Source: a virus (Duplodnaviria > Caudoviricetes). From it: a DNA stretch of 64,000 nt. Numbering within the stretch: position 1 is the first letter of the stretch; every line of letters starts with the position of its first letter. This document shows positions 1 through 64,000 of the stretch, one piece after another. Where the stretch lies: IMG/VR virus record IMGVR_UViG_3300021091_000011; one strand, written 5' to 3'. The position numbers and the translations under genes are program-made. The notes under the pieces are model-generated. The model did no database searches, was not told where the DNA came from, and worked only from the letters and a program-made list of their open reading frames with translations.

Positions 1-454
1 GCTGAATCGACGTAAAGCGGGTCAGGTCATACGTCGTGCCGTGATAGGGAATACCGACAACACGGACCTTCAAACCGTCTTGGAAGAAAACAACTTCGTG
101 TTGGTCGTACAGCGGACGAAAAACCCCTGCGGCGTAAAGGACGCCAAGGGGCTGTTGCGGCAAGAACGCATAGTCGCCGTAAATCGAATCGTGATTGCCA
201 GGAACGCAGTAAACCGGACACGGATAATCGGCATGGTGCTCGACGGTGCGCCGGACGAGTTCATGCGAGTTTCGAGTAGGCGACTTGATATGGAAGAAGT
301 CACCACCGTCGATAATGGCGTGGGCGTTGACCTTGCGCGCTACGTCTCGCACTTGGCCTAACTTGTCGAACACCGTGTTCGCCCAATCATCGGTGCGAGA
401 TGCGGGCGGGCGGTCAGACAAATGCACGTCAGTTCGCCACACGAGTCGAATCAC
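1..454 (-). CDS. sbcD: SbcD/Mre11-like metallophosphoesterase nuclease, 5' part only (runs off left edge; not in ORF track)
   Basis: Manual translation from GTG at 454: MIRLVWRTDVHLSD...IIDGGDFFH...VPGNHDS. These are the DxH, GD and GNHD calcineurin-like motifs. Same operon as the SbcC-like ATPase. Confidence 0.85.
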   Translation of the reverse strand, partial: MIRLVWRTDVHLSDRPPASRTDDWANTVFDKLGQVRDVARKVNAHAIIDGGDFFHIKSPTRNSHELVRRTVEHHADYPCPVYCVPGNHDSIYGDYAFLPQQPLGVLYAAGVFRPLYDQHEVVFFQDGLKVRVVGIPYHGTTYDLTRFTSIQ

Positions 455-1473
455 GAATCACCAAATAAATCGAACACGGATTCACTAGATTCCTCTGATT
501 CACCCGAAGAAACCGGAGGAGATTCACCACGAATCCTAGATTCGGCTAACTTTACATACTCAGGATTTAGTTCACAACCAACAAAGTTACGGCCAAGACG
601 GAGGGCTACCGCCCCCGTCGTGCCCGAACCCGAAAATGGGTCTAGCACGAGTCCGTCATTTGAACTTCCAGCGAGAATCATCGGCTCTATTAATTCTTCG
701 GGGAAAGTAGCGAAATGTGCGCCTTTATAGGGCTTCGTCGTGATCGTCCAGACGGAACGGCGGTTGCGCGTTTCGGCAACGGTCACACCATCCGGCCGCA
801 AGAACCCTCTGCGTGTCTGTCCATGCTTGCCCATCTGCGCGTTCTTACCGTTGTTGTTTAGAACCGTCGCGCCCGCGTGGATCGCAGGCTCTGCAATAGC
901 GGCGGCATCGTAGTAGTACCGCTCGGACTTCGCCAAAAGAAACAGGTATTCGTGCGCCTTCGTGCAGCGGTCGGTCACGCTTTCCAGCATCGGGTTCGGC
1001 TTCGACCAGATGATGTCCTGCCGCAGATACCAACCGTCCGCTTGCAGGGCGAATGCTACGCGCCACGGGATGCCGACGAGGTCTTTGGGTTTGAGGCCAG
1101 CAGGGATTGATCGCGCTCGAATCCGCTGGCCGGTGAACCCTCCAACCTTTGATAAATCTCCCGCGCCAGTGTTCGCATACGAATCCCCCAGATTCAGCCA
1201 CAGCGTCCCGTCGTCCCGCAGCACCCGCCGCACTTCCCGGAACACCTCGACCAGATTGGCGACGTAGTCTTCCGGCGTGTCCTCAAGGCCGATTTGACCA
1301 TCGTGACCGTAATCTCTCAAACCCCAATACGGAGGCGAAGTCACGCAAGTATGAACTGATTTCTCGGGCATCGACTTTAGAGACTCGATGCAATCCCCGA
1401 TGTAAATCGTCGCTGAGTTTCGATTATCACCGAAACCATGACTCAAAGTGATTTTGTTGCTGATTTGGGTCAC
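451..1473 (-). CDS. Amino (N6A/N4C) DNA methyltransferase, beta class
   Basis: Motif IV VTSPPY precedes motif I LDPFSGSGTTG. GTGA overlaps with both neighbours. Confidence 0.92.
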   Translation of the reverse strand: MTQISNKITLSHGFGDNRNSATIYIGDCIESLKSMPEKSVHTCVTSPPYWGLRDYGHDGQIGLEDTPEDYVANLVEVFREVRRVLRDDGTLWLNLGDSYANTGAGDLSKVGGFTGQRIRARSIPAGLKPKDLVGIPWRVAFALQADGWYLRQDIIWSKPNPMLESVTDRCTKAHEYLFLLAKSERYYYDAAAIAEPAIHAGATVLNNNGKNAQMGKHGQTRRGFLRPDGVTVAETRNRRSVWTITTKPYKGAHFATFPEELIEPMILAGSSNDGLVLDPFSGSGTTGAVALRLGRNFVGCELNPEYVKLAESRIRGESPPVSSGESEESSESVFDLFGDS

Positions 1474-2543
1474 GAATCACCAAATAAATCGAACACGGAT
1501 TCACTAGATTCCTCTGATTCACCCGAAGAAACCGGAGGGGATTCACCACGAATCCTAGATTCGGCTAACTTTACATACTCAGGATTTAGTTCACAACCAA
1601 CAAAGTTACGGCCAAGACGGAGGGCTACCGCCCCCGTCGTGCCCGAACCCGAAAATGGGTCTAGCACGAGTCCGTCATTTGAACTTCCAGCGAGAATCAT
1701 CGGCTCTATTAATTCTTCGGGGAAAGTAGCGAAGTGCGCGCCTTTATAGGACTTGGTCGTGACCGTCCACACGGAGCGGCGGTTGCGGGTTCCCGTGTCG
1801 CCCCAGATGCGCTCTCCTGTTTGGCAATTGTTAGTGCCGCACCCGTCGTGCCACCCCTCAGAGGATTTATCCCTCGGCTTCGTCGGCGCACTTGAGGCGC
1901 TTTCCTTCACCGCCTCCGCGTCGTAGTAGTACCGCGCCGACTTCGCCAGCAGGAAGATGTACTCGTGCGCCTTCGTGCAGCGGTCGGTCACGCTTTCCGG
2001 CATCGGGTTCGGCTTGTGCCAGATGATGTCCTGCCGCAGATACCAGCCGTCAGCCTGCAACGCGAAGGCAACACGCCACGGGATGCCTACGAGGTCTTTG
2101 ACTTTCAACCTATCTGGCCTGCCCGGCTTGAACGAGTTGGGCGGAATAGCGGTTTCCACGGTTCCCCAACCCTTGCCTTCTAAATCCTCGCTGCGAGTTG
2201 ACCACCATGAACTTTTGCGTTTTGCGCCCATTCCCCAGTTGCTTGCATACGAGTCCCCCAAATTCAACCACAGCGTCCCATCATCCCGCAGAACGCGCCG
2301 CACTTCGCGGAACACCTCGACTATCTTAGCGACGTAGTCTTCCGGAGTGTCCTCCAAGCCGATTTGACCATCGTGACCGTAATCTCTCAAACCCCAATAC
2401 GGAGGGGACGTCACGCAAGTATGAACTGATTTCTCGGGCATCGACTTTAGAGACTCGATGCAATCCCCGATGTAGATCGTCGCTGAGTTTCGATTATCAC
2501 CGAAACCATGACTCAAAGTGATTTTGTTGCTGATTTGGGTCAC
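1470..2543 (-). CDS. Amino DNA methyltransferase, beta class; paralogue of 451..1473
   Basis: Same SPPY and DPFSGSGTTG motifs. Near-identical N- and C-terminal DNA, with two divergent internal segments. Confidence 0.92.
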   Translation of the reverse strand: MTQISNKITLSHGFGDNRNSATIYIGDCIESLKSMPEKSVHTCVTSPPYWGLRDYGHDGQIGLEDTPEDYVAKIVEVFREVRRVLRDDGTLWLNLGDSYASNWGMGAKRKSSWWSTRSEDLEGKGWGTVETAIPPNSFKPGRPDRLKVKDLVGIPWRVAFALQADGWYLRQDIIWHKPNPMPESVTDRCTKAHEYIFLLAKSARYYYDAEAVKESASSAPTKPRDKSSEGWHDGCGTNNCQTGERIWGDTGTRNRRSVWTVTTKSYKGAHFATFPEELIEPMILAGSSNDGLVLDPFSGSGTTGAVALRLGRNFVGCELNPEYVKLAESRIRGESPPVSSGESEESSESVFDLFGDS

Positions 2544-3556
2544 GAATCACCAAATAAATCGAACACGGATTCTTCCGGTTTGATGCAATGCGGGGAGAAC
2601 CATATAACCTCTTTGGTTGCGTTCTCGTACCCCTTTTTGTTTTGATTCCCGTACCCGCCTGAAGCCTTCCAACGATACGGAACCCAACCTTCTCGTAGCA
2701 GGGAATCGTGCTCATCATATCCACAAAGAGCGACACGCATATCATCCCGCGTGCCGGACTTTATGGCCCAATCACGAACTTGGGATGCAATACCATTGCC
2801 CATCCCACCCGAACCATAATCCATAGTGCCCGTGTCATAGGGTGGATCGAGGAAAACCCCGCAAACCCCCATACCAAATGGGACGGAATCTCCGGTAACA
2901 CGAGTCCAATCACCCGAGCAAACGCGAACCTTACGCAATCGAGCGGCAAGCTCATTAAAGTAAAGAGTTAGTGCGTCTTTACCCATATATGATCTAAGAA
3001 CGCCTTTACCAGATCCCCCATATTGGGGGATCTGGCAATTTATGCCTTGCGTACCGCTCAAACGGGGAATCTGGCGTTTTATGCCTTGCGTGCCGCCACT
3101 AACTTTCCCAAAACCATCCCCCTTACGAGTCCAAGGGCCATTACCCGTACACCAACCCGTGCCAATCCATGCGGAGATACCCCAAACACACCAACCTGCG
3201 GCTTTCACATCGAACCATTCCGGATCGAGGATGAGCCGATCTGTAATGTCCTCTTTGTGCTCAACAAGCCATAAATGACGAGCATGGAGATCGCACTCAT
3301 TTACGGGCCAATCCGCAAAATGCGCCACCGCTGCGGGGTCTGCCTGAACAGCCCGCCAGAAGTTACATAATAGGGCATCTTTGTCGTTGACCGTTTCAAT
3401 GCCATGAAACGGTAAAGGACGCCCTAGAAGAACGGCACCCGAGCCAAAAAAAGGCTCAACGTAAGATCGAACATCCCCGAATCTACGCCACACTTCAGCG
3501 GCTACTTTACTCTTCCCACCGAAGTATGGGAAAGGGGCTTCTAACGTGTTGCTCAA
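2540..3556 (-). CDS. Dam-family (D12 class) N6-adenine DNA methyltransferase
   Basis: PFPYFGGKS, YVEPFFGSGAV, VNDKD and FLDPPY motifs in alpha-class order. Confidence 0.9.
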   Translation of the reverse strand: MSNTLEAPFPYFGGKSKVAAEVWRRFGDVRSYVEPFFGSGAVLLGRPLPFHGIETVNDKDALLCNFWRAVQADPAAVAHFADWPVNECDLHARHLWLVEHKEDITDRLILDPEWFDVKAAGWCVWGISAWIGTGWCTGNGPWTRKGDGFGKVSGGTQGIKRQIPRLSGTQGINCQIPQYGGSGKGVLRSYMGKDALTLYFNELAARLRKVRVCSGDWTRVTGDSVPFGMGVCGVFLDPPYDTGTMDYGSGGMGNGIASQVRDWAIKSGTRDDMRVALCGYDEHDSLLREGWVPYRWKASGGYGNQNKKGYENATKEVIWFSPHCIKPEESVFDLFGDS

Positions 3557-3644
3557 TGGAATTACCCTCGGGCATTTTTTGGGTGCGGTTTCAATACGCG
3601 ATCTGCGCGATAGCGCAGATCACTTGAAAGTTTTTCGAGCGGTT

Positions 3645-4859
3645 CTATGGCTCCGATTTTTTCCAGACCCAAATCGGCTCGCAAAAACTGCTAAACAGGG
3701 CGTCGGAGCCTATTGCTTGCCGATCACTAGGACGAACAGGTAAGCGCAATCCAACCGCACCCTGATAAACGGCATTGGGCAGCGTTGTGATAAAGTCGTT
3801 CATGGGATCACAAATGCTGTTTATCAAACGGATAAACCCGCCTTCTTCACGCTCATCTGCACGGACGTCTGCAATGTTGACGCACAAGTGCCCGCCAACT
3901 TTCAAGTTATCCCAAGCAAGTGCTAAGGTCTTGAAAAGAAAGTCCTGCAACCATGCGTCCAAACGCTTGTATCTGATCCATGATTGCGTTTGATCTTTGG
4001 TGTAGCGTTCTTTGTCGAAATAGGGCGGCGAAGTGAAAGCAATATCGAACGGCCCGTCCAACTGCGTCAAGTCCTCGGCAGGACTGCATATCAGGTTGCA
4101 CGTCTTTGGTGTGAACGTGCTGAACCAATCGAACAGGTCACCGTCGAGGTTTCTATTGTAGGCTTCGACTTGGGCCGCATAGCCGCCATGCAGACGGAAG
4201 TTCGGATCAATGCCCGTGTAGTGCGTAACCTTGTCGCACGCGAGCGCCGCTGATAACCGATCACCCCAACCCGCAGACAAGTCCAGCACACGGCCACCAC
4301 CATAAAGGTCATACACGGCTTTCGCAGCCGAAGGCCGGAACTGCGCGGCGACATACTTCCTAATAGAGCCTGCGGTCCTGATCTCAGAAGGGGTTATCTT
4401 TGTTACCCCGAAAGAAAACAAAGCCTTGAATAAACCCCTCCGCAGCGATGGTGTCGCCCAACTCCGCAAAGCAGAAGGTGATGAAGAAAGATCAGTAGCG
4501 TTTCTGTTTGCCTGATGAAAGTAGTCAGAAGAACGTGCGCCGACGTTGCTACGGTCGATATACAAATCCTGTTTGTGATACGAGTAGGGGAAATCAGTTT
4601 CCCATGGCTCGCGCTTCAACAATAGCCGCGTATCAAGACTTCGCAGCCGCAAGAAATCAGTCGTAGCCTGTTCAATCGTCGTATGCCGCATCGGATATGG
4701 CATACCAGACTTCTCGACTGCTTCTTGAAGCAGGTCGATGATTTGATCCTGAGTGAGCGTGGCGTTCAAATCGGACCACAAAGGCTCGTCGATATCGAAC
4801 TCTTGTCCCCTTACTAGGGATTCCCAAGTAATCACGTCGCGTGCCCACAAGTCGGGCAC
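3645..4859 (-). CDS. DNA methyltransferase (motif I before motif IV)
   Basis: VLDLSAGWGDRL (SAM-binding-like), FTSPPYF (catalytic) and C-terminal EPIWVWKK. Confidence 0.8.
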   Translation of the reverse strand: MPDLWARDVITWESLVRGQEFDIDEPLWSDLNATLTQDQIIDLLQEAVEKSGMPYPMRHTTIEQATTDFLRLRSLDTRLLLKREPWETDFPYSYHKQDLYIDRSNVGARSSDYFHQANRNATDLSSSPSALRSWATPSLRRGLFKALFSFGVTKITPSEIRTAGSIRKYVAAQFRPSAAKAVYDLYGGGRVLDLSAGWGDRLSAALACDKVTHYTGIDPNFRLHGGYAAQVEAYNRNLDGDLFDWFSTFTPKTCNLICSPAEDLTQLDGPFDIAFTSPPYFDKERYTKDQTQSWIRYKRLDAWLQDFLFKTLALAWDNLKVGGHLCVNIADVRADEREEGGFIRLINSICDPMNDFITTLPNAVYQGAVGLRLPVRPSDRQAIGSDALFSSFCEPIWVWKKSEP

Positions 4860-6010
4860 TCGCCCATCGCGTGCAAAGCGTCATGTGCTTCTTGCACCGC
4901 GTTGGCGTGTTGTTCTCGGGATGCGGACAACGAATCCGTCAAGAGATTCACGTCGGTCAAACCAGACGCATAGCGCACCGACCAATCCCGAATCTTGGCG
5001 ACGCCCGCAGGGTACTTGGCGATCCGCTCGGCACTCGGCAACGGCGGTAAATCTAAATCCTGCGCGTCTTTTTCCAGAGTCTTTTTCAGGAGGGCGCTAC
5101 GCCGCAAGTCTTCCAAACCGGACAAAGAAAAAGAAAAAAGCGGCGTCGTGACGTGAAGATTATACTTATGTGAGTTACTACGCGCGTTTTTGAGGCGGGC
5201 AGCGAGGGCGGCGGCGGCGTGAGATTCGTCGGCGGCGGTTTTAGCCGAGCACGCGCTCGAATCAGGGACGCTTTTAGCCGTAAATCCCGCGATTGGCGCT
5301 AAATCCTCACGGGATTTACGGAGCCTTTCGGCTAAATCTTTCAGGCTGGCGATCTCGCGGGCCATATCTCGCAGCGCGTTCAAGTCCACCGTGTTGATGC
5401 CCTCTAACACGGTGTCCAAGCCGTCGAACTTCTGAGCACGCTCTTGCAAGCGGGTCATATCCGCACGGCGCACCTTGATTTCCGAAGCGATGGTCCTGCG
5501 GTCGGATTCACTCGCCCGAAGCGCGTCAGACAACTTGCCCACGCGCTCCACGTCCGAAAGAGCCTCGGCCACGACGGAACCCGGACGGTCTACCAAAAAC
5601 AGCGTGCCGTCAAACTGACGAGCAATCTGCGGCCATAGGCCATCGGAACCCGCGCTAATCTCGCGCACGCCCAAAGCCTCAACCTCGGGGGGCACGCCAC
5701 GACCGACGCCTTCGAGCGCCTTGCCGTCTAGGACATAGCGATTGATCGCCTTGCCCTTGCCCTCGGGCTTTTCGTTGCCCTTTTCCCAAGTGAGCGTGTG
5801 CCCATCGTCGAACGACAGGTCAACGGTCAAATGAGCCTCGCCTTTACGGACGAGTGGGCCAGCGGGTGCGTTCGTGAACGCACCACGAACGGCGCGCAAA
5901 GCCGCCGTCTTGCCAGAATTGTTCGAGCCTGTGATTACCGTCAGGCCGGAAACACGAATCGTGGCGTCTTTGATCGACTGAAAGTTTCGGACACGAACAC
6001 GGAAAGGCAT
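4832..6010 (-). CDS. sbcC: SbcC/Rad50-like ATPase N-terminal half, ending at the CxxC zinc hook
   Basis: VRNFQSI, Walker A GSNNSGKT, coiled coil and terminal CPTCG. No ABC signature or Walker B seen. Confidence 0.75.
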   Translation of the reverse strand: MPFRVRVRNFQSIKDATIRVSGLTVITGSNNSGKTAALRAVRGAFTNAPAGPLVRKGEAHLTVDLSFDDGHTLTWEKGNEKPEGKGKAINRYVLDGKALEGVGRGVPPEVEALGVREISAGSDGLWPQIARQFDGTLFLVDRPGSVVAEALSDVERVGKLSDALRASESDRRTIASEIKVRRADMTRLQERAQKFDGLDTVLEGINTVDLNALRDMAREIASLKDLAERLRKSREDLAPIAGFTAKSVPDSSACSAKTAADESHAAAALAARLKNARSNSHKYNLHVTTPLFSFSLSGLEDLRRSALLKKTLEKDAQDLDLPPLPSAERIAKYPAGVAKIRDWSVRYASGLTDVNLLTDSLSASREQHANAVQEAHDALHAMGECPTCGHAT

Positions 6011-6018
6011 GGACTATA

Positions 6019-6384
6019 TTACGCCGATGCGTTGCCGGAACGTGCCCTCTTTAGACGCGCGGCCCACCATCGCAGACGATTTTGCGTGCTCGGCGGGACG
6101 TAAGCGAAGTCGCCATGAAACGGCACCTGTTGACCACCACGGTCGCTATTCCAATGCGCGTCCGCACGCTCGACCGTATCGACGAAGGCTTCCACGTCGA
6201 AAGCCAACGCATCGAAACGAAGCAAGGCGTCGTGATAATGGGCCTCGGCGTCTTTAGCGGCCTGCACCAAACCGACCTTCGCCAAATGATGCCCACCGTC
6301 GCCGTTTAGAACGGCGAGCAGATTCCCAACGGCGGCACGGCCTTCAGGCGTGTTGAGTTCTTCGGCGAGCGTCAAGTCGGGCAT
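6019..6384 (-). CDS. Hypothetical protein
   Basis: Fills the gap in a co-oriented operon with tight spacing. Confidence 0.6.
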   Translation of the reverse strand: MPDLTLAEELNTPEGRAAVGNLLAVLNGDGGHHLAKVGLVQAAKDAEAHYHDALLRFDALAFDVEAFVDTVERADAHWNSDRGGQQVPFHGDFAYVPPSTQNRLRWWAARLKRARSGNASA

Positions 6385-6387
6385 AGG

Positions 6388-8883
6388 TCACTCGTCCAAA
6401 AGACCGCTAACTTCGCCCATGAGGTCGCCTTGCGGCTCGTCCTCACCAACGACGGGCTCGTAATCCTCGTCCTCGACAAACTGCTTGGCCGATTCACCGC
6501 TGCCGAGCACCGGACGAACAATCGAGTCGATCAACTTGAAATCGGCGGCGTTATCGACCATGTGCTGCCGCATTTTCTCAATGCCCTGCAACTTGATCGC
6601 AGAACCATCGGGCTTGGTCCAAGTGAACCAGCCCGCGCCTTGCTTTTTAATGAAGCCGTGCGAGATGGCGATTTCCAGAATCGACCTGATATTATCAACG
6701 CCTTGACCGCCACGCAGGTAGAAGATTTCCTCACGACCCTGCGACCGAGACATCTTGCACTTGACGGCCTTGACCTTGACGACGGAGCCGGAGACTTTAT
6801 CTTCGACCTTGTGCGTCAGGTTGTTCATTTCCTTCGTGTTCTCGTATTGCACGCGACGCAATTCAAGACGAACGCTGGCGTAGAACTTCCAAGCGTTACC
6901 ACCTTGGGGCTTGGTGCTCGGGCCATGCCCCATCTTGCCGATTTCCGCACGGATTTGGCTGATGCCGATGACCGCCGTACCCGAACGCGCGATGATGCGC
7001 TTCAGGTTGGGCAATTCCTGTGACCAAACGGCTTGCACTTCACCGACCTTGCCTTGCTCGGCGGCGTCGTTCAGGTCACGGTCAGTCAAACGCCGTGGGA
7101 TCGCCGCACCCACCGAGTCAAACACGATCAAGTCCACACCAGCGGCGGCGTAAATCAGCGCGTACTTGATACCGTCTTCGAGATTGTCCGGCTGAAGCAA
7201 CTCAAACTTGGTCTCATCGGTGACGGGCACGCCAAGGGCCATGGCGTAATCGGGCACAATGTCGTTTTCCCAATCTATGTAGAGAACCGTGCCGCCCTCA
7301 CGACAAACCTGAGCCGCAGCCGAGAGCGCAATCGAGGTATTGTGCGTCACAAACCCATTAGCGATGAAAGAAGCAGACTTGCTCATTGCAAAATCAAAAG
7401 TCGGCTCTGGATCATTCTCAGTCACCGACTCAACACGATCATAGTAATAGTTTGCGTGTTGGATCTCACGAAGGCGAGCCAAAAGAATACGATCACCACG
7501 ACCCTCTAAAGCCGAGAGAATCAGGTCAAGTCGATTATAAGTGAGTCTTGCACGGGGATTCGGACCCATGTAATCGGCCATCAAATGATGGTCTTCACGA
7601 GTCGTTGACGACAACGACCTGTAAAGGTCCTGAAGTAAGCCACCGACATTGGGGATAGAGTCGTGATTAGTGCCCCCTCCGGATGCAGGTTGACACATGA
7701 AAGTCTCATGCTGTCCCGCACGAGATTTCGAGCGGGTGCCAATCTTACGAATGAACTTACGAGCCTCTTCGCCATCAACCCGCAAGACCCAATAATCATT
7801 GTCGGGGTAAGCGGCGACTTTTTTCTCGCGCAAGATGCTGATGATCCCCAGGCCAAGCAAAACCATCTTTACTTCATCCAAGAGTAAGCGGCTTGCAGAG
7901 GAAACTTCAATACCACTATGATCGACTGAGCACTCGCAATCAAAGTAGCCTTGAAGAAAAGCAATCATGCTTCGATCATCAAAGCATCGAATCTTCCGAC
8001 CAAGATGCTTTTCAGGACTATTACAAGGGACCCAACCAAGGTCCGAATAGAAAGTCTGGACGAATTCCTTGCCGTTGAAGTTATAGCTCACGGACCCAGG
8101 ACTGCGCTCATTTGGGTACGCCAGCGCGGGGATACCCAAAAGAACGGGCATACGGTTTTCGATGAAATGCTTAATGTCAGCGTCATTATTCGTGACGGAC
8201 ACACGAGCGGGGTCCAAGTGGCCGTCTGCCACGATGAGACCAAGCATATATGGCGTGTCAAGGTCCGTAGAGGAACCCTCACCCTTAGCAAACTTTCGAG
8301 ACGTGACGAGATAGTCACCAGGCTCGATCCTGCTAGTGTGCTTCCAACCCCAAAAACCGTTGGGACTCATCACCAGATGTGGGTGGTTTGCCGTACTTCG
8401 AACGGCACTACCTGAAAAAGTCTGGATCTTATACGTTGTTTTCCGATTGTTGTGCGTGAAGTGAGTCGTAGTCTCAACTTCTCCATCACGATTAAAGAGG
8501 GGGAAAGTTTTTTCGGTAGTCTGCGACTTACAAAAAGGTTCGAGCCCTTGACTTGAAAAAATCTCTCCAACCGTGAGAATCCCTTGAGGGGTATGGATGA
8601 GGGTGTCTGCGGGCAGGCATTTACCTGCGCCCTCGTGTCCCCATATCTGACTCACACGGCCACGCGGGAAACCAGGACACGGCGCAACGCCAAACGAATT
8701 CGGGATGCCGCCGATCAAATGATCGACCACAATCGAGCCGGACGAGACGTGAGGGAGTGATTCCTTCATATCGTCGGACGACATCTTGACGCGGATATTC
8801 TCGAACTCGTCCTTGCGCTTATCGAGCGCGAAAGCACGGGCTTTCGCCAATGCACCTACCGGAGTCGCTGATGCTTTAGCCAT
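6388..8883 (-). CDS. recA: RecA recombinase containing an intein
   Basis: After splicing Walker A reads GHEGAGK|TS. Also YIDWEN, LIVFDSVGA, GGNAWKFYASVRLE and an acidic tail. Start placed at MAKAS (8883), overlapping the ruvC stop. Confidence 0.95.
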   Translation of the reverse strand: MAKASATPVGALAKARAFALDKRKDEFENIRVKMSSDDMKESLPHVSSGSIVVDHLIGGIPNSFGVAPCPGFPRGRVSQIWGHEGAGKCLPADTLIHTPQGILTVGEIFSSQGLEPFCKSQTTEKTFPLFNRDGEVETTTHFTHNNRKTTYKIQTFSGSAVRSTANHPHLVMSPNGFWGWKHTSRIEPGDYLVTSRKFAKGEGSSTDLDTPYMLGLIVADGHLDPARVSVTNNDADIKHFIENRMPVLLGIPALAYPNERSPGSVSYNFNGKEFVQTFYSDLGWVPCNSPEKHLGRKIRCFDDRSMIAFLQGYFDCECSVDHSGIEVSSASRLLLDEVKMVLLGLGIISILREKKVAAYPDNDYWVLRVDGEEARKFIRKIGTRSKSRAGQHETFMCQPASGGGTNHDSIPNVGGLLQDLYRSLSSTTREDHHLMADYMGPNPRARLTYNRLDLILSALEGRGDRILLARLREIQHANYYYDRVESVTENDPEPTFDFAMSKSASFIANGFVTHNTSIALSAAAQVCREGGTVLYIDWENDIVPDYAMALGVPVTDETKFELLQPDNLEDGIKYALIYAAAGVDLIVFDSVGAAIPRRLTDRDLNDAAEQGKVGEVQAVWSQELPNLKRIIARSGTAVIGISQIRAEIGKMGHGPSTKPQGGNAWKFYASVRLELRRVQYENTKEMNNLTHKVEDKVSGSVVKVKAVKCKMSRSQGREEIFYLRGGQGVDNIRSILEIAISHGFIKKQGAGWFTWTKPDGSAIKLQGIEKMRQHMVDNAADFKLIDSIVRPVLGSGESAKQFVEDEDYEPVVGEDEPQGDLMGEVSGLLDE
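7339..8619 (-). mobile_element. Intein (427 aa) with LAGLIDADG homing endonuclease in the RecA P-loop
   Basis: Begins CLPADT after GK, ends FVTHN before T. Endonuclease blocks MLGLIVADGH and FLQGYFDCEC. Confidence 0.95.
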
Positions 8884-9544
8884 TTTGTTCGTCCTGTTGA
8901 GTCTGTTGTGACCATAGGAAAAAGCGTTCATCCTCGCGGTAAATCACGCCACGCTGGACTTCTTTGCCTGCGTTCTTACCGCGCATGAACTTCTTGATCT
9001 CCGTGAAATACTTGGCTTCCACGGTAGATAAGCCCCCCTCTAGCAACTCTGAAGAAATCAGACGCCAGAAGCGGGCCGAAAGCCGAGCGACCAAATAGGC
9101 GTCGGCCTCATTGTGGTTCCAAGTGGAACCACCTGCGTCTTTAACCGACGCATCCACCATATCCTTCTTGTCCATGACCCAACCTTTCGGGCGGGCAAGG
9201 GACTCGCGGGCATGGGCCTTGACCTGCAAGGGCGACCAGAAAACCACGTCGCAGCGTTCAGTCTTGAGGGCTTCGCACGAGTATAGAAACAACCCGTACA
9301 TCCCCTCCGAAAAAAGATTGTCGAAGACGGGGAATTCTATGCCAACCCTGTCGGGCTTGACTTCTCGAATCAAAGCCCGCAGGGATTCGCGTTGCGCGAT
9401 GTATCGGTCTACGAACGTCATATCTGCTGGCGTCTGGAAGCGTCCCCTGCGCGAGCATCGTGACGTTGAACCTATCGGATGGGAGTCGTCGTGAACTGCC
9501 CAACCGTAGTTTGTAAGCGAGGGGTCAAGCCCTAATACGATCAC
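8876..9544 (-). CDS. ruvC: RuvC-like Holliday junction resolvase
   Basis: VLGLDPSLTNYGWA, GIEFP and NEADAYLVA acidic catalytic pattern. Probable GTG start at 9544. Confidence 0.85.
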   Translation of the reverse strand: MIVLGLDPSLTNYGWAVHDDSHPIGSTSRCSRRGRFQTPADMTFVDRYIAQRESLRALIREVKPDRVGIEFPVFDNLFSEGMYGLFLYSCEALKTERCDVVFWSPLQVKAHARESLARPKGWVMDKKDMVDASVKDAGGSTWNHNEADAYLVARLSARFWRLISSELLEGGLSTVEAKYFTEIKKFMRGKNAGKEVQRGVIYREDERFFLWSQQTQQDEQNG

Positions 9545-9561
9545 GGCCTGACCCTCGCATA

Positions 9562-10257
9562 TCAAACGAGGTCGTCGAGCAGACCGTCAGCGTCCTTAGA
9601 GACGCGGCTGGAATTCGGAGAGGCAACGTCCATCCCCAACTTCTCACGAATCTCGTCAAGCGAGAGGTCGCGGGCAAGGTCACGACGGATGCCGTTCGCA
9701 ATCGCGTCCACGTCGGCGTAAATGCTCTTGAGAAGAGCCTGCGCGCCCGGCTTCTCGCTCTTGCGAAGCGCGTCCATCACGGACGTATTATCCGGCGTGA
9801 TGGTGATCTTCTTGAACTTGCTGTCGGTGCAAGTGATCTGCACGTCGGTCTTGACCAGCGGGAACTTGTCATTCACGCGGGCCAGAATCTCGTACTTGTC
9901 CGACGAGAAAATCCACGGAAGAACCTCGACGTCCTGCAAGCGGGACATATCAGCGTTGCCCTTATTGTCCGTGGGCCACACCGCAATCACCGTCGCAATC
10001 GCCGTCTTGGGCTTGCCGAACTCCGCGTAGGCCGGACCCTTGTAGAGAAAGTAGCCGACGCCTTCCTTGTAGATACGCTCGCAGTTCGTGAACCGAAGGT
10101 TCTTGCTGAGATTCGGCGTGCCGTCCGCGTTGTATTCCCGATACCAGACGAACGAAACCAAGTAAGTCTTGCCCGCCTCGGGGTCAAACTTCTTGGTCTT
10201 GCGATTCAGAGCCTTGTCGCCATCACCGAAACCGAAATCAACGAAACCGTCACTCAT
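9562..10257 (-). CDS. Putative single-stranded DNA-binding protein
   Basis: Aromatic-rich beta core, acidic/hydrophobic tail (DADGLLDDLV) and position in the recombination operon. Family not confirmed. Confidence 0.5.
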   Translation of the reverse strand: MSDGFVDFGFGDGDKALNRKTKKFDPEAGKTYLVSFVWYREYNADGTPNLSKNLRFTNCERIYKEGVGYFLYKGPAYAEFGKPKTAIATVIAVWPTDNKGNADMSRLQDVEVLPWIFSSDKYEILARVNDKFPLVKTDVQITCTDSKFKKITITPDNTSVMDALRKSEKPGAQALLKSIYADVDAIANGIRRDLARDLSLDEIREKLGMDVASPNSSRVSKDADGLLDDLV

Positions 10258-10364
10258 CTTCAGACTCCCTATTGGTTGTTACACCCGTTTGTCATGCCGT
10301 TATTGGCGGGACTAGCATCGGGCAAGTAGATATACGCGAAGGGGATTCAGGTCACCCCCCCTAC

Positions 10365-11150
10365 TCAGATAAAATCGAGCAGGTCGTCGATAGATACGTC
10401 TGTGTTCTTCGCGGGCGCGGGTTCCGAAGGATCGACGTCCTCAAGCAGCGCGTCCAAATCCGTCTGATCGCCGGACGTGCCCTTGAAAGCGTCATTGACG
10501 GGCAAAGGCTCAGGCTTCTCAAAGCCCACGGCCTTCGGCTGAATCTTGCCCAAGTCGGATTCGGCCTTGCCCTCAAGCAAATCGTTGATGTCGCGCATGG
10601 TCACCGCGTCAACCGCAGGAGCCGAGTCCAAAATCTGCGCGCTATTGCCCGCTTTAGACCCCCACTTCGCACCCAAGCCGACTTCCTCTTGGCAGAGGCG
10701 AATCTGATCCTTCAGGCGACCTTGCGAATCTTTCAGATCGGTGCGCTTGGACTTGATCACGGTCATCAGGGCTTCCAAATCCTGAATCGTGATCGCAAGG
10801 CGATCTAGTTCTTCACGGCGTTCGCGCATCTTGACGGTCGCAATCGCGTCACGGTCTTTGACGTTGCGGCCCGCACGCACTTCGGGATCGTTCGCCAACA
10901 TATCCTGCATGGCGAGGTCAAAATCGAGTTGCGCGGCGCGATGGGCGCGCTTGTAAAGCTGAAGCCAATGGCTCACGCGCACGAACAATTGCTCGCAGCG
11001 CGTCAAATGATCACGGCTCTCCGCGACCTTGTTGTTCAGCCGCTTGGGACCAAACTCAAGCGGGTCATTGTCGAGCGCGACGTTCATAGATTCGATTTCA
11101 CGAAAAATCGAATCTACGGTGGCTTCGTCTACAAGCGGCAAATCAGTCAT
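10365..11150 (-). CDS. Coiled-coil protein with acidic tail (possible recombination mediator)
   Basis: Long helical N-half, C-terminus SIDDLLDFI, operon context. Confidence 0.45.
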   Translation of the reverse strand: MTDLPLVDEATVDSIFREIESMNVALDNDPLEFGPKRLNNKVAESRDHLTRCEQLFVRVSHWLQLYKRAHRAAQLDFDLAMQDMLANDPEVRAGRNVKDRDAIATVKMRERREELDRLAITIQDLEALMTVIKSKRTDLKDSQGRLKDQIRLCQEEVGLGAKWGSKAGNSAQILDSAPAVDAVTMRDINDLLEGKAESDLGKIQPKAVGFEKPEPLPVNDAFKGTSGDQTDLDALLEDVDPSEPAPAKNTDVSIDDLLDFI

Positions 11151-11575
11151 TATGCGACCTTTTCGATACGAGGCAGGTTCGCCTTGTCGATGATGTTGGA
11201 CACCTGATTCATGGCCTTTTGCCGGATGCGGGCCACGCGATTGTCAAACTCGCTTTCGGACACCGCACCCTCAAGCATCGCAGCGCGCCATGCTGCGATG
11301 CTTGCTTCCATCGCCAGCACCACGGAAGAAACGCGAGACTCGGTTAGTGTCATACCAGACTTGGCGATTTCGGAACCCTCAACCGTCAAATCGAGATCCG
11401 CGCCCGGTCCACCCGCATCGTCCTGCACCGAATCCCAAGCCGCGCTCATGCCCGCGAAGAAGTCGCCACCCTTGGTCTTGACCGCTCGGGTCGCAACGAC
11501 CTTCGTGACCTTGAGACTACCACGGACCTTATTCAGAATCTCACGAACATCAGAAACGTCGGCCATGTTCAGCAC
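11150..11575 (-). CDS. Hypothetical protein
   Basis: Co-oriented, 1-nt overlap with the downstream gene. Confidence 0.6.
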   Translation of the reverse strand: MLNMADVSDVREILNKVRGSLKVTKVVATRAVKTKGGDFFAGMSAAWDSVQDDAGGPGADLDLTVEGSEIAKSGMTLTESRVSSVVLAMEASIAAWRAAMLEGAVSESEFDNRVARIRQKAMNQVSNIIDKANLPRIEKVA

Positions 11576-11596
11576 TCCAAAAGCAGTTGCAAGTGG

Positions 11597-14500
11597 TTAT
11601 ACGCCTTGCGGCGTTTCCCCACCCCCCTTAGCATTTGCTATGCGGAAGGCCAAAAGCGTTTTTCGATGCTCGGCGGCGTCGTTTTGCACGGCTTTCGTAA
11701 CTGCCGACGCTTGGCCCACAATCAAAACCTTTTTTCGAGCGCGTGTAATCGCCGTGTAAAGCAGATTGCGCTGTAACTGCCGCCCGAACGTAGATAGCAA
11801 GGGCAAAACAATCACGTCATACTCTTGACCCTGCGAGTTCCAGCCGGAAAAACCGTTCTGGATAAACCTGTGCGTTTCAGGAACCTCGACGCACATCGAA
11901 GGGCCATAGGCGGGCTTAATACTGACGATCTTTTCGTGGTGATACCGCGTGCGGGCACTCAACGCGGGAAAATGCTGAAGCACCTGCACCGAGGGTGCGG
12001 ATCGATTACGCCCATGACCCAACACGCGGGCTTCATCAACCGTAATAGGTATTAAGTTATCGTTGGGATAATCTACTCGGCGTTTCGCTTGCAAGTGAAT
12101 CGAGTCCGAATGATCAAAACCGATTCGATTAAAGAATCTGTCTAAATCTCGACCACGAATAGCAAGATTTTTATTTTTCATTGAAGTACGCGCGACAATA
12201 CCTTCATCTAAAAGCATCGCACGCAACGCGGCGTTTGCAGAATCGTTCTTTGAACGAACCCAAATGCAATCGAGCAGGCTTTCGCTATCCAACGGATATT
12301 CGTACTTGACCATCGCGGACAAGAAATACCCTCGCAAAAACGCTCGACGAACGGATTTGTTCGACGCAAGTATCAAACGAGGGATTTCATACCCTCGACT
12401 TCGATAGAGTTCTGGAAAGTTTTTCCAGAACCAATCCATGATGAAACGTAAATACATACGAATCAGATACGGACGATTCTCGGCAAGCGTTGATTTAGGA
12501 TGCGTGCCGAATAACCTGTAAAAAACGTCATGGATTTTATTTAGTATCGACCCAACATCGGTTCTATAATGCGAATAAACACGATTATTGTCTTTAGGGT
12601 GCAAGTTGACATAAAAAGTCTTGTGTTTGACTTTCGCAAAAGCAGAAAAAATGCCGATTAGTTCCGCGATTTCTTCATTTAAGAATGGTGGGTATTTTTT
12701 CTTCCCGATTTTCGGCGCGTCTAACGGAAGCAACGTCTTATCATCGGCATAAGACGGCGAAGGGACCAAGTAAAGCCAATCATTCTTGCGAAGTTCCCCC
12801 GCCTCTTTGCGAACGTATCGTCCGTCAACGCGGCTCCAAACGTCGATGCCGTGTTCGGGCGTCATATATAATGTGTAGCCGCTCGTGGTTTGAACCTTGA
12901 GCAGCGGGCCACTTGGGTACTCGGTCTTATTGACGAATGGCCTCACGCCGTCCGGCGTGCCAATATTGCCCGAATCCGGCAAATGCTTGATCTGGTAAAG
13001 CCCGCCATCGTGCCAAGTAATCGTCGAAGGGTGGACGCATTTGTGGACGGTCTGCGCGTAAGCCAAGCGCAACGTCTTAGCCGCGTCAGACATTGGGAAT
13101 CGAACGAGTGCTGACGGCGTGCCCGGAACGCCAAACACATTGGCCTCAATCTCTTTCGCCACACGGTCAATCCGGCGCACGGTGCCCACGTCGCCGTTGT
13201 AGACACCCTTCTGGTAATCGTTCTTGACGACCATGATTCGGTCGCCCTCGCGCACAACGGAAGTGCCGATCTTCGTCTCGCTCATGCCCGACATCGGAGG
13301 GTTTAACTGCGAACGAATACGGTCATTGAGCACCGTCACGCCCGCATCGCCCGAATGACGTGGCGACAAGACTTGAAAGTTCGACCGCTTCTCGTAAAGC
13401 GCCTGCGTCAACCGCAGGATAATCTCAGACGCCTCGGTCTCCGTGCTGGCAGGCACGATCACGAAATCACGCCCATCGGATTCCGGAGTCCGGCCTTTAT
13501 GAACGGCGTGCGCCGCAAGCACGATGCCGTTTGTGTCCTCTTGCCGAAAGATGCGATCCAAATGCGTGTGCGGAAACGACTTGCTCTCAACCAAGTCGCC
13601 CAACACATCACCCGCGCCCACCGAAGGCAATTGATAAGGGTCGCCGACGAACACCATTCGGCAATCTAGTTTGGTGCCGGACAAGACTCGATGGAGCATA
13701 TTCAGGTCCACCATCGAAGTCTCGTCAACAATCACCACGCTGGCCGGATGCGGATTTCCAGGTCCATACCCCCACGTTTCGTCCGTAGGGCTGTTCACCG
13801 TTTTCTTCGTGTCCGTGTCACCCACGAAACCCTCGTAGGCGACCTCACGATCATCCGACTCGCCGTATTTGCCCTTTGCTCCAAAAGCGCGATGAATCGT
13901 AAAAGCGGGCGCATTGACGACATTGGCGAGCCGTTTGGCCGCGATGCCCGTCGGGGCTACGAGCAAGAAACTAATGCCCGTGTCTTTAAGCAAGGTCACG
14001 ACGGCGCGCAAAGCCGTGGTTTTGCCTGTTCCGGGCAAGCCCGTGATCAAGCAGACGTTGTCGGTCAATGCCGAAAGAGCGGCGTTGAGTTGATCCTCGG
14101 TCAGCGTGATACCAGAACCCAATGACCAATCGGCCAATGCCGACTTGACGATGGTTTTGTGGTCCGCACCTGATTCTACGGAAGCCTGCGCCTGCGGCCC
14201 CACGCGAGCGAAAAGCGGGCTGTAATCCTGCGAAGGCTTGGTCTGCAAACGGCTCACTAAAGTCGTCGCGCACGTTTGTTCCAAGTCGTAAATCGTCGGA
14301 TCGTAAAGTGCGACGGTGCCCGCTTTCGTGTTTCGGTCTAGTACCAGCGCGTTTGACCTAACGAGGTCTTTCACGGCTTGGGCAACCGCAGCGTCATTCG
14401 CATTTGGAACCAGAGTAAGGACGTTCGATAGGACGTCGCTCATCGTAGAATACAAATGCCCTTCGGACGCCGTGTTGTTCATAGTCGCCAAAACCGCGCC

Positions 14501-15124
14501 ACACATACGACTTGGCGAGTCCAATGGCACGCCGAGCCTGCGAGCGATTTCGTCTGCCTGCGCGAAGGTGATGCCGTCCACTTGCACGAGTGCCCAAGGG
14601 TCTTTCGTGACGATGGTTTCAACGTCGGTGGAGTATTTCTTCCAGACGCGCTCGATCATCGCGTTGGGCACTCCGGCCTGAGCGAGAAAAGCGGCGGCGT
14701 ACAAATGCGCCTTCGCCGCCTTCCAACGCTCACCAACGTAAGCAAGTTCAGGCGGTAAACCTTCACCCTCTAACACGGACAAAAGGGATTGGTTGCCTGC
14801 GTGCCCCATCAAATGCACCCGCACGCCAGGCCCAATGCCCTGCGCGGATAGAATCGAAAGCACACGGTCATTCGACCAATGCTCGGGAACGACCGGACTT
14901 CGCTCTACGGCGATCTGACGTCCATAGGTCGGGTGAACCGTGTAACGTCCCTCAAAGCAAACCCAAGTACCCGGCACAATCGCCTGACCTGAGAAATGCC
15001 CTTTGGCCGTGACTTGACCACCGGAGTCGTCAAGGCTGATTTTTACGATTCGGAAACCAGCACCGTCATCGTAAGTGACGGTGCTGATGCGTCCCGAAAA
15101 GACCTGTAAAGTAGAGTCCGACAT
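11597..15124 (-). CDS. recD: RecD2-like SF1B helicase containing an intein
   Basis: HhH-like N-region, GLPGTGKT, VDETSM, GDPYQLPSV, spliced motif AYAQTVHK|SQGQEY and LLYTAITRA. Confidence 0.93.
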   Translation of the reverse strand: MSDSTLQVFSGRISTVTYDDGAGFRIVKISLDDSGGQVTAKGHFSGQAIVPGTWVCFEGRYTVHPTYGRQIAVERSPVVPEHWSNDRVLSILSAQGIGPGVRVHLMGHAGNQSLLSVLEGEGLPPELAYVGERWKAAKAHLYAAAFLAQAGVPNAMIERVWKKYSTDVETIVTKDPWALVQVDGITFAQADEIARRLGVPLDSPSRMCGAVLATMNNTASEGHLYSTMSDVLSNVLTLVPNANDAAVAQAVKDLVRSNALVLDRNTKAGTVALYDPTIYDLEQTCATTLVSRLQTKPSQDYSPLFARVGPQAQASVESGADHKTIVKSALADWSLGSGITLTEDQLNAALSALTDNVCLITGLPGTGKTTALRAVVTLLKDTGISFLLVAPTGIAAKRLANVVNAPAFTIHRAFGAKGKYGESDDREVAYEGFVGDTDTKKTVNSPTDETWGYGPGNPHPASVVIVDETSMVDLNMLHRVLSGTKLDCRMVFVGDPYQLPSVGAGDVLGDLVESKSFPHTHLDRIFRQEDTNGIVLAAHAVHKGRTPESDGRDFVIVPASTETEASEIILRLTQALYEKRSNFQVLSPRHSGDAGVTVLNDRIRSQLNPPMSGMSETKIGTSVVREGDRIMVVKNDYQKGVYNGDVGTVRRIDRVAKEIEANVFGVPGTPSALVRFPMSDAAKTLRLAYAQTVHKCVHPSTITWHDGGLYQIKHLPDSGNIGTPDGVRPFVNKTEYPSGPLLKVQTTSGYTLYMTPEHGIDVWSRVDGRYVRKEAGELRKNDWLYLVPSPSYADDKTLLPLDAPKIGKKKYPPFLNEEIAELIGIFSAFAKVKHKTFYVNLHPKDNNRVYSHYRTDVGSILNKIHDVFYRLFGTHPKSTLAENRPYLIRMYLRFIMDWFWKNFPELYRSRGYEIPRLILASNKSVRRAFLRGYFLSAMVKYEYPLDSESLLDCIWVRSKNDSANAALRAMLLDEGIVARTSMKNKNLAIRGRDLDRFFNRIGFDHSDSIHLQAKRRVDYPNDNLIPITVDEARVLGHGRNRSAPSVQVLQHFPALSARTRYHHEKIVSIKPAYGPSMCVEVPETHRFIQNGFSGWNSQGQEYDVIVLPLLSTFGRQLQRNLLYTAITRARKKVLIVGQASAVTKAVQNDAAEHRKTLLAFRIANAKGGGETPQGV
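11837..13039 (-). mobile_element. Intein (401 aa) with degenerate LAGLIDADG domain
   Basis: Begins CVHPST, ends GFSGWN before S. Visibly more AT-rich than the flanking exteins. Confidence 0.92.
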
Positions 15125-15165
15125 AAGTCGGACTTACACTTATTTCAGGATAAAGTCGCCCCCGA

Positions 15166-16326
15166 TTAGCGGGTCGCAGCGTATCGAGCCGCAACGCGCT
15201 TCGCGCTCGCAATCAAACGGCGGGAAGCGCGACGGCGAATGTCCGATTGATACGTCCGCGCGATGTCCGTCTTGGACTCCAAGATGCGTTGGACACTAGA
15301 AGAAGCAAGGGCCTGCTTAATATCGTTGGCGACGGTTTCGCGGAAAACCTTGGCGATATAGGGGACCGCCTTCTGCAAGCCCGAAAGTGCGTTCACCGCG
15401 CTGCCGAGTTCGTTTTGCTTGATGCTGAAGTTATAAGCCTCGTCAACGTCCGTCACTAAATCAGGATTGCTCTGGATCGCCGTCCAAATCGCAATCTCGA
15501 TATCACGTCGAACATCGGCGTCCGTGTTTCCATGGACGCGATCCGCACGGGCCTCGATTCGGCCAATGACGGCGTTATTCAACGCCTTCTGAACATCACG
15601 GTCGCTCATCGCGCCCAAGAAGTCGAATGATTGATCTTCGACCGACGAGTAAGCGTCACCAACCGTGACGATATCGCCGTCGTCCGTCGCGCCAGCAGAG
15701 GTGTCGATATCGACGAGACTCACGTTCTGCTCACCACGGAAAATGTCCGTCATGTAGTTAATGAGCGTTTTACGCGCGTAGGCGTCGACCTGAATCTCAA
15801 GAGAGTTTGAGCCCGTGCGCGCTTTTTCCGCGAACTCGTGCCCGATGAACCAATAGAAAGGGCGTCCTCTAGTACGAGCAAGCGAATCGCCCGTGAGCGG
15901 GTTCAAGCCCATGATGAGCGACTGCATGAGGTCATAAGGCTCAATGCGGGAGGCCCGAAACTTCGTCCGCTTAAGAGCGTTGACCGCCGTTTGATAGGGC
16001 TTGTTCTCGGGACCAAAGAAACTGAGCAACTCGTCAACCGAGTATTTCTCCAAGAGCGGGTCCACGAGCGGGTCCGAACCGCCGCTCTCTAAAGTCTGAA
16101 CCACTTTGCTCAAAACCGAAGCCGCACGGTTCGCCAAAGTGTTCGGCTGCTTGCCCAAGAAACCCTCAAGAAACGAAATCTTGAGAAACTTGTTCATCAA
16201 AGGGGCTACAGCCCGAAGTTCTGACAAGTCATCTTTGCTCGCAGTACGAACAAAAGCAAGTCGAAGGAACGGATGGGCAAGCATCGCACGACGAACAATA
16301 GGGTGCAGCATCGGGAGAAACCTCAT
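15166..16326 (-). CDS. Hypothetical protein with sigma-region-2/3-like segment and RVAARY tail
   Basis: AYARKTLINYMTDIFR and VSLVDID..DDG resemble sigma regions 2.4 and 3.2. Preceded by the TAANNNSSCTATM motif. Confidence 0.45.
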   Translation of the reverse strand: MRFLPMLHPIVRRAMLAHPFLRLAFVRTASKDDLSELRAVAPLMNKFLKISFLEGFLGKQPNTLANRAASVLSKVVQTLESGGSDPLVDPLLEKYSVDELLSFFGPENKPYQTAVNALKRTKFRASRIEPYDLMQSLIMGLNPLTGDSLARTRGRPFYWFIGHEFAEKARTGSNSLEIQVDAYARKTLINYMTDIFRGEQNVSLVDIDTSAGATDDGDIVTVGDAYSSVEDQSFDFLGAMSDRDVQKALNNAVIGRIEARADRVHGNTDADVRRDIEIAIWTAIQSNPDLVTDVDEAYNFSIKQNELGSAVNALSGLQKAVPYIAKVFRETVANDIKQALASSSVQRILESKTDIARTYQSDIRRRASRRLIASAKRVAARYAATR

Positions 16327-16481
16327 TCGGGATAACGTGACCTACGCTGGAAAAATCGTATAGGCAGATTAAAAACCTAGCACATTCGCGCCTATTGTGG
16401 TTATATACCCCCTAGATACGCCACCGACACCGTCTAACCGACCCGTCCGGCGTCCCTCTCTACCTCACTACATCGGAGCCC

Positions 16482-17642
16482 ATGCTCACCATGAAGATTC
16501 GTCATCAGCGTTTTGTCGCCGTTCTTTCACACGTCATCGCCGCCAAGCCGACCACCGACGTTGGGGCTTGGGATTCGATCTCCGCATCGATCAAGCGTGT
16601 TTCGTTGGAGCCTGCGCCGTTGGGCGTCCACGAAAACGTAGTACGCCGTGACGTGATTACCGCCTTTGGCTACAAGGGCCAAGCCGACTTGGTGTTCGAC
16701 ACGCTGCGCGCGATTGCCGACGGCAACGCCGACGTTTTTGCGTCGCGCCTCGCCTGCGTCGAAGTCGTGTCCGCGCTCAACGTGATGCTCCTGCGCCCGC
16801 AAGCCGAAACGACGCGGGCGTGGATCAACAAAGCCCTTAGTAAAGGGCTGCATCAACGCCTCTGCGATATGCTGGCCCGCTGCTTCCCCAATGAGGATAG
16901 AAGCGAACTCGCCAGCATGACCAACGCCTGCATCGCGGCGTGGTGCAAAAAGGACAGTCTCAAGTCGCTGCTCGACAAGCACGGCGATATTCCCGACAAC
17001 GTCCTCTTGGGCTTTATCAAAAAACGCATGGCGAACGAGTTTCGTAAGCGCGGCGTCGATGCCCACACGCGGACGACGCACCATGCGCGCACCGAAACCG
17101 AGCGTCGTAAGAACGACCTGCTTGGCGTCGCCTCCGCAGAGAACACGGCTAAAGTTGTCTACAAGACCGAAACCGATAAAGATAACGACATCGTCGATCA
17201 AAGCGCGGGTGCAGAAGAATTGCTCTGCACGGTCGACTTAGCAGAATCGGGTTCGATCATCCTCGAAGCCCTTTCGCCCAACGGCGGCATTCGGCGTAGT
17301 CAGATTCTCCGTTCGGTCCTAAACGGCGCAAGCCGACAAGACTTGATGCGCGAATTCGGGCTGGCAGAAAACCGCGTGAATCACCTGACGACAGAAATCA
17401 AGTCGTTCCTGCGCGAGTCCGACGTCCTGATCGACCATGCGCTCAAGATTGTCTCCGCGCTCAAAGACGAGCCGTGGTCGAGCACCGACGAGATTAGCGA
17501 CGACGTGGGGCTGACCAAGAAGCAAGTCCGTGCCGCCTTGCACTATATGGTCCGTAAACGGCTCGTCGTGGCGTCCAAGGACAAGTCCTGCTACAACCTC
17601 ACGCCCGCAGGCTACCACGCCGAAATCAACCTCTACGCTTGA
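16482..17642 (+). CDS. Sigma-factor-like transcription regulator with extra C-terminal winged helix
   Basis: GFIKKRMANEFRK (region-2-like), GASRQDLMREFGLAENRVNHL (region-4 HTH-like) and STDEISDDVGLTKKQVRAAL (wHTH-like). Confidence 0.55.
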   Translation: MLTMKIRHQRFVAVLSHVIAAKPTTDVGAWDSISASIKRVSLEPAPLGVHENVVRRDVITAFGYKGQADLVFDTLRAIADGNADVFASRLACVEVVSALNVMLLRPQAETTRAWINKALSKGLHQRLCDMLARCFPNEDRSELASMTNACIAAWCKKDSLKSLLDKHGDIPDNVLLGFIKKRMANEFRKRGVDAHTRTTHHARTETERRKNDLLGVASAENTAKVVYKTETDKDNDIVDQSAGAEELLCTVDLAESGSIILEALSPNGGIRRSQILRSVLNGASRQDLMREFGLAENRVNHLTTEIKSFLRESDVLIDHALKIVSALKDEPWSSTDEISDDVGLTKKQVRAALHYMVRKRLVVASKDKSCYNLTPAGYHAEINLYA

Positions 17643-17995
17643 CCCATCGGCTTCTTTTCCCACCAACCGTCTAAAGGGTCTGACGATGGAACAATCTCGT
17701 CGTCGTCCATGACGGTCAAACCAATCACAACGACGCCCATAATCGAATCAGGGTCGTAAACCTCAACGGCATCCAACAAGTCGCCGCCGCAGGTAAGCCT
17801 GACGCGAACCGTTCTGACCCTTATCTCACGGATGCTTAAGGTCGACAAAATCTCACCAGCACGCTCCAAGGCGTCCTCGGGATTAGCCATCAAACCAACC
17901 TGATGAATCAAGTTCGGTGAACCGTCTCGCACTTGACGGTTCACCACCATCCAAACAGGATAACTCGCGTCGCTAGGCACTCGAACAACTCCCAC
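17633..17995 (-). CDS. Hypothetical protein
   Basis: Convergent ORF with plausible composition. Confidence 0.5.
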   Translation of the reverse strand: MGVVRVPSDASYPVWMVVNRQVRDGSPNLIHQVGLMANPEDALERAGEILSTLSIREIRVRTVRVRLTCGGDLLDAVEVYDPDSIMGVVVIGLTVMDDDEIVPSSDPLDGWWEKKPMGQA

Positions 17996-18579
17996 TCAAA
18001 AAAAGACAAGCACCACAAGATTTGGTGGGCAACCTCTTTACAAGCCACCCACCACTCACTATAACGCTTGACGGTCGCTCGCTTACCCCCATTACGCTTA
18101 TATAAGCAGAATAGGGTTAAGAAGATTCCCTAGAGCCTTGGAAGGCCGCTGAAGAATGTCCGGTTCTTCATGCCGACCCCAAGAGGAGTAGGGACGAGGG
18201 AAACCTCGGTGGCAAGGAACTCCACAAGCGACCTCGGTTCTCTGAACGCTCACAGAAATCGACCAAATGGAACTTACAAGGTTCTTCGCCCTCGTTTGAT
18301 TTTTCAAGCAAGGTGAAAGGGACTTGGGTGGTGAGGGATTAACTTTCCCACTACTAGGGTCTACTACTTGGATGCAGACTTCTAACCTAGCCTCGTGACC
18401 GGACAAGTCGATGAGGGTTACAAACTAGATACGAAGTCTGAGGGTTTCAAGTAGTCCGAAAACAAGGCTATCGTTAGGGGTAGCAGAGCAATCTTCGTTC
18501 ATTCACAATATCTACTTACCCTTGAACACTCTAAACTATTTCCAGAACATATCTAAACACCTTCAGATATGATGAAATA

Positions 18580-18886
18580 GATGTTAGTAGAGGTAATAAG
18601 TAGATATAGTAAGAACAGATTGTTCATAATAAGAGCAAAGAAGAATAAAGCGAAAACGACAACAACAACGACAACAACAAATCAAGAGAGTAAGACTCAG
18701 ACAACGGCTGCTAGTAAGAAGAAGAGTAAAGAGGATAAGGCTAAGAAGATGATGACGAATCATCCGATTGGTACAGAGGTTGATTGTCTAGAAGTTGATT
18801 GTCTAGAGGTTGATCTGGATTGTCCAAGTAGATCTAGGTTGATCTAGGTTACTCAAGTGAATCTAGGTTGATCTAGGTTACTCAAG
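18580..18886. repeat. Purine-skewed low-complexity tract and short direct repeats in a divergent intergenic gap
   Basis: (ACA)n and AAG runs; GTTGATTGTCTAGA x2; TCTAGGTTGATCTAGGTTACTCAAG x2. Confidence 0.8.
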
Positions 18887-18950
18887 AGAGAACAGGTTAT
18901 ATGCCTATCGAACAAGGTATAGGTCACGTTACCTACCTTGAGAGAATCGA

Positions 18951-19457
18951 ATGGGCAGAGGAATCTATCGGAGTGGGTTAGGAAGCATACTTACTCCTGA
19001 ACAACTTGCTCAAAACTTCGCTTTACCTGTTTATCGAATCGTAACAGGTTCAGCAAAGGTTACGTTCCCGAATGCGAACGCATCTAATCCTTCATCTTAT
19101 GTGCTGATTCAGAGTTCCGGTCCAAGTCAGTATAGTTACTCTTGGATTGCAAACCTCCCGTTGACGTTGAATTGGATTCAATGGGAGAACGTGATTGTTC
19201 CTGTTTTGCTTGACGCCCGAGTATCTTCTTGGGTTGGCGTCTTAAGGCGAAACGGTAAGCCTGTTTACTTGTCGAACACCGTTGTAGCCCCTAATGGGGT
19301 AACAGCCGTAACGACGAGTGGATTGCCTCTGACTCAGGGTACGTTGATTGGGTCAAGTTCGATTACCGACGAACAAGTAAGCCGTTTACTTGGGGACGCG
19401 GAATATATCAGCCTCATCGCAGACCTGATTCGACTTCAGGCTGAAGGGGGCGGTTAA
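18951..19457 (+). CDS. Putative virion/structural protein
   Basis: Beta-rich, S/T/V/N/P-rich composition like the giant structural ORFs. Late-type motif upstream. Confidence 0.4.
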   Translation: MGRGIYRSGLGSILTPEQLAQNFALPVYRIVTGSAKVTFPNANASNPSSYVLIQSSGPSQYSYSWIANLPLTLNWIQWENVIVPVLLDARVSSWVGVLRRNGKPVYLSNTVVAPNGVTAVTTSGLPLTQGTLIGSSSITDEQVSRLLGDAEYISLIADLIRLQAEGGG

Positions 19458-19663
19458 ACCTTGCTTCGGGTAAAACCCTTTCTATGAACGTCATCAAGAA
19501 CGATAATCAAGTTGGTCGTCAAGTTTGGGTTAGTTGCCGAGCGACGCCTTCTTGTATGGGCAGGCAAGCTGAAATCAAAATGCGATTCAATCTCCCTTCG
19601 GGCGGGATTGCGATTCGTTATCGTTGCTTGACCTGCAATAAGTCGTTTCACATTACGATCTGA

Positions 19664-20266
19664 ATGGGCACGCCGATTTTGTTTCACGGTCCTTCGGGAC
19701 GTGATCGTGCGGTCGCTTGGTCCTTTGACTCAGGCCGACCCATTTCGGAACCACTTGGCGACAACGGTCTCAAGGTTGACGACTCGCGTTTGATCGTCGG
19801 TCTAAGCAATCAGGCGGGCGTCGGTGACCGTCCTCCTACATTGGTCATCGGCCCGATTGATCGGGCTACGGTCGAGGCGTCTGACGCTTTGCTTAAGACG
19901 TTAGAGGATTTGGCCGAGGGTCCTTTGCGCGTCGTGCTGTGGGCTGATTTCTTGGTCAGCGTTTCGCCAACCATTCGTTCACGCACGCAGGCCATTTGGT
20001 GTGCGGGCGTGGCCCGCATCCCCAAGGCGACGCGGCAAGCCGCAGAGTCGGTTATTCAGGCGCACCGTGAGAACAAAGCAATCGTGTCCAAGACTCACGC
20101 GGCGTTAGAAGAACAAGACCCCGAGATTTTGCTCGACGCGATCATAGGCGCGTTAGACGTGAACGACGCAAACGACTTAGCCCTATGGGAACGCTTGCGC
20201 CCCATGCTCGGTTCACGTTGGGTGACGGCTAAGACGGCCTTTATCGACGCCGTGGTGCCGACGTGA
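19664..20266 (+). CDS. holB: Clamp-loader delta'-like subunit
   Basis: VIGPIDRATVEASDALLKTLED and SPTIRSRTQ. Confidence 0.8.
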   Translation: MGTPILFHGPSGRDRAVAWSFDSGRPISEPLGDNGLKVDDSRLIVGLSNQAGVGDRPPTLVIGPIDRATVEASDALLKTLEDLAEGPLRVVLWADFLVSVSPTIRSRTQAIWCAGVARIPKATRQAAESVIQAHRENKAIVSKTHAALEEQDPEILLDAIIGALDVNDANDLALWERLRPMLGSRWVTAKTAFIDAVVPT

Positions 20267-21192
20267 AGAAACTTCATTCGATCATGGTCTTGGCAGGCTC
20301 CGAGGATTTCCTGCGCGACCGCGAAAAGCAACGAATGATTCAAGCCGCTTGGTCCAACGGCTATCAGGTCATTCACGCCTCCGATCAAAACCAAGTAGAC
20401 GACGAGATTTCGCAAGTCGGCGTCATTGCGATTGACCCCTTGCTCATCGTCGCTCAAGGCTGGAAGCCTGACTTTAGCGACGACGTGCCGGACAACGTGA
20501 GTTATCTGGTCGTCTTGGACGGTGACAAACTGCCCGACTTGCCGAAGACCGCCAAGACTTCGGTTTATATGCGTGGGGCTACCCGCCGTGACCGCAAACA
20601 GGCTGCGGAGAAGTTTTGCACGTTGGAGGCCAAACGTCATGGGCTGACGATTGCGAGCGGCTTGGAAGAAGCCATCGTGAATCTGACGGGCGACGATTTA
20701 GGCGTCGTCGCGTGGGAGATTTTCAAGGTCGCTGCGTTGGCGCGTGCAAAGTCCACCGTGCAAATCACGAGCGAGTTAATCTCGCAGACGATTCGCATGG
20801 CGGTCACCACGCCTGATTTATCAGCCTTGGTCGAATCGCTCGGCAATCGTGATGGGAAAACTCTTGCACGCACGCTCGCGCGCTTTGGTCACGGTGACGA
20901 TCCGACCATGTTGCTTCTAAGGGCCAAAGGCGGTCCCGTGGACGCGATTTTGACGTGGTTGCGAATCTGCGACGCTTCGCAACAAGACGCCGATTATCTG
21001 GCGAACGTGCTTGGTGTTCATGCGTGGCAATTGAAGAACCGTGATTTGCCAGCGGTCAAAAGATGGGGCAAAGAGCGGTTACGCGGGCTATTGAAAGCGT
21101 TAGCAGAAATCGAACGCGCGATTGTCGAAGGCCGCTGCCCAAATCCTTGGCTTGCTTGTCAGTCCGTGTTTCTAAACGCCGTGAGGGTATAA
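20263..21192 (+). CDS. holA: Clamp-loader delta-like subunit
   Basis: VLAGSEDFLR and AIVNLTGDDLGVVAWEIFKV; coupled to the holB-like gene. Confidence 0.75.
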   Translation: MKKLHSIMVLAGSEDFLRDREKQRMIQAAWSNGYQVIHASDQNQVDDEISQVGVIAIDPLLIVAQGWKPDFSDDVPDNVSYLVVLDGDKLPDLPKTAKTSVYMRGATRRDRKQAAEKFCTLEAKRHGLTIASGLEEAIVNLTGDDLGVVAWEIFKVAALARAKSTVQITSELISQTIRMAVTTPDLSALVESLGNRDGKTLARTLARFGHGDDPTMLLLRAKGGPVDAILTWLRICDASQQDADYLANVLGVHAWQLKNRDLPAVKRWGKERLRGLLKALAEIERAIVEGRCPNPWLACQSVFLNAVRV

Positions 21193-21196
21193 GACC

Positions 21197-21640
21197 ATGC
21201 CGCCGACGCAATACAAGCCGAGCATCCTGCACAATCTCAGGGGCGAGCCTGACCAACTGCTGATTATCCAATGGGCGGGCGCGATCTTTTTGACCATCGC
21301 AATCGCGTGGAACGCAACTGTAGACGCCTATCTCGGTCACGATCTGGTTGTTGAGCCACAAAGCAACGAGGTAGTTTTCAAGCCCACTCGGTTCAAACAG
21401 ATTGCCCCCGACACGCTTTTGTTTTTGGTAGCCATGGCGGGTGGTGCGGGTGGCTTGTATAACTGGCGAAGGGCACAAGACCGCAAACACGAGATTGAAA
21501 AAATCAGGGTTGCACCTGCGGCTGTCACGCCGCCGCTTTCGCAATCGTCGGGTTCCTATGGGGTGCGGCAACGCGCTCGGGATTTGAGGCCGACTGAACC
21601 GATTGACGTCATGCCAGGTGATCCCGATGCCAATATCTGA
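21197..21640 (+). CDS. Membrane protein with two predicted TM helices
   Basis: Hydrophobic stretches IIQWAGAIFLTIAIAW and LLFLVAMAGGAGGLY. Confidence 0.55.
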   Translation: MPPTQYKPSILHNLRGEPDQLLIIQWAGAIFLTIAIAWNATVDAYLGHDLVVEPQSNEVVFKPTRFKQIAPDTLLFLVAMAGGAGGLYNWRRAQDRKHEIEKIRVAPAAVTPPLSQSSGSYGVRQRARDLRPTEPIDVMPGDPDANI

Positions 21641-21980
21641 CGGCGGTGACGCCAATCGGTTCGACACGGTTAACCTGTTGGTCGAAATCAAGTTACGCAT
21701 TTCGGACGGCGCAATCTGGACTTCGCACAGGCCCGCTACGCCGGGCGATGCGAGCCGACTTGAGCAATGGCCTTCGGGCGGTCTGGTGCAAACCGCCCAC
21801 GCGCTGCTCATTGAAGCCCTGCGACGTGAAGCCTACACGATGGCAATCACGAAATTGTCGCAAGGGCATGAAAAGATAACGCCGAAAGAACTACAAAATG
21901 CGTTGACCGTGGTGGTTCAACGGTTCGTAGATCAGTTTAGCCAAGGCGCTGTTCAAGACGCCTTGAGCAAAATCAATTAG
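21603..21980 (+). CDS. Hypothetical protein
   Basis: Co-oriented ORF overlapping the membrane gene. Confidence 0.55.
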   Translation: MTSCQVIPMPISDGGDANRFDTVNLLVEIKLRISDGAIWTSHRPATPGDASRLEQWPSGGLVQTAHALLIEALRREAYTMAITKLSQGHEKITPKELQNALTVVVQRFVDQFSQGAVQDALSKIN

Positions 21981-22542
21981 CGGATCGCCATTGGTTCTGG
22001 TGCTCGCGTGAGCAAAAGAACACGCCGAGTTTGTTTCCGGCGATTTCAGACGGCTTACGCTTCAAAGGCGTACTGCAAATCGCGCAAGAAACGCCGCTCG
22101 TCGTGAGCGGCTTTGGCCTTACCGCGTGCTGTTCTTGATGCTCGCGTGAGCAAAAGAACACGCCCGTCTTACTCTTCGCCACGTCCGAAGGCTTGCGGTA
22201 AAGGTCCACACCGCAAACGCCGCAGTTTACGAGCGACGCACCGCGTCTCTTTTCAGACGAGGTTTCCACAACCTCGACCTCAATTGTCGGCTCGGGGATC
22301 GGCGCGGGTCGTGCCGTAGCCTTTATCTCCGCGAGATCCGCATACGCTCGCTCGATTGCGAGTTTGTGCGATTCCGCGTCAGGCACACTTGTCACTAAAC
22401 GCATAGGCGTATCCGGCCTTTTCTCTGGCCTCGTCGAACGGCAACCTGCATACCAACACGCAGGGCTATTTGCGGGCAGACGAACCGTAGACAAGTGATT
22501 CAAGCAAACCCACGTTTGCTCGTTGAGCCATTTCGCTTTCAA
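21973..22542 (-). CDS. Zinc-finger repeat protein (2x CxxC...FFCSREHQ)
   Basis: Two internal repeats CxxCxxxLxRKPSxxAxxKxGVFFCSREHQ plus an N-terminal C/H cluster. Confidence 0.7.
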   Translation of the reverse strand: MKAKWLNEQTWVCLNHLSTVRLPANSPACWYAGCRSTRPEKRPDTPMRLVTSVPDAESHKLAIERAYADLAEIKATARPAPIPEPTIEVEVVETSSEKRRGASLVNCGVCGVDLYRKPSDVAKSKTGVFFCSREHQEQHAVRPKPLTTSGVSCAICSTPLKRKPSEIAGNKLGVFFCSREHQNQWRSAN

Positions 22543-22592
22543 CGCAAAAACCCCGTCGAGATACAGTCGTTTGACTGTACCCTAACAGGGTT

Positions 22593-24788
22593 TCACGCCG
22601 CCTTAAAGGACTTGGCGACACCTTCGATCTTCTTGGCGCGGCTCGGGAACATCACGCCCTCAAGATACGAGGCAAGCATCGCGGGCAGGTTTTCAACCTG
22701 CGGGACCGAAAGGTGCTCGGGGAACATTTGCCCGACCGAAGCACCCGCGTAACCCAAGCCGATGCCGACGATCTTGATTTGCGCGTTTGCAGACACGCGA
22801 ATCTGATTGCGGACCACTTCAGGGTTATCAGGCACACCGTCGGTAATCGTCAGCACGATCCGGTGACGCTCGCTGCGCTTATTCAACTCTTGGAGCGCGT
22901 ACTGAATACCGTCTTCGAGCGGCGTACCACCCGACGCCGTGATGCTCGGGAAGCGGGGCAGAGCCGTCACCATCGACTCGTTCCAATCCTTGAATACGTC
23001 GATTTTGATCGGCTGGTGACGATGGCATCCCACAGCCTCATCGTAATAAGCGCCGCTACCGTTTCGCGGGCCAATAGCGAGCACCGGACAACCGAGGGAA
23101 GAAAGCGCGTCGGCAATCGCCACCGCACCCTTGACCGTATCCTTGCGAAGCCCGTTCATCGAACCGGACTCGTCGATTACGAGCGCAACCGCGAGGCTAC
23201 AATCGTTCTTCTTGTCCTTCTGGTAATCGGGGCGCGTCGGGTCCATGCCCATCGAAATCTCGACAATCGAATCGACCATGCGACGCTCGCTCAGGTCCAC
23301 GCCCTTTCGGACACCGTGCGTGTAAGACGGCGTTCGCGCGGCCAAAAACTTGTTGCGGAGTCGCGCACGCAGCGCCGCAATCTCCTTGCGGACGCTATCA
23401 CGAATATTGGAACCCGATTTGCCTTCACGCACCGGAGCGAAAGCGACCTTATCCTCTTCGGGGCAAGGGGACCGCCACGGCCTCTCGCCTTTCGCAAGGT
23501 CGTTATTGAACGCAGCCGTAATCGCCTGCTCAAGTGCCTGCGCCACGTCTTTCACGTCCATCGTGGCGTCATGCGCGATGGCCTCAATCAATGCCGAGGC
23601 AAGTTCACGGACCTGATCGTCGGTGAGAACCGTGTGACCGTTTGCACCCTGCTCGCCGTCATTCGACTCGCCGTCGTCCCCGTCCTGATCGTCGTCCTGA
23701 TCGTCGTCCTGATCGCCGTCGTCCTGATCGTCGTCGTCCTGATCGCCGTCGTCCCCATCCTTCGGCTCAGGCTTATCGCTACCGCTACCGTTGCCATCCT
23801 TCGGCTCAGGCTTACCGCTACCGCTACCGTTGCCATCCTTCGGCTCAGGCTTACCGTTCTGCTCGCCCTTCGGCTCAGACTTACCGCCGCCTTCGGCGTC
23901 GTTCTCGTCCTGCCCGCCTTGCCCGCCCTCGCCCTCATTCTCGCCCTCTTGCGGCTTATCCTGCTCCGAAGCAAGGTCGCGGAGAAGCAAGGCGATGTCC
24001 ATCGCCATCCAAATCGCTTCCATATCAGCCGATTCGGGCAGGTTGATTGCCTTGTCGAGCATCGGACGCAACGGCCCATTCACGAAAGCGACCGCTTCGG
24101 GGCAAACCTGCTCGTAAAAAGCGAGCGCGGACCGCTGGCGCGGCGTGCCGTAGCCAAGCCCAAGGTCCCGAAAAACACAACCGATCATCGTCAAAAGCAA
24201 GTTCTCGGGCATCTGCTTCTCGAAGCCCTCTTGCTCCATCTTCAAGATCAAGTCTTGCAGGGCTTCCATCTTGGGCAACGCACCGGGAAACCGCGCGCAA
24301 CCCAATCGCTCAATGCGGATATCCTCGATGATGTTCGACCAACCCATCATCACCGAATGCTGGCTCTTCCAAAAGGCCATATCAGCCTTGCTCCATCGCT
24401 CGTTCAGCGGAGCCTCGATCTCTTCGCGCTTCAACGTCGTGCGCCGCGAGTATCGAGTGTGCCACGCCTCGTGGTACGCACCGCCGACGAGCGCGAGCGC
24501 CGTGCCCGCAGGCAAATCGTCCGGCGTCGCCGCGATCACGATATGCGGCGTAAAGTTCACGTCCGCGTTCGCCGTGTTCAGCAGACTGCTAATCTGCCAC
24601 GACTTTCCGGCATAGTAGGACATCGCCGTGAAAAGCGCACGGCCCGTCCAACGGTCGCGGTTCATAAACCCCGAACCGTAGGATCGGACCGGACGCCGCA
24701 CGTTCAGGTCGTGCAGCATACCGTCAACCGATTGCTGATGCGTCGCGCGCCACTTCGCGCCTGAAAGGGCCTTGAGCATGGTCGTCAC
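22593..24788 (-). CDS. VWA (MIDAS) domain protein, CobT-like MoxR partner, with acidic linker
   Basis: VIDESGSM, GGTP, ITDG. N-terminal HEAWH and NIIEDIRIE metallopeptidase-like motifs. EPKDGNGSGS and DDQD repeats. Confidence 0.85.
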   Translation of the reverse strand: MTTMLKALSGAKWRATHQQSVDGMLHDLNVRRPVRSYGSGFMNRDRWTGRALFTAMSYYAGKSWQISSLLNTANADVNFTPHIVIAATPDDLPAGTALALVGGAYHEAWHTRYSRRTTLKREEIEAPLNERWSKADMAFWKSQHSVMMGWSNIIEDIRIERLGCARFPGALPKMEALQDLILKMEQEGFEKQMPENLLLTMIGCVFRDLGLGYGTPRQRSALAFYEQVCPEAVAFVNGPLRPMLDKAINLPESADMEAIWMAMDIALLLRDLASEQDKPQEGENEGEGGQGGQDENDAEGGGKSEPKGEQNGKPEPKDGNGSGSGKPEPKDGNGSGSDKPEPKDGDDGDQDDDDQDDGDQDDDQDDDQDGDDGESNDGEQGANGHTVLTDDQVRELASALIEAIAHDATMDVKDVAQALEQAITAAFNNDLAKGERPWRSPCPEEDKVAFAPVREGKSGSNIRDSVRKEIAALRARLRNKFLAARTPSYTHGVRKGVDLSERRMVDSIVEISMGMDPTRPDYQKDKKNDCSLAVALVIDESGSMNGLRKDTVKGAVAIADALSSLGCPVLAIGPRNGSGAYYDEAVGCHRHQPIKIDVFKDWNESMVTALPRFPSITASGGTPLEDGIQYALQELNKRSERHRIVLTITDGVPDNPEVVRNQIRVSANAQIKIVGIGLGYAGASVGQMFPEHLSVPQVENLPAMLASYLEGVMFPSRAKKIEGVAKSFKAA

Positions 24789-24808
24789 TCCTTAGTAAAG
24801 ATTGTGCC

Positions 24809-24853
24809 TACACCATCCAAACGGTCGGGCAGCGCAGGAAAAACCGAAAATCG
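24809..24853 (-). promoter_or_regulatory. Bipartite phage promoter-like motif, copy 1
   Basis: GATTTTCGGTTTT-N15-CCGTTTGGATGGTGTA, upstream of the VWA gene. Confidence 0.75.
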
Positions 24854-24855
24854 AC

Positions 24856-25128
24856 TCAAAAACCGAGCCGCTTCAAATCGGCGTTCATGTGACGCCCAAG
24901 CACCTGCGACTCGGCTGATAGATAGGTCTTGCCGTTCACGTCCGTCTTGACAACGGCGTTCGTCAGGACCTTGCCCGCCTTAATCCCACGCGCAAGCCGA
25001 TTCGCCAACGCGCGCTTCGTGTGCGGCAACGTCCAGCCATAGACGTCGCTACGGTCAACCAGCCCCTCGGGAGCCGTTACGCTCACCTGAAGCAATCCGT
25101 AGCCTTCTGTAATCGTCACGTCAAACAT
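24856..25128 (-). CDS. Small cassette protein, unknown function
   Basis: GGAG RBS; TGA abuts motif copy 1. Confidence 0.65.
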   Translation of the reverse strand: MFDVTITEGYGLLQVSVTAPEGLVDRSDVYGWTLPHTKRALANRLARGIKAGKVLTNAVVKTDVNGKTYLSAESQVLGRHMNADLKRLGF

Positions 25129-25151
25129 CGCTTGCTCCATATTGATTGCGC

Positions 25152-25199
25152 TTACACCATCCAAACGGTCAGGCACCGCCCGAAAAACCGAAAATCGAC
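25152..25199 (-). promoter_or_regulatory. Bipartite motif, copy 2
   Basis: Same consensus with a 15-nt spacer. A decayed plus-strand copy lies at 25207-25247. Confidence 0.75.
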
Positions 25200-25322
25200 A
25201 TTCGCTTTTTCGGTTTTTTCAGGACTCGCCAACCGTTTAGATCACCCACTATGTAAAAATCAGGCCCATGTGCGCGCACAACGGTTGATTGCCTCGCAGA
25301 AAACCGAAAATCGACATTCACT

Positions 25323-25367
25323 TTTTCGGTTTTCTGCGTTCGGGATAACCGTTTGGATGGTGTAAGC
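25323..25367 (+). promoter_or_regulatory. Bipartite motif, copy 3
   Basis: TTTTCGGTTTT-N15-CCGTTTGGATGGTGTAAGC. Confidence 0.75.
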
Positions 25368-25383
25368 ACAACACAACAAGGGA

Positions 25384-25680
25384 GTGACGAACATGACGAT
25401 CCAAATCACGAAGATCAAGTCGAACGGTGATCACACAACTTCTACGCAGGAAGTTGCGAAGGGCGTGTCCCCGCTCGATGCGCTCGATTGGGACGACGCC
25501 CGCGACTTCCTTGAAGGGTACGTCGAGGTCATCGGCCTCCGCACGGACGGGTTCCGTCACAAGACGTGGATGATGGTCGACGAGGATGGGCTTCCGAAGG
25601 CCCTCGCCCCGAACCACACGGCCAGCGTCATCGCGGGTCGCCGGATCGTCGGCAACGCGATCTGGATCGAAGTAATCTGA
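25384..25680 (+). CDS. DUF3846-like small phage protein
   Basis: GYVEVI, MVDEDG and IVGNA pattern. Start is GTG 25384 or ATG 25393. Confidence 0.65.
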   Translation: MTNMTIQITKIKSNGDHTTSTQEVAKGVSPLDALDWDDARDFLEGYVEVIGLRTDGFRHKTWMMVDEDGLPKALAPNHTASVIAGRRIVGNAIWIEVI

Positions 25681-25683
25681 GTC

Positions 25684-25730
25684 GATTTTCGGTTTTCCCA
25701 AACCGAACCATCCGTTTGGATGGTGTAAGC
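25684..25730 (+). promoter_or_regulatory. Bipartite motif, copy 4
   Basis: Directly after the TGA at 25680; 15-nt spacer. Confidence 0.75.
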
Positions 25731-25878
25731 AATCTCAAGGAGCAAAGCCATGGAGTGTCCGCGACAGGACCGAGAAAGCCGCCTACGTTCGGCCCATCTT
25801 GGTCACAGAAATCAAGTATTTGCAGGACATTCCGGCGCGCATTATCGCAGGTGAACTGCCCGGTTGGGAGGTCTGAAC

Positions 25879-26337
25879 ATGAACGCACGAATCGAAATCA
25901 CCGACCTGACCACGCGCGCACGCACGGTCAAGACGGTCGAGAACGCGCCGGACTACCCGCCACCCGCCGAAGACTTCACGGCGGTTCTCTGGACCTACGA
26001 CAACGGCACGCAATTCGTCTGCAAGGCAAACAGCGTGACGCCCGTGCCCGCGTCGGTCGATTGCCCGACCTGCGGCGCACCGCACCACGCGAATCAACAT
26101 TGTTTCGAGTGCTGGTTCTGGGACGACGTCGCACAAGACGCCGACGTGTTCGTCGTCAACGGCAACGCCTATTGCATGGGGCCGGAGAACGCCACCATGA
26201 AGGGCATGGGCGGCACCAAGTATCGCGTCCGGTCGCTGCACGGCAAAACCGAACGGACGACGACGAACCTCTGGCACCGAGGCAAAGTCCCGCCCTCGCA
26301 CCAAACCCGACTGCCCAACAACGCCTACTTTGCTTAA
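25879..26337 (+). CDS. Hypothetical protein with zinc-finger motif
   Basis: CPTC...CFECWFW; GGAGG RBS before ATG 25879. Confidence 0.65.
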   Translation: MNARIEITDLTTRARTVKTVENAPDYPPPAEDFTAVLWTYDNGTQFVCKANSVTPVPASVDCPTCGAPHHANQHCFECWFWDDVAQDADVFVVNGNAYCMGPENATMKGMGGTKYRVRSLHGKTERTTTNLWHRGKVPPSHQTRLPNNAYFA

Positions 26338-26399
26338 GCGTTAACAACGCTATCAAAGCCCATGAGCAGCAATAACCTGATTTTTACAGGCATGGGCAC

Positions 26400-27056
26400 A
26401 TGAACAAGATTTCTTCTCAAGACCGAAGCGCGCTGATTAAATTAGCCGCAAGTCTGCCGCTCGGCTCTGCCGAGCGCAGGGTGATCCTCGCCGGAATCGG
26501 ATACCGTTGGCTACCCGAGAACATTCGCGGGACATCGCCAAATGTCCCTTCTGAAAACACGGACCTCGAAATCTGGACCTATGAAGTCGCCGGAAAGCCC
26601 TACGCCATCGCGTATCAGGGCAAGTCTAGCAAGCCGCTGTTTTACTCGTTGTTCCGAAGTGAAGAACAACGCCGGAACACGATTCAAAATGCAATCAATA
26701 GCCGCAAGTCGGCTATTGAAAGCAAAGCGTTGCGACGCAAAGAGCGTAGTGAGTATCAGCACACGCTCAAAGTGGGCGACATCCTCTACTCTAGTTGGGG
26801 ATACGACCAAACCAACGTCGACTTCTACGAAGTCGTAGGCGTCAGCGGCAAAGCCGTCGCCATTCGTGAGATCGAACAGCGCGTGGTCGAAGGCAATGAC
26901 TTTACAGAGAGGGTCGCCCCCATGCCGCGAAAGTATATCGGCCCCGTGCTAAAGAAAATCCCGCGCGATAACTTCGTGCGCCTGAATAGTTTTTCAATTG
27001 CTCGGCTTTGGGACGGCAAGCCGAAGACGCAATCCGGCCCATACGGAGGCCACTAA
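26400..27056 (+). CDS. DRSALIKLA-leader protein with a SWGYDQTNVDFY-type domain
   Basis: N-terminal MNKISSQDRSALIKLA; C-terminal GDILYSSWGYDQTNVDFYEV, a motif recalled from phage/plasmid hypothetical proteins. Confidence 0.75.
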   Translation: MNKISSQDRSALIKLAASLPLGSAERRVILAGIGYRWLPENIRGTSPNVPSENTDLEIWTYEVAGKPYAIAYQGKSSKPLFYSLFRSEEQRRNTIQNAINSRKSAIESKALRRKERSEYQHTLKVGDILYSSWGYDQTNVDFYEVVGVSGKAVAIREIEQRVVEGNDFTERVAPMPRKYIGPVLKKIPRDNFVRLNSFSIARLWDGKPKTQSGPYGGH

Positions 27057-27105
27057 GTCCTTTTACTTAGCCTATCACGCCAACCGTAGGCAGGAGACCG
27101 ATTAC

Positions 27106-27483
27106 ATGAACAAGATTTCTTCGCAAGACCGAAGCGCGCTGATCAAGTTGGCATCAAGTCTGCCCGCAGGCGACGAAACCCGTCGCGCGATTCTCGCAGG
27201 CTTGACCAAACTCGCCGCCCCCTACAAGCACGACAGCACCACCAGCGGTGGTAAGCGTTGCCGCAATCAATCCTGCGGCGGCGTCGGCGCACCGGGCAAA
27301 GGTTTATCCGAGTACGACCTGCTCGCAAACTACGGCGATCACGTCGGCACCGACCACGATCCCCAAAAGAATATGGCGGGCTATATGCGTTGGTGGCGTG
27401 AAAACCAAGGTCAACACAAAGACCGCACCGTGAGCCCCACGGGTGCAGGCAACGAGACTTTCAATCCTCAAAAGAAGAAGTAA
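27106..27483 (+). CDS. DRSALIKLA-leader protein, unknown cargo
   Basis: AGGAG RBS; ATG 27106; same leader as 26400. Confidence 0.75.
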   Translation: MNKISSQDRSALIKLASSLPAGDETRRAILAGLTKLAAPYKHDSTTSGGKRCRNQSCGGVGAPGKGLSEYDLLANYGDHVGTDHDPQKNMAGYMRWWRENQGQHKDRTVSPTGAGNETFNPQKKK

Positions 27484-27508
27484 GTAAGTCTCCCCCCCTA
27501 GCCCTTAG

Positions 27509-27544
27509 AAAAGCCCTCTCGCTCGCGCAAGAGGGGCTTTTTTT
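27509..27544. terminator. Intrinsic terminator (bidirectional-looking)
   Basis: AAAAGCCCTCT...AGAGGGGCTTTTTTT. Confidence 0.85.
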
Positions 27545-27570
27545 ATGCCCAAAAAGCGTATGATCACGCT

Positions 27571-27660
27571 ATGCCTAGCAACACCGTCAGACTGATTCTC
27601 GGCGATAGCCTTGTCAAACTCAAAGATTTCTTAATCCGGCTATACCAATCTAACGCTTAG
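27571..27660 (+). pseudogene. Truncated copy of the MTase 5' end
   Basis: MPSNTVRLILGDSLVKLKD is identical to the 29110 start, then diverges at 27626. Confidence 0.85.
27632..27645 (+). promoter_or_regulatory. Representative of the TAA-NNN-SSCTATM motif (putative late promoter)
   Basis: Also at 16358-16371 (minus), 26342-26355, 52009-52022 and 57912-57925, with variants at 18897 and 27064. All lie 28-54 nt upstream of a start. Confidence 0.55.
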
Positions 27661-27682
27661 ATTATCTTGAAGGTGTATAGAC

Positions 27683-28798
27683 ATGAGCATGATTTCGCGG
27701 GTTGCGCAGAGATTCTTGCAGGCAGACGCAGTCAAAATTCATTGGTGGTTTCTTGACGCGCATGAGGACCCGACCGTCAAACGTGCCGCAGAACGGCTAT
27801 GGGGTTCCGTCGGTTCCGGGCTGGCTGAGATTGCCCCCATAAATGCGAGACTGCGGGCAATGAAACCCGAGGACGCGCACACGCCCAACGGTTTTCAGAC
27901 GGTGCGCGCCGACGTGAGTCTCGTTACAAGTCCGCAAGTAGAGGGCGTCGCTTTGCACTTGGATTTTTCTTTGGACGGCCGGACGGTCCTGTTCAACTCC
28001 AAGTTGAGAGTCAATCACCCGAAGTTTGCGGCTTTGCATGGTAAGAAAGCAACGCCGGCCAAGATTCTGTCAATTCTCTTTGCGGACTTCACGCAAAAGA
28101 AAGCCGAGTCCAATGCGTTTCAAGACGAACTCGACGCGGAATATGCACGGGTTCGGGCAAACTTTCAGACGCAAGCCGAGGACTTCGCCAAGTTTCTAGC
28201 CTTCCAGATTCCCACACTTCGGTCCAACGTCCCGGCGATTACCGGGAGTGTCAAGTCCGTCACGGCTTCCGAGAATGGCTTTTCGGTCGTGTCGGAGTTC
28301 AAGACCGCCACGGGCAAGCCTTATCAGATAGGGTGTGACGTCCGAAACGGAACGTTGCAAATCACACGTTCTGACGGTAAGCCCGGGTCTAAGTTCTCGA
28401 TAGACTCCGGGGACACACGTTCAGTCGGCAACGCCGTCCATCATGTTTTGAGTGTGGCCCGTGGCATTGCCAGTAGTGAGAGTCAGGCGTCGGACAAGGT
28501 GACGGCTCTGATTCAAGCCACGCGGACGGAAAAGGGCGGGCGAAACCGTAAGGTTTCGTTTATTCCTGGGAAGACCCCGCGTTGGGACGTTCGACCGGAC
28601 ACGCCGAAGTCTTTGGACCATTACGGTCCTGACGGTTGGGACGAAGACGCGTGGACGGAAGAATACGCGGAGCCGATTGAGACGGCGGTGCTCGCCGAGT
28701 TAGACGCCGCTTTTGGACGCGGTATGTTCCACATCGACGTAGAAGAGAACGGTGATTTCACCGTTTACGCGACTCCGGCTGGTGCCCGACTGTTCTAG
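27683..28798 (+). CDS. Hypothetical protein with SRVAQRF leader (putative virion-associated)
   Basis: Long ORF; TAATCCGGCTATAC upstream; MSMISRVAQRFL start. Confidence 0.75.
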   Translation: MSMISRVAQRFLQADAVKIHWWFLDAHEDPTVKRAAERLWGSVGSGLAEIAPINARLRAMKPEDAHTPNGFQTVRADVSLVTSPQVEGVALHLDFSLDGRTVLFNSKLRVNHPKFAALHGKKATPAKILSILFADFTQKKAESNAFQDELDAEYARVRANFQTQAEDFAKFLAFQIPTLRSNVPAITGSVKSVTASENGFSVVSEFKTATGKPYQIGCDVRNGTLQITRSDGKPGSKFSIDSGDTRSVGNAVHHVLSVARGIASSESQASDKVTALIQATRTEKGGRNRKVSFIPGKTPRWDVRPDTPKSLDHYGPDGWDEDAWTEEYAEPIETAVLAELDAAFGRGMFHIDVEENGDFTVYATPAGARLF

Positions 28799-29046
28799 TC
28801 GACGAGCTTCTTGACGAGAGCCTCGATGCGGGCCGACAAATGGGTCCGCACGATTTCGTCCGTGGCCTTACGTCCCGAATCAAGAAATCCGTCGGGAGTA
28901 TTTGAGACGAATCGAACGTCTTAATAACGCTCAGGCGGCGAGCGAGGCGGTCAAAAAAGACCGCACCGTGAGCCCCACGGGTGCAGGCAACGAGACTTTC
29001 AATCCTCAAAAGAAGAAGTAAGTAAGTCTCCCCCCCTAGCCCTTAG

Positions 29047-29083
29047 AAAAGCCCCTCTCGCTCGCGCAAGAGGGGCTTTTTTT
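29047..29083. terminator. Intrinsic terminator (second repeat copy)
   Basis: AAAAGCCCCTCT...AGAGGGGCTTTTTTT. Confidence 0.85.
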
Positions 29084-29109
29084 ATGCCCAAAAAGCGTAT
29101 GATCACGCT

Positions 29110-29763
29110 ATGCCTAGCAACACCGTTAGACTGATTCTCGGCGATAGCCTAGTCAAACTCAAAGACCTAGCGCCAAACTCAGTAGACGCCGTAGTTTCAG
29201 ACCCACCCTATGAATTAACCGCTAACAAAAAAGGCGGCTCAGGGGTTGCCAGCATCAATCTTGAAAGTCCATACGGACGTTCACGGATCGGAACGGGCAA
29301 CGGCGGCGGCTTTATGGGTATGAAATGGGATTCGACCGGAATCGCCTTTTCACCCGAACTTTGGGGCGAATGCTTTAGGATTCTAAAACCTAACGGCGTT
29401 ATCAAAGCCTTTTCAGGCACGAGAACTTTTCACCGAATGACCCAAGCCCTGAAAAAATCAGGATTCGTAGACTTTGAAATTCACGCTTGGACTTACGGCT
29501 CAGGCTTCCCGAAGTCTATGGACGTGAGCAAGCAGATCGACAAGGCGGCGGGCGCGGAGCGGGAAGTGGTGGGGCGTGTGGCAGGCATGGGTAAGCAAAA
29601 CCCTGAATGGAACGGCACCGCACAAGGACGCGCTGAAAACTCGTTCAAGTCGGAATATGATGCAACCGCACCCGCCACCGATGCCGCTCGGCAATGGTCC
29701 GGGTGGGGCACCGCTCTAAAGCCCGCTTGGGAACCAATCATCGTCGCAAGAAAGCCAATATGA
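29110..29763 (+). CDS. Beta-class DNA MTase N-terminal (catalytic DPPY) polypeptide lacking motif I
   Basis: VVSDPPY, GFMGMKWD, YGSGFPKS and GWGTALKPAWEPIIVARKPI*. Confidence 0.85.
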   Translation: MPSNTVRLILGDSLVKLKDLAPNSVDAVVSDPPYELTANKKGGSGVASINLESPYGRSRIGTGNGGGFMGMKWDSTGIAFSPELWGECFRILKPNGVIKAFSGTRTFHRMTQALKKSGFVDFEIHAWTYGSGFPKSMDVSKQIDKAAGAEREVVGRVAGMGKQNPEWNGTAQGRAENSFKSEYDATAPATDAARQWSGWGTALKPAWEPIIVARKPI

Positions 29764-29846
29764 TCATCCACGTCTTGAGAAAGCCGTTGTCAGACACGGT
29801 CGCTCAAAACGCCTTGGCTCATGGAGCCGGAGCAAGGTGCCATTGA
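29760..29846 (+). pseudogene. Truncated MTase middle-segment gene
   Basis: MIIHVLRKPLSDTVAQNALAHGAGA matches 31280, then breaks at about 29834. Confidence 0.8.
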
Positions 29847-30339
29847 ATTCTAAAGCCGCCCCCATTTCAGGCAGGAAATAGTCTAGTACGGTCCCATAGC
29901 GACCATTTGGCCCCCGTAGATAATACTGATGTACGCAGGGCACACCTAGACGTTGAAGCACATCACCAACTTTCATTTCTAAGCCCGAGACGCGGGGTAT
30001 ACGGCCTTCCGCAATCGCCAAAGAAGTTGTCTGAGATAACTTGGCCTTGGTTTCTTCCGTGTGCTGATAGTTGCCCGCCGCCTTTCGGCGAACATTCATC
30101 TCACGTCGACGTTCGGCCTGCGCTTGTCGGGTAGCCTCTGGAATGATATAGGGCGTTTCTACTTTCCGACCTACCAAGCCCATCGAGCGAGCCTGATAGG
30201 AGCATTTGCGGGAGCATAAAAACGCCGTGGTCTTCGACCGAGCCACCACCGAAGGTGGTCTGGTTACAGGAGTGCCGCAAACTCCACAAGATTTTGCGAT
30301 TGAGAGGGTGTTGCTCTGCCCCACAGGGCGTGAGAGCAT
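29835..30339 (-). pseudogene. Truncated homing-endonuclease-like gene (Zn finger + NUMOD3-like + Vsr/DUF559-like)
   Basis: CGVCG..LCSRKC; HTEETKAKLS; SGLEMKV..Q..LDYFLPE..ALEFNG, then lost before the expected His motif. Confidence 0.7.
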
Positions 30340-30480
30340 TTACGAGAACAAGTCGTCTGCCGCCCATGTAATAAGCGGGTAGGGTCTGCTTGGTATAGGT
30401 CCCCGCAAACGGGGCAAAGTCGTTCAATCACGAGGTCACCACCTATGACAAATGAGGGAAACGGTCGTAGGGAGGGTCAG

Positions 30481-31283
30481 ATGATTCGCTTGGTTTTAGG
30501 GGACTGCATCGAGAAAATGCAGGATATCCCCCCAGGAACCATTGATGCGATCATCAGCGACCCTCCCTACGGCTGAATATATCAGGACTAGAATTCATGG
30601 GGAAAGAATGGGACGCACCTTGGAAGTCAAACGGATGGCAAGCCGGAGGCGGGTTCTCTAAACCTGGTATTGGCGAACGCCATACCGCATGGCCTAGTTT
30701 CACCGCGACTTCTAAGTTCGGTGCCACAAATCCAACTTGTGAGACTTGTGGGGGACGTGCGCGAGGTAAAAAACGCTGCGGTTGCGCTGAACCACAATGG
30801 AAAGCCATCGGCAAACGCCGCCACGTCGAAAATGAAGGCTTACCGTCTGACGTTACGAGTTCAGGGATGAGTAATCACCTTCGCCACTTTCAAGATTGGT
30901 GCGAACTTTGGTCAAGCCAATGCTTTAGAATCCTAAAACCTAACGGCGTTATCAAAGCCTTTTCGGGGACACGAACTTTTCACCGTATGACCCAAGCCCT
31001 GAAAAAATCAGGATTCGTAGACTTTGAAATTCACGCTTGGACTTACGGATCAGGCTTCCCGAAGTCTATGGACGTGAGCAAGCAGATCGACAAGCAAGCG
31101 GGCGCAGAACGAACGGAAGTCATAAAGCCGTTCAATGACGAAAACGGTTGGAACGCGAACGGAACCACGGGCGACCACGCCTATACCGCACCCGCCACCG
31201 ACGCCGCCCGTCAATGGTCCGGTTACGGCACCGCTCTAAAGCCCGCTTGGGAGCCGATCATCGTCGCAAGAAAGCCAATATGA
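30481..31283 (+). CDS. Second MTase N-terminal polypeptide, interrupted by a 14-nt insert after DPPY
   Basis: MIRLVLGDC...SDPPYG* followed, in a shifted frame, by GLEFMGKEWD...ARKPI*. Confidence 0.8.
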
Positions 31284-31738
31284 TCGTTCACGTCTTACGA
31301 AAGCCATTGTCAGGCACGGTCGCTCAAAACGCTTTGGCTCATGGAGCCGGAGCATTGAACATCGACGGATGCCGGATTGCTGTTTCTAGCGAAGAAAGAA
31401 AAACCTACGACGCCAATATGCGTGCGCTTGAACGGTACGCAGACGGCAGAGAAAAAATCGGGCAGTTTGAGGGTGGCTGGAAAGCAGACCCGTCCCGTGT
31501 CAAAAACGTGGGCGCTCGCTGGCCCGCTAATCTCGTCCATGATGGAAGCGAGCACGCCCTAGATAATTTTCCCGAGGCGGGAAATGGATGGAAGAAAAAT
31601 TACGGTGATGAAGTCTATGCCGTTGAAGGCCGTCATTATTCCGGAGGTTCTTTTGGCGGTGGTGGTTTTCTAGGGGGTAGCACTTATACGGACTCAGGCT
31701 CGGCATCTCGATTCTTTCAACAAGTGATAATCAAATGA
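31280..31738 (+). CDS. Free-standing MTase middle (variable/TRD-like) segment
   Basis: MIVHVLRKPLSGTVAQNAL, GALNIDGCR, RWPANLVHDGS, DSGSASRFF; ATGA overlap. Confidence 0.8.
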   Translation: MIVHVLRKPLSGTVAQNALAHGAGALNIDGCRIAVSSEERKTYDANMRALERYADGREKIGQFEGGWKADPSRVKNVGARWPANLVHDGSEHALDNFPEAGNGWKKNYGDEVYAVEGRHYSGGSFGGGGFLGGSTYTDSGSASRFFQQVIIK

Positions 31739-32163
31739 TCGTTCACGTCCTGAGAAAGCCATTGTCAGGCACCGTCGCTCAAAACGCCCTGCAACACGGC
31801 TGCGGGGCATTGAACATCGACGGATGCAGGGTTAGTTTGTCTTCCGATGAAAATCCAGACAAGTTGAGCGCGAGAAGCGGTGGGAACCGTGGTTTTGCTG
31901 AAGATTATGTAGGCGGGGTAACACGAAATTTACCTGCTGGTTGGGATTGCAGCAAGGGGCGTTGGCCCGCGAATCTCGTCCATGATGGAAGCGACGAAGT
32001 TGTAGAGACGTTTCCTGAGAGCAACCGCTGGTTCAACGCACCGAGAAATAGCGATGGAAAAGGCAAAGACGGCCAGATTTTTGATACTCACCGTGGCAGC
32101 GGGATGGGTGGCGGCGACTCCGGTTCGGCATCTCGATTCTTTCAGCAAGTAACCCTCAAATAG
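31735..32163 (+). CDS. Second free-standing MTase middle segment
   Basis: Same three constant blocks with different variable inserts. Confidence 0.8.
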   Translation: MIVHVLRKPLSGTVAQNALQHGCGALNIDGCRVSLSSDENPDKLSARSGGNRGFAEDYVGGVTRNLPAGWDCSKGRWPANLVHDGSDEVVETFPESNRWFNAPRNSDGKGKDGQIFDTHRGSGMGGGDSGSASRFFQQVTLK

Positions 32164-32480
32164 CAAACCCCCAAAAAGCCCCCCTTACTAATAACCCCCT
32201 CGCCCACAGACGAAACCTTACTAGACTAGATGCGATAGGCGTGCGTGGGTGGGGCTAGTGTTTAGGCATTAGCAAACCAATTCCAAGCCGTCCGTTTTTC
32301 AATGCGGTTTCAATATGGCTTTCGGGGTGGGTCCCGAGGCTTCGAAAGGTTTTACGCGCGGTTCTGGACACTCGTGTTTAGACCTCGACCAGACCGCGAA
32401 GTTGAAAAATCAGGTAGGGTTGCGATGAAACATTCGTTGCGGCGCTAGGGGATTTCAGCGGTCGTGGTATGATAGTGGTT

Positions 32481-32987
32481 ATGAAGAAGAATCCTTTGAT
32501 AGCCGCGAAGATTAAGTCTTTGGTGGGTGTGTTGAAGGGTGTGGGCGACAAGGCTACGCGCGTGGCTTGTCTGCTTGGCGTGTTGTTGGGGGAGACGAGC
32601 GCGGAGGGTTTAGTCTCTTTGCGTGGTGAGGCTTCCCTTCTTCGCATACGTCGGGTGTATGGGAAGGTCTATGGTGCGGAGTTGGCCGACCATTTGGGTC
32701 GGTTGCTTCCGGAGGGCGACGTCCCTTGTCTATTGGGGCGTGGCGGCAAGGCGTTATCCCGAGTGACGTTGTGGCGTCGCGTGGGGAAGATCGGCTTGGT
32801 GGGTCTGCGTCGTTTATCGTTGGCGTTTCGCAAGTTCTTTATGGAGCATTGCGAGACGCGGGAAGAGGCGCGGGATTGTGCGTCGGGGACGGGCTTTGTG
32901 TTGGGCACGCCGACGTCTTGGGTTCGTGTGTACGCTTGGTGGCCTGACGCACCGGATTGGTGTGGGCGGGTGAGGCGCTTTATATAA
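32481..32987 (+). CDS. Hypothetical basic protein (possible HTH)
   Basis: G+T-skewed ORF; TGGTATGAT extended -10-like sequence just upstream; LSRVTLWRRV. Confidence 0.4.
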   Translation: MKKNPLIAAKIKSLVGVLKGVGDKATRVACLLGVLLGETSAEGLVSLRGEASLLRIRRVYGKVYGAELADHLGRLLPEGDVPCLLGRGGKALSRVTLWRRVGKIGLVGLRRLSLAFRKFFMEHCETREEARDCASGTGFVLGTPTSWVRVYAWWPDAPDWCGRVRRFI

Positions 32988-33035
32988 GCGTGTTTGCGTC
33001 GTCGAAGCCGCTTGGAATGGGTGAGGGAGATTCAC
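32814..33035 (-). pseudogene. Truncated LPxPF paralogue (first about 11 aa only)
   Basis: GTGA-coupled MNLPHPFQAAS, then unrelated sequence running antisense into the 32481 ORF. Confidence 0.6.
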
Positions 33036-33310
33036 GGGGCTTTGCTTCCGTGGCCGTAACCCTGACCGTGACCGCTGCCGTAACTGCCACCGTAGCCGTA
33101 ACCGTGGCCGCTTCCGTCGCTGAAGCAGTCACCGTAGGCGCTTCTGTGCCAACGAGAACGCTGCGGCGGCGGCGGCGACAACTCAAAGGCCGTGGTCAGC
33201 GGGACTTGAGCGAGTGCCTTACCCTTGGCGTCAATCAGACTAATCGAGCCGTCGAGATTAGGCTTGACGTCAGACGCCGCTTGAAACGGTGGTGGGAGGC
33301 TTTTGATCAT
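33032..33310 (-). CDS. LPxPF-module protein with G/Y/H/S tail
   Basis: LPPPFQAASDVKPNLDGSISLIDAKGKALAQVPLTTAFEL + GYG repeats. Confidence 0.8.
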   Translation of the reverse strand: MIKSLPPPFQAASDVKPNLDGSISLIDAKGKALAQVPLTTAFELSPPPPQRSRWHRSAYGDCFSDGSGHGYGYGGSYGSGHGQGYGHGSKAP

Positions 33311-33705
33311 CTATATACGCCGTCGATTGAGGCTATTCCCCCATGGGTTTGGATCAGTTGTCTGAGGATTTCATGCGGCACATAGGCGTAGACGGTGTCC
33401 GTCGGGTCGTCTGAGTTTTCAGCGTAGGTTTGGATCAAGTCGTCAGGTTGATTGGGGAAGCCTAACTCATAATGAGTCCACGGCCCATGGTCCTTGCGGG
33501 GTCGGCAGTAGTGCGTTGCGCTGGCCCTTACGGAGACGGAGAACCCATCTTTGCAAGTGACCCGACCTTGATATAGGCCCAAATCTAAGGCCGTGTGCAG
33601 CGCAACTTGAGCGAGCGTCTTACCCTTGGCGTCGATCAGATCGAGTGAGCCCTGAGCGTTAGGCTTGATGCTCGTCGCGTCTTGAAACGGTGGGGGCAGT
33701 TTCAC
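33307..33705 (-). CDS. LPxPF-module protein fused to a folded phage domain
   Basis: Module + DGFSVSVRAS.THYCRPR..ELGFP..TVYAYVP..HGG. Confidence 0.85.
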   Translation of the reverse strand: MKLPPPFQDATSIKPNAQGSLDLIDAKGKTLAQVALHTALDLGLYQGRVTCKDGFSVSVRASATHYCRPRKDHGPWTHYELGFPNQPDDLIQTYAENSDDPTDTVYAYVPHEILRQLIQTHGGIASIDGVYR

Positions 33706-33932
33706 GGGCTTCTCCCACCGTCACCTTCGGACTGCTCATCACCGTAACCGCGTCCGTCACCGTAGCCACGTCCGTCACCGTAACCGTGGCCGTAGTCTTT
33801 TGTGCTCAACTCAAAGGCCGTGGTCAACGGGATTCGCGCCAACGGCTTGCCCTTGGCATCGGTCAGGCTGATCGTCCCGTCGGGATTAGGCTTGAGGTTA
33901 GTCGCGGACTGAAACGGATGTGGTAGGTTCAT
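33702..33932 (-). CDS. LPxPF-module protein with GYGDGR tail
   Basis: Module + (GYGDGR)n; 4-nt overlaps at both ends. Confidence 0.85.
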   Translation of the reverse strand: MNLPHPFQSATNLKPNPDGTISLTDAKGKPLARIPLTTAFELSTKDYGHGYGDGRGYGDGRGYGDEQSEGDGGRSP

Positions 33933-34282
33933 TTGGGAACCTTGCCTCCGGAGCCGTTGCCGATTCCAAATGGGTCGTATCCGGCACCTGAGTTGCCATC
34001 AGCGAAGCGGCATTTAGCACCTAAAGCGTCGCTGTAGCCGTAGTTCAGCGAAGCGAACAAAATGCCGCCGCCGAAAGGCATGATTTCAGATATGTTGGTC
34101 TTGTCGAGTAGCGAGTAGGCCGTGTTCAACGGCACGCGGGCAATCGGGAGGTCATTTTCGGTGGTCAGGTCGATTGTCCCATCGGCGTTTACGCGAATCC
34201 AGCGCACGTCTTGAAACGGACGTGGCAACGGCGACCGACTATGTGCAGGGTAGTGGACGTTGTCTGAGATGTAACCGTTCAT
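33929..34282 (-). CDS. Diverged LPxPF-module protein
   Basis: LPRPFQDVRWIRVNADGTIDLTTENDLPIARVPLNTAYSL. Confidence 0.8.
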   Translation of the reverse strand: MNGYISDNVHYPAHSRSPLPRPFQDVRWIRVNADGTIDLTTENDLPIARVPLNTAYSLLDKTNISEIMPFGGGILFASLNYGYSDALGAKCRFADGNSGAGYDPFGIGNGSGGKVPK

Positions 34283-34605
34283 GGGGACTTGCCTTTGCCG
34301 CTTATGTAGCCTTGGCCGTAAGCGACTCCGATTCCGAATCCTTCGCCGTAGCCGATTCCGAATCCATCACCCGAACCGTCTCCGTGATCTTTGCCGTAAG
34401 TGCCGTAACCGAAATCTCCATCGCCGCTGCCATCGTTGCTTGGCTTGAAGTCGCACTCATCCTTGTCACCGAGCGGCGACAACTCAAAAGCCGTGGGCAT
34501 CGAGATTCTTGCGAGCGGCTTCCCGCTCGCGTCGATTAGGTCGATTGAGCCGTCGAGATTAGGTTTGAGACCCGTCGCGGACTGAAACGGTGGGGGCAGT
34601 TTCAC
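34279..34605 (-). CDS. LPxPF-module protein with G/D/F/Y tail
   Basis: Module + GDG/GFG/GYG repeats. Confidence 0.85.
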   Translation of the reverse strand: MKLPPPFQSATGLKPNLDGSIDLIDASGKPLARISMPTAFELSPLGDKDECDFKPSNDGSGDGDFGYGTYGKDHGDGSGDGFGIGYGEGFGIGVAYGQGYISGKGKSP

Positions 34606-34961
34606 GGGCTTCTCCCATTAGCCCTATGGGAACGCTTGCCGTAACCGTCACCGTCACCGTGACCGTCACCGTAACAACCGATACCGCGACCGTGACCGTC
34701 ACCGCGACCGTTGCCGCGACCGTCACCGTAACAACCGTAGCCGTAACCGTCACCGTAGCCGAGGCCGTAACCGTCGCTGTAGCCGAGGCCGTAACCGTGA
34801 CCGTCACCGGAACCGTAGCCTGCGGCCTCGGGACTTAGATCAAAAGCCGTGGTCAACGGGATTCGCGCCAACGGCTTGCCCTTGGCATCGGTCAGGCTAA
34901 CCGTCCCGTCGGCATTGGGCTTGATGCTAGATGCGTCTTGGAACGGATGGGGCAGTTTCAC
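34602..34961 (-). CDS. LPxPF-module protein with GYGDG tail
   Basis: AGGAGA RBS before GTG 34961; module + GYG/GDG repeats. Confidence 0.85.
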   Translation of the reverse strand: MKLPHPFQDASSIKPNADGTVSLTDAKGKPLARIPLTTAFDLSPEAAGYGSGDGHGYGLGYSDGYGLGYGDGYGYGCYGDGRGNGRGDGHGRGIGCYGDGHGDGDGYGKRSHRANGRSP

Positions 34962-34978
34962 GGAGTTCAGTCTCCTGA

Positions 34979-35455
34979 TCAATCATCAATGTCTTCGGAG
35001 ATGTCGAATGCCTCGATGATCTCGTCAGGCAGGTCTCCGTGTGAGGTCACGGTATACTGTTGGTCCTCGCCGTGCCCAAAGATTCCGGCGAAAGCCATGC
35101 CAGGTTCATAGTAGAGCCCTCTGACGTCGAAACCGAGCTTGATTAGGTGTTGGTAGAACGCGATTGGGGGCGACCAGGCCGTGAAAAACTTAGCCGTAAT
35201 CTCTCCGTGGACGGAGGCAGTCACGGAACCCTCATCTATGTCCCATTTCGTGCCCCAATTGTCACAGCACCAATCATAACTGTCCCTAGCACCGTACTTA
35301 GCGAGGTTTTGCTCGGCAGACTGACCCTCCAATTCAGGGGGGCATGGCAGGAACTCGTGGAACAGTTCGTTGCGACTTAGGGCTTTCTCGGCGCGGGTTA
35401 GTTCGTCCACGGACTCGTGCTTCAGCGTCAGGTGGTTCATACACCAATTGGGCAT
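34979..35455 (-). CDS. DUF1281/YubB-like ferredoxin-fold protein
   Basis: MPNWC, DWCCDNWGTKWD, FFTAWSPP, YYEPG. Confidence 0.8.
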   Translation of the reverse strand: MPNWCMNHLTLKHESVDELTRAEKALSRNELFHEFLPCPPELEGQSAEQNLAKYGARDSYDWCCDNWGTKWDIDEGSVTASVHGEITAKFFTAWSPPIAFYQHLIKLGFDVRGLYYEPGMAFAGIFGHGEDQQYTVTSHGDLPDEIIEAFDISEDIDD

Positions 35456-35506
35456 GGTCTAACTCTTCTTTCTATGGGCTGATCTTGGTTGTCACAAACA
35501 CTCGGG

Positions 35507-35935
35507 CTATCTGTCGAGGCCAGGTTCGAGTGGGGCAAATTCACGTTCTCCCCCCACCGTCAACGTCACCGTAACCGACACCGGAACCACCGGAACCACC
35601 GTGACAGTCGCCGTAACCGTCGCCCTTCTCCCACCGTCACCGTTGGGCAGCCCGTCACCGTAACAACCGTAGCCGTAACCGTCACCGTAGCCGAGGCCGT
35701 AACCGTAGCCGTAGCTGTCGCTGTAACCGTCGCCGTCGCCGTCGCCGGAACCGTCGCCGCAACCGTAGTCGGAACCGTAGCCGTAACCGTAGCCTGCGGC
35801 CTCGGGACTTAGCTCAAAGGCCGTGGTCAACGGGATTCGCGCCAACGGCTTGCCCTTGGCATCGGTCAGGCTAACCGTCCCGTCGGCATCGGGCTTGAGG
35901 CCCGTCGCCGCTCGAAACGGATGAGGGAGGTTTAG
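35507..35935 (-). pseudogene. LPxPF paralogue with no canonical start and a frameshifted tail
   Basis: Begins CTA-AAC-CTC overlapping the upstream TAA. The GYGDG tail switches frame near 35625. Confidence 0.7.
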
Positions 35936-36264
35936 GCGTCCCACAAGCCGGACTCCCACGCCGCCGCCGCTTGAGGCGTGCAAGCCAGCAGCCCCGTTAT
36001 GTCCGTGTATTGCGCCATAGGCGCGGGAGGCGAAATCCTCGACCCCTGCAAAGGCCCCGTGTACGCAAGGCCGACGAACCCCCGCACTTCGGCGGGCCAA
36101 TAGACCACCACTCTGCAGTCCTTGAGCGTGATGGTCGACGGGTTCTTGGTCGTGGTCCCGTCCGGACTCACGACCTCAGTAGCGAGGTTGTACGAGACAA
36201 CCTCACCGAAGAAAACGCCGCGATGGGCGGTCGTGACGACGACCTTCTGACCGACAAAGTTCAT
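35932..36264 (-). CDS. DUF6948-like (Sm/SH3-like barrel) protein
   Basis: KVVVTTAHRGVFFG...TLKDCRVVVYW...GLAYTGP. Family recalled, not searched. Confidence 0.6.
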   Translation of the reverse strand: MNFVGQKVVVTTAHRGVFFGEVVSYNLATEVVSPDGTTTKNPSTITLKDCRVVVYWPAEVRGFVGLAYTGPLQGSRISPPAPMAQYTDITGLLACTPQAAAAWESGLWDA

Positions 36265-36285
36265 TTGCTACTCCTGCTACGAATT

Positions 36286-36516
36286 TCAAGTTCCTTCGAC
36301 GTAACCTTGCTTGGTCAGGTCATCGATCCAAGCGCCGAAAATCGCGCGAGTGACCGAACCGTAAAGCGGCTGACCATCCGACCAGCCTGCGGCCTCGACC
36401 GTGTGGTTCTCACCTGCGACGGGCATCACCACGCCTCGCCATGACTTTCGATACTCGCAAGTCACGAGAACGGCCAAGACCTTCCCATGAAGTGCGATAT
36501 GTGCGACGTGCTTCAT
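36286..36516 (-). CDS. Hypothetical cassette protein
   Basis: AAGGAG RBS downstream of motif copy 5. Confidence 0.65.
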   Translation of the reverse strand: MKHVAHIALHGKVLAVLVTCEYRKSWRGVVMPVAGENHTVEAAGWSDGQPLYGSVTRAIFGAWIDDLTKQGYVEGT

Positions 36517-36541
36517 TAGTTTGACTCCTTAATTTCACCGC

Positions 36542-36587
36542 TCACACTATTCAAACGGTCGGGCATCGCAGCGAAAACCGAAAATCG
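36542..36587 (-). promoter_or_regulatory. Bipartite motif, copy 5 (GAATAGTG variant)
   Basis: GATTTTCGGTTTT-N15-CCGTTTGAATAGTGTGA. Confidence 0.75.
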
Positions 36588-36779
36588 TCAACAGCACTCC
36601 AAACATTCGTCGTTTTCGTGCTCGGTGCGTCGTCCGCATTCATAGCAGTAGGCGTAGTAGTAGCCCTCGTCGTTCGCACCACGGTCGCTTTCTTCGATGG
36701 GGACCGTCTCCCAAGCGTAGACGCGCTCATTTGACTTGGTGCCAGCGTAGGGATCACAAGGCTTAGTGCGTGTGGACAT
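36588..36779 (-). CDS. Small zinc-finger protein
   Basis: CYECG...CLECC; TGA abuts motif copy 5. Confidence 0.6.
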   Translation of the reverse strand: MSTRTKPCDPYAGTKSNERVYAWETVPIEESDRGANDEGYYYAYCYECGRRTEHENDECLECC

Positions 36780-36799
36780 CTTTGATTTCCTCTGTGTGT

Positions 36800-37468
36800 T
36801 TAGCAGCAGGACTCGTGGTAGCAACCGGAAGCCTTGCCCGGCGGGTCGTAGACCATATCGCTCCCGCTATGGATAGGCTCATGGCATCCGGCGCAAATCA
36901 CGTCGAACGGCGCACGCACCGTCGGCAACAGCACCCGCTCAGGCTTCAACGGCTCAGGCTCAGGCTTCGACACACCCGCATTCGGCGACCATCGCGCCGC
37001 CATGTTCTGAAGCTCGGCAAGCGCGGCGTTCCGGCACTCGTGTCGCAAAGGGCATCCGTCGCACGTCTTGGCCTTGTGTGACCACCCGCCGAAACACGGC
37101 GTCATGTTCATCGCCACCCGCGCGAAGTACGCATCGCCGCCGTAACCCTCGCCCTCGCCCAAAGCGCGAGCCTCGGGCAAAAGGGGCAAGACCGTCCGCG
37201 TCGGCTCCACCACCACCGCTGGCGCGGGCTCCGCGATCACTTCGGCCTGCTTCTCAGCGGCGTCGCCGTTCAGGACCTCGTACCTCGTCCGCGCATTACG
37301 CCCCCGATCAGGGAACGTCACCGCGCCCGCGTTCTTAAGATCGTTCAGCGCCGACTTGAGCGTTGGCTCGTCCATCGGGACGGCGAGATTCGCCACGATC
37401 TCGTCCCAAGAGCAATAACCCGAACCGTTTGCCGCACACGCGGCTTTGATTGCATTGACAATGTTCAT
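36800..37468 (-). CDS. Hypothetical protein (N-terminal wHTH-like, Cys clusters)
   Basis: GGGAG RBS; CDGCPLRHEC and CAGC...CYHESCC. Confidence 0.7.
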   Translation of the reverse strand: MNIVNAIKAACAANGSGYCSWDEIVANLAVPMDEPTLKSALNDLKNAGAVTFPDRGRNARTRYEVLNGDAAEKQAEVIAEPAPAVVVEPTRTVLPLLPEARALGEGEGYGGDAYFARVAMNMTPCFGGWSHKAKTCDGCPLRHECRNAALAELQNMAARWSPNAGVSKPEPEPLKPERVLLPTVRAPFDVICAGCHEPIHSGSDMVYDPPGKASGCYHESCC

Positions 37469-37490
37469 GTTGCACTCCCTTTTTGATTGC

Positions 37491-37534
37491 TTACACCATC
37501 CAAACGGTCAGTCAGCCCCGAAAAAACCGATTTT
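37491..37534 (-). promoter_or_regulatory. Bipartite motif, copy 6
   Basis: AAAATCGGTTTT-N15-CCGTTTGGATGGTGTAA. Confidence 0.7.
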
Positions 37535-37806
37535 CAGGACTGAAAGTTCGTCGGAGCCTGCCGCCCCAAGCCCAAATCGACCTCACGCGGGTCGTCCAGC
37601 GTCGGACAGCCGTTCAGGAACGACCGATAACGGTCGCATTGGTACGCGACTCGTCCGGGCGTGTTGCAGATCTCCACCTTGCGCCACGTCTTGAGCGGCG
37701 CACCGCGAAAGGCCGAAGCCTCGAACGTCTCGACCGTCTTCGCAGTCGAGTAGTCCGCAGCCTCCGGCGCTCCGGTGAAAACCACAACCGTCACGAAACT
37801 CTCCAT
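37534..37806 (-). CDS. Small hypothetical protein downstream of the tandem RNA units
   Basis: AGGAG RBS, ATG 37806, MESFVTVVVF... Confidence 0.6.
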   Translation of the reverse strand: MESFVTVVVFTGAPEAADYSTAKTVETFEASAFRGAPLKTWRKVEICNTPGRVAYQCDRYRSFLNGCPTLDDPREVDLGLGRQAPTNFQS

Positions 37807-37824
37807 GCTCACGCTCCTGAAAGT

Positions 37825-37945
37825 AGGGTCAAACAGATTGTGCGCTTTTAGGCCCCGTAGGAAGTCTCGGGTAGCCTCACCGAAACCGACTGACAAGCCC
37901 GAAGGCCCGCTCCTACGCGGCTAGAAACGCACAATCTGTCAAAGA
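37825..37945 (-). ncRNA. Structured RNA candidate, unit 2
   Basis: Perfect 12-bp ACAGATTGTGCG/CGCACAATCTGT stem, inner CGTAGGA/TCCTACG stem and a UUCG hairpin on the minus strand. Confidence 0.55.
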
Positions 37946-37947
37946 TG

Positions 37948-38069
37948 AGGGTCAAACAGATTGTGCGCTTTTAGGCCCTAAAGGAAAGTCTCGGGTAGCC
38001 TCACCGAAACCGACTGACAAGCCCGAAGGCCCGCTCCTATACGGCTAGAAACGCACAATCTGTCAAAGA
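37948..38069 (-). ncRNA. Structured RNA candidate, unit 1
   Basis: Near-identical tandem copy starting a few nt after motif copy 7. Confidence 0.55.
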
Positions 38070-38078
38070 AACCGTCGC

Positions 38079-38123
38079 TTACACCATCCAAACGGTTTCG
38101 AACCGTCAGGAAAACCGAAAATC
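38079..38123 (-). promoter_or_regulatory. Bipartite motif, copy 7
   Basis: Consensus with a 15-nt spacer; overlaps the stop of the DUF6011-like gene. Confidence 0.75.
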
Positions 38124-38553
38124 AACCGCGACCATCGCAAATCGGCCCAAGCCCCGACTCAAGCGACTCCGGATGCGTGAGCTTCCGGCCACACTTGCCA
38201 CACTTGCCGTCGTGCCACACTTCAAGGCCCTCGGGGATCGTCCCCGCCGCGATGCGCTCCCACGCCCAAGCGAAAGCCTTGTGACTCGGAGCGTCCGCAC
38301 CGATCTTCGACTTCGCCGTGCGAATGAACCCACCGTTGGCCCCGATCAGGCCCATGTACGCATAGGACGCCTCGTTGTCAGGACCGTTCAGGACCTTGAC
38401 GAACCGAACCTTGCCGCCGTCCTTCGGCTCCTGCACCTTGAAGGTGAAGTGACGGCCCGTGGCCGTGCTCTTGAAAGTCACCGTGGCGTTGCCGCCAAGG
38501 ATGAAAGCAGCGGCGTGGTCGGCGTTCTGGATCGGGCGGGCGTTCGCGTTCAT
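38122..38553 (-). CDS. DUF6011-like zinc-finger protein
   Basis: C-terminal CGKCGRKLTHPESLESGLGPIC; AGGAG RBS before ATG 38553. Confidence 0.75.
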   Translation of the reverse strand: MNANARPIQNADHAAAFILGGNATVTFKSTATGRHFTFKVQEPKDGGKVRFVKVLNGPDNEASYAYMGLIGANGGFIRTAKSKIGADAPSHKAFAWAWERIAAGTIPEGLEVWHDGKCGKCGRKLTHPESLESGLGPICDGRG

Positions 38554-38585
38554 GTTCGGTGCTCCTAGTTTGCTTGGTTCGTCGC

Positions 38586-38684
38586 TTACACCATCCAAAC
38601 GGTCGCAGGACGCCCGAAAAACCGAAAAAGTGACGTCGATTTTCGGTTTTCTTAGCCCGAAGCAACCGTTTGGATGGTGTAAGC
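38586..38684. promoter_or_regulatory. Back-to-back divergent bipartite motifs, copies 8 (minus, 38586-38629) and 9 (plus, 38638-38684)
   Basis: AAAACCGAAAA-AGTGACGTCGA-TTTTCGGTTTT dyad core; each arm has a 15-nt spacer. Confidence 0.8.
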
Positions 38685-38713
38685 GCAAGAAACCACTTTC
38701 TAGGGAGCCTTCG

Positions 38714-38851
38714 ATGAAGTTCCGCGACAACAAGATTGCCACCGCCCGCACCGAGGCGGGAATCGTGCGATCCAAGGCGGCTCGCAAGGCCGCGATCCGC
38801 GCGGTACGCCGCGCACGCATCCTCTTCATCGAGGATAGCGCGAAGAACTGA
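38714..38851 (+). CDS. 45-aa basic protein, cassette copy A
   Basis: MKFRDNKIATARTEAGIVRSKAARKAAIRAVRRARILFIEDSAKN; GGGAG RBS. Confidence 0.7.
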   Translation: MKFRDNKIATARTEAGIVRSKAARKAAIRAVRRARILFIEDSAKN

Positions 38852-38852
38852 T

Positions 38853-38899
38853 GATTTTCGGTTTTCCAAGCGGCCCCGAACCGTTTGGATGGTGTAAGC
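38853..38899 (+). promoter_or_regulatory. Bipartite motif, copy 10
   Basis: Consensus with a 15-nt spacer, right after TGA. Confidence 0.75.
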
Positions 38900-38928
38900 G
38901 CAAGAAACCACTTTATAGGAGACTTTCG

Positions 38929-39066
38929 ATGAAGTTCCGCGACAACAAGATTGCCACCGCCCGCACCGAGGCGGGAATCGTGCGGTCCAAGGCGGCTCGC
39001 AAGGCCGCGATCCGCGCGGTACGCCGCGCACGCAGCCTCTTCATCGAGGATAGCGCGAAGAACTGA
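38929..39066 (+). CDS. 45-aa basic protein, cassette copy B
   Basis: Differs from copy A by one residue (I to S); AGGAGA RBS. Confidence 0.7.
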   Translation: MKFRDNKIATARTEAGIVRSKAARKAAIRAVRRARSLFIEDSAKN

Positions 39067-39111
39067 GATTTTCGGTTTTCCAAGCGGCCCCGAACCGTTT
39101 GGATGGTGTAA
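39067..39111 (+). promoter_or_regulatory. Bipartite motif, copy 11
   Basis: Consensus with a 15-nt spacer, right after TGA. Confidence 0.75.
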
Positions 39112-39141
39112 CCACAACTTGAAACCTTGCAGGAGTAGAAC

Positions 39142-39510
39142 ATGAAATTCGTCAACCTCACGCCCCACGATATCGTGCTCGCGTCCGGCGAGAACAACGC
39201 CAAGCGCATGACGATCCCCGCGAGCGGGATCGTCGCGCGAGTCTCAAGCACGCCCGGCGCGGCTGAGACAATCGACGGCGTGCCCGTCCCCGTGATGGGC
39301 CGTCAAACTTGGGGCAGCGTCGAAGGTCTCCCCGACCCCGTGCCCAACACACTCTACATCGTCAGCGGGGTCGTTCTCGCTCGACCCGAGTGCCAAAGCC
39401 GTATGGACGTCGTTGGCCCGGGCACCGGACCCAACGACAACGCCATTCGATACACCGACGGTCCCCGAAAGGGGCAGGTCGAAGCGGTCACCCGACTCGT
39501 TCGCGGTTGA
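39142..39510 (+). CDS. NLTPH-motif small phage protein
   Basis: MKFVNLTPH...IPASGIVARV...GLPDP..NTLYIVS. Confidence 0.75.
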   Translation: MKFVNLTPHDIVLASGENNAKRMTIPASGIVARVSSTPGAAETIDGVPVPVMGRQTWGSVEGLPDPVPNTLYIVSGVVLARPECQSRMDVVGPGTGPNDNAIRYTDGPRKGQVEAVTRLVRG

Positions 39511-39511
39511 C

Positions 39512-39556
39512 GATTTTCGGTTTTCCAAGCGGCCCCAAACCGTTTGGATGGTGTAA
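39512..39556 (+). promoter_or_regulatory. Bipartite motif, copy 12
   Basis: Consensus with a 15-nt spacer, right after TGA. Confidence 0.75.
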
Positions 39557-39587
39557 CCCTAACTTGAAACATTCCTTGCAGGAGTAG

Positions 39588-40670
39588 ATGAACATGAACG
39601 CGATCCCCAACGAAGTGCTCGAAGCGTGGCAGAACCGCCCGATCAAGACCCGCCGCCCCGCCCCCCGACTCGTCGATCTCACCGTTGAGATTGGCGACGT
39701 CGAAGTGCCCGTCGATACGGGCATCACGGCGAGCGATTGCTTGCCTATGCCCGAAGGCTACAAGTTCCCCACTAAGGGTGCGGCCAAGAAGTGTACCGAG
39801 CGCGCAATCCACGCGCTCGTGAAGGGCCGAAACGCCTTCATTCACGGGATGCCGGGCACGGGCAAGGACGCAATCGTCCACGCCTTCAGCGCCATGACCC
39901 GCAAGCCCGTGCTCATGGTCACTTTCCGGCCCGGGACCGATCTCGCACCTTGGTTCTATATGCGGTCATACACGGCGGGCGAAACCGGATGGCGCTACGG
40001 CGCACTCTGGAACGCACTCACCGAGGGCGTTATGGGCACCGACGGTAAGCCCCGCGCACCGCTGATCCTGCTCTCCGACGTTGACCGCGCCGATAGCGCG
40101 CAAGCAGAGTGGTTCCGAATCTTGACGGACAGCATTTCGGGCCGGATTCTCGGACCCGATGGACGCATGGTGCCGATCTTCCCCGGTACGCAGTTTGTCT
40201 GCACCGCCAACTCCTGCGGCACGGGCGATAGCCGTGGCCGCATGACCAGCGCAAACCCCATCGACGCCTCCATCATGGACCGCTTGGGCCGCGCAATCGA
40301 GTTCACCTACCTGCATTGGGACGACGAGGTTCAGGTCCTCCGCGAGAAGTTCCCGCTTCTCGTCGAAAAGGCCCCCGACGTGTTCACGCAGTTGCAGGGG
40401 TGCTGCGAGGCACTTCGCAAGGCAATCAAGAACGAGGAAATCTACGGCGAGTTCACGCACCGTGGCATCTGCGACGTGCTGGCCGAAGCCCAAGACCGAC
40501 TCGAAATTACGGGCAAGAGCGACAAACTGCTTCAAACAGGCTTCATGGCTTGGCTCCACCGACTCGACGCCGATAACCGACTCGCCGCAAAGCGACTCAT
40601 CGACCCCTTTATGAAGGGTGGCGCAATCGCCGACGACATTGGTGAGGCCGAATCCACCGAATCCCCCTAA
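39588..40670 (+). CDS. MoxR/CobS-like AAA+ ATPase
   Basis: Walker A GMPGTGKD, FVCTANS, IDASIMDRL. The Walker B position reads LLSDVDR. Confidence 0.85.
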   Translation: MNMNAIPNEVLEAWQNRPIKTRRPAPRLVDLTVEIGDVEVPVDTGITASDCLPMPEGYKFPTKGAAKKCTERAIHALVKGRNAFIHGMPGTGKDAIVHAFSAMTRKPVLMVTFRPGTDLAPWFYMRSYTAGETGWRYGALWNALTEGVMGTDGKPRAPLILLSDVDRADSAQAEWFRILTDSISGRILGPDGRMVPIFPGTQFVCTANSCGTGDSRGRMTSANPIDASIMDRLGRAIEFTYLHWDDEVQVLREKFPLLVEKAPDVFTQLQGCCEALRKAIKNEEIYGEFTHRGICDVLAEAQDRLEITGKSDKLLQTGFMAWLHRLDADNRLAAKRLIDPFMKGGAIADDIGEAESTESP

Positions 40671-40678
40671 AAAGCGCC

Positions 40679-40723
40679 GATTTTCGGTTTTCCTAGACCG
40701 AACCAACCGTCTGAATAGTGTAA
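40679..40723 (+). promoter_or_regulatory. Bipartite motif, copy 13 (GAATAGTG variant)
   Basis: GATTTTCGGTTTT-N15-CCGTCTGAATAGTGTAA. Confidence 0.75.
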
Positions 40724-40760
40724 GCGCCACTTGAAACATTCCTTGCGGGAGTAGCCGAAC

Positions 40761-41132
40761 ATGAACACGATTGTCACTTTTAGAGGCCGAAACACGGCGG
40801 GTATCCTCGACGATGCCCGCGCCAATGGCCTGCTCACCGACGAGAGCAAGGTCATCGTCGTCTCCCGAGAGGGTGACGCACTCGCAGGGCCGTCCGACGT
40901 GACGAATGCGCCCATGCCCGATGACGATCAGGTCATCGGCGAGCTTATCGTCATCGCCAACGGCGGGACGACCAAGCAATCCGCGAAGTATTTGTTCAAT
41001 TTAGGCAAGTACGACGTGGCATCGCACTACGGCGACCGCCCACGGAACAAGTTTCGGGTCGTCGAGATTCAACAAGGCGGCGCATACGAAGTGCTCTGCC
41101 GATGGGGTTACACCCAACTGCCAAACGAGTAA
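40761..41132 (+). CDS. Hypothetical cassette protein
   Basis: Shares the CTTGAAACATTCCTTGCRGGAGTAG leader with 39588. Confidence 0.7.
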   Translation: MNTIVTFRGRNTAGILDDARANGLLTDESKVIVVSREGDALAGPSDVTNAPMPDDDQVIGELIVIANGGTTKQSAKYLFNLGKYDVASHYGDRPRNKFRVVEIQQGGAYEVLCRWGYTQLPNE

Positions 41133-41134
41133 GT

Positions 41135-41443
41135 ATGAAGCGCGATTCAGAAACACGCTGGCTGACTAAGATACTGCCTGTGGTGCAGGCTTACAGCCAA
41201 GCCGTCGCCTACAACGAGTTCGTCACGTTTTTGAACCCGAAGTACAGGGGACAAAACTTCAGTTGGGTCCGCTTCGTGGACATCTGCGAAAGAACCGCCG
41301 AGATCTCGGCGTACTCATGCTTTTCAGTCCGTGATTGGAATAAGTACCAAGACCGAATCACGGAGCACGCCAAACGATACGTCCGCTTGCACGCGCAAGA
41401 AGCGTTGGAGCGTTCTGGAATCCTGGAATGGTGGGAGAAGTAA
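41135..41443 (+). CDS. Hypothetical protein
   Basis: Co-oriented, 2 nt after the previous stop. Confidence 0.6.
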   Translation: MKRDSETRWLTKILPVVQAYSQAVAYNEFVTFLNPKYRGQNFSWVRFVDICERTAEISAYSCFSVRDWNKYQDRITEHAKRYVRLHAQEALERSGILEWWEK

Positions 41444-41530
41444 ATATGTTCGACTCATACCAGCCCATTAAGAACCACCTCGACCACAACACCAAACTCA
41501 AACATCAGTCAGACGGATCAGGTGATTCAT

Positions 41531-41555
41531 AAAAAGGCTCCTCGCGGGCCTTTTT
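41531..41555. terminator. Intrinsic terminator closing the cassette region
   Basis: AAAAAGGC-TCCTCGCGG-GCCTTTTT. Confidence 0.8.
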
Positions 41556-41734
41556 GTTTTTACTCGTCTGATTTTAACGCGCGTGTTTGTCTATACGAAT
41601 GAATCAAATAGATTCAACCTAAATCCATACGGCCTTTACACGACCTTATTTCTTAGTGATTACAAAGACTTGCTTATCGAACCCATCTTGAGTTTGAATC
41701 GGTAAAATACAGGGCGCACAGAAAAAGGCGAAAG

Positions 41735-42292
41735 ATGAGCCTTAGTATCTCACTTAACTCTAGTGCTGCGAAGTCCGGTATCTCTGGACCGCTTTGGTTT
41801 GCGTTTAGTCGAGAATTCGGCTTGGCTTTGGCTTCATGGTTGAACGCGAGTGCCTACGGCTATTCGCCTCTTGGTATTGCGCCTCCGGCTCCGTCTCCGA
41901 TTTCAGTAACGGGCTCGGGTCGATTGCAGACGTTTCGTGTGAGGTCACCTTCTGGCGTCAGTTCGGGACCTTTGGGCGTGAACACGGAGCGTGCGATTCT
42001 GGATGCGTTGGTTTTCGTGCCAATGGTTTTGAAGCCTCTAGGTTCTGGTTCGGGCTCTGGTGTGAGTCCTATATTGCCTTCGGGTAGTTTCCGTTCGAGT
42101 CTTGGTCCGTTGGGTGGTTATCTGGTCGCGCGTGTGGGGACGTTATCTGGTCCTGTTGGCAAGTCTTGGCTTTTGGATTTCGGTACTCGTCTGGAATCAG
42201 GTATGTCGTTTGTGGGTACTGCGACGGTGATTTCTCAAGTGCCTGTCCCCGTCCCCGTGATCGTATCTGTGGGGGTGATATGTCCTTTGTGA
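41735..42292 (+). CDS. Putative virion protein (S/G/V/P-rich)
   Basis: Overlaps the start of the giant ORF; similar composition. Confidence 0.55.
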   Translation: MSLSISLNSSAAKSGISGPLWFAFSREFGLALASWLNASAYGYSPLGIAPPAPSPISVTGSGRLQTFRVRSPSGVSSGPLGVNTERAILDALVFVPMVLKPLGSGSGSGVSPILPSGSFRSSLGPLGGYLVARVGTLSGPVGKSWLLDFGTRLESGMSFVGTATVISQVPVPVPVIVSVGVICPL

Positions 42293-45200
42293 TTAGCGGG
42301 TCTGGTGATCTATCTGGTGCGGTGGTCTGTGTGCCGAGCATCTGGATTAGACTTGGTGATCCTTGGACGAGGGTTTGTCCTCAACCTGCGAACGCGGTCA
42401 ATCTTTTTGCATCAGCCGCCGTGAACAATAGCAATAGTGCGGTCACTCTCACGCCTCGTGCGGTCGACTTGTATCATTGGGTTGAATCTGGCGTTGAGGT
42501 TAGAAATGTCGGCGCGATTAAGCCTTCTGGCAACGTCATACCGAGTGGGTTTGCTGTTGGCGATCAACTGCCTGATTACTTTCTTTTGGGTTTGGGCGGT
42601 GTGAGTGTTGATTGCGAGTTAGTGAGTAACAATCCCGGTGGCTTAACGCCTAATAGGGCTTACCTAAACATTAACAACGGCGAGTTTTACTTAGGCGCGG
42701 GCTTGATACTCGAAACTTTGCAGTACGGCCTAGACACCGTGCAGAGTTTAGTGGTTGGGGGGGATAACAAGGCCCGAGTTTGGGTGAATACGCTGCGTGT
42801 TGGCTTGGGTTTGGTTTTGTCTGACTGTATCTACGGCGTGTTAAACTGCCGTCTAGTAATCTCTGACTCAGACTTGCCTTTGCCTGCTGGTATTAGCCCG
42901 ACTGAGTTTTACTTATCGCTTGCTTCGGGCTTGTGTGTATTTTCTTCGGTTTATATTTCTGGTCGTGTGCTGAAAATCTTGGGCGTGGGCGTTTCTAGTA
43001 ATCCCGTGCCGAATGTTCGTCATGTAGTATTGAATGCGAACGGTCGTGGACAGGTTCCCGCAGCCGATTCGTTGACCTTGTGGCCGTCGAACTTAGCGGG
43101 TTGGTCGCGTGGGCCGATTACGGCGGTTGGCGATAGACCTTCGGCGTGGGGTGTTGTTACTGAGAATTCGGGCGAGTTGTTTATCGTGGGCAAGCGTGAT
43201 TTGCTTGCGATTGTCGAGTATGACTCGGACTTGCCGACGCAGGGTTACGGTTTGAATCGTGAGCGGGGGTATTACTCGCTTGAGTCTGGTGCTTTGCAGG
43301 TTCGTTCGGGTGTGGGCAACGAAGTTGTTGATTTCAAGTGTGGGTTAGTGCCTGTTGGTTTTGAGGCTCCTGTTGGCGTCGTCAGTTTAGTGGGTTTGCT
43401 TCGTGGTCCGTTTGACTTGAGCGGCGAGACATTTGTTTTCGCGCTTGACGGCGTTGTGACGTCATTTACGTTGCCGATTGGTAGATATACTTCGGGTCAG
43501 TTGGCCGTGTTGCTTAATGCGGCCTCTGGTGTTCCGAATGCGTGGTTTGATTTAGCGGGTGGTTTGGCTTGCGTAGCGAACGCGAGCATTGAGATTGGTT
43601 GGGGCGACGCTCGTATTGGTTTCGCGCAGGGTTGGATTGTCACGTCGGGCGCGCGTTGGAATTCTTACAACGGCTTGGCGATGGGCTTATATCGTCAGGT
43701 GGGCGAGGGGGATTTGACCGTCCGTTTGTACGGCGAGGTGGACGATGAGATTCTGGTCGAGAAGATCGGCGAATCTTCGTTGGTCTATTTGGGTCAAGGT
43801 TTTCCGGACGCGCTGCAATCTGGTTATGAGCCCGATGGTTTCTTTGAGATTGTGGGTTCCAACGGCTTGATTTCGCAGCCGTTGTCGGGTCGTCCGACGG
43901 CGGGCGTTTTCACGAGTTCGTGGGGCGTGGGTTTGCTTTTAGATTGCGTGGAGCGCAATCGTTTCTCGTGGGTCGAGCGTTTTGAGACGGGGTCTATTTC
44001 AGTAGACAACGGCGTGGATCAAATCACGCTCGACGGCTTGGGCGTGATTTCACTTACTCTTGAGGTCCAAGAGCCGAATTTGCCGTGGTTGCCGCAGGAG
44101 TATGTTCTCGTCGGCAACACGGCGTTGTTTTCATCGCGCATCGGCGCGGATTTACTATCGGGCGGCGTGGGCGAGTCTGTATCTGGCGTTTTCACGGACG
44201 TCACGATTGCTGATTTCACAGTTGCAAACGTGAACGTCGGTGACTTGCTGGTGACGAGCGATAATCTCGTCTATCGAATCATCAGCGTCGCGGCGGGTGC
44301 GTTGGGTTTATATCCGAGTGATTCGTTCGGGCTTGTGGGTTGGCAGGTTTTAGATACCGAGCCTGTTGGTTTAGCCGTGTACGATCCGGCTTTGATTGCC
44401 GACAGGCAGTTTTTACAGTTGCCGACGTGGGACGGTGGTGATCCGTTTGCGATTCGGGTGATTACGCCGTTATCGGGCGCGACGGCGAATCTTTCTAAGC
44501 CCTATGCGAAGTCGCTCCGTTACGGTGCTGTGGACGCGGGCAATAGTGCTTTGGACTTGCTTGTGCGTGGCGTGAGCATGGGCGCTTTGTCCTCGCAGAT
44601 GCAGATGCCTGCTTTTGTTTTGTCAGACCCGCATTACACGACGAGTACGGCGGGTGGTTTTTACTTCAGCCTTCGTGTGCCGACGGCTGTGATCGTGATT
44701 ACGTCGGCCTTCACGGTGCCTTCGCCGCCGCTTGGCGTGATCGAAGTCGGCCTATTCGGTTCGGGCATCAGCGGCCAAGTGCGTGTCGCATCGAACTTAG
44801 TGACGGCCTATGCTGATTTATTGGTCTACTACGATCAAGAGTTCTTGCCCGCTGGCGTGATCGTGAACGCCGAGGGCGATATAGCGACGGGTGCATTGAA
44901 CATTCCGACGGCGTATGCGGGCGAGTCGTTGTTCTTGGTCGAGAAATACACGTCGGATTCGGTGACGGTGAGCCCTGTTCCGGGCACGGCGTTTTTTCAG
45001 ACGCCGATTGAGCCGAGGCAATACGTTGAGGCGACGTATTACCCGACGAACTCGGGTGGTGTGAATAAGACGGGCGACTTGATTGTCGAGTTCATGCCCA
45101 TTTCGATTCGATTGGAGGAAGCGACGCGCATCAATGCGCGGCTTTACAGTTTCAATCCATCGGGCTTGGCGTATGACTCTGCTTCGGAGCCGATGATTTG

Positions 45201-48200
45201 GGTCGGTGCCGAGATGCAGAATTACTCGGGCAATCTTACTGCTACTGTAAACGGTGCATTGTCGCAGATAGCCTTTACTTACGACGTGCCCATAACGTCG
45301 AAGGTTCAGATTACCTACTCGGTGCTCAACGCGCCTTTGGGCACGGCTTCTCAGTCGTATCAGGTCACGCAGGCTCCGGTGTGGCAACCGCCGTTCTGGT
45401 TGAACGCGGGTCAATCGGTGTTTGTGTTGGAGGGTGATCGTACTGCGACGGTCGCGCCGGATCATTTGATCGGCGTGGGCGGGAAATACGTCGCTTATGT
45501 GCAGGGCGTCACGTTATTGCCGAGCGGCGATACGCAGGTCGAGATTTACCCCGCGCCTGTGCGCGAAGTCGGTTCACGTTCGCCCGGCGTAGATCAAGGC
45601 TTGGTGATCACGGATCGTAATGTAACGGACGTGGACTTTATTCAGGTCGTCCCGAACGCATTTCTCGGTGCGGGCGTTGGCGCGAGCCTGATTCAGTTTT
45701 ACGGCGATGCGAGGTCAATCATCGCGCCGAGGCATTTGATTGACCTCGACGGCGTTCCGTATCTAGTCCAGAACGTCCAACTCACGAGCGATGGGCGCAA
45801 GACCGTCGCTTACCTGCAAATTCCTTTGCAGCGTGACGTGGCCGAGGGGTCAGTCGTCAAGTGCTCTTTTAGGCCCATTTACCAGAATCAGCCCATAGAT
45901 TTCACTATCTCGGGCACGCAGATTACGGGCACGAGTTTCACGGCTATTTTATTCTCGTCTGATTCTTCGATTCCTGGCAAAGTTCTAGTCCCGAATACCC
46001 AATACGTCGTCGAAAACGGCGCGCTCAAGTTTCAGACGCAGTTTCAGACGCCTTTGCAGCCGAATGAACGGTTGTACGCGAGTTACACGAAAAGCAAGGT
46101 GATTTCGCCGACGATGATTGACGATGCTTTGGTCGTGCCGAAGTATCGTGCGACGTACTTGGCGATTACGCAGCCTTCGGACGCAAATGGTCTGTTGGGC
46201 GGCGTGTTGAAAGGCAAGTATTTCTATCTCGACGCTGAATCGTTCACGCTGAAGATTCAGCCGATTGCCGACTACTTGCCCATAGTATTACTCGACGCGG
46301 CACGTCGTCCCGAGAATCCCGATGATACGGCCACCCCGACGCCTTTCCCGCAAGGCGGCGCGGTGACTGTGCAGAAGCAGGCCGAGAATGCGCGCAACGC
46401 CTATTGGGATGCCTTGAATCTCGATGCGGGTGGGCGCGTGTTCGTCACGCTGTTTAACAACGCCGTGACGCCCTTCGAGCAAGTGCTTGAGACCATCGAC
46501 GGTCGCGTCATCGGTGACCGCGATGGCAAACTGCGGTTGTATGTCGGTCCCGAGTCCGTCACGCCTATTGCGGGCGGTGTTTATGCGCTCACGTCGCATT
46601 TGTACCCGCGCGTCGTATGGCGTGATTTGTTGGAAGCGTGGTCGCCGAATACGTCCGGCTGGTTCTTCATGCCCGACGACTTTATCTATGACCCTCGCTC
46701 TATCACGTTGGGCGTAAATCCGGGCTCTTTGAACGGTTACCCGCCTTCCGGCCCTGATCTGGATTTCTTCATTGACTTGCAGCGCGAGTATCAGCGCAAC
46801 GACGTAGACGACGTTCTAATGACGTCGTTCAAGCGCAACGTAACGCTCGCTAACACGCTATTGCCCGTCATTACGTTCAAGGGCCGCTTCGAAAGTGCGT
46901 GGCAACCTAACGCATTCTCACGGCTCTATCCCGAGCAGACGCGCTATTTCACGCGGCTATTGCCGGGCCTTGAGGCGCAGATTGACGCTAACACGGGCGA
47001 AGTAATCGACGCAGGCTTTTACTCAGCCGGACGGCTGCTGCCCGTCGCTGGTACTCAGCCCGGAACGACAGTTAACAAGGTCGTCAAAACGCGCAACACG
47101 GTCATCGGGCAAATCTCGAACCCCGTCTTGGGCGAACTCAAGAACGTATCTGATATCACGGCCAATGACCGTGGACCTCGTGCGCGCGTGTGGGCCTATT
47201 ATCCGAACGGCAACGCCGCTTTAGATGCCGCACTTGCTTTGGCGACGCCGACGGTTGGCCGCGCTACGCTGGTGTTGACGCCTCAGACGATTAACGACTT
47301 CGTGATAGATCAAATCACGGGCTTTCCGGACACGAGCCTGCTGGTCACGAATGGCGGCGCGAATCCTGACGTGAACTCAGGTGATGCCGAACTGTCTACG
47401 CCGGAGTTTGCCTCCGGCGATCAGATTCTCTTGGGCAATCCCGACGGCACGGTTCGAACCGTTTACTTGCCCGCATCCGGCCTTGGCGCTGCCGAGAATC
47501 CCGTGTTCGTGGACGATATTCAGGCCGGATGCGTAGTCTTCCTGAAGGATTTGAACAATAGTGCCCTTTCGGGCGCGCAGATTTTTATGTCGGACCCCAT
47601 ATCAGGTGGCGGCATTAGTTTTGATCCGACGCAGGGCGACACGATCTTCACGCCGACGTCGCAAGCGGCGATTGCACCCAATCTTGTGAGTGATCCGGTG
47701 AGCCTCGCGGACGCCGCGAAGTTGATTGAGACGAACGGCGACTATCGAATTCAGAATGACCTCAAGGTGCGCCGCAGGACGGGGCAGATTCTCGACGCCA
47801 GCCTGCCCGTCGTAGAGGACATTTGGGGGCTTCCGATTCAAGATTGGGCGGGTCAAAACCCGCCGCTTCCGGGCTCTTGCATCGAAGGCACGGCTGATAT
47901 TATCAACGCCGACTCGGAACCCGCCCGATTGCCCGCGCTCTTTGGCGGCACTCGTGACGATTCCGGCGATAATCAGATTCCGTTTTTGGCGTTGGGCAAC
48001 ACGGAAATTCGGCTACTGCAACAAGCCTCGCGTTTGTTTGACGGCTTGTTTCTGGACTCAGCGGCACCCGTTCAAGCGGTGTACCCCGATGAGATCGCGG
48101 TGTCCGATGGCGTGATTTACGGTGCGGTGACGGGTGGCTTGGAACCTGCGACGCTTTACACGGCGACGGCGAACTTCACGCCTGTTTTCGTGGCGGGCTC

Positions 48201-51200
48201 TGGTGTCGGCCCCGCGCGCCAACGTGATTTCTTGCTTGTGCAGACCGGACAATCGCCTATTGGAATCACGGGCATTCAGTCGATTGGCTCGGTGAGTGCT
48301 GACTCGGTTGAACCCCCTCGATTCGTCACGAACACGCAACGCGGCGACTTGCATAGGTACACGGCTCAGAATCTCTTTGGGCACAAAGGCGGCGGCACGA
48401 CGGGCCTTCGCATTACCGAAGTCGGCTTCGCACGTCTATTCGACTTTTCGGATGTCGCAGGCATCGTACTCGATGACGGCTTGGGCGCAGGCAACGGTGG
48501 TCTGGACGCGCTGATTAATCTTGGCGTATCGCCAGGCAACGTGCTCGTCATCAACGTCTATAACCCAAGTCCGTTGGCCGTAAACGCCTACTTGGGCAGC
48601 GTGGTGATACCGAGCACGGTTTTGGCGGCGGTGATTTACTACAAGCCCGCTGTCGGTGTGGCCGTATCGACAAATCTCACGCCTCCGGGCTGGACGCTGC
48701 TGAACTCGACGCAGTTGCAAATCAACGCCGTGGCGTCCGTCTTGAGCACGCTTGGCTTGGTTTCGGGCCAAGCCTACGACTTCACGCTTACAGTTGATAC
48801 CTACGTCGATACGACGACGAGCAATCTGACGAGCGGTGCGTTGGCCGTCGGCTCCGCATTAGGTTCGACCTCCTGTTCGATTCGTGTGAATCGACTTACT
48901 TTCGACGAGCGCGTGTCGTTTGCCTCGGCTTTGCCGCGAAACACGAACCCCGCGAACGGCGACGGCTCAATCGAAATGGGCCTCGCGCTCAATGTTTTCG
49001 AGAGTCCGGTCGGCGCGGGCGCGGTAATCTCGACGGTCAACAACGCCTCCGAAATCAACGGCGGGCTTTATCTGACTTTTCTAGCACGCACTTACGGCGT
49101 CGGCACTTTCACGGCGGCGACATTGCCCGCAACCGAAATCGGTTCCGTGCGCGCGATGGCGTGGGAAGGTCACGGCAATACGCCGATCACGGCGACGAAT
49201 CTGGTCGTATCTGCGGTGCCCTCGTCCGAACGTGATGCCGCTGGCGTCATTTGCGACGGCTCCGGCGTCATTCTCGATGCGGTCGCGCCCTACGCGACCG
49301 AGAACGTGACGTGGTTGCAAACGCTGGCCGTCGCTAACGGTGCAGTAGCGAACGTCGAATCTGGCGACGTCGCTATCGTCAACGGCGGGCTAATCACGGG
49401 CGCGGTGAAAACAGGCACTTACTTGGTGCGTCACGCGGTCACCGAAACTGCTTTCGGCCTGCGACCGATTAAGAACTCGACGCTGGCGGGCAGCAAAACC
49501 TGTTTCGACCTTCGATTCCCAACCGTCGTGAGCATTTCGGGCGTCCTGAGTCTTACAGTAGGCAACGTGCAGCCTGTTTTGTATTCCCCGACGGGCTGCG
49601 GTTTCCCATCATCCGGCTTCGTCTACGTCATCCGAAATGACGTGTGGGTGACTTGGTCTGCGGGCGTTTACACGCTCAACGCCGAGGCGGTCTACAAACT
49701 CGGCTACTCGGCGGTCGCTTACAACGCTGCGACTAAGACGGCGGTTTTCACGCTGACGGGCTTGAGACTAAAAGCCGATGGTTCACCCATCACGCCGTCT
49801 GAACTCGCGTTGGGCGTTACTGCAAACCTGAAAGTGTCCGGTTTCAAGTATCTGCCCATCGGACGCTTGGCCGATGATTTGCCGGACAATAATCTGGTGG
49901 GCTTCGGTTCGGCTGGCGGCATCGCGGGCGTCACTAACGTCACCATCGGCACGCAGGCGATTGCGGGTGCTCCGGTGGCGTCATTCACTTGGAACACGGC
50001 TTCGGTCCCCGCATTGGTTCAAGACCTCTCGGGCGCGGGTCCGGCTGCGAATCAATTGGCCGTGCGCGTTCCGACGCCGAATGACTCCACGGCGTTCTAT
50101 GCCGACACGAACGCGGTGATTTACGGTCGCGTCGATAACGGCGTGAACCCCGTCACAGGCGTCGCTTCGCATCTGGACCTGACGACGATTGATTGGGACA
50201 CGGTGCATTTCAATCCCGTGTTTGCCCCGACCGTCCTGCAATGCTTATTGCCCGGCGATGAAGTCGCGTTCTCGGACAGCATCAGTCCGCTTGCGAATCC
50301 CGGATTTTCGGCGGTCGCGGGCATCTTCTTAGAGCCTTCGATACCTAAGCCCGTCGGTGACTTGAACAGTCTCGACCCCCATGTGGTCACGGCTTCGCAC
50401 ACGACGCTCGACGTGGGTATCCGCAAGTACGGTGATTTCGTCGCGCTCGGCACGCAAGAAACCGTGCAGTTTGCCATTCGCCGCATTCGTCGCTTCCATG
50501 ACGTGCAAACGAACCTCTCGGCAATCATCGACCCCTTGCGATTCGTCTACGAGACTCGTCGCGGGCCTATCGCCGTCCCTATTGCTACGCCGACTGTTAA
50601 CGTCACTTTCGCGGACGGCACGACGCTCGGCTTTTTTGACGACCCCGATGTGGCCGTAAAGCCAAGTTGCACGCTGCGGGTACTAAACGCTGCGGGTGAT
50701 GTTCTCGATACGGCTGAAATCAGGGCGGTGCTCAGTTCAACATCGTTGCTTTTGCGCGAACCCGGACTAACGCAAGACCTGACCTCTGCTGCGTCCTTCG
50801 AGATTTACCTCGTCGATGCGCCCGTGCCCCATGAGCAATCATGCGCGCAGTTGCTAGACGCACTTGTTGACCCGAATGGCGGCGGCTCGATTGTTTATAA
50901 GCGCACGGTGGACTACTCGACCTACCCCTTCGGAAATGGCGGCTCGGTCATTACTGCGAATGAGTTGCTAGATGCGGGCTTGGCTACGCTCACGTCTAGC
51001 GAGTTGGTGCTTCAAGACGACTATGTGATTGTCGATCCCGCAGGGGCTTTGTTCGCGGCGGGCGAGACGGGCCTATTCCCGAACGGTGACACTTCTGTAT
51101 CGGGACGTGTGCCCTTTGTCGCGGGGCGTCCGTCGAAGTTGGACGACAATCGCGGCTTTTATCGCGTCACGGCGAATCAAACGTCCGGCGATAACAAACT

Positions 51201-52011
51201 TGTGGTCTCGGGCACCACGCAATTCAGCGGCTCGGATGAACTCGGCGGCGACGACGTGATCTACGGCGACGTGGGCGCTGAATACGCGGTGCTGCCGACG
51301 ATTAGCGGGTCATTGGTTTCGCAAGGCCCGACCGAAGGCCAGCAAACTCTTCGCGTCACGGCTTCGGCTGACGGCACGGGTGCTTTCTTAGGTCGTGTTG
51401 GCGACGCGCAGTATCGCTCGCTTGAGCCTTTCGGCTTCACGGTGATTCGGCCTGCCCGCACGGTGTTTTCGTCGAACGAATCCATCGAGACCACGTTGTT
51501 CATGCGCGAACGTATGTTGAGCCTGATTCAATACATGGCTTCGGCTTATGGGCGAGGCGGGACGTATTACGTTTTCCAGCGTGACGATCAAATCGAGAAC
51601 CTGCCTAACCCATCTGACGTACTCGTGGGTCAAGGCGTGTTCACGAACGCCATTGTAGACTTACTTCGCGGTCTGACTAACTACGCGCCGTTTGCGAACA
51701 ACCCAATCTGCCTGTCGGTGCATGACCGAAGGCTTTGGATCAAAGATTTCGCGTTGGATTATGAAAGCCCGAACGGTGTCGCGCCTTTCTATGCGGCTCT
51801 TAGCACGAACGGACTGAATCAGAGGCCCATTTTGACGGATTTCATCGACGATGTGCTTGACAACGTCGATGATTTGCATGGCGCGCGTTACGCTTGGCTT
51901 GAATATCGCACGAATCAGGTAAATGGGACCATCGTGAGCGCGAGTCGTTCGAAAGAAAGAATCAATCAAGTTAGGGTGAAACAGGCGAACGCGATTCGAC
52001 GTAGCCGCTAA
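42280..52011 (+). CDS. Giant (about 3240 aa) putative tail/baseplate structural protein
   Basis: Uninterrupted 9.7-kb ORF, beta-rich G/S/T/V/A composition, no enzyme motifs seen. GGGGGTGAT RBS before ATG 42280. Confidence 0.65.
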   Translation: MSFVISGSGDLSGAVVCVPSIWIRLGDPWTRVCPQPANAVNLFASAAVNNSNSAVTLTPRAVDLYHWVESGVEVRNVGAIKPSGNVIPSGFAVGDQLPDYFLLGLGGVSVDCELVSNNPGGLTPNRAYLNINNGEFYLGAGLILETLQYGLDTVQSLVVGGDNKARVWVNTLRVGLGLVLSDCIYGVLNCRLVISDSDLPLPAGISPTEFYLSLASGLCVFSSVYISGRVLKILGVGVSSNPVPNVRHVVLNANGRGQVPAADSLTLWPSNLAGWSRGPITAVGDRPSAWGVVTENSGELFIVGKRDLLAIVEYDSDLPTQGYGLNRERGYYSLESGALQVRSGVGNEVVDFKCGLVPVGFEAPVGVVSLVGLLRGPFDLSGETFVFALDGVVTSFTLPIGRYTSGQLAVLLNAASGVPNAWFDLAGGLACVANASIEIGWGDARIGFAQGWIVTSGARWNSYNGLAMGLYRQVGEGDLTVRLYGEVDDEILVEKIGESSLVYLGQGFPDALQSGYEPDGFFEIVGSNGLISQPLSGRPTAGVFTSSWGVGLLLDCVERNRFSWVERFETGSISVDNGVDQITLDGLGVISLTLEVQEPNLPWLPQEYVLVGNTALFSSRIGADLLSGGVGESVSGVFTDVTIADFTVANVNVGDLLVTSDNLVYRIISVAAGALGLYPSDSFGLVGWQVLDTEPVGLAVYDPALIADRQFLQLPTWDGGDPFAIRVITPLSGATANLSKPYAKSLRYGAVDAGNSALDLLVRGVSMGALSSQMQMPAFVLSDPHYTTSTAGGFYFSLRVPTAVIVITSAFTVPSPPLGVIEVGLFGSGISGQVRVASNLVTAYADLLVYYDQEFLPAGVIVNAEGDIATGALNIPTAYAGESLFLVEKYTSDSVTVSPVPGTAFFQTPIEPRQYVEATYYPTNSGGVNKTGDLIVEFMPISIRLEEATRINARLYSFNPSGLAYDSASEPMIWVGAEMQNYSGNLTATVNGALSQIAFTYDVPITSKVQITYSVLNAPLGTASQSYQVTQAPVWQPPFWLNAGQSVFVLEGDRTATVAPDHLIGVGGKYVAYVQGVTLLPSGDTQVEIYPAPVREVGSRSPGVDQGLVITDRNVTDVDFIQVVPNAFLGAGVGASLIQFYGDARSIIAPRHLIDLDGVPYLVQNVQLTSDGRKTVAYLQIPLQRDVAEGSVVKCSFRPIYQNQPIDFTISGTQITGTSFTAILFSSDSSIPGKVLVPNTQYVVENGALKFQTQFQTPLQPNERLYASYTKSKVISPTMIDDALVVPKYRATYLAITQPSDANGLLGGVLKGKYFYLDAESFTLKIQPIADYLPIVLLDAARRPENPDDTATPTPFPQGGAVTVQKQAENARNAYWDALNLDAGGRVFVTLFNNAVTPFEQVLETIDGRVIGDRDGKLRLYVGPESVTPIAGGVYALTSHLYPRVVWRDLLEAWSPNTSGWFFMPDDFIYDPRSITLGVNPGSLNGYPPSGPDLDFFIDLQREYQRNDVDDVLMTSFKRNVTLANTLLPVITFKGRFESAWQPNAFSRLYPEQTRYFTRLLPGLEAQIDANTGEVIDAGFYSAGRLLPVAGTQPGTTVNKVVKTRNTVIGQISNPVLGELKNVSDITANDRGPRARVWAYYPNGNAALDAALALATPTVGRATLVLTPQTINDFVIDQITGFPDTSLLVTNGGANPDVNSGDAELSTPEFASGDQILLGNPDGTVRTVYLPASGLGAAENPVFVDDIQAGCVVFLKDLNNSALSGAQIFMSDPISGGGISFDPTQGDTIFTPTSQAAIAPNLVSDPVSLADAAKLIETNGDYRIQNDLKVRRRTGQILDASLPVVEDIWGLPIQDWAGQNPPLPGSCIEGTADIINADSEPARLPALFGGTRDDSGDNQIPFLALGNTEIRLLQQASRLFDGLFLDSAAPVQAVYPDEIAVSDGVIYGAVTGGLEPATLYTATANFTPVFVAGSGVGPARQRDFLLVQTGQSPIGITGIQSIGSVSADSVEPPRFVTNTQRGDLHRYTAQNLFGHKGGGTTGLRITEVGFARLFDFSDVAGIVLDDGLGAGNGGLDALINLGVSPGNVLVINVYNPSPLAVNAYLGSVVIPSTVLAAVIYYKPAVGVAVSTNLTPPGWTLLNSTQLQINAVASVLSTLGLVSGQAYDFTLTVDTYVDTTTSNLTSGALAVGSALGSTSCSIRVNRLTFDERVSFASALPRNTNPANGDGSIEMGLALNVFESPVGAGAVISTVNNASEINGGLYLTFLARTYGVGTFTAATLPATEIGSVRAMAWEGHGNTPITATNLVVSAVPSSERDAAGVICDGSGVILDAVAPYATENVTWLQTLAVANGAVANVESGDVAIVNGGLITGAVKTGTYLVRHAVTETAFGLRPIKNSTLAGSKTCFDLRFPTVVSISGVLSLTVGNVQPVLYSPTGCGFPSSGFVYVIRNDVWVTWSAGVYTLNAEAVYKLGYSAVAYNAATKTAVFTLTGLRLKADGSPITPSELALGVTANLKVSGFKYLPIGRLADDLPDNNLVGFGSAGGIAGVTNVTIGTQAIAGAPVASFTWNTASVPALVQDLSGAGPAANQLAVRVPTPNDSTAFYADTNAVIYGRVDNGVNPVTGVASHLDLTTIDWDTVHFNPVFAPTVLQCLLPGDEVAFSDSISPLANPGFSAVAGIFLEPSIPKPVGDLNSLDPHVVTASHTTLDVGIRKYGDFVALGTQETVQFAIRRIRRFHDVQTNLSAIIDPLRFVYETRRGPIAVPIATPTVNVTFADGTTLGFFDDPDVAVKPSCTLRVLNAAGDVLDTAEIRAVLSSTSLLLREPGLTQDLTSAASFEIYLVDAPVPHEQSCAQLLDALVDPNGGGSIVYKRTVDYSTYPFGNGGSVITANELLDAGLATLTSSELVLQDDYVIVDPAGALFAAGETGLFPNGDTSVSGRVPFVAGRPSKLDDNRGFYRVTANQTSGDNKLVVSGTTQFSGSDELGGDDVIYGDVGAEYAVLPTISGSLVSQGPTEGQQTLRVTASADGTGAFLGRVGDAQYRSLEPFGFTVIRPARTVFSSNESIETTLFMRERMLSLIQYMASAYGRGGTYYVFQRDDQIENLPNPSDVLVGQGVFTNAIVDLLRGLTNYAPFANNPICLSVHDRRLWIKDFALDYESPNGVAPFYAALSTNGLNQRPILTDFIDDVLDNVDDLHGARYAWLEYRTNQVNGTIVSASRSKERINQVRVKQANAIRRSR

Positions 52012-52059
52012 TGCGGCTATCTAGTTGCGCTTGCGTAGCATTTACAAGAGGCCCATCGT

Positions 52060-55000
52060 ATGCCTGAAAGTTTTGGGAACGGCGTATCTCGCACTCTGAG
52101 TGCGCTAAATCGTCAGTTTCAAGCGGTCACTTGGCAGGCTAACAAGCCTCCGCTGGACTCCGAACTCAACCTGATGGCGCAAGTCGAGTGGGAGCGACTT
52201 GGCAATCTCGTTCGCTCGCAGACGCATAGCGGGTTTTTCATTGACCCCATGCAAGCGACGGCTGATTTCGTCACCAGCGCCGATTACTCGAACTTCTTTC
52301 GACTCGGCAACGTCCCCATTGGCTTTCAAGCCCCCGCAATGTGGGCTAACGTCAACGGTTGGGTTATTCCTGTCACGGGCGTTGCTTACAATGGCGTCAC
52401 CAATCAGGTGAATCTCTGGCCCCCTCCGGCGAGCGATGCCCGAATCGACTTCGTGTTCTTGGAAGCCTGGCTTACTTTGGTCGCGCCGAATCCGAGCACG
52501 GCGAATAAGCCTTCGGCCTCCACGATTTACAAGTACGGCAACACGCAATACGGCGGCACGAACGTCGCTGACGACATCGAAGATCCCGCGATTGGCTTTG
52601 AGACGACCGAGCGCGTGCAATTGCAGTATCGCATTCGCGTATTCGGCCAAGGCACGGGCTTGGGCAATAGCGTTGCGCTGAACGTCTATCCCGATGGTCT
52701 TGATGACCCTTCCGTGAAGGCTCAGGGCACCGCCGCTGCTCCTTTGCCTGCGTACTCGTGGGCGAATATGCGTGACGTGCTCGGCGATGCGGGCTTGTGG
52801 CGCGCAGGCGATGGTGACCCCGAAAACGCTTTGGGCACGCTCGACGGCTACGTTTACGCGATCCCGATTTGCGCGGTCTTTCGTCGCAATACCAGCCCTT
52901 TTATCGCGCAACAGCCTGCGGGTAACGCAAATCAAAACGGCGCTTTCGACCGCAACCCATACTCGGCACCCATTACAGACCCCGCTGAAGCCGTCCGCAC
53001 GTTCACTTCAGTCACGTTGACTTCGAGCCTGTCTGCTACGGCTTCGGGCGTGGTGAGCGTAACGAGCTTGGCGAATTCCGGCTTGGACAACCCCGATTTG
53101 TATTCGGGCGGCTCGGTTTTCTACCTGCTCGACGGCGAGGTTGTAGAAATCAGCGGCGTCGGCGCAGGCACGATCACGATTGCGTCGCGTGGGCGTTTGG
53201 GTACTCAGGCCGTCCCGCATGACGCGGCGACCGCCCTACGGTTCTATTGCTTCCGCGCAGACGGCTTGTTCTCAGATCAGATTGCGGCGAGTGACATTCT
53301 TGACCTTCGCCGTTCGATTACGCTTGGCGAGTGGGACTACAACCAAATCCTGCTGCACAATCTCGGGCAGTTGTTCGCCAACAGGCTGCGGTCTAGTTAC
53401 AAGCAGTCCGGCGCGGCTGATACCGAGGGCACGGTCGTCCCCGAGGTTTCATACCTGCCTACCACGAGCCTTTCGCCTGTGCCGAATCAAACCGAACAGG
53501 TGGATTCGCCCGATGGGATTCGTGAGGTGTTCTCGGACGCCGTGGTGATTCAAGACAATGTGACCGTCATGCTTTTGCCTGACTCAAGCGGTGGGCCGGG
53601 CGCTCCGGTCGCGGTGCCTGATTTCACGTCGGGTGCGCCGACTTGGGAAACGGCTGCGGATTTCCAGCCGAACGGTTGGCAACCTTCGGGCGAGGGCATT
53701 CAGAACGGCACGGTCATCAATCTTTTCATCGGCGGTGCTTCGGGCAACGACGGTGCGCGCAAGTCCATGGGCGGTGTGCGAGCCGTTCGTTTCGCTACGC
53801 CCAAAGAAATGTGGCTCCAAGGCGCGGAGAGCAAGACGCCGTTCAAGTTGCGCTTCGTTGGTTCTACGACGGCGTCAAATGACGGCTTGTTCTGCGAGCC
53901 CCCGGTCACGGGCGAATTGGTTGGCGAACATCCTGGCCCGATGTACCCGCTTCCTCAGTTGAACTTCGAGTATCCGTTCATCGTTCTCGGTGGCGTGGTC
54001 GAAACGTCACTTCGCAATACGTCGGCAACCGTCGTGAGCGCGGCGACTACGGGTGACTACGCCGAGGTGCAATTCCCTGGTCTGAATTTCACGGCGGGCG
54101 GCGCATGGGTGAATTCGACTGATCCGCTTAATCCTGCTTTGGTCACCAATCCGATTCTTTACGGCAAGCGCACGCTCTACGATATGATTACGAAGGGCGG
54201 CACGGATATCACGGGCCGTTCATCTGAACTCTATCTGGTCCTGTCCGGCGATACGACGAACTCCGAAAACTGCGGTGTGTTCCGCGTCATCGGCGCGGGT
54301 GATGTTGCTTCCCAATACACTTCGGTTACGGGCACGGCAGTAAACTCGCTCGTCGTAGAAGGCGTGCAAGCGGGATGGACGGATTTCGTTGACGCGGCCA
54401 ATCTGACCGCCGAAGTACGTTCGCAATACTCGAATACCGAGGACGGCCCGAACGCTTCCGTGGGCAACGCTGCGGCGGCAGTTGTCGTAATGACCGATCT
54501 CGCGGGCACGTTGGGCGGTGTTTCTAACCCATGGCGTGCTGCTACGCTTGGCGCAAACGCCATGACGTTCCCAAATGCGAGCGCGGCGATTCTCGACACG
54601 AGCCTGATTTATGGCTCTGGACGTGGCGCAATGCCCCGCGTACCGGACACAATTGACCGCTTCGCCGTCGTCAACCCCATTTCTTCAACCTACTTGCTTC
54701 GTCGCGCGGTGGGCACGATTGACCCCGCTGCGGGCTCTGCTGACGTGCCCACGAACGAGATTTACTATCCCGCTCAGGGCGTGCAAACGTGGTCGGGACT
54801 TTCAGACCATGGCCTCAACGCTCCCGAAGGTCAATCGCTCCCGCTCGGCAATGGGCGTGGCGCTTTGTCGGAGCAGTTGCGTGAGGGCGAACTTTTCGCC
54901 GATGCGGGTTCTAAGACGCTCGTGATTCGGCCTTACCGCAAGGTCAACCTGTCGGTGAATCTGCGTGATGTGAACGTGGACGGCGGCGGCACGCTTGTAC

Positions 55001-57369
55001 CGACGACTTATGCTGCGGGCGCAGGCGCAGGCAATTCGGTTGACGATGCGGGCATCTTCGACGCGGGCTTGAAAAAGGGTTACAGCCTGCCCCCCGAGTA
55101 TATGCCTCGATTCGGGCGGCAGGATATCCCCGTCTACAAATACGCGGCGACGGACGTTATCGCGGCGCTGCCCTATTACTTCGGCGTCAATCACCTGTTC
55201 GCTGATTCGGTCACGAACACCGACGCCGTGTTTAATCTCATCGGTGGCACGGATAACGGTGGCGCTGCGGACGTCACGTCTATCTTGTTTCAGACGAGCG
55301 TAGCTTCGGGCTTGGACTATGGCGAGTACGGCCCGATTGTGGGCGGCAACAACGCCTATCAGTCGCGGCTCTACACCGATATCAACGTCCGCGCTTCGGA
55401 CTTGCCTCCGGGCTTGAAGGGCATTCAGTTGCCCCCATTCTTGGGCATCGCACGCATTTACGGCGTGTACGATGCCCGCGAATGGGCGGGCTCTGGTGCG
55501 TGGCAGGCTGATCGCGTGACGCCGGAAACGGGCGGCACGCCTCCCAAGAACTTGATCCGCACGGATGCCGATAAGCAGACGTTGTTCATTGTTCAAGGCG
55601 GCGCAATCGACGTTACGCTGAACGAAAACGATCACACTTACGTCATCCCCGAAAACCTGATCGACATTCGGCTCTCGGGCTCTTTCGTCGCGGGCGAGAC
55701 GTTTGACGATCTGGATTACATTGTCGAGTGCGAAGTGTTTGGCTTCGCACGAGGCTTCATCAACCTCAATAACTACGTCCTAGCCCGAAAGCACAACGGC
55801 GCAGGAGCCGCGCCTTCTGGACTCGCGCAGGATATCGGCATGGTCTTGCCTTTGCCCTTGCCTGCGAATAGTTGCTATGCGGCTTACCATCGCACCGTCT
55901 ATCAAGGCGACCCATACATGACGCGGGGCGCAGCCGCTCAGGTCGTTTCTGACTATGAGCCGCGCTTCGGACAAATCTCCGTCGCCAACGCCTATCAACT
56001 CGTCACCGCGATTCAACAGTTCGACGCTAACGGCGATCAAGTGCCGGAAATCCCGAACGCGCGTGGGCTTGAGATTCTGGCCGCTGCTGATTTTTATACG
56101 ACGCTCGGCACGGGCAAAATCGGCGGCGCTTTGCAATCCGGCACGGCGACTGACATTGGGCATTTAGAGTCCAACGGCACGCGCTTGCCGACATCGGCCA
56201 CCGCCAATCAGTTTCAGCCGCAAGCCCGCACGTTCACCGAAGGCCAGCCCGAATCCGCGCCTCGTGGTTCGCTCGTAATCCGCGTGCTTTTGGCTTCGGC
56301 GGCTTCGGCTAATCAGTCGATCTATTTCTATCAGGGTGCGAAGTATCAATACGCACAATCAAATGCTAGTTTCTCCGGCCTGACGACTTCTGCTACGGCT
56401 GAAGACTTGGCTGACTTTATCAACAGTCAGGTCAATCCTTACGTCCCCGTCAAAGCCTATTGGAATGGCGGTAACGACGTTTTGGTTCAGGCGGTCAATT
56501 CCGGCGTGAGTGATATTAGAATCGACCTGCGGCCTGCGGGTACGAATCGTGACGTCACGGGTTTCGCTCTGATCGCACCTACGGGTTATGCACCTGCATC
56601 GACCTCGCGCTATTTACTCGGCGGTCAGGACATTCCAGTAAACGCGGCGCGTGTAAGCGACGCGCCAACGCCGATTGCAATAACGGGCCTTACGGAACGC
56701 TTGCCTTTGGGCATCCTGCTCAATGACTCGGACTTCATTGGTGAGGACCCCGCGCGCACGGGTTCTTCGATGCTTCACGTCGCGCCTTCGGCGGGTGGGC
56801 CTGCTGGCAACGTCAAGGTGCCCGAAGTGCGCGGTGCCGAATACGACCGCCTAAGCGGACCTGCGGGGCATCTCGGCATGGCCGATGGCGGCGTGTTGCT
56901 TTATACGGCTTGGACGACGGTGACGCCTACGGGTAGCCGACTCTTCCGCGTCTATCGCGGCGGCACGGCTTACGTCATCGGCGGTCAAAATCCGGGTGGT
57001 CCGGTCGATTGGACTTCCGGCAATCTGCCCGACGGCTCCGTGTTGAAAGGCTGTGTGCTCGCAGGTCGAGCCTATCTCGTCCGTAACTACGAAGAATCAG
57101 CCTTCGGCAACGTGACGACGCACGGTGACGAAATCCAAATGGTCATCGTCACTCGCGGCATCGTCGGCGAAAGTTTGAACTGCGAAAACGGCTACGCCCT
57201 TGTCGGACAGATTAGCCCGACGGGTTACGGCGAAGGCTATTCGGCGGCTGACCGATATAGGCTTGAAGGCAAGCCCTTACACGCAGGCACGAGCAAGAAC
57301 GGCCCGAATCCTGTTGTCCCCTTGGCTCCGTATCCTACGGACGACCCGCAACCCTCGACGCCATGCTGA
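52060..57369 (+). CDS. Large (1769 aa) putative tail/baseplate or fibre protein
   Basis: Follows the giant ORF; N-terminal PPLDSELNLM; similar composition. Confidence 0.65.
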   Translation: MPESFGNGVSRTLSALNRQFQAVTWQANKPPLDSELNLMAQVEWERLGNLVRSQTHSGFFIDPMQATADFVTSADYSNFFRLGNVPIGFQAPAMWANVNGWVIPVTGVAYNGVTNQVNLWPPPASDARIDFVFLEAWLTLVAPNPSTANKPSASTIYKYGNTQYGGTNVADDIEDPAIGFETTERVQLQYRIRVFGQGTGLGNSVALNVYPDGLDDPSVKAQGTAAAPLPAYSWANMRDVLGDAGLWRAGDGDPENALGTLDGYVYAIPICAVFRRNTSPFIAQQPAGNANQNGAFDRNPYSAPITDPAEAVRTFTSVTLTSSLSATASGVVSVTSLANSGLDNPDLYSGGSVFYLLDGEVVEISGVGAGTITIASRGRLGTQAVPHDAATALRFYCFRADGLFSDQIAASDILDLRRSITLGEWDYNQILLHNLGQLFANRLRSSYKQSGAADTEGTVVPEVSYLPTTSLSPVPNQTEQVDSPDGIREVFSDAVVIQDNVTVMLLPDSSGGPGAPVAVPDFTSGAPTWETAADFQPNGWQPSGEGIQNGTVINLFIGGASGNDGARKSMGGVRAVRFATPKEMWLQGAESKTPFKLRFVGSTTASNDGLFCEPPVTGELVGEHPGPMYPLPQLNFEYPFIVLGGVVETSLRNTSATVVSAATTGDYAEVQFPGLNFTAGGAWVNSTDPLNPALVTNPILYGKRTLYDMITKGGTDITGRSSELYLVLSGDTTNSENCGVFRVIGAGDVASQYTSVTGTAVNSLVVEGVQAGWTDFVDAANLTAEVRSQYSNTEDGPNASVGNAAAAVVVMTDLAGTLGGVSNPWRAATLGANAMTFPNASAAILDTSLIYGSGRGAMPRVPDTIDRFAVVNPISSTYLLRRAVGTIDPAAGSADVPTNEIYYPAQGVQTWSGLSDHGLNAPEGQSLPLGNGRGALSEQLREGELFADAGSKTLVIRPYRKVNLSVNLRDVNVDGGGTLVPTTYAAGAGAGNSVDDAGIFDAGLKKGYSLPPEYMPRFGRQDIPVYKYAATDVIAALPYYFGVNHLFADSVTNTDAVFNLIGGTDNGGAADVTSILFQTSVASGLDYGEYGPIVGGNNAYQSRLYTDINVRASDLPPGLKGIQLPPFLGIARIYGVYDAREWAGSGAWQADRVTPETGGTPPKNLIRTDADKQTLFIVQGGAIDVTLNENDHTYVIPENLIDIRLSGSFVAGETFDDLDYIVECEVFGFARGFINLNNYVLARKHNGAGAAPSGLAQDIGMVLPLPLPANSCYAAYHRTVYQGDPYMTRGAAAQVVSDYEPRFGQISVANAYQLVTAIQQFDANGDQVPEIPNARGLEILAAADFYTTLGTGKIGGALQSGTATDIGHLESNGTRLPTSATANQFQPQARTFTEGQPESAPRGSLVIRVLLASAASANQSIYFYQGAKYQYAQSNASFSGLTTSATAEDLADFINSQVNPYVPVKAYWNGGNDVLVQAVNSGVSDIRIDLRPAGTNRDVTGFALIAPTGYAPASTSRYLLGGQDIPVNAARVSDAPTPIAITGLTERLPLGILLNDSDFIGEDPARTGSSMLHVAPSAGGPAGNVKVPEVRGAEYDRLSGPAGHLGMADGGVLLYTAWTTVTPTGSRLFRVYRGGTAYVIGGQNPGGPVDWTSGNLPDGSVLKGCVLAGRAYLVRNYEESAFGNVTTHGDEIQMVIVTRGIVGESLNCENGYALVGQISPTGYGEGYSAADRYRLEGKPLHAGTSKNGPNPVVPLAPYPTDDPQPSTPC

Positions 57370-57380
57370 GTTTGTAACCC

Positions 57381-57914
57381 ATGAACAAGCCGTCACCTAT
57401 CCGTGTAGCAAGTCGCTATCTAAACGCCAGCCTCACGCTCGCCTTCGTCGGCAACGTCGGGGCCAAGAGCACTAAGATTCAGGACATTGGCGAAAAGGCC
57501 GCTGATGAACTCAAAGCGTTAGTCGGTGAAGCCGAAGCCGAAGCCTTGATTCGCAACAAGTTGGCTCGGGACAAAGGCTTTTTCTTCCACGTCACGATTA
57601 TTTCACCGCCCGAAGTGAAAGATATCGTGAACCGAATGGCCGCAGATAAAGCCATGAGCAAGTCCAAGGCATCGGACGAGTTCAAGGCCGAAGTCGAAGC
57701 GTTCGGCCTTACGGATAGCGGCTTGAAGTCACTCGGCTTGGGCAAGGCCGAGAAGGGCAGCGACGTGGCTTATTTCGCCGTTCTCGATTGGCCCGACGCT
57801 CAAAAACTGCGCGCCAAGTTCGGCTTGAGTGATTTCGATTTCCACACGACGATTGGTTTTGTTAAGGCCGACGTTCACGGCGTTCGCAAGAATCGATCTA
57901 CTCTGATTCGCTAA
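57381..57914 (+). CDS. 2H phosphoesterase (two HxT motifs)
   Basis: FFHVTIISPPE and DFHTTIGF..DVH; N-terminal IRVASRYL. Confidence 0.8.
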   Translation: MNKPSPIRVASRYLNASLTLAFVGNVGAKSTKIQDIGEKAADELKALVGEAEAEALIRNKLARDKGFFFHVTIISPPEVKDIVNRMAADKAMSKSKASDEFKAEVEAFGLTDSGLKSLGLGKAEKGSDVAYFAVLDWPDAQKLRAKFGLSDFDFHTTIGFVKADVHGVRKNRSTLIR

Positions 57915-57957
57915 CACGGCTATCGCCGTGTGATTGTTACACGACAGGGGACTTTCG

Positions 57958-58542
57958 ATGCGTAAGTTGAGTTCTGCTGATCGTTCGGCCCTGATCAAGT
58001 TGGCTTCCAGTCTTCCGTCTGGTTCGCCCGAGAGAAAGGCGATTCTCGCCGGACTTCAGGGTTCAAGCAAGAAGGCTTCTGGTGATGTTAACATTTCGGG
58101 TAAGCACATCACCGCTGCAGGGTACACCTACACGCCGAACGAGCTTCCGGTCTCGGAGATCAACCCCTCCAAGATCCCCAGTCGAACGGCCCGAGAGTAC
58201 CAAAAGCGACTCCTCGTCGATCTCAAGAGGAAGTTCCCCTACAATGAGATCCGGCTTGACATGTTGGGGTTCATCACAGGCTCCCCCTTCACCTATATCA
58301 AGTTCAACGGTCTCGGGACCCGCCTGGACCTCGGGATGTGGTTCGACCAGAAGCCCCAGGACGTCTGGGTGCTCAGGCTCCACATTTCGTGGGGAAGCCA
58401 CTACGAAAGCGGGAACTACAAGGCCATCGACATTCCTTGGGCTGGCGACCTCGACGCGATCTACGCAAAGGTCAAGAAGGCGTCAGTCACCCTCGTCGAG
58501 TTGGGGCTCTCGAAGATCGAGGAGGCCAAGGCCAGGCCATAA
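57958..58542 (+). CDS. DRSALIKLA-leader protein, unknown cargo
   Basis: MRKLSSADRSALIKLASSLPSGSPERKAILAGL; ATG 57958. Confidence 0.75.
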   Translation: MRKLSSADRSALIKLASSLPSGSPERKAILAGLQGSSKKASGDVNISGKHITAAGYTYTPNELPVSEINPSKIPSRTAREYQKRLLVDLKRKFPYNEIRLDMLGFITGSPFTYIKFNGLGTRLDLGMWFDQKPQDVWVLRLHISWGSHYESGNYKAIDIPWAGDLDAIYAKVKKASVTLVELGLSKIEEAKARP

Positions 58543-58671
58543 CCCAGGAGTACCTGATTGCCCTTCTACGGAATTAGAGCATGAAGCCTCATAAGGTTCC
58601 GTAGCGGATATTGGTGAAAAACCCGATTGTCGGGTCATCCAACGGAAACTCCAGAATGGAACAGGAACACC

Positions 58672-59601
58672 GTGAAAAATAAGTCGATAGTGCTCGTTAC
58701 TCTGACGCTCGCCTGCTCGCATCCGGTCGCCCGCGACGAGCCCGCGCCTCTCCTCAACCCGTCTGCCGCGCCGCCCCCGACGCTGCGGACGCTCAAGATT
58801 ACTTCCGAATGTGCGGACCCCATCTGGATTCAACAGGAGAACCACGCGGGTGCTCCTGCGCTCACGAAACTGACCAAGGGCACGTCAACTTCATTTAGTA
58901 TCCCCGACGAAGGCTTGCCGTCTACGCGCTACTGGGCAAAGACGGGCTGCGACGCCACCGGAAATAGCTGCGCGGTTGGACAGTCCTCGCCGCCTTGCCC
59001 CGCTGCTGGATGCGCTCCTCCGGTGGACAGCAAGTTGGAGGCAACGTGGGGCTGCACGCTGCCAGAGGCGCAAAAGGAGCAATGCGCCAAGACGGATCAA
59101 GGACCACACGTCAAGAATACATGGTGGAACGCGAGTGCCGTTGACGGCTTCACGCTGCCCTTCCTCGTTGCGGTCAGCGGCGCATCCTCAGACGCCTGTG
59201 CGCCTGTCAACTGCGCCATGCTGGACCAGAACAAGTGTCCCGCGTCGGAATCCCTGCCGCCCGCCTACCCAGGTGGGGTGGATCTGCGTGTGCAGGGCGG
59301 TGCGGGGTGCTTCTCGCCATGCACGGCGCTCACCTATCCCGGCTTTGGCGGTAAAGGCATCCAACCGCCGAGCGACCCTCGCGCTGCCGCGTACTGCTGC
59401 CCGACGCCGCCTGTGTCGCCCGCACAATGCTCTAGTGGCCCTGCGGCGACGACGAAATACGTCGAGGCTATCCACAAAATGTGCGCGGACACGACCTACG
59501 GCTATGCCTATGACGACGCGCTAGGTCTGCGTCAATGCGACCCAACAGTTGAACTTCAGCTTATTTTCTGTCCCGGTATTCCGGCAGTAGCGACGCCGTG
59601 A
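58672..59601 (+). CDS. Thaumatin-like (PR-5/GH64-TLP superfamily) lipoprotein
   Basis: Lipobox TLAC; RYWAKTGC, NASAVDGFTLP, GCFSPC, YCC, YGYAYDD and LIFCP, with many Cys. Confidence 0.85.
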   Translation: MKNKSIVLVTLTLACSHPVARDEPAPLLNPSAAPPPTLRTLKITSECADPIWIQQENHAGAPALTKLTKGTSTSFSIPDEGLPSTRYWAKTGCDATGNSCAVGQSSPPCPAAGCAPPVDSKLEATWGCTLPEAQKEQCAKTDQGPHVKNTWWNASAVDGFTLPFLVAVSGASSDACAPVNCAMLDQNKCPASESLPPAYPGGVDLRVQGGAGCFSPCTALTYPGFGGKGIQPPSDPRAAAYCCPTPPVSPAQCSSGPAATTKYVEAIHKMCADTTYGYAYDDALGLRQCDPTVELQLIFCPGIPAVATP

Positions 59602-59750
59602 TGCGCGGCGACGCCGAGGTGTCCGGCAAAGCCAAATGCTTCGGCAACGCCCGCATCGGTGGCACGGCTATTATCCTCGGTGGCGAATGGAACGGAAGCG
59701 AGGGTGAGGTCACTTCAGGTACTTGGCTGGCTCCGGGCGTTCCGGGCTGA
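59601..59750 (+). pseudogene. 49-aa remnant resembling the end of a hexapeptide (LbH) repeat protein
   Basis: MRGDAEVSGKAKCFGNARIGG... carries GDAxVSGxAxxxGNAxI periodicity. Confidence 0.45.
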
Positions 59751-59792
59751 TTCCCTAGTTTTGACGACGCCTAACAAGAAGGTTTGACCCCC

Positions 59793-60335
59793 ATGCGTAA
59801 GTTGAGTTCAAGCGACCGTTCGGCCCTGATTCGGCTTGCTTATGCCCGACCTGATCTTCGTCCCGCTCTTCTGCCCCTCTTGAAGAAGGCGAGTAACTTC
59901 CCCCGCGTCGTGAAGGAAGTCGAAGAGGACTACAAGCGCAAGGCAATAACGGTCAGAGAAAAGAACGAACTACTCGCCGCCATTGAGGACGCGGAGACTG
60001 AAGAACAAGCCATGGGGTTAGTAAGGAACCACCGTAAGGGGCGTGTTGCAAAAGAGGCTTCCGCATCCCCGTCTAACCCGCGCATCGTGCGGTTGCGCGA
60101 TGGGAAGTTCGGCATCGAGTTCCACACCAACCGAGGCGTGTTCGTCTGGACGCAGAACAAGAGTTTCACCCACTCATTCAAACTCGACCGCGAAGATGAC
60201 CGAGATCGTTCTCCTTTGACTTACGATTCACCTACTGCGGCGCAATCGGGTATGAAAGAGGCTCTTTACGAAATCTATCGTTACCGACCAGGTGATGAAG
60301 ACTTCGTGCGTGGGCACGAACCCGTGAAAGTTTAG
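59793..60335 (+). CDS. DRSALIRLA-leader protein, unknown cargo
   Basis: MRKLSSSDRSALIRLA...LLKKAS; internal KEAS. Confidence 0.75.
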   Translation: MRKLSSSDRSALIRLAYARPDLRPALLPLLKKASNFPRVVKEVEEDYKRKAITVREKNELLAAIEDAETEEQAMGLVRNHRKGRVAKEASASPSNPRIVRLRDGKFGIEFHTNRGVFVWTQNKSFTHSFKLDREDDRDRSPLTYDSPTAAQSGMKEALYEIYRYRPGDEDFVRGHEPVKV

Positions 60336-60354
60336 GGGTCTACGCCTGATTCTT

Positions 60355-60777
60355 TCAGTATAAGTCGTCAGGCTCCGGCGTGACCGGAAATCTGACGACC
60401 CAAATCCATTCGACGCCGATGTAGGCCGAGCGCGTCAAACGATGCATTCCGTCCATCACGTCGCCCTCTGCCGATAGTATGATCGGACAGAGCAAGTCCG
60501 CATCGGCCACTCTCTTCAAGTGGCCGATGAACGTATTGAGCGTGATCTCATGCTCCCAATGCCAATTGTCTAACTCCCTAGCGAAGTAGCCGAGCGGCAT
60601 CTTGTACGGCGTCAGGTCTTTCGCTAGACGCCATAGGCGTTCCACGCGCCACGTCTTACCGCCGCTAGAGTAAGTATGCTGATTTATCGCTTCATCAAAT
60701 TGCGGCTCGATGGTGAGGCTTTTACTTTTGGCCTTATCAAGTTTGGCCTTTCCCCGTTTATTACGACGTGCGGACAT
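60355..60777 (-). CDS. ParB/Srx-like domain protein
   Basis: PIILSAEGDVMDGMHRL; start uncertain. Confidence 0.65.
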   Translation of the reverse strand: MSARRNKRGKAKLDKAKSKSLTIEPQFDEAINQHTYSSGGKTWRVERLWRLAKDLTPYKMPLGYFARELDNWHWEHEITLNTFIGHLKRVADADLLCPIILSAEGDVMDGMHRLTRSAYIGVEWIWVVRFPVTPEPDDLY

Positions 60778-60982
60778 TTCAGGCACTTCCCTTCGTCCAT
60801 CTGCAATAGCCCGCAGGCACGATGCCAATAGCAAAGCCGCTCGAAATCAGGGCCGCTTACTTTACCCCGCGAATCTTGCGGGTCAGGACCATAGACCTTT
60901 GCGTGAATCGGAGGCCACAAATCCCCGTTCGCACAAGTTATATCCGCACGATTAGCATCCGGTTTCATTCGCTTCACGTCAC
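60684..60982 (-). CDS. Hypothetical Cys-containing protein
   Basis: GTGA coupling to the polymerase stop; overlaps the ParB-like ORF by about 90 nt. Confidence 0.45.
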
Positions 60983-63900
60983 AACCCCTCGTATCCCGCG
61001 ATGATCTTAAACTCAGCGAATGACGCCTTGAAAGCAAACCCGAGCAAATCGGACCCATGATCGGTCTCAATCACGATTTCGTCTTTGCCCCGATTCATGC
61101 ACTTCGCCACCACCCGCGCCATGATTTCGGCAAGTTCCGGTGTCAGCCTATGCGCCGGAATCGTGTAGACGTGCCGCGATTGCGAAGATATGGGCATCAC
61201 AAAATCAGGCGTGCTCTCAATCGGCGCGGCAACAGGGACCGCTTCGGCCACGGACTTTGCTTCGCCCACGCCGCCGTTCGCCAGATACTCAGCATAGAAC
61301 TTCGGGAATACCCGCTGCCAACGCTCGGACCAAACTTCAGGCTTTGTCTCGCGCGGATTCGTCATCGCTACGAGATTAAACGGCACCGTCCAATCATCGC
61401 CAAACTCGATGTCGTTCTTCAGCGGGATGATCCACCCGAGGTTTTTCACCGTGCGAACCGTCATCAACTCATTGATCGTCACTACTGCTTCTTCGGCCAA
61501 GTCCTCATCGATCTCGAACACGAGTTCGTCGTGAATCGTCACACACATTCTAGCCTTATCCAACCACCCGCGCTCTTTGCACTCGCGGTAAATAAGGCCC
61601 ATCGCAAACTTCATAATGTCTGCGGAACTTCCTTGAACAGGGCCATTGACTGAGTTTCTTTCGGCCTTGGATCGGAACCCGCCGTCCGTGTGGTCAATGT
61701 CGGGCAATGGGTATTTACGGCCATAGGCCGTCGTGACGTACTTTTGCTTGCGCGCGGTCTTGTGCTGCTCTTCCCACCACTTCGCCAAGCCACGGTAGGA
61801 CTTGTCAAACTGCCGCTTAATACGCCAGCCTTCTTCTTTGTCTACGCCAACCGAACGCTGCGCCGCAGACCCACCCCCGCCGTAACACATAGCGAAGTTG
61901 AGGCTATTATGAACTGCAAGCCCATTCGCCGCGTAGAGGTGATCTTCGGAGTCGATATGCAGGTCTAGGCAAAGGGAATCGCCTGCCGGAACGATCAGCA
62001 AGACTTCATTCCCCAAGCGGTCATAGGCTTTGCTCGTGCCACTAATGCGCGCGATTTTGCCCGGATGCCGCATATAAGGTGCGATAAGCGCACCATCACG
62101 CCGCTTGAATCCGACTTTCACATACCATCTGGAATACTTCTTGTTCCACGACGTTGTGATTGTCGCCTCGCCGCCAATAGCACGAATGATCTCCGCGATC
62201 TGCCCCGCGAAAACAAAGTCCTTCGTGCAAATGTTAATGTCACCGCCTGATGACACGGAGCCGTCAGTATCAATCAAGCCGCCAAGATAGTGCGCCATAG
62301 CCGACCTGCCGCCTTGAAGAATCCAACGCGGCACTCGAAGCGTTCTTTTCGTCGACGGGCTACCGTCAACTAACCCGAGCGTCTGCATCCATCGAAGCAC
62401 ATGGCGGCTGCCTAGATAGACGTTCTTTTTTCTGGCGATTGGCTCTAACCCAACGTCCCGACACGCGGCCATGATGATTTCTTGCCACTCGGAGTAGCGG
62501 ACCCCCAACGCATCCGTTTTCTCGACGGACCCATGCGTAATCGTGGCGCACGCCGTACTAGAAGCACCATCCCCCGCGTGCAAGCCGCTGAAATAAGCCG
62601 TCGCCATTGTCGGCGTGTAGGCCATCTCAGGAACTCCTGCGAAAGCCTTGTGACTTAGTGTCTTCGGTTCTTGTTCATCGGCGGCAAGAAACACCGGAGC
62701 ATGAAGCGTGTCGCCTGCTTTTAGACCTTCACGCAGAGATTTTTGCGTGCCGTCTGCCAACACGAACTTGTGCTCTTCAGAGCACGTCAAAACCCCTCTT
62801 CGGCTGACGACGTGGTAAAGGGGTTTGATGCCGCCGTTGTACGTCTCAAGTATTGGCGCAAAACCACCCTTCGGTGTAAGCACCTTTCCGGAATGCGGCT
62901 TGAATTCGTCCACACCACCAAAAGCGAGGTCACCGATGCGGGTGTACCCGCTATCCATTCGGATCAGCGTGTCCGGATGCACGCACTTCGAGTTTTGGCG
63001 TTTTAGCTTGAAGTCGCTCTTTGACGGCGCATCTTCGCCGTAAATCGCCAATGCGGTCAGCGTGTGCAAGTCACCGATCTTGTCTGACCAACAAGACGGG
63101 CAGAAATGCGGAGGGCACGAACCCTTCTCAAAGCGGTGCTCACAACCCGAGCATCGGAAAAACTCATCAACCCACTTCGGCTCGCCCGAAAGATTCGTGA
63201 CGATACGAAGCTCCACGCCCGAGTAGTCGATGGCGAACAGGATTTTGCCCGCCGTCGCTTTCACGCTCGTTCGCATCTTACGAACGCACTCAGGCTTAGA
63301 CTTGTCATACGTCGCCGGAATCGAGTGTAGATTCCACCGCGATTGGCCCGTGAAATCCCCTGATTCAGAAGCGGGAGTTGAAAACCGCCCCGTGTCCGTC
63401 TTGGTAGCGTTGAACCCAACCCACAATCGACCGTCGGGGCTATTTCCAGGTGCTAGGTCATGGTAGACCGGAAACAGGTTAGACGAAAGCCCCTTTGCCA
63501 CTTCACGGAACCGCTTGATTTTGGGCGCAAAGGGCAAGTCGTCGCCCATATCCTCGAAGATACGATTAATCTCATCCTTGCTCGTCTTGACCTGACCTGA
63601 CTTTTCAGTCACGGTCAGCCCCTCGACGCCGAGTTCACGAAGCAAAAGCCCGAGTTCAGTCGGGATCGTCACGTCGTAGGTATTCGGAAACTGCACCGTC
63701 TCGCGCACTTTGGCGTCGGTGAGTGAAGGCACCGACTTCGGCACTTTCACGTCGGGGTCAGGCCCAAGGTCTTTAATGACCTGCTCCCGATGCTCCATGT
63801 ACGACGGCTCCATGCAATCGGCATCGAATGGCGTATTGATTCGATGATGCTGCCCCTGCATGGACTTGAACCAACCGGGCCGCACATCGCGCCCCAAGAT

Positions 63901-64000
63901 GGTTTCAATGCCCGCGTAAAGTTCAGCCAACGAGTCAAACCATTCGCGTTGGCCGAGCTTGATCAACTTGATAATCGTCGCGCGGTCCATTGGTACACGG
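60979..64000 (-). CDS. polA: Family A DNA polymerase with intein; 5' part beyond the right edge
   Basis: TDTGRFS, motif A IDYSGVELRI, spliced motif B RQNSK|SLNFAMCYG, motif C IHDEL. The frame is open to position 64000. Confidence 0.95.
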   Translation of the reverse strand, partial: RVPMDRATIIKLIKLGQREWFDSLAELYAGIETILGRDVRPGWFKSMQGQHHRINTPFDADCMEPSYMEHREQVIKDLGPDPDVKVPKSVPSLTDAKVRETVQFPNTYDVTIPTELGLLLRELGVEGLTVTEKSGQVKTSKDEINRIFEDMGDDLPFAPKIKRFREVAKGLSSNLFPVYHDLAPGNSPDGRLWVGFNATKTDTGRFSTPASESGDFTGQSRWNLHSIPATYDKSKPECVRKMRTSVKATAGKILFAIDYSGVELRIVTNLSGEPKWVDEFFRCSGCEHRFEKGSCPPHFCPSCWSDKIGDLHTLTALAIYGEDAPSKSDFKLKRQNSKCVHPDTLIRMDSGYTRIGDLAFGGVDEFKPHSGKVLTPKGGFAPILETYNGGIKPLYHVVSRRGVLTCSEEHKFVLADGTQKSLREGLKAGDTLHAPVFLAADEQEPKTLSHKAFAGVPEMAYTPTMATAYFSGLHAGDGASSTACATITHGSVEKTDALGVRYSEWQEIIMAACRDVGLEPIARKKNVYLGSRHVLRWMQTLGLVDGSPSTKRTLRVPRWILQGGRSAMAHYLGGLIDTDGSVSSGGDINICTKDFVFAGQIAEIIRAIGGEATITTSWNKKYSRWYVKVGFKRRDGALIAPYMRHPGKIARISGTSKAYDRLGNEVLLIVPAGDSLCLDLHIDSEDHLYAANGLAVHNSLNFAMCYGGGGSAAQRSVGVDKEEGWRIKRQFDKSYRGLAKWWEEQHKTARKQKYVTTAYGRKYPLPDIDHTDGGFRSKAERNSVNGPVQGSSADIMKFAMGLIYRECKERGWLDKARMCVTIHDELVFEIDEDLAEEAVVTINELMTVRTVKNLGWIIPLKNDIEFGDDWTVPFNLVAMTNPRETKPEVWSERWQRVFPKFYAEYLANGGVGEAKSVAEAVPVAAPIESTPDFVMPISSQSRHVYTIPAHRLTPELAEIMARVVAKCMNRGKDEIVIETDHGSDLLGFAFKASFAEFKIIAGYEGL
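61906..62985 (-). mobile_element. Intein (360 aa) with LAGLIDADG endonuclease in Pol A motif B
   Basis: Begins CVHPDT, ends AVHN before S. Blocks FSGLHAGDG and YLGGLIDTDG. Confidence 0.95.

Follow-up and report, generated by a model that had tools for sequence, protein, structure and literature searches.

The window, a stretch of 64,000 nucleotides from a large, uncultured tailed phage (Caudoviricetes; IMG/VR record IMGVR_UViG_3300021091_000011), begins with a cluster of minus-strand genes bounded by the two parts of a putative SbcCD nuclease. The upstream flank (4832..6010; Pfam AAA_23, PHROG SbcC-like/exonuclease) is a SbcC/Rad50-like N-terminal half of 392 aa, which carries a Walker A motif, a coiled coil and a CPTCG (CxxC) hook at its C-terminus, and is of unchanged length in all relatives. 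The SbcC gene appears to be split, because this protein stops at the hook and, four genes further downstream in the relatives, a separate ORF of 213 aa shows a weak C-terminal match to SMC_N. What an earlier note on this DNA described as sbcC encodes no more than the N-terminal half of SbcC, up to the CxxC hook. The other flank is sbcD, an Mre11-type nuclease gene, of which the N-terminal 151 aa lie at 2..454 (Pfam Metallophos, E 1.5e-9). This gene extends past the window start, initiates at a GTG within the GTGA that closes the adjoining gene MT1, and is 55-93% identical to sbcD of the relatives L001-L010. The two flanking products may act together as a complex.

Between the flanks lie genes for DNA methyltransferases (MTases). 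MT1 (451..1473, minus strand, 340 aa; Pfam N6_N4_Mtase, E 1.6e-54; phrog_67, E 5e-81) encodes a beta-class N6A/N4C enzyme, and MT2 (1470..2543, minus strand, 357 aa; N6_N4_Mtase, E 1.4e-56) is its tandem paralogue. Both score above the gathering cut-off of PF01555 (185.6 and 192.3 bits, respectively, against 26.7) and display the beta-class motif order, IV before I, with SPPYW near residue 46 and DPFSGSGTT near residue 280. Codon-wise comparison of the pair gives identities of ~100% at the ends (97-100% at the nucleotide level at both ends), 85-90% in the conserved core and ~40% in each of two blocks further inside. The two genes are mosaics, and their divergent blocks are presumed to be the target-recognition parts.

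The third gene (2540..3556, minus strand, 338 aa) encodes a Dam-type (D12, alpha-class) DNA adenine MTase with matches to Pfam MethyltransfD12 (PF02086; 28.2 bits against a cut-off of 22, over the N-terminal part only) and phrog_56 (E 1.4e-22), and its translation contains the EPFFGSG and LDPPYD (DPPY motif) signatures of the D12/Dam class. MT4 (3645..4859, minus strand) shares 28 nt with the end of the SbcC-like gene, and a spacer of 88 nt lies between it and the Dam-type gene. It has a 77% identical counterpart among the ORFs of L001 and is a probable DNA MTase of another class, with motif I followed by SPPY (LDLSAGWG and TSPPYF in the translation). Its matches are weak, i.e. 21.9 bits to N6_N4_Mtase, below the cut-off of 26.7, and E 2e-6 and 5e-4 to PHROG DNA MTase families. 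Of the four stacked MTases proposed earlier, three stand as MTase genes by Pfam, while the fourth is this weakly matching gene, which is tailless and is situated at a different junction.

The three Pfam-supported MTase genes share their last nucleotides. A 33-nt segment occurs in three copies without mismatch on the minus strand, at 451..483 (MT1), 1470..1502 (MT2) and 2540..2572 (Dam-type gene), against none expected from 100 shuffles. Each copy encodes ESVFDLFGDS and ends exactly with the TGA of its MTase gene, at a GTGA stop/start overlap that supplies the GTG of the next ORF, namely sbcD, MT1 and MT2, respectively. The earlier observation that two MTase families end in identical DNA was thereby reproduced. 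However, the identity between MT1 and MT2 tails is trivial because the last ~240 nt of both genes are ~100% identical, and the sharing between the Dam-type and beta-class genes, whose homology starts precisely at the copy at 2540..2572, is the sole independent event in what had been taken as three-way sharing. In the Dam-type enzyme the tail comes directly behind SPHC, the conserved end of this family; its full-length homologues, at 41-52% identity, each carry a short tail of their own. The tail was found neither in MT4 nor in the other MTases of the window (29-32 kb). In MT1 the tail follows an acidic linker rich in Ser, Glu and Pro; in an AF2 model the last core helix spans residues 304-314, and residues 323-340 have pLDDT <50 and no secondary structure. 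The motif is accordingly predicted to sit in a flexible terminal segment outside the fold, as it does in clients with beta-clamp-binding motifs. It is plausible that the GGTGA in the segment serves as ribosome-binding site of the following gene; a clear Shine-Dalgarno sequence is absent from most genes in the window.

The interval from the sbcC-like gene to sbcD was compared in eight relatives, as the earlier note had proposed, and was found to contain nothing, one MTase, or unrelated cargo; the content of the locus is hence not fixed (n=8). It is empty in L005 and L006, holds only MT4 in L001 and one tailed beta-class MTase in L002, and is occupied by unrelated ORFs of 119, 200 and 462 aa in L003, L004 and L008. 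Alignment with L001 and L002 also revealed a conserved intergenic region of 88 nt (3557..3644, minus strand; ~90 nt) with a stable hairpin (RNA fold -32.3 kcal/mol, z = -5.2), which forms the upstream border of the cargo slot. The same region lies before sbcD in L001, before the tailed MTase in L002 and before the Dam-type gene in the window, and therefore the tailed cargo lies between it and the sbcD start codon. This shared border bears out, for tailed cargo, the earlier proposal that MTases are added at the sbcD initiation region. The order of the recombination events is conjectural.

The peptide is kept in relatives (SVFDLFG, IFNLF, GMFG) despite differing DNA. The MTase of L002 ends in SDSVFDLFGNDEG, and sbcD of that phage has a start signal of its own (GAGGG...ATG); L132 has two tandem beta-class MTases that end in GVLGMFGSDE and GGIFNLFDEGDE, with an ATGA overlap at each. 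The role of the tail segment as a start signal is peculiar to this genome, and it is not what has been conserved. The beta-clamp-binding consensus (Dalrymple) is the pentapeptide QL[SD]LF, in which Q1, L4 and F5 are the most important positions, or the hexapeptide QLxLxL. When S-V-F-D-L-F is set against QL[SD]LF, D3, L4 and F5 match, Phe occupies position 2 and Gln is absent.

The residues after the catalytic core were scanned in a sample of 145 beta-class representatives (clusters at 50% identity). Qxx[LMIV]F was found in 32 of the 145, whereas 1.1 would be expected by shuffling the tails, which never gave more than 5; for [LMIV]F the count was 79, with 17.8 expected. The former motif is thus present in about 22% of the representatives, and P[LM]F in another ~22%. 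On viral contigs, Qxx[LMIV][FLW] occurred in 23/80 beta-class and 5/18 Dam-class tails as compared to 12/886 C-termini of neighbouring ORFs. The homologues counted in both scans are related, and the p-values therefore overstate their independence. The beta-class and Dam-class counts therefore place the same terminal motif on two unrelated MTase folds. Acidic-hydrophobic C-termini of a different pattern are present on other proteins of the replication/recombination module: a PD-(D/E)XK nuclease ends in GFGDLIL or GFGDLSL, RecA in SGLLDE, a 261-aa ORF in IDDLLDFI and a 231-aa ORF in GLLDDLV.

In the relatives, a gene for a DnaN-type clamp is located three genes downstream of sbcD. Profiles of this DnaN-like protein match beta clamps in the PDB with E 1.5e-6 to 6e-4 and the processivity factor family phrog_947 with E 4.8e-23; DnaX is also encoded in relatives, and a HolB-like gene lies in the window. 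These genes of syntenic relatives indicate that a cognate DnaN-type clamp would be available in the infected cell. The clamp dimer of L002 was modelled with the C-terminal 45 aa of the MTase from the same phage; the pair is thus a relative's, 63% identical to the window in the SbcC N-terminal half, with alignments made for the purpose. The peptide-clamp modelling suggested in the earlier note predicted docking at the canonical cleft, with a complex score of 0.62, 0.62 and 0.63 in three runs against 0.01 for the best control, which was also the score when the clamp was replaced. The score mark is reached by 58/80 solved complexes and 2/110 mismatched pairs, a calibration set from which a dimer with a peptide differs. 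The partner had a pLDDT of at least 43, and the runs agreed in at least 38% of their contacts. The confident interface comprises peptide residues 34-42 (DSVFDLFGN) and clamp residues 168-173, 246-250, 353-358 and 377-381, which places the peptide in the domain II/III cleft of L002's own DnaN-like clamp. This outcome may mirror solved clamp-peptide complexes that the model has memorised. The tail was not found at the C-terminus of the phage PolA; the presumed main clamp client therefore gives the motif no confirmation.

These observations suggest that the tail, present on three MTases from two unrelated families, probably docks them on the phage's own sliding clamp. Peptide conservation, the C-terminal motif excess and the complex model all lend support to the earlier idea that xFDLF tethers the enzymes to the clamp. 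The sbcC-like-to-sbcD region of this jumbo-type phage would be a slot that gathers orphan DNA MTases. The C-terminal module shared by the three genes before sbcD, SVFDLFGDS preceded by a disordered acidic Ser/Glu linker, would be a short linear docking peptide for the hydrophobic domain II/III cleft of the phage DnaN-type clamp. The MTases would then be carried by clamps that stay on the DNA after its replication, so that new phage DNA becomes methylated ahead of cleavage by host restriction enzymes. The segment coding for the module would also act as a recombination and translational-coupling junction: since it ends in GTGA, the next gene can restart right at the stop. This segment, along with the conserved N-terminal arm, would offer identical DNA for duplication, exchange or tail gain of cassettes, and the Dam-type gene would have had its native family end swapped for the tail. 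We consider this combination, a slot collecting orphan MTases with a tail that is both clamp-docking module and junction, to be reasonably probable; we infer clamp binding itself, co-replicational methylation and the anti-restriction benefit.

The 33-nt segment might instead be a mere junction element, i.e. a scar of recombination or gene conversion with a stop/start overlap and perhaps a GGTGA site, encoding a functionless peptide. Its three copies are 100% identical in DNA and end exactly at GTGA, as after recent recombination; the far longer identical ends of MT1 and MT2 indicate active homogenisation, and sbcD starts with GTG here and with ATG in L001 and L002, as if the junction had imposed its start. 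However, L002 retains SVFDLFG though the codons after it and the start signal of sbcD are different, and the two tails of L132 differ from each other, yet both have a hydrophobic-Phe core with acidic ends. An ordered Qxx[LM]F or P[LM]F occurs at the same position in homologues from hundreds of unrelated phages, far above shuffled expectation, the complex model picks out just the tail residues, and most genes of the window dispense with a clear Shine-Dalgarno sequence. A functionless peptide is thus considered unlikely.

Docking to some other hub, such as the phage single-strand-binding protein, RecA, the neighbouring SbcCD, or a packaging or localisation factor, is rated no higher. The tail lacks the canonical Gln, and different acidic-hydrophobic tails end further proteins of the replication/recombination module, so that more than one peptide-hub system may operate. 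Against this, the canonical beta-clamp pentapeptide pattern Q-x-x-[LM]-F is present in homologues from ordinary phages, the tail is modelled into the canonical clamp cleft and loses its score when the clamp is replaced, and no positive evidence speaks for any such hub. The host beta clamp would be another partner, leading again to replication-coupled methylation or to competition with host clamp clients. Homologous MTases of ~40-kb phages bear canonical host-type motifs, and xFDLF equals positions 2-5 of the optimised bacterial motif; few of these ~40-kb phages would be expected to have a clamp gene. Yet the Gln-less variant of the tail was found only in phages of this lineage, in which a divergent clamp is encoded by the syntenic relatives themselves. 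The host clamp is rated as an unlikely target, slightly below the two preceding alternatives. Docking on the phage-encoded clamp accordingly remains the preferred reading.

Restriction threatens phage DNA from the moment of replication, and the success of orphan MTases is usually ascribed to expression level alone. If the clamp reading is true, methylation at the fork would provide a physical mechanism, the prokaryotic-virus counterpart of DNMT1 on PCNA, and DNA MTases would join the clients of the sliding clamp. A wider proposal, to which we give slightly less than even chances, is that clamp docking is general among phage orphan MTases, with host-type Qxx[LM]F in small phages and a co-evolved tail in phages that bring a clamp themselves. 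In this lineage the tail segment would be a portable module that couples any incoming MTase to the replisome and provides the joint, for recombination as well as translational coupling, of an expandable stack. The family-wide motif excess makes the idea testable with MTases of coliphages or Burkholderia phages and the host beta clamp. The locus further illustrates how one short stretch of coding DNA, shared between genes, may specify a functional peptide and at the same time join cassettes, which bears on the assembly of phage anti-defence arrays.

The bacterial beta-clamp clients (Pol II, Pol III alpha and delta, Pol IV, Pol V, MutS, MutL and Hda) likewise use a short hydrophobic peptide at a flexible terminus, and the predicted site is similar, being the domain II/III cleft with the C-terminal strand. 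The client here is, however, a DNA MTase, the clamp is divergent and phage-encoded, and the tail reads [VI]F[DN]LF followed by acidic residues, without the Gln of the bacterial motif. We know of no DNA MTase class among bacterial clamp partners, and no description of DNA MTases as bacterial clamp clients, or of clamp-docking tails on phage MTases, was found in the literature searched. In T4 and RB69, gp43, gp33 and gp55 bear C-terminal tails that bind the gp45 clamp, and that of the RB69 polymerase, SLFDMFDF, resembles SVFDLF. There, too, one C-terminal hydrophobic/acidic peptide is placed on functionally different phage proteins for the phage's own clamp; the present system differs in its DnaN-type dimer and DnaX/HolA/HolB-like loader in place of gp45 and gp44/62, and in a polymerase that lacks the tail.

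The maintenance methyltransferase DNMT1 is tethered to the eukaryotic clamp PCNA by a PIP-box (PMC9690074, section 1.10). The logic is the same, a DNA methyltransferase being brought to newly replicated DNA by a clamp-docking peptide. The enzyme, clamp family and motif are unrelated to those of DNMT1 and PCNA, several specificities share one tail here, and the presumed purpose is protection of the viral genome from restriction rather than epigenetic maintenance. Orphan phage DNA MTases and within-gene recombination in phage methylases are treated in PMC9957025. Common features are multiple orphan MTases in one phage and mosaic genes with swapped inner segments. The exchange units here, by contrast, are framed by a shared start region and the tail segment, their slot ahead of sbcD is fixed, and the tail itself seems to be functional.

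All genes between 1 and 6400 lie on the minus strand. The SbcC/Rad50-like gene (4832-6010), matched to an SbcC-like ATPase in Pfam/PHROGs searches, encodes an N-terminal half of 392 aa with a Walker A motif, a coiled coil and a terminal CPTCG. It is followed by MT4 (3645-4859), a probable methyltransferase (MTase) gene with only a weak family match, which overlaps it by 28 nt, and then by a spacer of 88 nt (3557-3644). Beyond the spacer lie a Dam-type gene (Dam, 2540-3556), adequately confirmed by Pfam and PHROGs, and two strongly confirmed beta-class genes, MT2 (1470-2543) and MT1 (451-1473), whereas sbcD, with a Metallophos nuclease match, runs from 454 down to the window edge. A promoter/terminator scan of 1-6500 gave fewer matches than shuffled sequence, and a clear Shine-Dalgarno sequence is absent from most genes in the window; the GGTGA put forward in the earlier note is a plausible ribosome-binding site. 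Megablast against GenBank phages revealed no close relative, just matches of ~200 nt in which unrelated phages share the conserved core of the MTases, and a 40-mer from the start of the window has no exact match in the viral or metagenome contigs.

Dam, MT2 and MT1 end in the same tail, ESVFDLFGDS, encoded by a 33-nt segment present in three copies with zero mismatches (0 expected by chance). Each copy stops exactly at the TGA of a GTGA stop/start overlap, and the sequence past it is the MT1/MT2 N-terminus or sbcD, which bears out the claim of the earlier note that three MTases end in an identical 33 nt overlapping the next start. In nucleotide sequence, MT1 and MT2 are 97-100% identical over their first ~60 codons and their last ~80; identity is 85-90% in the conserved catalytic core and ~40% in two inner blocks. 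Such a pattern is impossible by point divergence; on this comparison, recombination must have exchanged the inner part or homogenised the ends. The sole independent sharing of the tail is that between Dam and the beta-class genes, where homology begins exactly at the 33 nt, and in Dam the tail directly follows the family's conserved SPHC end, at which Dam homologues bear short tails of their own. The Dam gene also contains an internal 39-nt tandem repeat at 3025-3096 (33 nt, 88% identical), which doubles a 13-aa segment (SGGTQGIKRQIPRL / SGTQGINCQIPQY) in the presumed target-recognition region.

Searching viral contigs with the SbcC-like protein gave 11 related loci, most of them from phages of 220-500 kb, with the common order RecA, SbcC-N, slot, SbcD, PD-(D/E)XK nuclease, DnaN-like clamp, SbcC-C, coiled-coil protein, metallopeptidase-like protein and DnaX. 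The slot between SbcC-N and sbcD is empty in L005 and L006, where the genes overlap; it holds MT4 only in L001, a single beta-class MTase of 414 aa in L002, a 119-aa ORF in L003, a 200-aa ORF in L004 and a phospholipase-B-like ORF of 462 aa in L008. The spacer that precedes Dam can be aligned with those that precede sbcD in L001 and the MTase gene in L002. By these alignments there are two cargo entry points: MT4 occupies the one between sbcC and the spacer, and the tailed MTases occupy the other, which lies past the spacer and extends to the start codon of sbcD. As read from the sequences, the window is the L001 state (MT4) combined with the L002 state (a tailed beta-class MTase), plus Dam and a duplication; the exact sequence of recombination and insertion events we infer. 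The variable content, the spacer border and the combined states support the earlier suggestion that MTases are added by recombination at the sbcD start region to form an expandable stack. The spacer also folds strongly (-32.3 kcal/mol, z = -5.2), into a hairpin whose perfect 9-bp arms form part of a longer stem. This hairpin is just partly conserved in L001 and L002 and is a candidate processing site, attenuator or operator.

Truncation of sbcC by MTase insertion was considered and rejected, because relatives in which sbcC and sbcD adjoin have the same length of ~390 aa, again with the hook as its end. SbcC/Rad50 appears instead to be split at the zinc hook, since the window's N-half ends in CPTCG and, in L001, the clamp gene is followed by a 213-aa ORF (7887-8528) with a weak SMC_N C-terminal match and a LILLDESL Walker B, and then by a Cys-containing, coiled-coil ORF of 241 aa (8525-9250); this arrangement is kept across L001-L010. 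RecA of the window (6388-8931, 847 aa) contains an extra ~425 aa at residues ~106-530. None of the relatives has this insertion in its RecA gene, tblastn matching just 1-105 and 531-847, and it probably represents an intein that includes a homing endonuclease. A RecD2-like helicase (11597-15124; Intein_splicing match) and PolA (60979-63990; LAGLIDADG match) also look intein-bearing.

The L002 MTase ends in SESDSVFDLFGNDEG, with the core peptide kept and one synonymous change, while the codons after the tail core and the sbcD start signal differ from those of the window. P0002, the best match of an exhaustive search of representatives, has the C-terminus GGIFNLFDEGDE, and in its contig (L132) two tandem beta-class MTases end in GVLGMFGSDE and GGIFNLFDEGDE, both overlapping the next gene as ATGA, with more MTases nearby. 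A scan of viral contigs for back-translated [DE]SVFDLFG gave 19 stretches, of which only that in the L002 contig is real; the rest lie in short or antisense frames, the stretch in locus L114 being antisense to a real gene.

The bacterial beta-clamp-binding motif (Dalrymple consensus QL[SD]LF) has Q-x-x-[LM]-F as its core, and Pol III alpha uses QADMF. Motifs were counted after the catalytic core, which ends at about residue 331 of MT2, in 145 short-tailed beta-class representatives, with shuffled tails giving the expected numbers. Of the 145, 32 have Qxx[LMIV]F as compared to 1.1 expected, 32 have P[LM]F as compared to 0.5, and 79 have an [LMIV]F of any kind as compared to 17.8, mostly 0-9 residues from the C-terminus. 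In viral contigs the Q-type motif is present in 23/80 beta-class and 5/18 Dam-class tails as compared to 12/886 C-termini of neighbouring ORFs, p-values for all these counts being inflated because the homologues are related; the motif nevertheless recurs on two MTase folds that are not related to each other, and amid many different surrounding sequences. Together, L002, L132, the representative tails and the viral-contig tails point to a tail that is kept as a peptide and not only as DNA.

Downstream of sbcD, the relatives encode a 381-aa DnaN-like protein, a six-sequence profile of which matches a dozen solved beta clamps in the PDB (E 1.5e-6 to 6e-4), several nearly over the full length. The protein matches phrog_947 (processivity factor, E 4.8e-23) and has no match in Pfam; DnaX is found in relatives and a HolB-like gene in the window. 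The L002 clamp dimer was modelled with the C-terminal 45 residues of the L002 MTase, a same-phage pair from a relative. Three runs scored 0.62, 0.62 and 0.63 as compared to 0.01 for the best of three controls, which puts them at a mark that 58 of 80 solved complexes attain, along with 2 of 110 mismatched pairs. The caveats are that a dimer plus a peptide differs from the calibration set, that the alignments were custom-made, and that clamp-peptide complexes are well represented among solved structures. Partner pLDDT is at least 43, and contacts agree by at least 38% between runs. The confident interface comprises fragment residues 34-42 (DSVFDLFGN), V36, F37, L39 and F40 being closest, and clamp residues 168-173, 246-250, 353-358 and the C-terminal 377-381. 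Judged by position, the tail is predicted to contact the C-terminal strand and the cleft that separates domains II and III, the binding place of known clamp clients. The model supports, but does not show, binding of the L002 tail to the L002 clamp, in keeping with the clamp binding proposed in the earlier note. In an AF2 model of MT1 (pTM 0.80) the fold ends at helix 304-314 and residues 323-340 are unstructured, as would be expected for a tether.

It is proposed that MTases that differ in specificity would be attached, through the acidic linker and tail, to clamps on phage DNA that has just been replicated, while the tail-coding segment would give the GTGA restart for the next gene and supply identical DNA for cassette duplication and exchange. 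We regard this combination of three roles in one segment as fairly probable. That the segment is purely a junction scar would suit the perfect DNA identity of the three copies and their common end at GTGA; set beside the conservation of the peptide in L002, it appears unlikely. Several observations count against docking on a clamp: the tail motif has no Gln, MT4 and the MTases at 29-32 kb of the window have no tail, and the PolA C-terminus has none either; no further ORF of the window ends in xF[DE]xF. Docking on some other hub could accommodate the missing Gln, but, given the motif excess and the modelled interface, we consider it no likelier than the scar. A weak point is that the tested pair comes from L002 and not from the window. 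The target might also be the host clamp, which the bacterial form of the motif would fit; with a DnaN-like clamp encoded in the relatives this is less likely still, and it would be a variant of docking on the phage clamp and not a contradiction of it.

Other module proteins (L001 5526-6443 and 10450-10926, with orthologues in L002-L008) have short hydrophobic/acidic tails. The PD-(D/E)XK nuclease (L001-L008) ends in GFGDLIL, GFGDLSL or GFSDFGM and the metallopeptidase-like protein in EEIFGSDD, an end similar to GMFGSDE and DLFGDS of the MTases; from their sequences, both are possible further clients of the clamp or hub. ORFs without family match at 9562-10257, 10365-11150 and 34979-35455 of the window have acidic-hydrophobic ends; a 231-aa ORF, with MSDGFVDFGFGD at its start and GLLDDLV at its end, could encode an acidic-tailed protein of SSB-like type, and ORFs of 261 and 158 aa end in IDDLLDFI and AFDISEDIDD. 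The N-terminal region of PolA holds a conserved [WF]FDSL (MDFFDSL at L132 4701, EWFDSL at about 63900 of the window), which could be the polymerase's own clamp-docking motif. More MTase-like genes lie at 29110-29763, 30597-31283 and 31735-32163 of the window; two end alike in ALKPAWEPIIVARKPI, have weak N6_N4_Mtase matches and look like the N-terminal halves of MTases that are split in two, the ORFs that come after them being separate and beginning with MIVHVLRKP. The same split pairs occur at 12251-18508 of L132, with two further C-termini, DLLGL and DFLGL, which we take to resemble the Pol IV-type clamp motif.

In the literature, as far as our incomplete coverage extends, no link between a phage or bacterial MTase and a clamp was found, whereas the link of DNMT1 to PCNA is documented. 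To this the present locus adds one tail common to two MTase families, a phage clamp of bacterial type, a defined variable slot with a conserved border, and a motif statistic across a whole MTase family.

Follow-up and report, generated by a model that had tools for sequence, protein, structure and literature searches.

The window, that is the whole stretch of 64,000 nucleotides of phage DNA that was analysed, was scanned over its full length for one N-terminal leader, by a six-frame regular expression and by an HMM. Each of the two scans recovered exactly the same four ORFs, all on the + strand and starting at 26400, 27106, 57958 and 59793, as an earlier note on this DNA had claimed. The N-termini of all four read MNKISSQDRSALIKLA or MRKLSS[AS]DRSALI[KR]LA. 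The HMM E-values of these copies are 5e-18, 7e-18, 5e-15 and 1e-4, and no further copy in the window had an E-value better than ~0.7. The tagged genes and the neighbours that bear on them are as follows.

26400..27056, + strand: tagged protein A, 218 aa, with a variant-1 module at residues ~5-33 (26400-26498)
27106..27483, + strand: tagged protein B, 125 aa, with a variant-1 module (27106-27204), then TKLAA
27683..28798, + strand: 371-aa protein without known family, directly downstream of A and B, with a short N-terminal tag, SRVAQRFL
57381..57914, + strand: 2H-SAK phosphoesterase with another short N-terminal tag, PIRVASRYL
57958..58542, + strand: tagged protein C, 194 aa, with a variant-1 module (57958-58056), then KKAS
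58672..59601, + strand: thaumatin-family gene, inside the disrupted leader-LbH gene and part of the inserted DNA
59586..59750, + strand: beta-solenoid remnant, the last ~53 aa (matched by tblastn to the P0004 C-terminus, E 5e-15)
59793..60335, + strand: tagged protein D, 180 aa, with the variant-2 module DRSALIRLAYARPDLRPALLPLLKKAS (59793-59894)

Three of the four copies continue with SLPxGxxxRxxILAG, as reported before, and the exception is ORF 59793, whose continuation ARPDLRPALLPLLKKAS represents a second variant of the module. Past residue 36 an all-versus-all BLASTP found no similarity among the four proteins (E > 4), which agrees with the earlier statement that nothing is common beyond about residue 33. 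Also, the K-x-A-[SA] site claimed behind the leader of three proteins is present (TKLAA, KKAS and KKAS); it is absent after the leader of protein A. Independent contigs of this phage have public gene calls with identical starts for ORFs 57958 and 59793; the source lake samples are JGI 3300020179, SRR7990717 and SRR7990527. The tagged proteins of the window are small (125-218 aa) and carry a single cargo each. That of protein A is phrog_37844, a widespread phage domain with a Tudor/SH3-like barrel; its model (pLDDT 93) gave no Foldseek match and weak Tudor/SH3-like and PH-like similarities by VIA-align (Z 5-6.6). The cargo of protein B matched no family, and protein C has, after KKAS, the first residues of a beta-solenoid (LbH) protein followed by an unrelated domain. 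It had further been claimed that a late-promoter motif precedes three of the genes. TGATT[TG]TTACA is indeed enriched in the window, with 10 matches at no more than one mismatch against 1.2 expected, but an exact copy stands upstream of two genes only, 26400 and 57958; the claim is thus confirmed in part, and late expression is unsupported, no tie of the motif to late expression or to structural genes having been found.

The module spans ~30-33 residues and forms a helix-turn-helix with the consensus SSDRSALIRLASSLPxGSxERRAILAGL-KK-[TA][AS], and the second variant, that of ORF 59793, has the consensus xLRSKLIRLAHxNPxLRPxLLPLLKEA. Its conserved residues are R/K and the module is basic. In the AlphaFold2 model of protein A (mean pLDDT 93) DSSP assigns a two-helix hairpin, H6-18 and H24-33, and a hairpin of the same kind is present in the AlphaFold2 model of P0013, a database protein with three modules (model pLDDT 62) for which Foldseek found no PDB match at E<=0.001. 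The earlier note had allowed that the leader might turn out to be a known DNA-binding domain. No such identity was found: there was no Pfam match at E<=1 for the window proteins, no consistent Pfam match at E<=10 among 32 modules (HhH and other DNA-binding families included) and no NCBIfam match to the module, and the best PDB E-values of the two profiles, 0.066 and 1.6, are to unrelated proteins. By the same searches the tag is undescribed, as the note had thought possible.

At the DNA level, the 33 codons of the copies at 27106 and 57958 divide into 10 identical, 15 synonymous and 8 non-synonymous, and between the window copies in general synonymously differing codons outnumber the non-synonymous ones. 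A recent DNA duplication is thereby excluded as the source of the common peptide, and, judged by its codons, the module is under selection at the peptide level. Searching the relatives with an HMM, as the earlier note had suggested, gave 1,411 metagenome protein clusters at E<=1e-3. In IMG/VR, 23 loci lie on viral contigs that reach 297 kb in length, and related huge-phage contigs have 6-24 module copies each. The uncultured phage LR745208, to which the DNA polymerase is 48% identical, has ~10 variant-2 copies, this being its dominant type. Among cultured and deposited phages the 37-aa leader had no match by tblastn, and the DNA of the locus had none among phage records by blastn. Nor did an exact 39-mer occur in IMG/VR or in the JGI metagenome collection, and no gene was on record for the window proteins that were looked up near the window start. 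It may be noted that a very narrow pattern found nothing in genome contigs, which does not imply absence from cellular genomes. As far as these profile searches reach, the module belongs to a large, undescribed family in a clade of uncultivated huge phages.

One could suppose that the peptide has no function of its own and is a common 5′ end that hitch-hikes on recombination at a repeated regulatory or 5′ cassette, since the first 45 nt are near-identical in A and B, and again in C and D, and the upstream motif is common to A and C. We hold this to be very unlikely indeed, as the peptide is kept through many synonymous changes and is conserved in all those clusters, also at internal and C-terminal sites where no promoter is involved. 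In the 150 best database representatives 226 modules were counted, of which 135 are N-terminal, 64 internal and 27 C-terminal; the description as an N-terminal leader is therefore right for the majority but too narrow. One to three modules occur per protein over the whole family, and 62 of the 150 representatives have 2-3. With such internal and C-terminal sites and repeated copies, the module behaves, in its placement, as a small docking domain rather than as a T4-style propeptide.

The segments outside the modules of these 150 representatives, 196 in all, fall into 109 unrelated clusters, of which 87 are singletons. Cargo in the database includes beta-solenoid or pentapeptide DNA-mimic-like proteins, a ParB-like nuclease (some members are multi-domain, such as P0020, which contains ParB), GNAT and Fusello_VP2-like proteins. 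Exchange of the tag is visible on the cargo of protein A. Among 120 homologues of that cargo, 6 have variant 1, 10 have variant 2 or a similar one, 9 have an RVAxR[YFW]L tag and 13 have no extension, the remaining alternatives being other extensions. As orthologous cargo thus bears variant 1, variant 2, RVAxR[YF]L or nothing, tag swapping is seen directly. In other phages, orthologous cargo bears either the module or an RVAxRYL-type tag, the latter of the kind found on the phosphoesterase and the 371-aa protein of the window. Replacement of cargo can be followed in the window as well, where the 5′ end of the beta-solenoid protein is the present start of protein C and its 3′ remnant, a 49-aa gene in public gene calls, lies at 59586..59750. 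On these remains, ORF 57958 once joined the leader to a beta-solenoid, and its body has since been exchanged just behind the tag. The claim of a swappable address tag fused to unrelated proteins is well supported by the segment clusters, by the exchange on the protein A cargo and by the exchanged body of ORF 57958.

The same exchange bears on a reading of the module as a non-specific nucleic-acid-binding motif of the helix-hairpin-helix type, which would tether enzymes to DNA. A basic two-helix motif with an LPxGS hairpin is loosely reminiscent of HhH, it comes in pairs or triplets in some proteins, and some of the cargo is DNA-related. We nevertheless find the reading quite improbable: the Pfam searches above gave no DNA-binding family, neither profile matches a PDB chain significantly, and replacement on orthologous cargo by the 7-residue RVAxRYL, or by nothing, fits an address better.

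The proteins with several modules suggest a further reading, in which the module is a self-associating sticker: two hairpins, each from its own protein, would form a four-helix bundle. K/E-rich proteins with several modules would in this way tie clients with a single module together into a network or condensate, possibly the internal protein body of the capsid. Besides the 62 proteins with 2-3 modules, some of which space them by long K/E-rich linkers (P0001, P0003), P0011 consists of nothing but two modules in 87 aa and P0022 has them in tandem; also, the core of an isolated 30-aa hairpin is probably too small to be stable alone. The models, however, give no confident module-module packing, and the internal and C-terminal modules of P0013 have a pLDDT of 42-66, so that we regard self-association as doubtful. 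Rather unlikely too is its fuller form, a sticker-and-spacer body in which multi-module K/E-rich proteins and the conserved three-module core protein would polymerise through contacts between modules and single-module clients of any fold would partition in. The protease would join through its similar tail and later, by cuts at the [KR]-x-A-[SAG] borders, take the body apart, which would amount to a programmable, condensate-like loading matrix in the head.

A link to the head is suggested indirectly by LR745208, in which a variant-2 tagged gene of 134 aa comes after the protease and is flanked by the scaffold-like gene and the MCP. The prohead protease of this phage ends in ...ARTLIRLASLLS, and its tail helix, LIRLASLL, is similar to helix 1 of the module. 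In 120 protease homologues the C-terminus keeps an amphipathic helix, AE[IL]RVVVR[VL]GTLL. Against the module profile the LR745208 tail scores 5.2 bits and the other 120 tails no more than 3 bits, all below significance. Homology between protease tail and module was rejected as unproven at scores of 5.2 bits or less, and the lack of significance counts against capsid loading. In the clade the tail helix is preceded by [RK]-K-A-[AS], and [KR]-x-[AVS]-[SAG] occurs within 16 residues upstream of it in 64 of the 88 homologues in which the helix was located, as compared with 12.6% of background windows. A [KR]-x-A-[SAG]-type motif also marks 27-41% of module borders against 2.4-4.8% of background, which is ~8-11-fold (~8-fold in the form [KR]-x-[AS]-[SAG]), and the scaffold carries the same motif type (KKA[AS]LRPQPKRAS). 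It also counts against loading that the border motif could simply belong to the domain and that protein A is without it.

As regards position in the genome, most tagged genes lie away from the head genes and outside the head cassettes, another point against capsid loading. In one related contig (G001) the cassette of MCP, scaffold and protease occupies 19.5-24.2 kb, with the MCP at 23 kb, whereas modules are found at 105-287 kb; a complex prediction for its MCP with the first 48 residues of one of its tagged proteins scored 0.00, which has no bearing either way. In another (G005) the conserved three-module protein, of the P0013 type, stands among replication genes, between those for ribonucleotide reductase and a RecD2-like helicase. 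The tagged genes of the window are themselves surrounded by DNA-metabolism genes. Together with the DNA-related part of the cargo (ParB-like, pentapeptide, Fusello_VP2-like), these positions would suit a docking tag for a hub outside the capsid, be it a phage factory for replication or transcription, the shell of a compartment, or a host protein to which many phage effectors need access. We rate such a hub as a lesser but real possibility, given that LR745208 has one tagged gene within its protease-scaffold-MCP cassette, that its protease tail resembles the module, that the border motif is common to protease tail and scaffold, and that no candidate hub was found.

The reading that we prefer, at about an even chance of being right, is that the module is a docking tag which loads tagged proteins into the prohead, is later cleaved, and leaves the cargo to be ejected. 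The clade would fuse the module to many unrelated proteins by recombination just behind it, and all copies would bind one common partner in the assembling prohead, either the scaffold core or the inner capsid surface. Tagged proteins would be encapsidated along with the prohead protease, which would then remove the tag at the candidate [KR]-x-A-[SAG] site beside it, and cargo and DNA would enter the host together. Those proteins that combine several modules with K/E-rich linkers may serve as multivalent adaptors. Taken by itself, the loading of tagged proteins into the capsid is plausible, with the arguments for and against it evenly poised; internal and multiple copies, which are unlike any characterised capsid-targeting sequence, count against it.

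If the module is an encapsidation tag, the clade uses 6-24 genes of each sequenced contig for proteins that are injected along with the DNA, and for a change of this arsenal it would be enough to place new genes, by recombination, behind a tag of 100 nt. Some of the 'dark' genes of huge phages would then be explained, and there would be a sequence rule for finding candidate injected counter-defence proteins, with more than 1,400 clusters already tagged, as well as a small tag, usable at any position in a protein, with which phage capsids could be loaded with foreign proteins. Whatever its destination, a 30-residue domain that is so common and yet absent from Pfam should be defined as a family, and its binding partner is worth looking for.

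In form, the module is close to the coat-binding C-terminal element of the P22 scaffolding protein, a basic helix-turn-helix of ~30 residues. This element docks on the inside of the capsid, and by its use as a tag foreign cargo has been loaded into P22 shells. By its AlphaFold2 models the module is likewise a basic helix-turn-helix of that length; the likeness is one of description, and the P22 element belongs to one scaffolding protein whereas the module is spread over many genes. In use, it may be likened to the encapsulation peptides that encapsulins and bacterial microcompartments employ. These are short and helical, stand at either end of an enzyme or between domains, and bring many kinds of enzyme into a protein shell; the encapsulin shell has the HK97 fold, and multivalent scaffold proteins with several tag copies are known. 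Those systems are cellular nanocompartments and not virions, with other tag sequences and no removal by a protease. Polyvalent proteins and MuF-fused effectors contain diverse counter-defence domains (ParB-like, methylase and peptidase among others), strung together in a single giant polypeptide or joined to the head protein MuF, which are presumed to be packaged and to reach the host along with the DNA (PMC5512222). Here, in contrast, there are separate small proteins, each with the common tag, and those of the window do not have the many effector domains and embedded peptidase of the polyvalent type; the term 'helical domain' is not mentioned in Iyer et al. 2017 (PMC5512222). C-terminal tails target the prohead protease into proheads in SPN3US (gp245; PMC7411985), and the HK97 gp4 protease has such a targeting tail (Duda et al. 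2013, cited in PMC9024508); the proteases of the clade likewise end in a conserved helix, for which a targeting role is inferred from those phages. The T4 internal proteins IPI-III and Alt are loaded through a short N-terminal capsid targeting sequence (Mullaney & Black 1996, in PMC7411985). As in T4, a peptide is common to several otherwise unrelated proteins of one phage (four in the window) and is followed by a candidate protease site, and the cargo is plausibly of anti-defence proteins ejected with the DNA. But the T4 sequence has ~10-20 residues and is strictly N-terminal on a handful of proteins, while the module is a two-helix element of ~30 residues at N-terminal, internal or C-terminal sites (not a strictly N-terminal propeptide, by the counts above), in 1-3 copies. 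In P1, a heterologous protein is taken into the head with no more than ~30 N-terminal residues of DarB, an anti-restriction enzyme (PMC9024508). By description this is a tag of similar length in a large phage; the P1 signal was described for DarB, whereas the module forms a multigene family.

Exactly four copies of the module, a shared helix-turn-helix peptide of about 30 residues, were found in the window by a six-frame regular expression and separately by an HMM scan, in agreement with the earlier note, and each opens an ORF:

A, 26400-27056, + strand: 218 aa, leader start
B, 27106-27483, + strand: 125 aa, leader start
C, 57958-58542, + strand: 194 aa, leader start
D, 59793-60335, + strand: 180 aa, leader start

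The N-termini read MNKISSQDRSALIKLA or MRKLSS[AS]DRSALI[KR]LA, which continues as SLPxGxxxRxxILAG in A, B and C and as ARPDLRPALLPLLKKAS in D. On other, independent public contigs of this phage (JGI sample 3300020179; Logan runs SRR7990717 and SRR7990527), C and D are called with the same starts as here. The claim that the proteins are unrelated beyond the leader holds, as BLASTP detected no similarity among them past residue 36 (E > 4). At the DNA level there are two close pairs, A/B and C/D, and codon differences between copies are more often synonymous than non-synonymous (of the 33 codons compared between B and C, 10 are identical, 15 differ synonymously and 8 change the residue); selection therefore acts on the peptide itself, and this is not a DNA repeat. 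The K-x-A-[SA] site claimed after three leaders is present in B (TKLAA), C and D (both KKAS) and absent from A. Of the late-promoter motif said to precede three ORFs, exact copies of TGATT[TG]TTACA lie upstream of A and C only, not of the other two, and a late-promoter role is not established. A distinct promoter-like element, CCGTTTGGATGGTGTAAGC or near variants, lies upstream of 24788 (-), 37468 (-), 39588 (+) and 40761 (+), with a TTTTCGGTTTTT-type word a few bases upstream of it at 24788 and 37468 and the shorter CGGTTTTCC at 39588.

The window belongs to a huge phage that is uncultivated, and it also carries DNA methyltransferases, replication and recombination genes with inteins, and two giant ORFs immediately before the second tagged locus:

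451-4859, - strand: four DNA methyltransferase-like genes in a row (two are full N6_N4_Mtase paralogues, a third is a D12-class N-terminal fragment and the fourth is partial)
6388-8931, - strand: RecA/UvsX-like gene with intein and LAGLIDADG domain
11597-15124, - strand: RecD2-like helicase gene with intein
42166-52011, + strand: giant ORF, 3,281 aa
52060-57369, + strand: giant ORF, 1,769 aa
60979-63990, - strand: family-A DNA polymerase gene with intein

Neither giant ORF matched a PHROG family; the initial 2 kb of the larger has an extreme strand skew (GC skew +0.25, AT skew -0.37). No cultured relative of the window phage was found among deposited phages, where the sole close relative of its polymerase (48% identity) belongs to LR745208, a 485-kb uncultured phage.

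Scanning beyond the window, as the earlier note had proposed, a profile of the four leaders, run against 1.84 billion representatives, matched 1,411 clusters of proteins at E<=1e-3, of which 255 reached E<=1e-10. In IMG/VR it matched 23 loci on viral contigs, the longest of 297 kb, with 6-22 matches in each of five contigs; in our own scan the 297-kb contig (G001) has 24 modules over 18 open frames. It may be noted that the description as an N-terminal leader was too narrow, since of the 226 modules in the 150 best representatives 135 are at the N-terminus, 64 are internal and 27 lie at the C-terminus, and 62 of the 150 have two or three copies. The consensus reads SSDRSALIRLASSLPKGSPERRAILAGLKK and then [TA][AS][AS], and AlphaFold2 models the module as a helix-turn-helix hairpin (in A, helices H6-18 and H24-33, pLDDT 93; in the representative P0013, three copies of the same hairpin). 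The module has no match in Pfam, NCBIfam or PDB sequences. Thus, from the family size, the varied positions and the lack of a curated match, the leader is more than an N-terminal propeptide: it is a member of a large family of small portable domains, undescribed as far as the literature searched, as had been suspected. The same databases gave no match to a known standalone DNA-binding domain, which had been named as grounds against the tag, and a nucleic-acid-binding motif seems improbable to us. LR745208 has about 10 ORFs starting M.TLRSKLIRLAHxNPxLRPxLLPLLKEA (variant 2), whose profile matches D alone in the window (E 2.5e-14) and gave no significant match in G001; therefore the window phage uses both this variant and variant 1, that of A-C.

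The non-module segments of the 150 representatives form 109 BLAST clusters, 87 of them singletons, with few Pfam matches (YdcK beta-solenoid, pentapeptide, GNAT, DUF2958, Fusello_VP2-like) and a ParB-like DGHHR segment in one protein. Among the best 120 of the more than 900 homologues of the A cargo (phrog_37844), variant 1 is present on 6, variant 2 or a close form on 10 and a short N-terminal RVAxR[YFW][LMI] tag on 9, while 13 have almost no extension and the remainder have other short helical extensions; thus the same cargo bears different tags in different phages. This cargo (26532-27056) is a very common phage domain, annotated as hypothetical in some cultured Vibrio and Paraglaciecola phages, and is confidently modelled as a beta-sheet bearing a long helix and, after it, a Tudor/SH3-like barrel, only weakly resembling the UvrD/PcrA C-terminal Tudor domain (Z about 5.4). 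At C, residues 1-51 match the leader and initial residues of a tagged beta-solenoid (LbH) protein (E 6e-19), and 59586-59744 encodes the final 53 residues of the same protein (E 5e-15):

57958-59750: split leader-plus-LbH gene, 5' end now fused to an unrelated domain
58672-59601: thaumatin-family gene, between the two LbH remnants alongside the unrelated domain of C

Recombination replaced the cargo behind the tag at C. With the cargo clusters and the single cargo under several tags, the swappable address tag proposed earlier is well supported, and the module is very probably a portable docking tag.

On orthologous cargo the module alternates with a second, far shorter terminal tag, V[AV]xR[YFW][LMI] (SRVAQRFL, PIRVASRYL). 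This short tag occurs twice in the long open frames of the window, both times at the N-terminus of a real ORF, one of which is a 2H-SAK phosphoesterase:

27683-27720: short tag
57381-57440: short tag

Of its nine occurrences in G001, five are terminal in their proteins (11563, 106220 and three C-termini); one belongs to a 905-aa protein that has a CCA-adding-enzyme domain and is encoded 5 kb upstream of the head cassette.

As to where the tag docks, the head cassette of LR745208 places a module among head genes on one strand, in this order:

gene 1: maturation protease (phrog_18299)
gene 2: 422-aa acidic scaffold-like protein
gene 3: 134-aa protein with N-terminal variant-2 module
gene 4: 228-aa protein
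gene 5: major head protein (phrog_2522)

The C-terminus of the protease reads SSEARTLIRLASLLSAHKS, a sequence close to that of module helix 1, though with a profile score of just 5.2 bits. The protease is conserved across the five IMG/VR contigs, and its homologues number more than 1,191, of which the best 120 retain a C-terminal helix L[ST]xAE[IL]RVVVR[VL]GTLL...NNP with the hydrophobic/Arg pattern of the module; the module profile gave no significant score on these 120 tails. Of the 88 in which the helix was located, 64 have [KR]-x-[AVS]-[SAG], usually as RKAA or KKAA, in the 16 residues that precede the helix (against 12.6% of background windows), and scaffold homologues have KKA[AS]LRPQPKRAS close to the C-terminus. 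Also, K-x-A-[SAG] directly follows 27% of modules (background 2.4%), and [KR]-x-[AS]-[SAG] lies downstream of 41% of modules and upstream of 41% of internal or C-terminal modules (background 4.8% for each). Against a capsid-linked cleavage, this border motif may simply be part of the domain.

Against the capsid as destination, tagged genes lie mostly far from head genes, and in the contig G005 a 700-900-aa three-module protein sits amid replication genes; docking to some other hub is, in our judgement, unlikely. Also, we know of no capsid-targeting sequence with internal or multiple copies. A self-associating sticker network, perhaps itself an internal body of the head, we hold to be slightly less likely still. 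The three-module protein is a core protein of the clade (P0008/P0013/P0039 family; G003 189.6-191.9 kb, G004 20.7-23.0 kb, G005 36.3-38.9 kb), with N-terminal, central and C-terminal modules, CEKLPxGPMRDNCE after the central one, a conserved HQFTSEDNPNPKGNDKDGDGKTNEP segment and, in some members, an inserted ParB-like domain; it gave no fold or family match.

The capsid is our best single guess for the destination, ahead of all rivals, at about an even chance. The observed pattern is consistent with a scheme in which cargo would be tagged, loaded and then freed of its tag by cutting, where we infer every step. For comparison, the C-terminal tail of SPN3US gp245 brings the prohead protease into the prohead and is later removed (PMC7411985), the protease tail of HK97 gp4 is cited as targeting the prohead before its removal (in PMC9024508), and T4 internal proteins, Alt and P1 DarB are loaded through short N-terminal tags (PMC7411985, PMC9024508). 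If true, the mechanism would be a new form of these known encapsidation tags.

Follow-up and report, generated by a model that had tools for sequence, protein, structure and literature searches.

Can a DNA methyltransferase be encoded as separate, exchangeable parts, or is a locus that holds only some of those parts a gene in decay? The question is raised by positions 29110-32163 of a 64,000-nucleotide stretch of DNA (the window), which is carried on a 204,357-nt contig of a freshwater phage of about 204 kb. To our knowledge, DNA methyltransferases other than those of Type I (and some of Type IIG/III) are treated as single chains with a specificity fixed in the protein. A sequence-only reading of the locus had proposed either a multi-subunit methyltransferase with exchangeable specificity polypeptides, whose third subunit is encoded elsewhere, or a decaying locus. 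The analysis described here favors the former. With a probability of roughly 0.6, the locus consists of accessory subunit genes for a three-component β-class DNA amino-methyltransferase of multiple specificities, the hub of which is supplied in trans. The parts are referred to below as N (catalytic half), T (putative DNA-reading part), and C (hub), and their positions are collected in Table 1.

Table 1. Features of the split methyltransferase locus and its upstream flank, in window coordinates.
Feature	Position	Strand	Remarks
Direct repeat, upstream copy (219 nt)	27409..27626	+	Terminator and stub of N1's first 18 codons
Terminator-like element: GC-rich hairpin, then a T run	29047..29080	.	Just upstream of N1
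N1, intact standalone catalytic-half (N) module, 217 aa	29110..29763	+	Motifs IV-VIII with DPPY
Truncated T module, 28 aa	29760..29846	+	T HMM positions 1-25 only
Putative degenerate free-standing homing-endonuclease-like gene	29764..30431	-	Split over two frames
N2, 5' part (MIRLVLGDC...IISDPPYG)	30445..30573	+	N HMM positions 3-32
14-nt insertion TGAATATATCAGGA inside N2	30574..30587	+	
N2, 3' part, Cys-rich loop variant	30588..31283	+	Repeats D2 and D3; PF01555 match; P0262 ortholog
T1, standalone putative DNA-reading (T) module, 152 aa	31280..31738	+	V1 class 6, V2 class 0
T2, standalone T module, 142 aa	31735..32163	+	V1 class 0, V2 class 1

The surroundings of the locus are themselves repetitive. 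The upstream direct repeat is 97.7% identical to 28949-29165 (blastn), and the two copies bracket a 371-aa ORF (27683-28798). The stub of the N1 start within the upstream copy, NTVRLILGDSLVKLKD, was located at 27580-27627 (tblastn). The hairpin ahead of N1 corresponds to an inverted repeat, I3, with 15-nt arms that are 93% complementary. A scan of the window for promoters and terminators gave fewer matches than were found in shuffled sequences, and no tRNAs were found in the window. The window also holds four other methyltransferase genes (451-4859) and inteins in RecA, RecD2, and PolA, the genome being rich in such elements. The N1 stub, the insertion in N2, the minus-strand endonuclease-like gene, and the module-owned stop codon described below had all escaped the sequence-only reading.

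Two N genes were indeed found, as that reading had claimed, each bearing DPPY (VVSDPPYEL in N1, with DPPY at 29200; IISDPPYG in N2, with DPPY at about 30559) and each ending in an identical EPIIVARKPI. Both stops lie in a common AAGCCAATATGATC context, in which the ATG of the next gene overlaps the TGA. N1 matches PF01555 over profile positions 1-90 of 221 (E 1.7e-5); at 25.3 bits for N1 and 24.9 bits for N2, and over positions 1-90/221 only, these matches score below the Pfam gathering cut-off of 26.7. Across 57 standalone N modules, the full set of motifs IV-VIII, DPPY included, does not vary, and N1 retains every residue that is invariant among them. Its dN/dS against orthologs is 0.09-0.20. 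Over the last two thirds of the 3' part of N2, the DNA is 91-93% identical to that of N1.

The three predicted T starts, MI(I/V)HVLRKPLS, are likewise present, as are the common blocks NIDGCR, RWPANLVHDGS, and DSGSASRFF and the differing sequence between them. The truncated copy retains 25 conserved codons (MIIHVLRKPLSDTVAQNALAHGAGA) followed by foreign sequence; its start matches that of P0051, a T module elsewhere on the contig. N1 and the truncated T together resemble a copy of the P0263-P0051 junction. ATGA overlaps link N2 to T1 and T1 to T2. Since T1 ends with TGA and T2 with TAG at an equal codon position, the stop evidently belongs to the module. T2 is a mosaic, its V2 segment being 98% identical to the T gene Tc of relative L003 and its V1 segment 84% identical to Te of the same relative. 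The dN/dS values are 0.32 for T1 (against Tb of L003) and 0.25-0.27 for T2. Searches of T1 and T2 found no Pfam family at E ≤ 0.1, Methylase_S included, and a sequence comparison of T with the PDB gave a weak match to 21nr_A ('TLP-IPT'; E 7e-4 over 38 residues). In the ESM Atlas, the T clusters are unannotated and 100% viral.

N2 is damaged. Its reading frame runs from 30445 to 30576 and again from 30597 to 31283, and its true start is likely the ATG at 30481. The 14-nt insertion falls directly after DPPYG, opens with a stop codon, and puts the downstream part out of frame; were it removed, N2 would read DPPYG-LEFMGKEWD, and the intact ortholog P0262 reads DPPYGLEFMG. A sequencing error was ruled out, as L004 and L005, two other assemblies, have exactly this insertion, and so do contigs from three runs. 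No contig lacking either the 14 nt or the endonuclease-like insert was found in a contig-level search, which rare variants could escape. With regard to translational bypass of the insertion, the evidence points neither way: the hairpin is of 4 bp, the RNA fold z-score is not special (0.34), and the would-be take-off codon (GGC) differs from the landing codon (GGA). N2 should couple translation into T1 and T2, and because it is broken, the expression of those two genes is uncertain.

The minus-strand insert at 29764-30431 is tentatively read as a degenerate homing-endonuclease-like gene that truncated the first T copy, its 3' end running antisense into that module. It contains two CxxC...CSRKCS repeats, a NUMOD3 motif, and a Vsr-like tail. 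Its matches are all weak: to NUMOD3 (E 0.01), to DUF7836 (E 0.06), and, for its 55-aa ORF, to the phrog_1271 HNH endonuclease (E 2e-5) over a 37-aa zinc-finger stretch; tblastn of the insert against phage sequences gave no match. Decay, the alternative offered by the sequence-only reading, is true only locally: it describes the cut-off T copy and the frameshifted N2.

Where, then, is the rest of the enzyme? The expectation that these segments normally form one chain was borne out, since the window's pieces align to one continuous chain in the PotUPM1 and BaboJay enzymes, which continue to H(P/N)TVKP...DPFxGSG. A regex motif scan and a C-part HMM agree that this last part is absent from 29110-32163; elsewhere in the window, they detected it only in two unrelated intact methyltransferases (451-2543). 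A standalone ORF of the missing kind is assigned to the same contig, outside the window: P0381, a C module of 256 aa that contains HPTVKP and DPFLGSGTTG but lacks DPPY. The 204,357-nt contig is recorded as the source of P0381, of the N module P0263, and of the T modules P0075 and P0051, as it is of the window's own P0001 and P0242. P0075 directly precedes P0381, joined to it by ATGA, on Logan contigs (L085 and L086). The window is present in three lake-water runs, where these paralogs have a depth equal to its own. To judge from the contig records of protein databases, the short Logan contigs, and the equal depth, the third subunit lies in the same genome, outside the window. The primary operon, ordered T-T-C-N-T and comprising P0381, P0263, and two or more further T genes, would be situated on this contig some 98 kb upstream of the window.

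The C family has 35 members, in which HPT.KP and DPFLGSGTTG are invariant, HPTVKP is kept, and DPPY does not occur. Relatives of the C module carry PF01555, and no full-length C module was found in deposited phage genomes. The sequence-only reading had taken the missing subunit to be the SAM-binding third of the enzyme. P0381 does contain the SAM part, but it also has an extra, catalytically dead lobe, which appears to be the socket for T. Modelled alone (AF2), C folds into two lobes that are not arranged canonically (Foldseek TM ~0.27), a result compatible with the assembly proposed below.

That the division is more than a one-off break is evident from relatives. T, N, and C each occur as standalone proteins in large metagenomic families confined to viruses, with more than 100 T proteins (all counted as homologs of T1) and thousands of N candidates. 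Distant relatives have the same split, with their ORFs intact, and the gene order there is T(n)-C-N(n)-(T). L003 has six T genes, a C gene with an intein, two N genes, and a further T; L077 has three T genes, C, and N; L007 and L075 have T, C, and N. A 375-kb contig, L082, follows the same junction logic with its T, N, and C genes, which are about 40% identical. Overlaps of the form (A/G)TGA occur at all 23 of the 23 junctions checked. The N end (EPxxVARKP/GVKK, then stop) and the T start (M-I-x-x-x-L-R-K-P-L), which together duplicate one strand, recur in the window, L003, L077, L007, and L082. Natural T-C fusions also occur (P0126 and L083).

Selection points the same way. For N, dN/dS is 0.09-0.31, and for T it is 0.15-0.39 (dS 0.4-2.5, all ORFs intact); the N and T modules are under purifying selection, and neutral evolution of the fragments does not describe them. 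Among 62 T modules, 22 V1 classes and 28 V2 classes form 15 four-gamete rectangles, so the two variable segments of T reassort freely and combinatorially, as do the domains of HsdS. Between near-identical strains, the differences are clustered gene-conversion patches between modules (strain L005). Switching by inversion, as in a shufflon, was ruled out, because every copy is a direct repeat, and such inverted repeats as occur are short pairs of the kind expected by chance.

A complex of C, N1, and T1 was also predicted. With T1 as the partner, the score was 0.90, against 0.39 for the best of three controls; of 80 solved complexes, 58 reach this mark, as do 2 of 110 mismatched pairs. At least 73% of contacts are shared between runs, and the partner pLDDT is at least 60, T being modelled only at about 60. 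In the model, T residues 3-8 pair with C residues 63-73 and 93-100, the first strand of T occupies an open position in the sheet of the C module, and T touches only C 1-110 and N1 124-146 and 192-207. The modelling supports the binding of T to the C and N modules, with the reservation that resemblance to the corresponding strand within solved single-chain enzymes may have contributed to the pass. Together with the conserved split, the dN/dS values, the reassortment of T, and P0381, it lends support to the multi-subunit enzyme with exchangeable specificity that had been suggested at the outset.

In the enzyme so proposed, the catalytic half would be N, which has motifs IV-VIII and DPPY; T would join a short anchoring strand to a two-part variable DNA-reading region, and C would be a hub that combines a dead mini-domain with the true SAM-binding half (HPTVKP and DPFLGSGTTG). 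The N-terminal strand of T (IVHVLRKP), a duplicate of the last strand of N, would complete the sheet of the hub's dead lobe. N and the SAM-binding half would then form the active site, toward which the variable loops of T would face, much as in the division-of-labor dimers of single-chain β-class enzymes. The window's intact N1, T1, and T2 most likely act in trans with P0381. Several T (and N) variants on one hub would provide several specificities against host restriction.

A skeptical reading is that the locus is a silent, decaying duplicate of the primary operon, its N1, T1, and T2 ORFs being repaired by gene conversion, so that it serves at most as a recombination reservoir. The truncated T, the degenerate endonuclease-like gene, the insertion in N2, the lack of a C gene, the likeness of N1 and the truncated T to the P0263-P0051 junction, and the conversion patches of strain L005 would all suit it. 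This is nevertheless unlikely, given that start codons and ATGA coupling are retained, that the locus is unchanged across three samples, and that the variable parts of T1 and T2, which lie beyond repair by paralog conversion, remain open with dN/dS of 0.25-0.32 against the orthologs of other phages. Moreover, the V1/V2 combinations of T1 and T2 are not seen in the genome's other known T genes, which argues that specificities were added here rather than copied.

Doubts can also be raised about the product itself. The complex might be something other than a multi-specificity DNA methyltransferase: a sequence-reading regulator, an anti-restriction decoy on a dead scaffold, or an enzyme of some other SAM-dependent DNA modification. 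The dead lobe of the hub and the four methyltransferases already present near the window's start would be in keeping with this, as would the fact that the meeting of DPPY with SAM is deduced; the invariance of the DPPY and motif IV-VIII set in N and of HPT.KP and DPFLGSGTTG in C, and the finding that the closest relatives are ordinary single-chain N-T-C methyltransferases, make it improbable. Still harder to credit is that the modules are joined at expression into a single N-T or T-T chain by frameshifting, ATGA hopping, or protein splicing. A -1 shift would suffice at each junction, and both the intein-rich genome and the intein in the C gene of L003 are suggestive, yet there is no slippery heptamer, intein motifs are absent at the module ends, and the junctions are not conserved across loci beyond (A/G)TGA. 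A fused product would hold the anchoring strand twice, a T-C-N gene order would not yield an N-T-C chain, and T1 and T2 stop at an equal codon position with different stop codons; where fusion was selected, it occurred in the DNA (P0126 and L083).

The three-component methyltransferase with its hub in trans is therefore preferred. A bolder extension, held tentatively and at somewhat less than even odds, is that of a genome-dispersed combinatorial enzyme, in which the hub mimics a β-class homodimer through the covalent linkage of a dead reading lobe and a live SAM-binding half, any of about five T modules plugs into the dead lobe by β-strand complementation, any of two or three N modules contributes the catalytic half, N x T combinations yield many motifs, and new specificities arise by reassorting T halves. 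A β-class enzyme with a separate, exchangeable DNA-reading subunit would account for how large phages, at a small cost in coding sequence, shield their genomes from many restriction systems; unannotated virus-only protein families would gain a function, and a natural plug-in scaffold would become available for engineering methylation specificity. The locus itself would add that the parts can be scattered across a genome and act in trans, that two-segment reassortment and gene conversion drive their evolution, and that selfish elements, such as the endonuclease-like gene and the 14-nt insertion, attack the conserved ends.

No description of a three-part β-class enzyme was found in the literature outside subscription journals, and the nearest known systems each resemble the locus in part. 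The single-chain phage β-class N6-adenine/N4-cytosine methyltransferases (PF01555, N6_N4_Mtase), such as those of Pseudomonas phage PotUPM1 (WEV89998.1) and Mycobacterium phage BaboJay (gp99), are 40-48% identical to the window's pieces, and about 60 IMG/VR relatives are single chains. The blocks occur in the same order, namely DPPY...GSGFPKS...EPIxVARKP, then LxGTVAxNxLxHGxGALNIDxCR...RWPAN...RFF, then HPTVKP...DPFxGSG. Here, however, they are spread over three gene types with multiple T and N variants per genome, T has an extra copy of the last N strand, and C has an extra dead lobe.

Type I HsdS/HsdM enzymes also use a separate specificity polypeptide on a shared methylase core, and the variable regions of HsdS, like the two of T, reassort between conserved blocks, although the analogy is functional only. 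Overlap of hsdM and hsdS has been described (PMC3510504), with translational coupling as in the present kit. T has no sequence relation to HsdS, the core is β-class rather than γ-class, and T would dock by strand complementation, according to the model; several T genes also lie side by side, in contrast to the one S gene or invertible half-genes of Type I systems.

Division of labor has been reviewed for β-class dimers such as M.EcoP15I Mod2 and CcrM and in the heterodimers MettL3-MettL14 and MTA1-MTA9, where one protomer reads the DNA and the other methylates it, and one partner may be catalytically dead (PMC7544214). By this analogy, the role of the reading protomer would fall to T and the dead lobe of C, and that of the catalytic one to N and the SAM half. 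Unlike in those dimers, the two pseudo-protomers would be spread over three polypeptides, with an exchangeable reading part. Finally, C5 enzymes offer parallels both for several targets served by several recognition modules (the multispecific M.SPRI and M.Phi3TI of Bacillus phages) and for natural two-chain methyltransferases (the split M.AquI and M.EcoHK31I; PMC2836561, PMC3404938). Those enzymes are of the C5 class, however, and the multispecific ones carry all their modules on one chain, whereas each split enzyme consists of two chains with a single specificity.

The locus consists of separate genes for catalytic-half modules (N, with motifs IV–VIII and DPPY) and DNA-reading modules (T), and at its junctions the ATG of each downstream gene overlaps the TGA of the preceding one. 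T1 and T2 have in common the blocks MIVHVLRKPLSGTVAQNAL.HG.GALNIDGCR, RWPANLVHDGS and DSGSASRFFQQV..K but differ in the intervening parts, and the DNA direct repeats D1–D6 follow the same pattern of conserved blocks and differing middles. Alignment with the single-chain methyltransferases (MTases) of PotUPM1 (a Pseudomonas phage) and BaboJay (a Mycobacterium phage) shows N and T to be consecutive parts of one chain, which in those two phages runs on into H(P/N)TVKP...DPFxGSG. No C-terminal part with DPFxGSG occurs in the locus, the window's only such motifs being those of two unrelated intact MTases at 451–2543; the sequence-only reading, which had described split N and T genes with the SAM part missing, was therefore correct.

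Features of the window, by position
Feature	Position	Strand	Remarks
Two tandem complete PF01555 MTases	451–1473, 1470–2543	-	339 and 356 aa; shared ends, differing middles
D12-class gene and another PF01555-like gene	2540–4859		after the tandem MTases
RecA, RecD2-type helicase, family A DNA polymerase	6388–8931, 11597–15124, 60979–63990	-	with inteins; LAGLIDADG or Hint matches
Direct repeat, 219 nt	27409–27626, 28949–29165		copies share 97.7% identity and include a terminator plus N1 codons 1–18
371-aa ORF	27683–28798		flanked by the repeat copies; no family match
N1	29110–29763	+	217 aa; VVSDPPYEL; ends EPIIVARKPI, stop
Truncated T	29760–29846	+	28-aa ORF; begins MIIHVLRKPLSDTVAQNALAHGAGA
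N2, first piece	30445–30576	+	ends IISDPPYG, stop
N2, second piece	30597–31283	+	ends EPIIVARKPI, stop
T1	31280–31738	+	152 aa
T2	31735–32163	+	142 aa
Row of small paralogous ORFs	32957–34982		no family match; minus-strand ORFs 33032–34982 start M.LP(H/P)PFQ(D/S)A...KPN.DG(S/T)(I/V).L(T/I)DA.GK.LA, with tails rich in Gly/Tyr/Asp (GYGDGHG)
Giant ORFs	42166–52011, 52060–57369		3281 and 1769 aa; no Pfam match for the latter
324-aa ORF	58627–59601		thaumatin family match (PF00314, E 1.7e-15); unusual on a phage-like contig

As one of two options, the same reading put a third subunit elsewhere, and a fitting protein was found in P0381, a 256-aa member of a 90% cluster of SAM-binding hub modules (C), which has HPTVKP and DPFLGSGTTG and no DPPY. 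Protein-database contig records list it on a contig of 204,357 nt, as they do the window's own proteins; there it lies outside the window, as do a further N module (P0263, ending in EPIIVARKPI) and two further T modules (P0075 and P0051). P0075 and P0381, joined by ATGA, are present on two short Logan contigs, and in the three runs containing the window the paralog contigs appear at the same depth. Together these lines indicate that the genome does encode a motif-I subunit.

Separate modules also recur in relatives. A 47-kb IMG/VR contig (L003) carries six T genes, a 611-aa C gene with DPFLGSGTT and an intein between HP and TVKP, two N genes and a short T, in that order; L077 has three T genes, a 239-aa C (P0123) and a single N gene. 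Neither P0123 nor P0381 contains an intein. The order T, C, N is found in L007 and L075, and the same modules are present on a 375-kb contig (L082) with a C of only ~40% identity, its T beginning MIITLLRKPL and its N terminating in WEPxCxGVKK. The (A/G)TGA overlap was seen at 23/23 junctions examined, and in-frame T–C fusions occur in L083 and P0126. Searches limited to proteins of similar length returned modules encoded on their own, over 100 for T (~140–150 aa) and thousands of candidates for N; ESM Atlas clusters for T were 100% viral and without annotation, 0 of 50,697 deposited phage genomes had a full-length C module, and ~60 IMG/VR relatives at greater distance encode an ordinary one-chain enzyme. 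The split N/T/C arrangement is real and a conserved design.

Could the fragments simply be decaying, as had also been considered? Between the window and its orthologs (dS 0.4–2.5), dN/dS was 0.09–0.31 for N and 0.15–0.39 for T modules, with no broken ORFs in the comparison, values that exclude neutral decay for the family. Variation in T is concentrated in two segments, V1 (NIDGCR to RWPAN) and V2 (HDGS to DSGSASRFF), and the 62 T modules compared fall into 22 V1 and 28 V2 classes that form 15 complete four-gamete rectangles. T2 resembles one T gene of L003 in V1 (Te, 84%) and another in V2 (Tc, 98%), while T1 is 75% identical to a third (Tb) in V2 and only 19% in V1. Such recombination is known from HsdS, to which T has no sequence relation. 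The L005 assembly differs from the window mostly in short clustered patches, in which one module's conserved end has been copied into another, a pattern that indicates gene conversion between modules. P0010, a 245-aa one-chain relative from another genome (188,647-nt contig), retains the T region together with the strands on either side, has neither DPPY nor the glycine-rich SAM motif, and may be a fully dead MTase-like DNA reader.

The window's own locus looks like a secondary copy, N1 and the truncated T resembling the P0263–P0051 junction. The truncated T stops where a minus-strand gene begins, which is split over two frames and combines a pair of zinc-finger repeats with a NUMOD3 motif and a tail resembling Vsr; it is tentatively a degenerate homing-endonuclease-like insert. 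N2, a separate N variant marked by a Cys-rich loop, carries 14 extra nt at 30574–30587, beginning with TGA, where the intact ortholog P0262 reads DPPYGLEFMG. The insertion follows DPPYG, contains a 4-bp hairpin (CTGA-ATATA-TCAG) and lies ~140 nt from the endonuclease-like gene. The hop of T4 gene 60 travels with the mobA homing endonuclease, and the N2 arrangement recalls it; the insertion may instead be a simple inactivating one. N1, T1 and T2 are intact and keep every family-invariant residue. Most likely the locus is a partly damaged accessory set whose N1, T1 and T2 work in trans. The L004 and L005 assemblies have the same locus at 99% identity and with the same ORF structure. Upstream, 27683–28798 looks like an inserted gene cassette that duplicated the N1 5′ end and left a dead N1 stub on its upstream side.

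The surrounding contig is phage-like and comes from a lake-water metagenome; selfish elements are abundant in the window, with inteins in RecA, RecD2 and PolA, and four MTase genes occur there besides the locus. The tandem MTases, identical in their N-terminal (SLKSMPEKSVHTCVTSPPYWGLRDYGHDGQIGLE) and C-terminal stretches, are a further route to varied specificity, here within single chains.

As to assembly, the C family conserves HPT.KP and DPFLGSGTTG, and its N-terminal ~105 residues, before the SAM half, resemble an MTase half-domain without DPPY. The AF2 model of C (pLDDT 80, pTM 0.66) does not superpose as a whole on small beta-class enzymes (Foldseek TM ~0.27, ~250 columns), and VIA-align matched residues 1–110 and ~78/118–221 separately, which suggests a C of two lobes. 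When C (P0123), N1 and T1 were modelled as a complex with T1 as the scored partner, the score reached 0.90 versus 0.39 for the best of three controls, a mark attained by 58/80 solved complexes and 2/110 mismatched pairs; contact agreement across runs was at least 73% and partner pLDDT at least 60. In the model, T residues 3–8 (VHVLRK) pair with C 63–73 and 93–100, so that T would supply the strand missing from the first lobe, and T makes no contact with C beyond residue 110. This pass may partly reflect likeness, since solved single-chain enzymes have the equivalent intramolecular strand. In the same model the conserved core of T meets N1 at 124–146 (WTYGSGFPKS region) and 192–207 (GWGTALKPAW). 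Since N always carries DPPY and C always carries the SAM motifs, the active site should form where N packs against the SAM-binding lobe of C, and the dead lobe with T would be the DNA-reading partner.

Full-text literature searches turned up no account of a beta-class enzyme in three parts. The closest family is that of the single-chain PF01555 enzymes; the locus itself does not qualify as a complete member, since the SAM part is absent and its score stays under the gathering cut-off. HsdS and the C5 enzymes, multispecific or split, compare with it only as functional analogies. The same holds for beta-class dimers, which show a division of labour (PMC7544214) that the proposed pairing of a dead lobe and T reader with a catalytic N and SAM lobe would resemble.

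Follow-up and report, generated by a model that had tools for sequence, protein, structure and literature searches.

Does a 14-nt insert that carries a stop codon kill the DNA methyltransferase gene that it interrupts, or can ribosomes cross it? The question arises at a site in the window (the whole 64,000-nt stretch of viral DNA analyzed here, IMG/VR record IMGVR_UViG_3300021091_000011) where, from 30559, the plus strand reads GAC CCT CCC TAC GGC TGA ATATATCA GGA CTA GAA TTC ATG. An initial annotation, made from the sequence alone, had described an insert with a Gly-stop...Gly layout here and raised translational bypass as one explanation. The layout is as it described, except that the motif starts 2 nt before the start that it quoted. 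Removing the 14 nt gives DPPYGLEFMGKEWD, the commonest form among homologous sites from 80 loci, which bears out its statement that deletion restores the family sequence; these more distant genes, all unbroken, were the only ones returned by a first protein search and by themselves would have pointed to a unique insert. Our favored reading is a short programmed translational bypass that travels with a homing-endonuclease cassette and has the insert as its coding gap. On the sequence evidence set out below, we give it a probability of roughly 0.6.

An interrupted methyltransferase gene

The features around the insert are as follows.

30432..30436 (+): Shine-Dalgarno-like GAGGT for the likely start ATG 30445 (duplex with the anti-Shine-Dalgarno sequence, -7.1 kcal/mol)
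30445..30576 (+): ORF1, 43 codons ending DPPYG and then TGA, comprising a 12-residue extension and the methyltransferase N-terminus
30559 (+): GAC of the DPPYG motif
30571-30573 (+): putative take-off codon GGC (Gly43), from the sequence and the family pattern
30574-30576 (+): stop codon TGA
30577-30584 (+): spacer ATATATCA, 8 nt, G-free
30574..30584 (+): proposed coding gap, the stop TGA plus the 8-nt G-free spacer, from the sequence, contigs and gap composition
30585..30587 (+): putative landing codon GGA; coding would resume at CTA 30588, restoring DPPYG-LEFMG
30585..31283 (+): ORF2, 232 open codons ending EPIIVARKPI (PF01555, PHROG 67)
30597 (+): ATG downstream of the gap

ORF2 supplies the remaining part of the catalytic module in a split beta-class amino-methyltransferase (Pfam PF01555, 2.4e-5; PHROG 67), and the two gene pieces align to adjoining stretches of PHROG 67 (positions 122-153 and 154-245). 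Joined, they would give a product of 274 aa containing DPPYGLEFMG. SAM-binding motif I is absent from ORF2, and the window holds no motif-I module for it; the joined product would need a partner module from outside the window. Many broken relatives have motif I in one chain with DPPY. Searches of the PDB returned nothing.

The gene lies in a modular stretch (29110-32163), with one related module upstream and two others downstream.

29110..29763 (+): uninterrupted paralogous catalytic module (DPPYELT...), sharing 91-93% identical DNA blocks with ORF2
31280..32163 (+): two variable modules (MIVHVLRKPL...), translationally coupled and outside the proposed hop; the first is PHROG 3008

Both catalytic modules end in EPIIVARKPI and overlap genes starting MI(I/V)HVLRKPL (29760, truncated; 31280; 31735). 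Elsewhere in the window, the minus strand carries two tandem intact methyltransferases of another family (451-2441; SPPYW type, with motif I) and an array of small paralogous genes that start LP(P/H)PFQ and end in Gly-Tyr-Gly-Asp repeats (33032-36100). Judging from its gene content and from the sequencing runs that share words with it, the window probably belongs to a large uncultured freshwater phage.

Sequencing data confirm the insert. Single contigs of three lake DNA runs, one of them possibly the source sample, span about 29805-30962 without gaps at a depth of 15-34, and therefore the insert is not an assembly error. An RNA-run contig of a 93% relative from another study also covers 30530-30680, with 11 mismatches and no alignment gap, but its depth of 2.5 makes it weak evidence and it may derive from DNA. 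Runs with small word shares were left out, except for RNA run X24.

Similar inserts recur in related genes

The initial annotation had named an insert unique to this genome, together with the lack of a full-length product, as what would refute bypass; homologues showed that the insert is not unique. Like inserts were found in 88 distinct broken loci, mostly on phage contigs, in which a methyltransferase is interrupted after DPPY-Gly by a stop and an insert of 4-24 nt, in all three frames. The full set comprises these 88 loci, with 71 distinct cassettes of 4-24 nt, and 97 intact sites. The broken loci fall into two subfamilies, an FMG type and a DPPYG-TTACKWD type. Because they share ancestry, the p-value given below overstates their independence.

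Several scans contributed to this set. In the IMG/VR scan, which looked for extra bases between DPPYG and FMG and did not require a stop, a stop codon (TGA, TAA or TAG) directly followed the Gly codon in 19 of 19 disrupted genes. A second scan, for DPPYG plus a stop with no downstream condition, brought in the DPPYG-TTACKWD subfamily, and scans of metagenomes and GTDB supplied further broken loci. As a control, DPPY-Gly-TRA gave 32 matches compared with 7 for codons starting with A, C or T; two of the 7 were chance matches, one had an AGC take-off codon and four were genes in which TGA encodes Gly. An exact search for the window's insert in IMG/VR gave no match, the relatives differing in the spacer, and the inserts of its nearest relatives measure 14, 14, 10, 11 and 6 nt with differing stops. 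Most broken loci have long open downstream frames, which in the TTACKWD type are usually intact to motif I.

We rejected the idea that the insert is fixed in its clade. A tree had shown a supported clade with every Gly-type member broken, but an unbiased sample of the clade contained 4 broken, 5 intact Gly-type and 12 intact non-Gly sites, plus 1 odd site. A limited search of INPHARED found no cassette in cultured phages. In one relative (L295, about 400 nt upstream of 6214), TAG directly follows DPPY and LNGISFMG continues in frame; this variant is either a decayed 8-nt cassette or a recoded TAG. Six pattern matches (L178-L180, L188-L190) come from one Leptolyngbyaceae MAG and represent a multi-copy element or a binned phage; two of them, when examined, showed a 5-nt insert and lacked the helix described below.

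The gap is free of G and flanked by Gly codons

Across the cassettes, G accounts for 4 of 306 spacer nucleotides compared with 93 expected, C is normal, and GG is absent from the spacer in all 71. A gap without G and GG is what would be selected for if tRNA-Gly slid to the first GG that it met. Landing-frame stops within the gaps occur at the chance rate (3 versus 3.2 expected), which gives no hint of decoding within the gap.

Decoding of the gap is what ordinary recoding would entail, through a -1 shift at Gly43 in the window, with DPPYGLNISGLEFM as product, and through +1 shifts or stop readthrough in relatives. The -1 frame is indeed open across the 14-nt insert, one of three features that the initial annotation had not recorded (the others, a 17-bp long-range helix and an inverted nuclease gene upstream, are described below). 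Lengths of the -1 type are also the commonest (32/71), intact relatives tolerate insertions at the gap site, and the 4-5-nt cases could be shifts. However, recoding would require three mechanisms within one clade, given the 6-, 10-, 11- and 14-nt inserts of the window's closest relatives. Stops are as frequent in the landing frame as chance predicts, L091 and L104 have a second stop, no slippery sequence is present, and both the exclusion of G and the repeated Gly codon are left unexplained. We therefore consider recoding unlikely.

The first two bases of the take-off and landing codons agree in 62/71 cassettes, and the pairs are wobble-compatible in 37/71. Among the mismatched pairs, 25/71 lie on opposite sides of the Y/R boundary, 8 have different first bases and 1 is GGG/GTT. 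The window's GGC/GGA belongs to those that cross the boundary; the initial annotation had rightly called this match imperfect, and the imperfection is typical of the family. The unmatched third base is the main mismatch with the classical bypass model. Four code-25 genes of one clade, in which TGA encodes Gly, read TGA-TAA-gap-TGA, with TGA at both take-off and landing. The repeated codon thus follows the genetic code, and the stop after take-off likewise fits the local code, being TAA where TGA is Gly. The longer FMG-type spacers (L121, L198, L204 and L235) often end in a TAYCA-like sequence that resembles Pro-Tyr codons, perhaps through duplication of the take-off region.

A long-range RNA helix covers the take-off codons

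The fold of the region places the DPPYG codons in a helix with a segment near the gene start.

30462..30478 (+): 5' strand of the helix, conserved core 30465-30473 (minimum free energy fold, z = -4.55)
30559..30575 (+): 3' strand of the helix, the D-P-P-Y-G codons plus the first two stop bases (duplex test and fold)

The two strands pair over 17 bp and cover the take-off codon. An upstream strand about 95 nt before the PPYG codons pairs with them in 53/88 broken genes compared with 2/97 intact genes (p = 5e-20), and anchoring on the five central pairs only gives 61/88 and 3/97. In an alignment chosen for the presence of the helix, the sole consensus structure from RNAalifold was a 9-bp helix. 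Of its cells, 95% are paired and 31 are compensatory, and 0 of 500 shuffles reached the covariation score. The upstream strand tracks synonymous changes in the Pro and Tyr codons as well as the TGA take-off. Near the core, G-U pairs outnumber A-C pairs by 50 to 3, an excess that is partly confounded by transition bias and modestly favors the mRNA strand as the one that folds. The consensus fold of the helix alignment contains no conserved take-off hairpin or 3' structure. The CTGA/TCAG hairpin on which the initial annotation had drawn is present in the window but is not conserved in relatives. A promoter and terminator scan found nothing.

The helix accompanies an N-terminal extension. The take-off codon is at position 43-52 in helix-bearing genes (43 in the window, 42-43 in most of its helix-bearing relatives, 44-52 in most HNH-type loci) compared with about 32 in intact and helix-less genes, which favors ATG 30445 as the start of ORF1; the alternative start, ATG 30481, is absent in relatives L244 and L207. 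About one-third of broken genes, including the whole 8-nt class, have neither helix nor extension. The two subfamilies translate the conserved part of the extension in different frames (RR versus VG), which indicates that this part is conserved as RNA, and we dropped a peptide motif as its explanation for that reason. The length of the extension may influence bypass.

Another alternative is excision of the gap, either from RNA as a micro-intron cut after GG or, rarely, by DNA deletion between GG pairs. A cut after the second base would free both third positions, as observed, the excised piece would end in G in 70/71 cassettes, and the helix end adjoins the putative cut site. Yet pieces of 4-6 nt fall below known intron size. 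There is no Rfam match near the gathering score in 29700-31400, and a true stop is needed under the local code (TAA in the TGA=Gly genes). The RNA-run contig keeps the gap, and no joint was seen at the site in contigs, which hide rare forms. We regard excision as very improbable.

The insert belongs to a mobile nuclease cassette

Upstream of ORF1 lies a gene in the opposite orientation.

29836..30431 (-): decayed homing-endonuclease-like gene with Zn-ribbon repeats, a weak NUMOD3 match and a Vsr-like nuclease domain

This gene, inverted relative to the methyltransferase, is frameshifted near 30318 and cut off after LEFNGT. It is 48% identical over 190 aa to an intact 279-aa gene in the same position in L121, which matches PHROG homing-endonuclease families (8e-12), and in a relative from RNA run X24 one extra base at 30318, seen at low depth, opens the nuclease frame. 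The term Vsr-like is a tentative label that reflects our reading of the EVNGTYWH motif together with a weak Pfam match. The nuclease GTG (30431, minus strand) and the methyltransferase ATG (30445, plus strand) are divergent and 13 nt apart, with interleaved Shine-Dalgarno-like sequences (30429-30447). The cut end of the nuclease gene joins a truncated copy of a module at 29820-29850, in what looks like a deletion or recombination scar.

Other loci have a similar arrangement. Loci of the TTACKWD type have an upstream HNH gene in the same orientation, fused in three cases to the old methyltransferase start, and the carriers appear to come from at least two unrelated nuclease families, same-strand HNH and inverted Vsr-like. 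A motif search placed a nuclease next to 17/29 and 8/17 helix-bearing loci compared with 1/88 intact loci. The cassette consists of a nuclease, a replacement gene start, DPPYG, a stop, a G-free gap and Gly-Leu-Glu codons. In L121, a 54-nt direct repeat of the gene start flanks the nuclease. The intact locus L294 is 100% identical to L121 from TTC ATG onward for about 390 nt, and the codons before that point differ. This boundary indicates that the element is mobile and carries the Gly-Leu-Glu codons after the gap, a cargo that would be pointless if translation restarted at the Met. A homing-endonuclease remnant, which the initial annotation had listed among the alternatives to bypass, is present, but as part of the explanation and not as its rival.

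An obligate link between nuclease and hop was rejected, since L256-L260 and L262 have related nucleases at methyltransferase genes without an insert. In the inverted nuclease family, the antisense frame is open for at least 300 codons (L259:1500-3400, minus strand; L121:1946-2884; L261; L262; L263). In L259 no stop interrupts the methyltransferase frame between DPPYELTSG and RGGFMGKTWD, with the whole antisense nuclease in between. The open antisense frame possibly reflects selection against polarity or another way to tolerate an insert.

Both gene pieces appear to be translated

Homing copies the cassette into intact alleles, and intact downstream frames alone are thus no proof of function. 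Because homing can refresh the downstream sequence in this way, the cassette-borne 5' exon was the part tested for selection. Its dN/dS was 0.33 in helix-bearing genes of the FMG type, 0.25 in helix-less genes and 0.10 in the TTACKWD type, alongside 0.24 and 0.07 in intact genes; a group of four gave 0.53. Broken exons are mostly nearest neighbors of one another. Over the 14 codons from landing to the next Met, pN/pS was 0.26 in broken and 0.27 in intact genes. The Shine-Dalgarno sequence before the internal ATG scored -3.2 kcal/mol in broken and -3.95 in intact genes, with -4.0 in the window and -7.8 at real starts. Together, the constrained exon, the constrained 14 codons and the unstrengthened Shine-Dalgarno sequence suggest that both pieces are translated without a second start.

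These values bear on another alternative of the initial annotation, a two-peptide enzyme in which reinitiation at ATG 30597 yields a protein that the 43-aa DPPYG peptide complements. The AGGA that it had pointed to does lie 9 nt before this ATG, and separate genes already encode the parts of this enzyme family. An in-frame TAATG overlap is seen in L244, and some in-frame start codon occurs at or near the gap in 19/88 loci. However, AGGA is not conserved in relatives, and interruption of the gene does not come with stronger predicted ribosome binding before the internal ATG. Genes of the TTACKWD type usually either have their next Met 15 codons farther on or have none, and the codons that reinitiation would skip are fully constrained. 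The Gly-Leu-Glu codons, moreover, are supplied by the cassette itself. The split is disfavored on these grounds, and we think it quite unlikely.

The same tests address the view that the insert is a selfish scar, which only guards against the nuclease and kills the gene, while homing into fresh alleles keeps downstream frames looking intact. Recent insertion into an intact allele is documented by L121 and L294, and the unbiased clade sample contains no fewer intact Gly alleles than broken ones (5 versus 4). The paralogue could cover the loss, and two cultured phages with a related HNH gene have methyltransferase fragments, or no methyltransferase, beside it. Against this, the cassette-borne exon, which always precedes the stop, is under purifying selection even in the nuclease-free class (dN/dS 0.25). 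In a dead element, one would not expect the helix to go on covarying, the stop to suit the local code, the gap to stay G-free or a landing codon to persist. We judge the scar to be an improbable explanation.

A proposed mechanism

Bypass is favored over these alternatives because the interruption recurs at 88 loci in all frames, the gaps are G-free, the code-25 genes have TGA at both ends, the helix covaries and a nuclease cassette carries the insert. It is the best-supported reading, one that the initial annotation had raised as a possibility, but on grounds other than the hairpin invoked there. The cassette anatomy, the recurrence, the helix and purifying selection on the gene start are established at the level of sequence comparison. 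The unmatched third base, the lack of a conserved hairpin, the helix-less third of broken genes, the uninterrupted paralogue upstream and the absence of a motif-I partner in the window all count against bypass.

We envisage the following course of events. A nuclease would have invaded the methyltransferase gene near the DPPY codons, and the insert would spoil the nuclease target, just as the gap in gene 60 spoils that of MobA. Translating from 30445, a ribosome would melt the helix, reach Gly43 and pause with TGA in the A site. The freed upstream strand would then re-pair with the PPYG codons as they leave the ribosome, imposing a forward bias. We infer this role for the present genes by analogy with gene 60, where it is established that upstream mRNA folds again behind the bypassing ribosome (PMC7026636). 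Peptidyl-tRNA-Gly would slide 14 nt and re-pair at the first GG (GGA 30585), about two of the three pairs being enough, and translation would resume at Leu to yield the 274-aa module with DPPYGLEFMG. The efficiency of the hop may be low. In this genome the nuclease is dead and the gap has stayed.

A broader proposal, to which we give slightly less than even odds, is that these genes form a widespread second natural class of programmed bypassing. It would be a 4-24-nt stop-hop that requires no take-off hairpin. A long-range helix that forms again on the take-off codons would drive it, and landing would take place at the first GG through two-base pairing. Nucleases of at least two unrelated families (same-strand HNH and inverted Vsr-like) would have adopted it to invade the catalytic motif of phage methyltransferases without killing the gene. 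If this is true, about 70 natural cassette variants, differing in length, stop, codon pair and genetic code, provide a series for testing what a ribosome hop needs. Homing endonucleases would then have, in addition to introns and inteins, a third harmless route into a conserved motif. Phage DNA methylation could be set at a low level by hopping. Ordinary annotation would call such genes pseudogenes or truncated.

Comparison with known systems

The natural bypass systems named in the literature surveyed are T4 gene 60 with its homologues, the yeast mitochondrial byps elements and the partly supported phiHau3 terminase. Literature searches, with subscription journals mostly outside their scope, found no published description of the present element.

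The host genes resemble other beta-class N6/N4 DNA methyltransferases (PF01555, PHROG 67) in having DPPY near the N-terminus followed by FMG-x-x-WD. They differ in that the modules are separate here, motif I for this module is absent from the window and the interruption follows DPPYG.

The codon arrangement recalls the synthetic stop-hops of E. coli (Weiss 1987, as reviewed in PMC5009743), in which matched codons flank a stop; Gly-stop-Gly is exact in L155, L163, L207 and L221. The stop-hops were laboratory constructs, unlike the natural genes described here, and the review stated in 2016 that no natural in-frame stop-hop was known (PMC5009743).

The 10-nt bypasses of the terminase of the Streptomyces phage phiHau3 share very short frame-breaking gaps and a proposed 5' stem-loop signal, and bypass there also works with a stop codon substituted. 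In contrast to the present genes, they have a rare UUA codon as trigger and a proposed regulatory function, two such genes are known, and the available portion of the report mentions no nuclease cassette (PMC10732093). The byps elements of Magnusiomyces capitatus mitochondria are, as proposed for the present cassettes, mobile inserts in many copies that bypassing makes harmless. They differ in being mitochondrial, in their length of 27-55 nt, in using an unassigned sense codon and a local hairpin, and in occupying many different genes (bioRxiv 2022.08.31.505936).

The likeness to T4 gene 60 and MobA extends to several features. In both systems the new N-terminus, about 44-46 codons long and re-creating host sequence, comes from a nuclease element (Bonocora 2011, cited in PMC7026636; Manning and Atkins, bioRxiv 10.1101/2022.08.31.505936). 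The N-terminus supplied here is analogous to that of gene 60 and unrelated in sequence. The take-off Gly directly follows a catalytic motif and precedes a stop, different nuclease families act as carriers (MobA, GIY-YIG, VSR), and the gap outlasts nuclease decay. The differences are equally clear. The gene 60 host is a topoisomerase large subunit, whereas here it is a DNA methyltransferase, and the gap is 4-24 nt instead of the 20-50 nt of the gene 60 family. There is no conserved take-off stem-loop, which has a UUCG-type tip in gene 60, and no 3' barrier. The mini-Shine-Dalgarno sequence found 5-7 nt before the gene 60 landing site is absent, the gap being G-free and mostly too short. Take-off and landing codons always match within wobble in gene 60 homologues (bioRxiv 2022.08.31.505936), whereas the third base is unmatched here; the signal that is conserved is a helix reaching across about 100 nt to the take-off codons, and the nuclease is inverted. 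The present element would thus work like the T4 gene 60/MobA cassette, but with another host gene and neither take-off hairpin nor mini-Shine-Dalgarno sequence it is not a member of that family.
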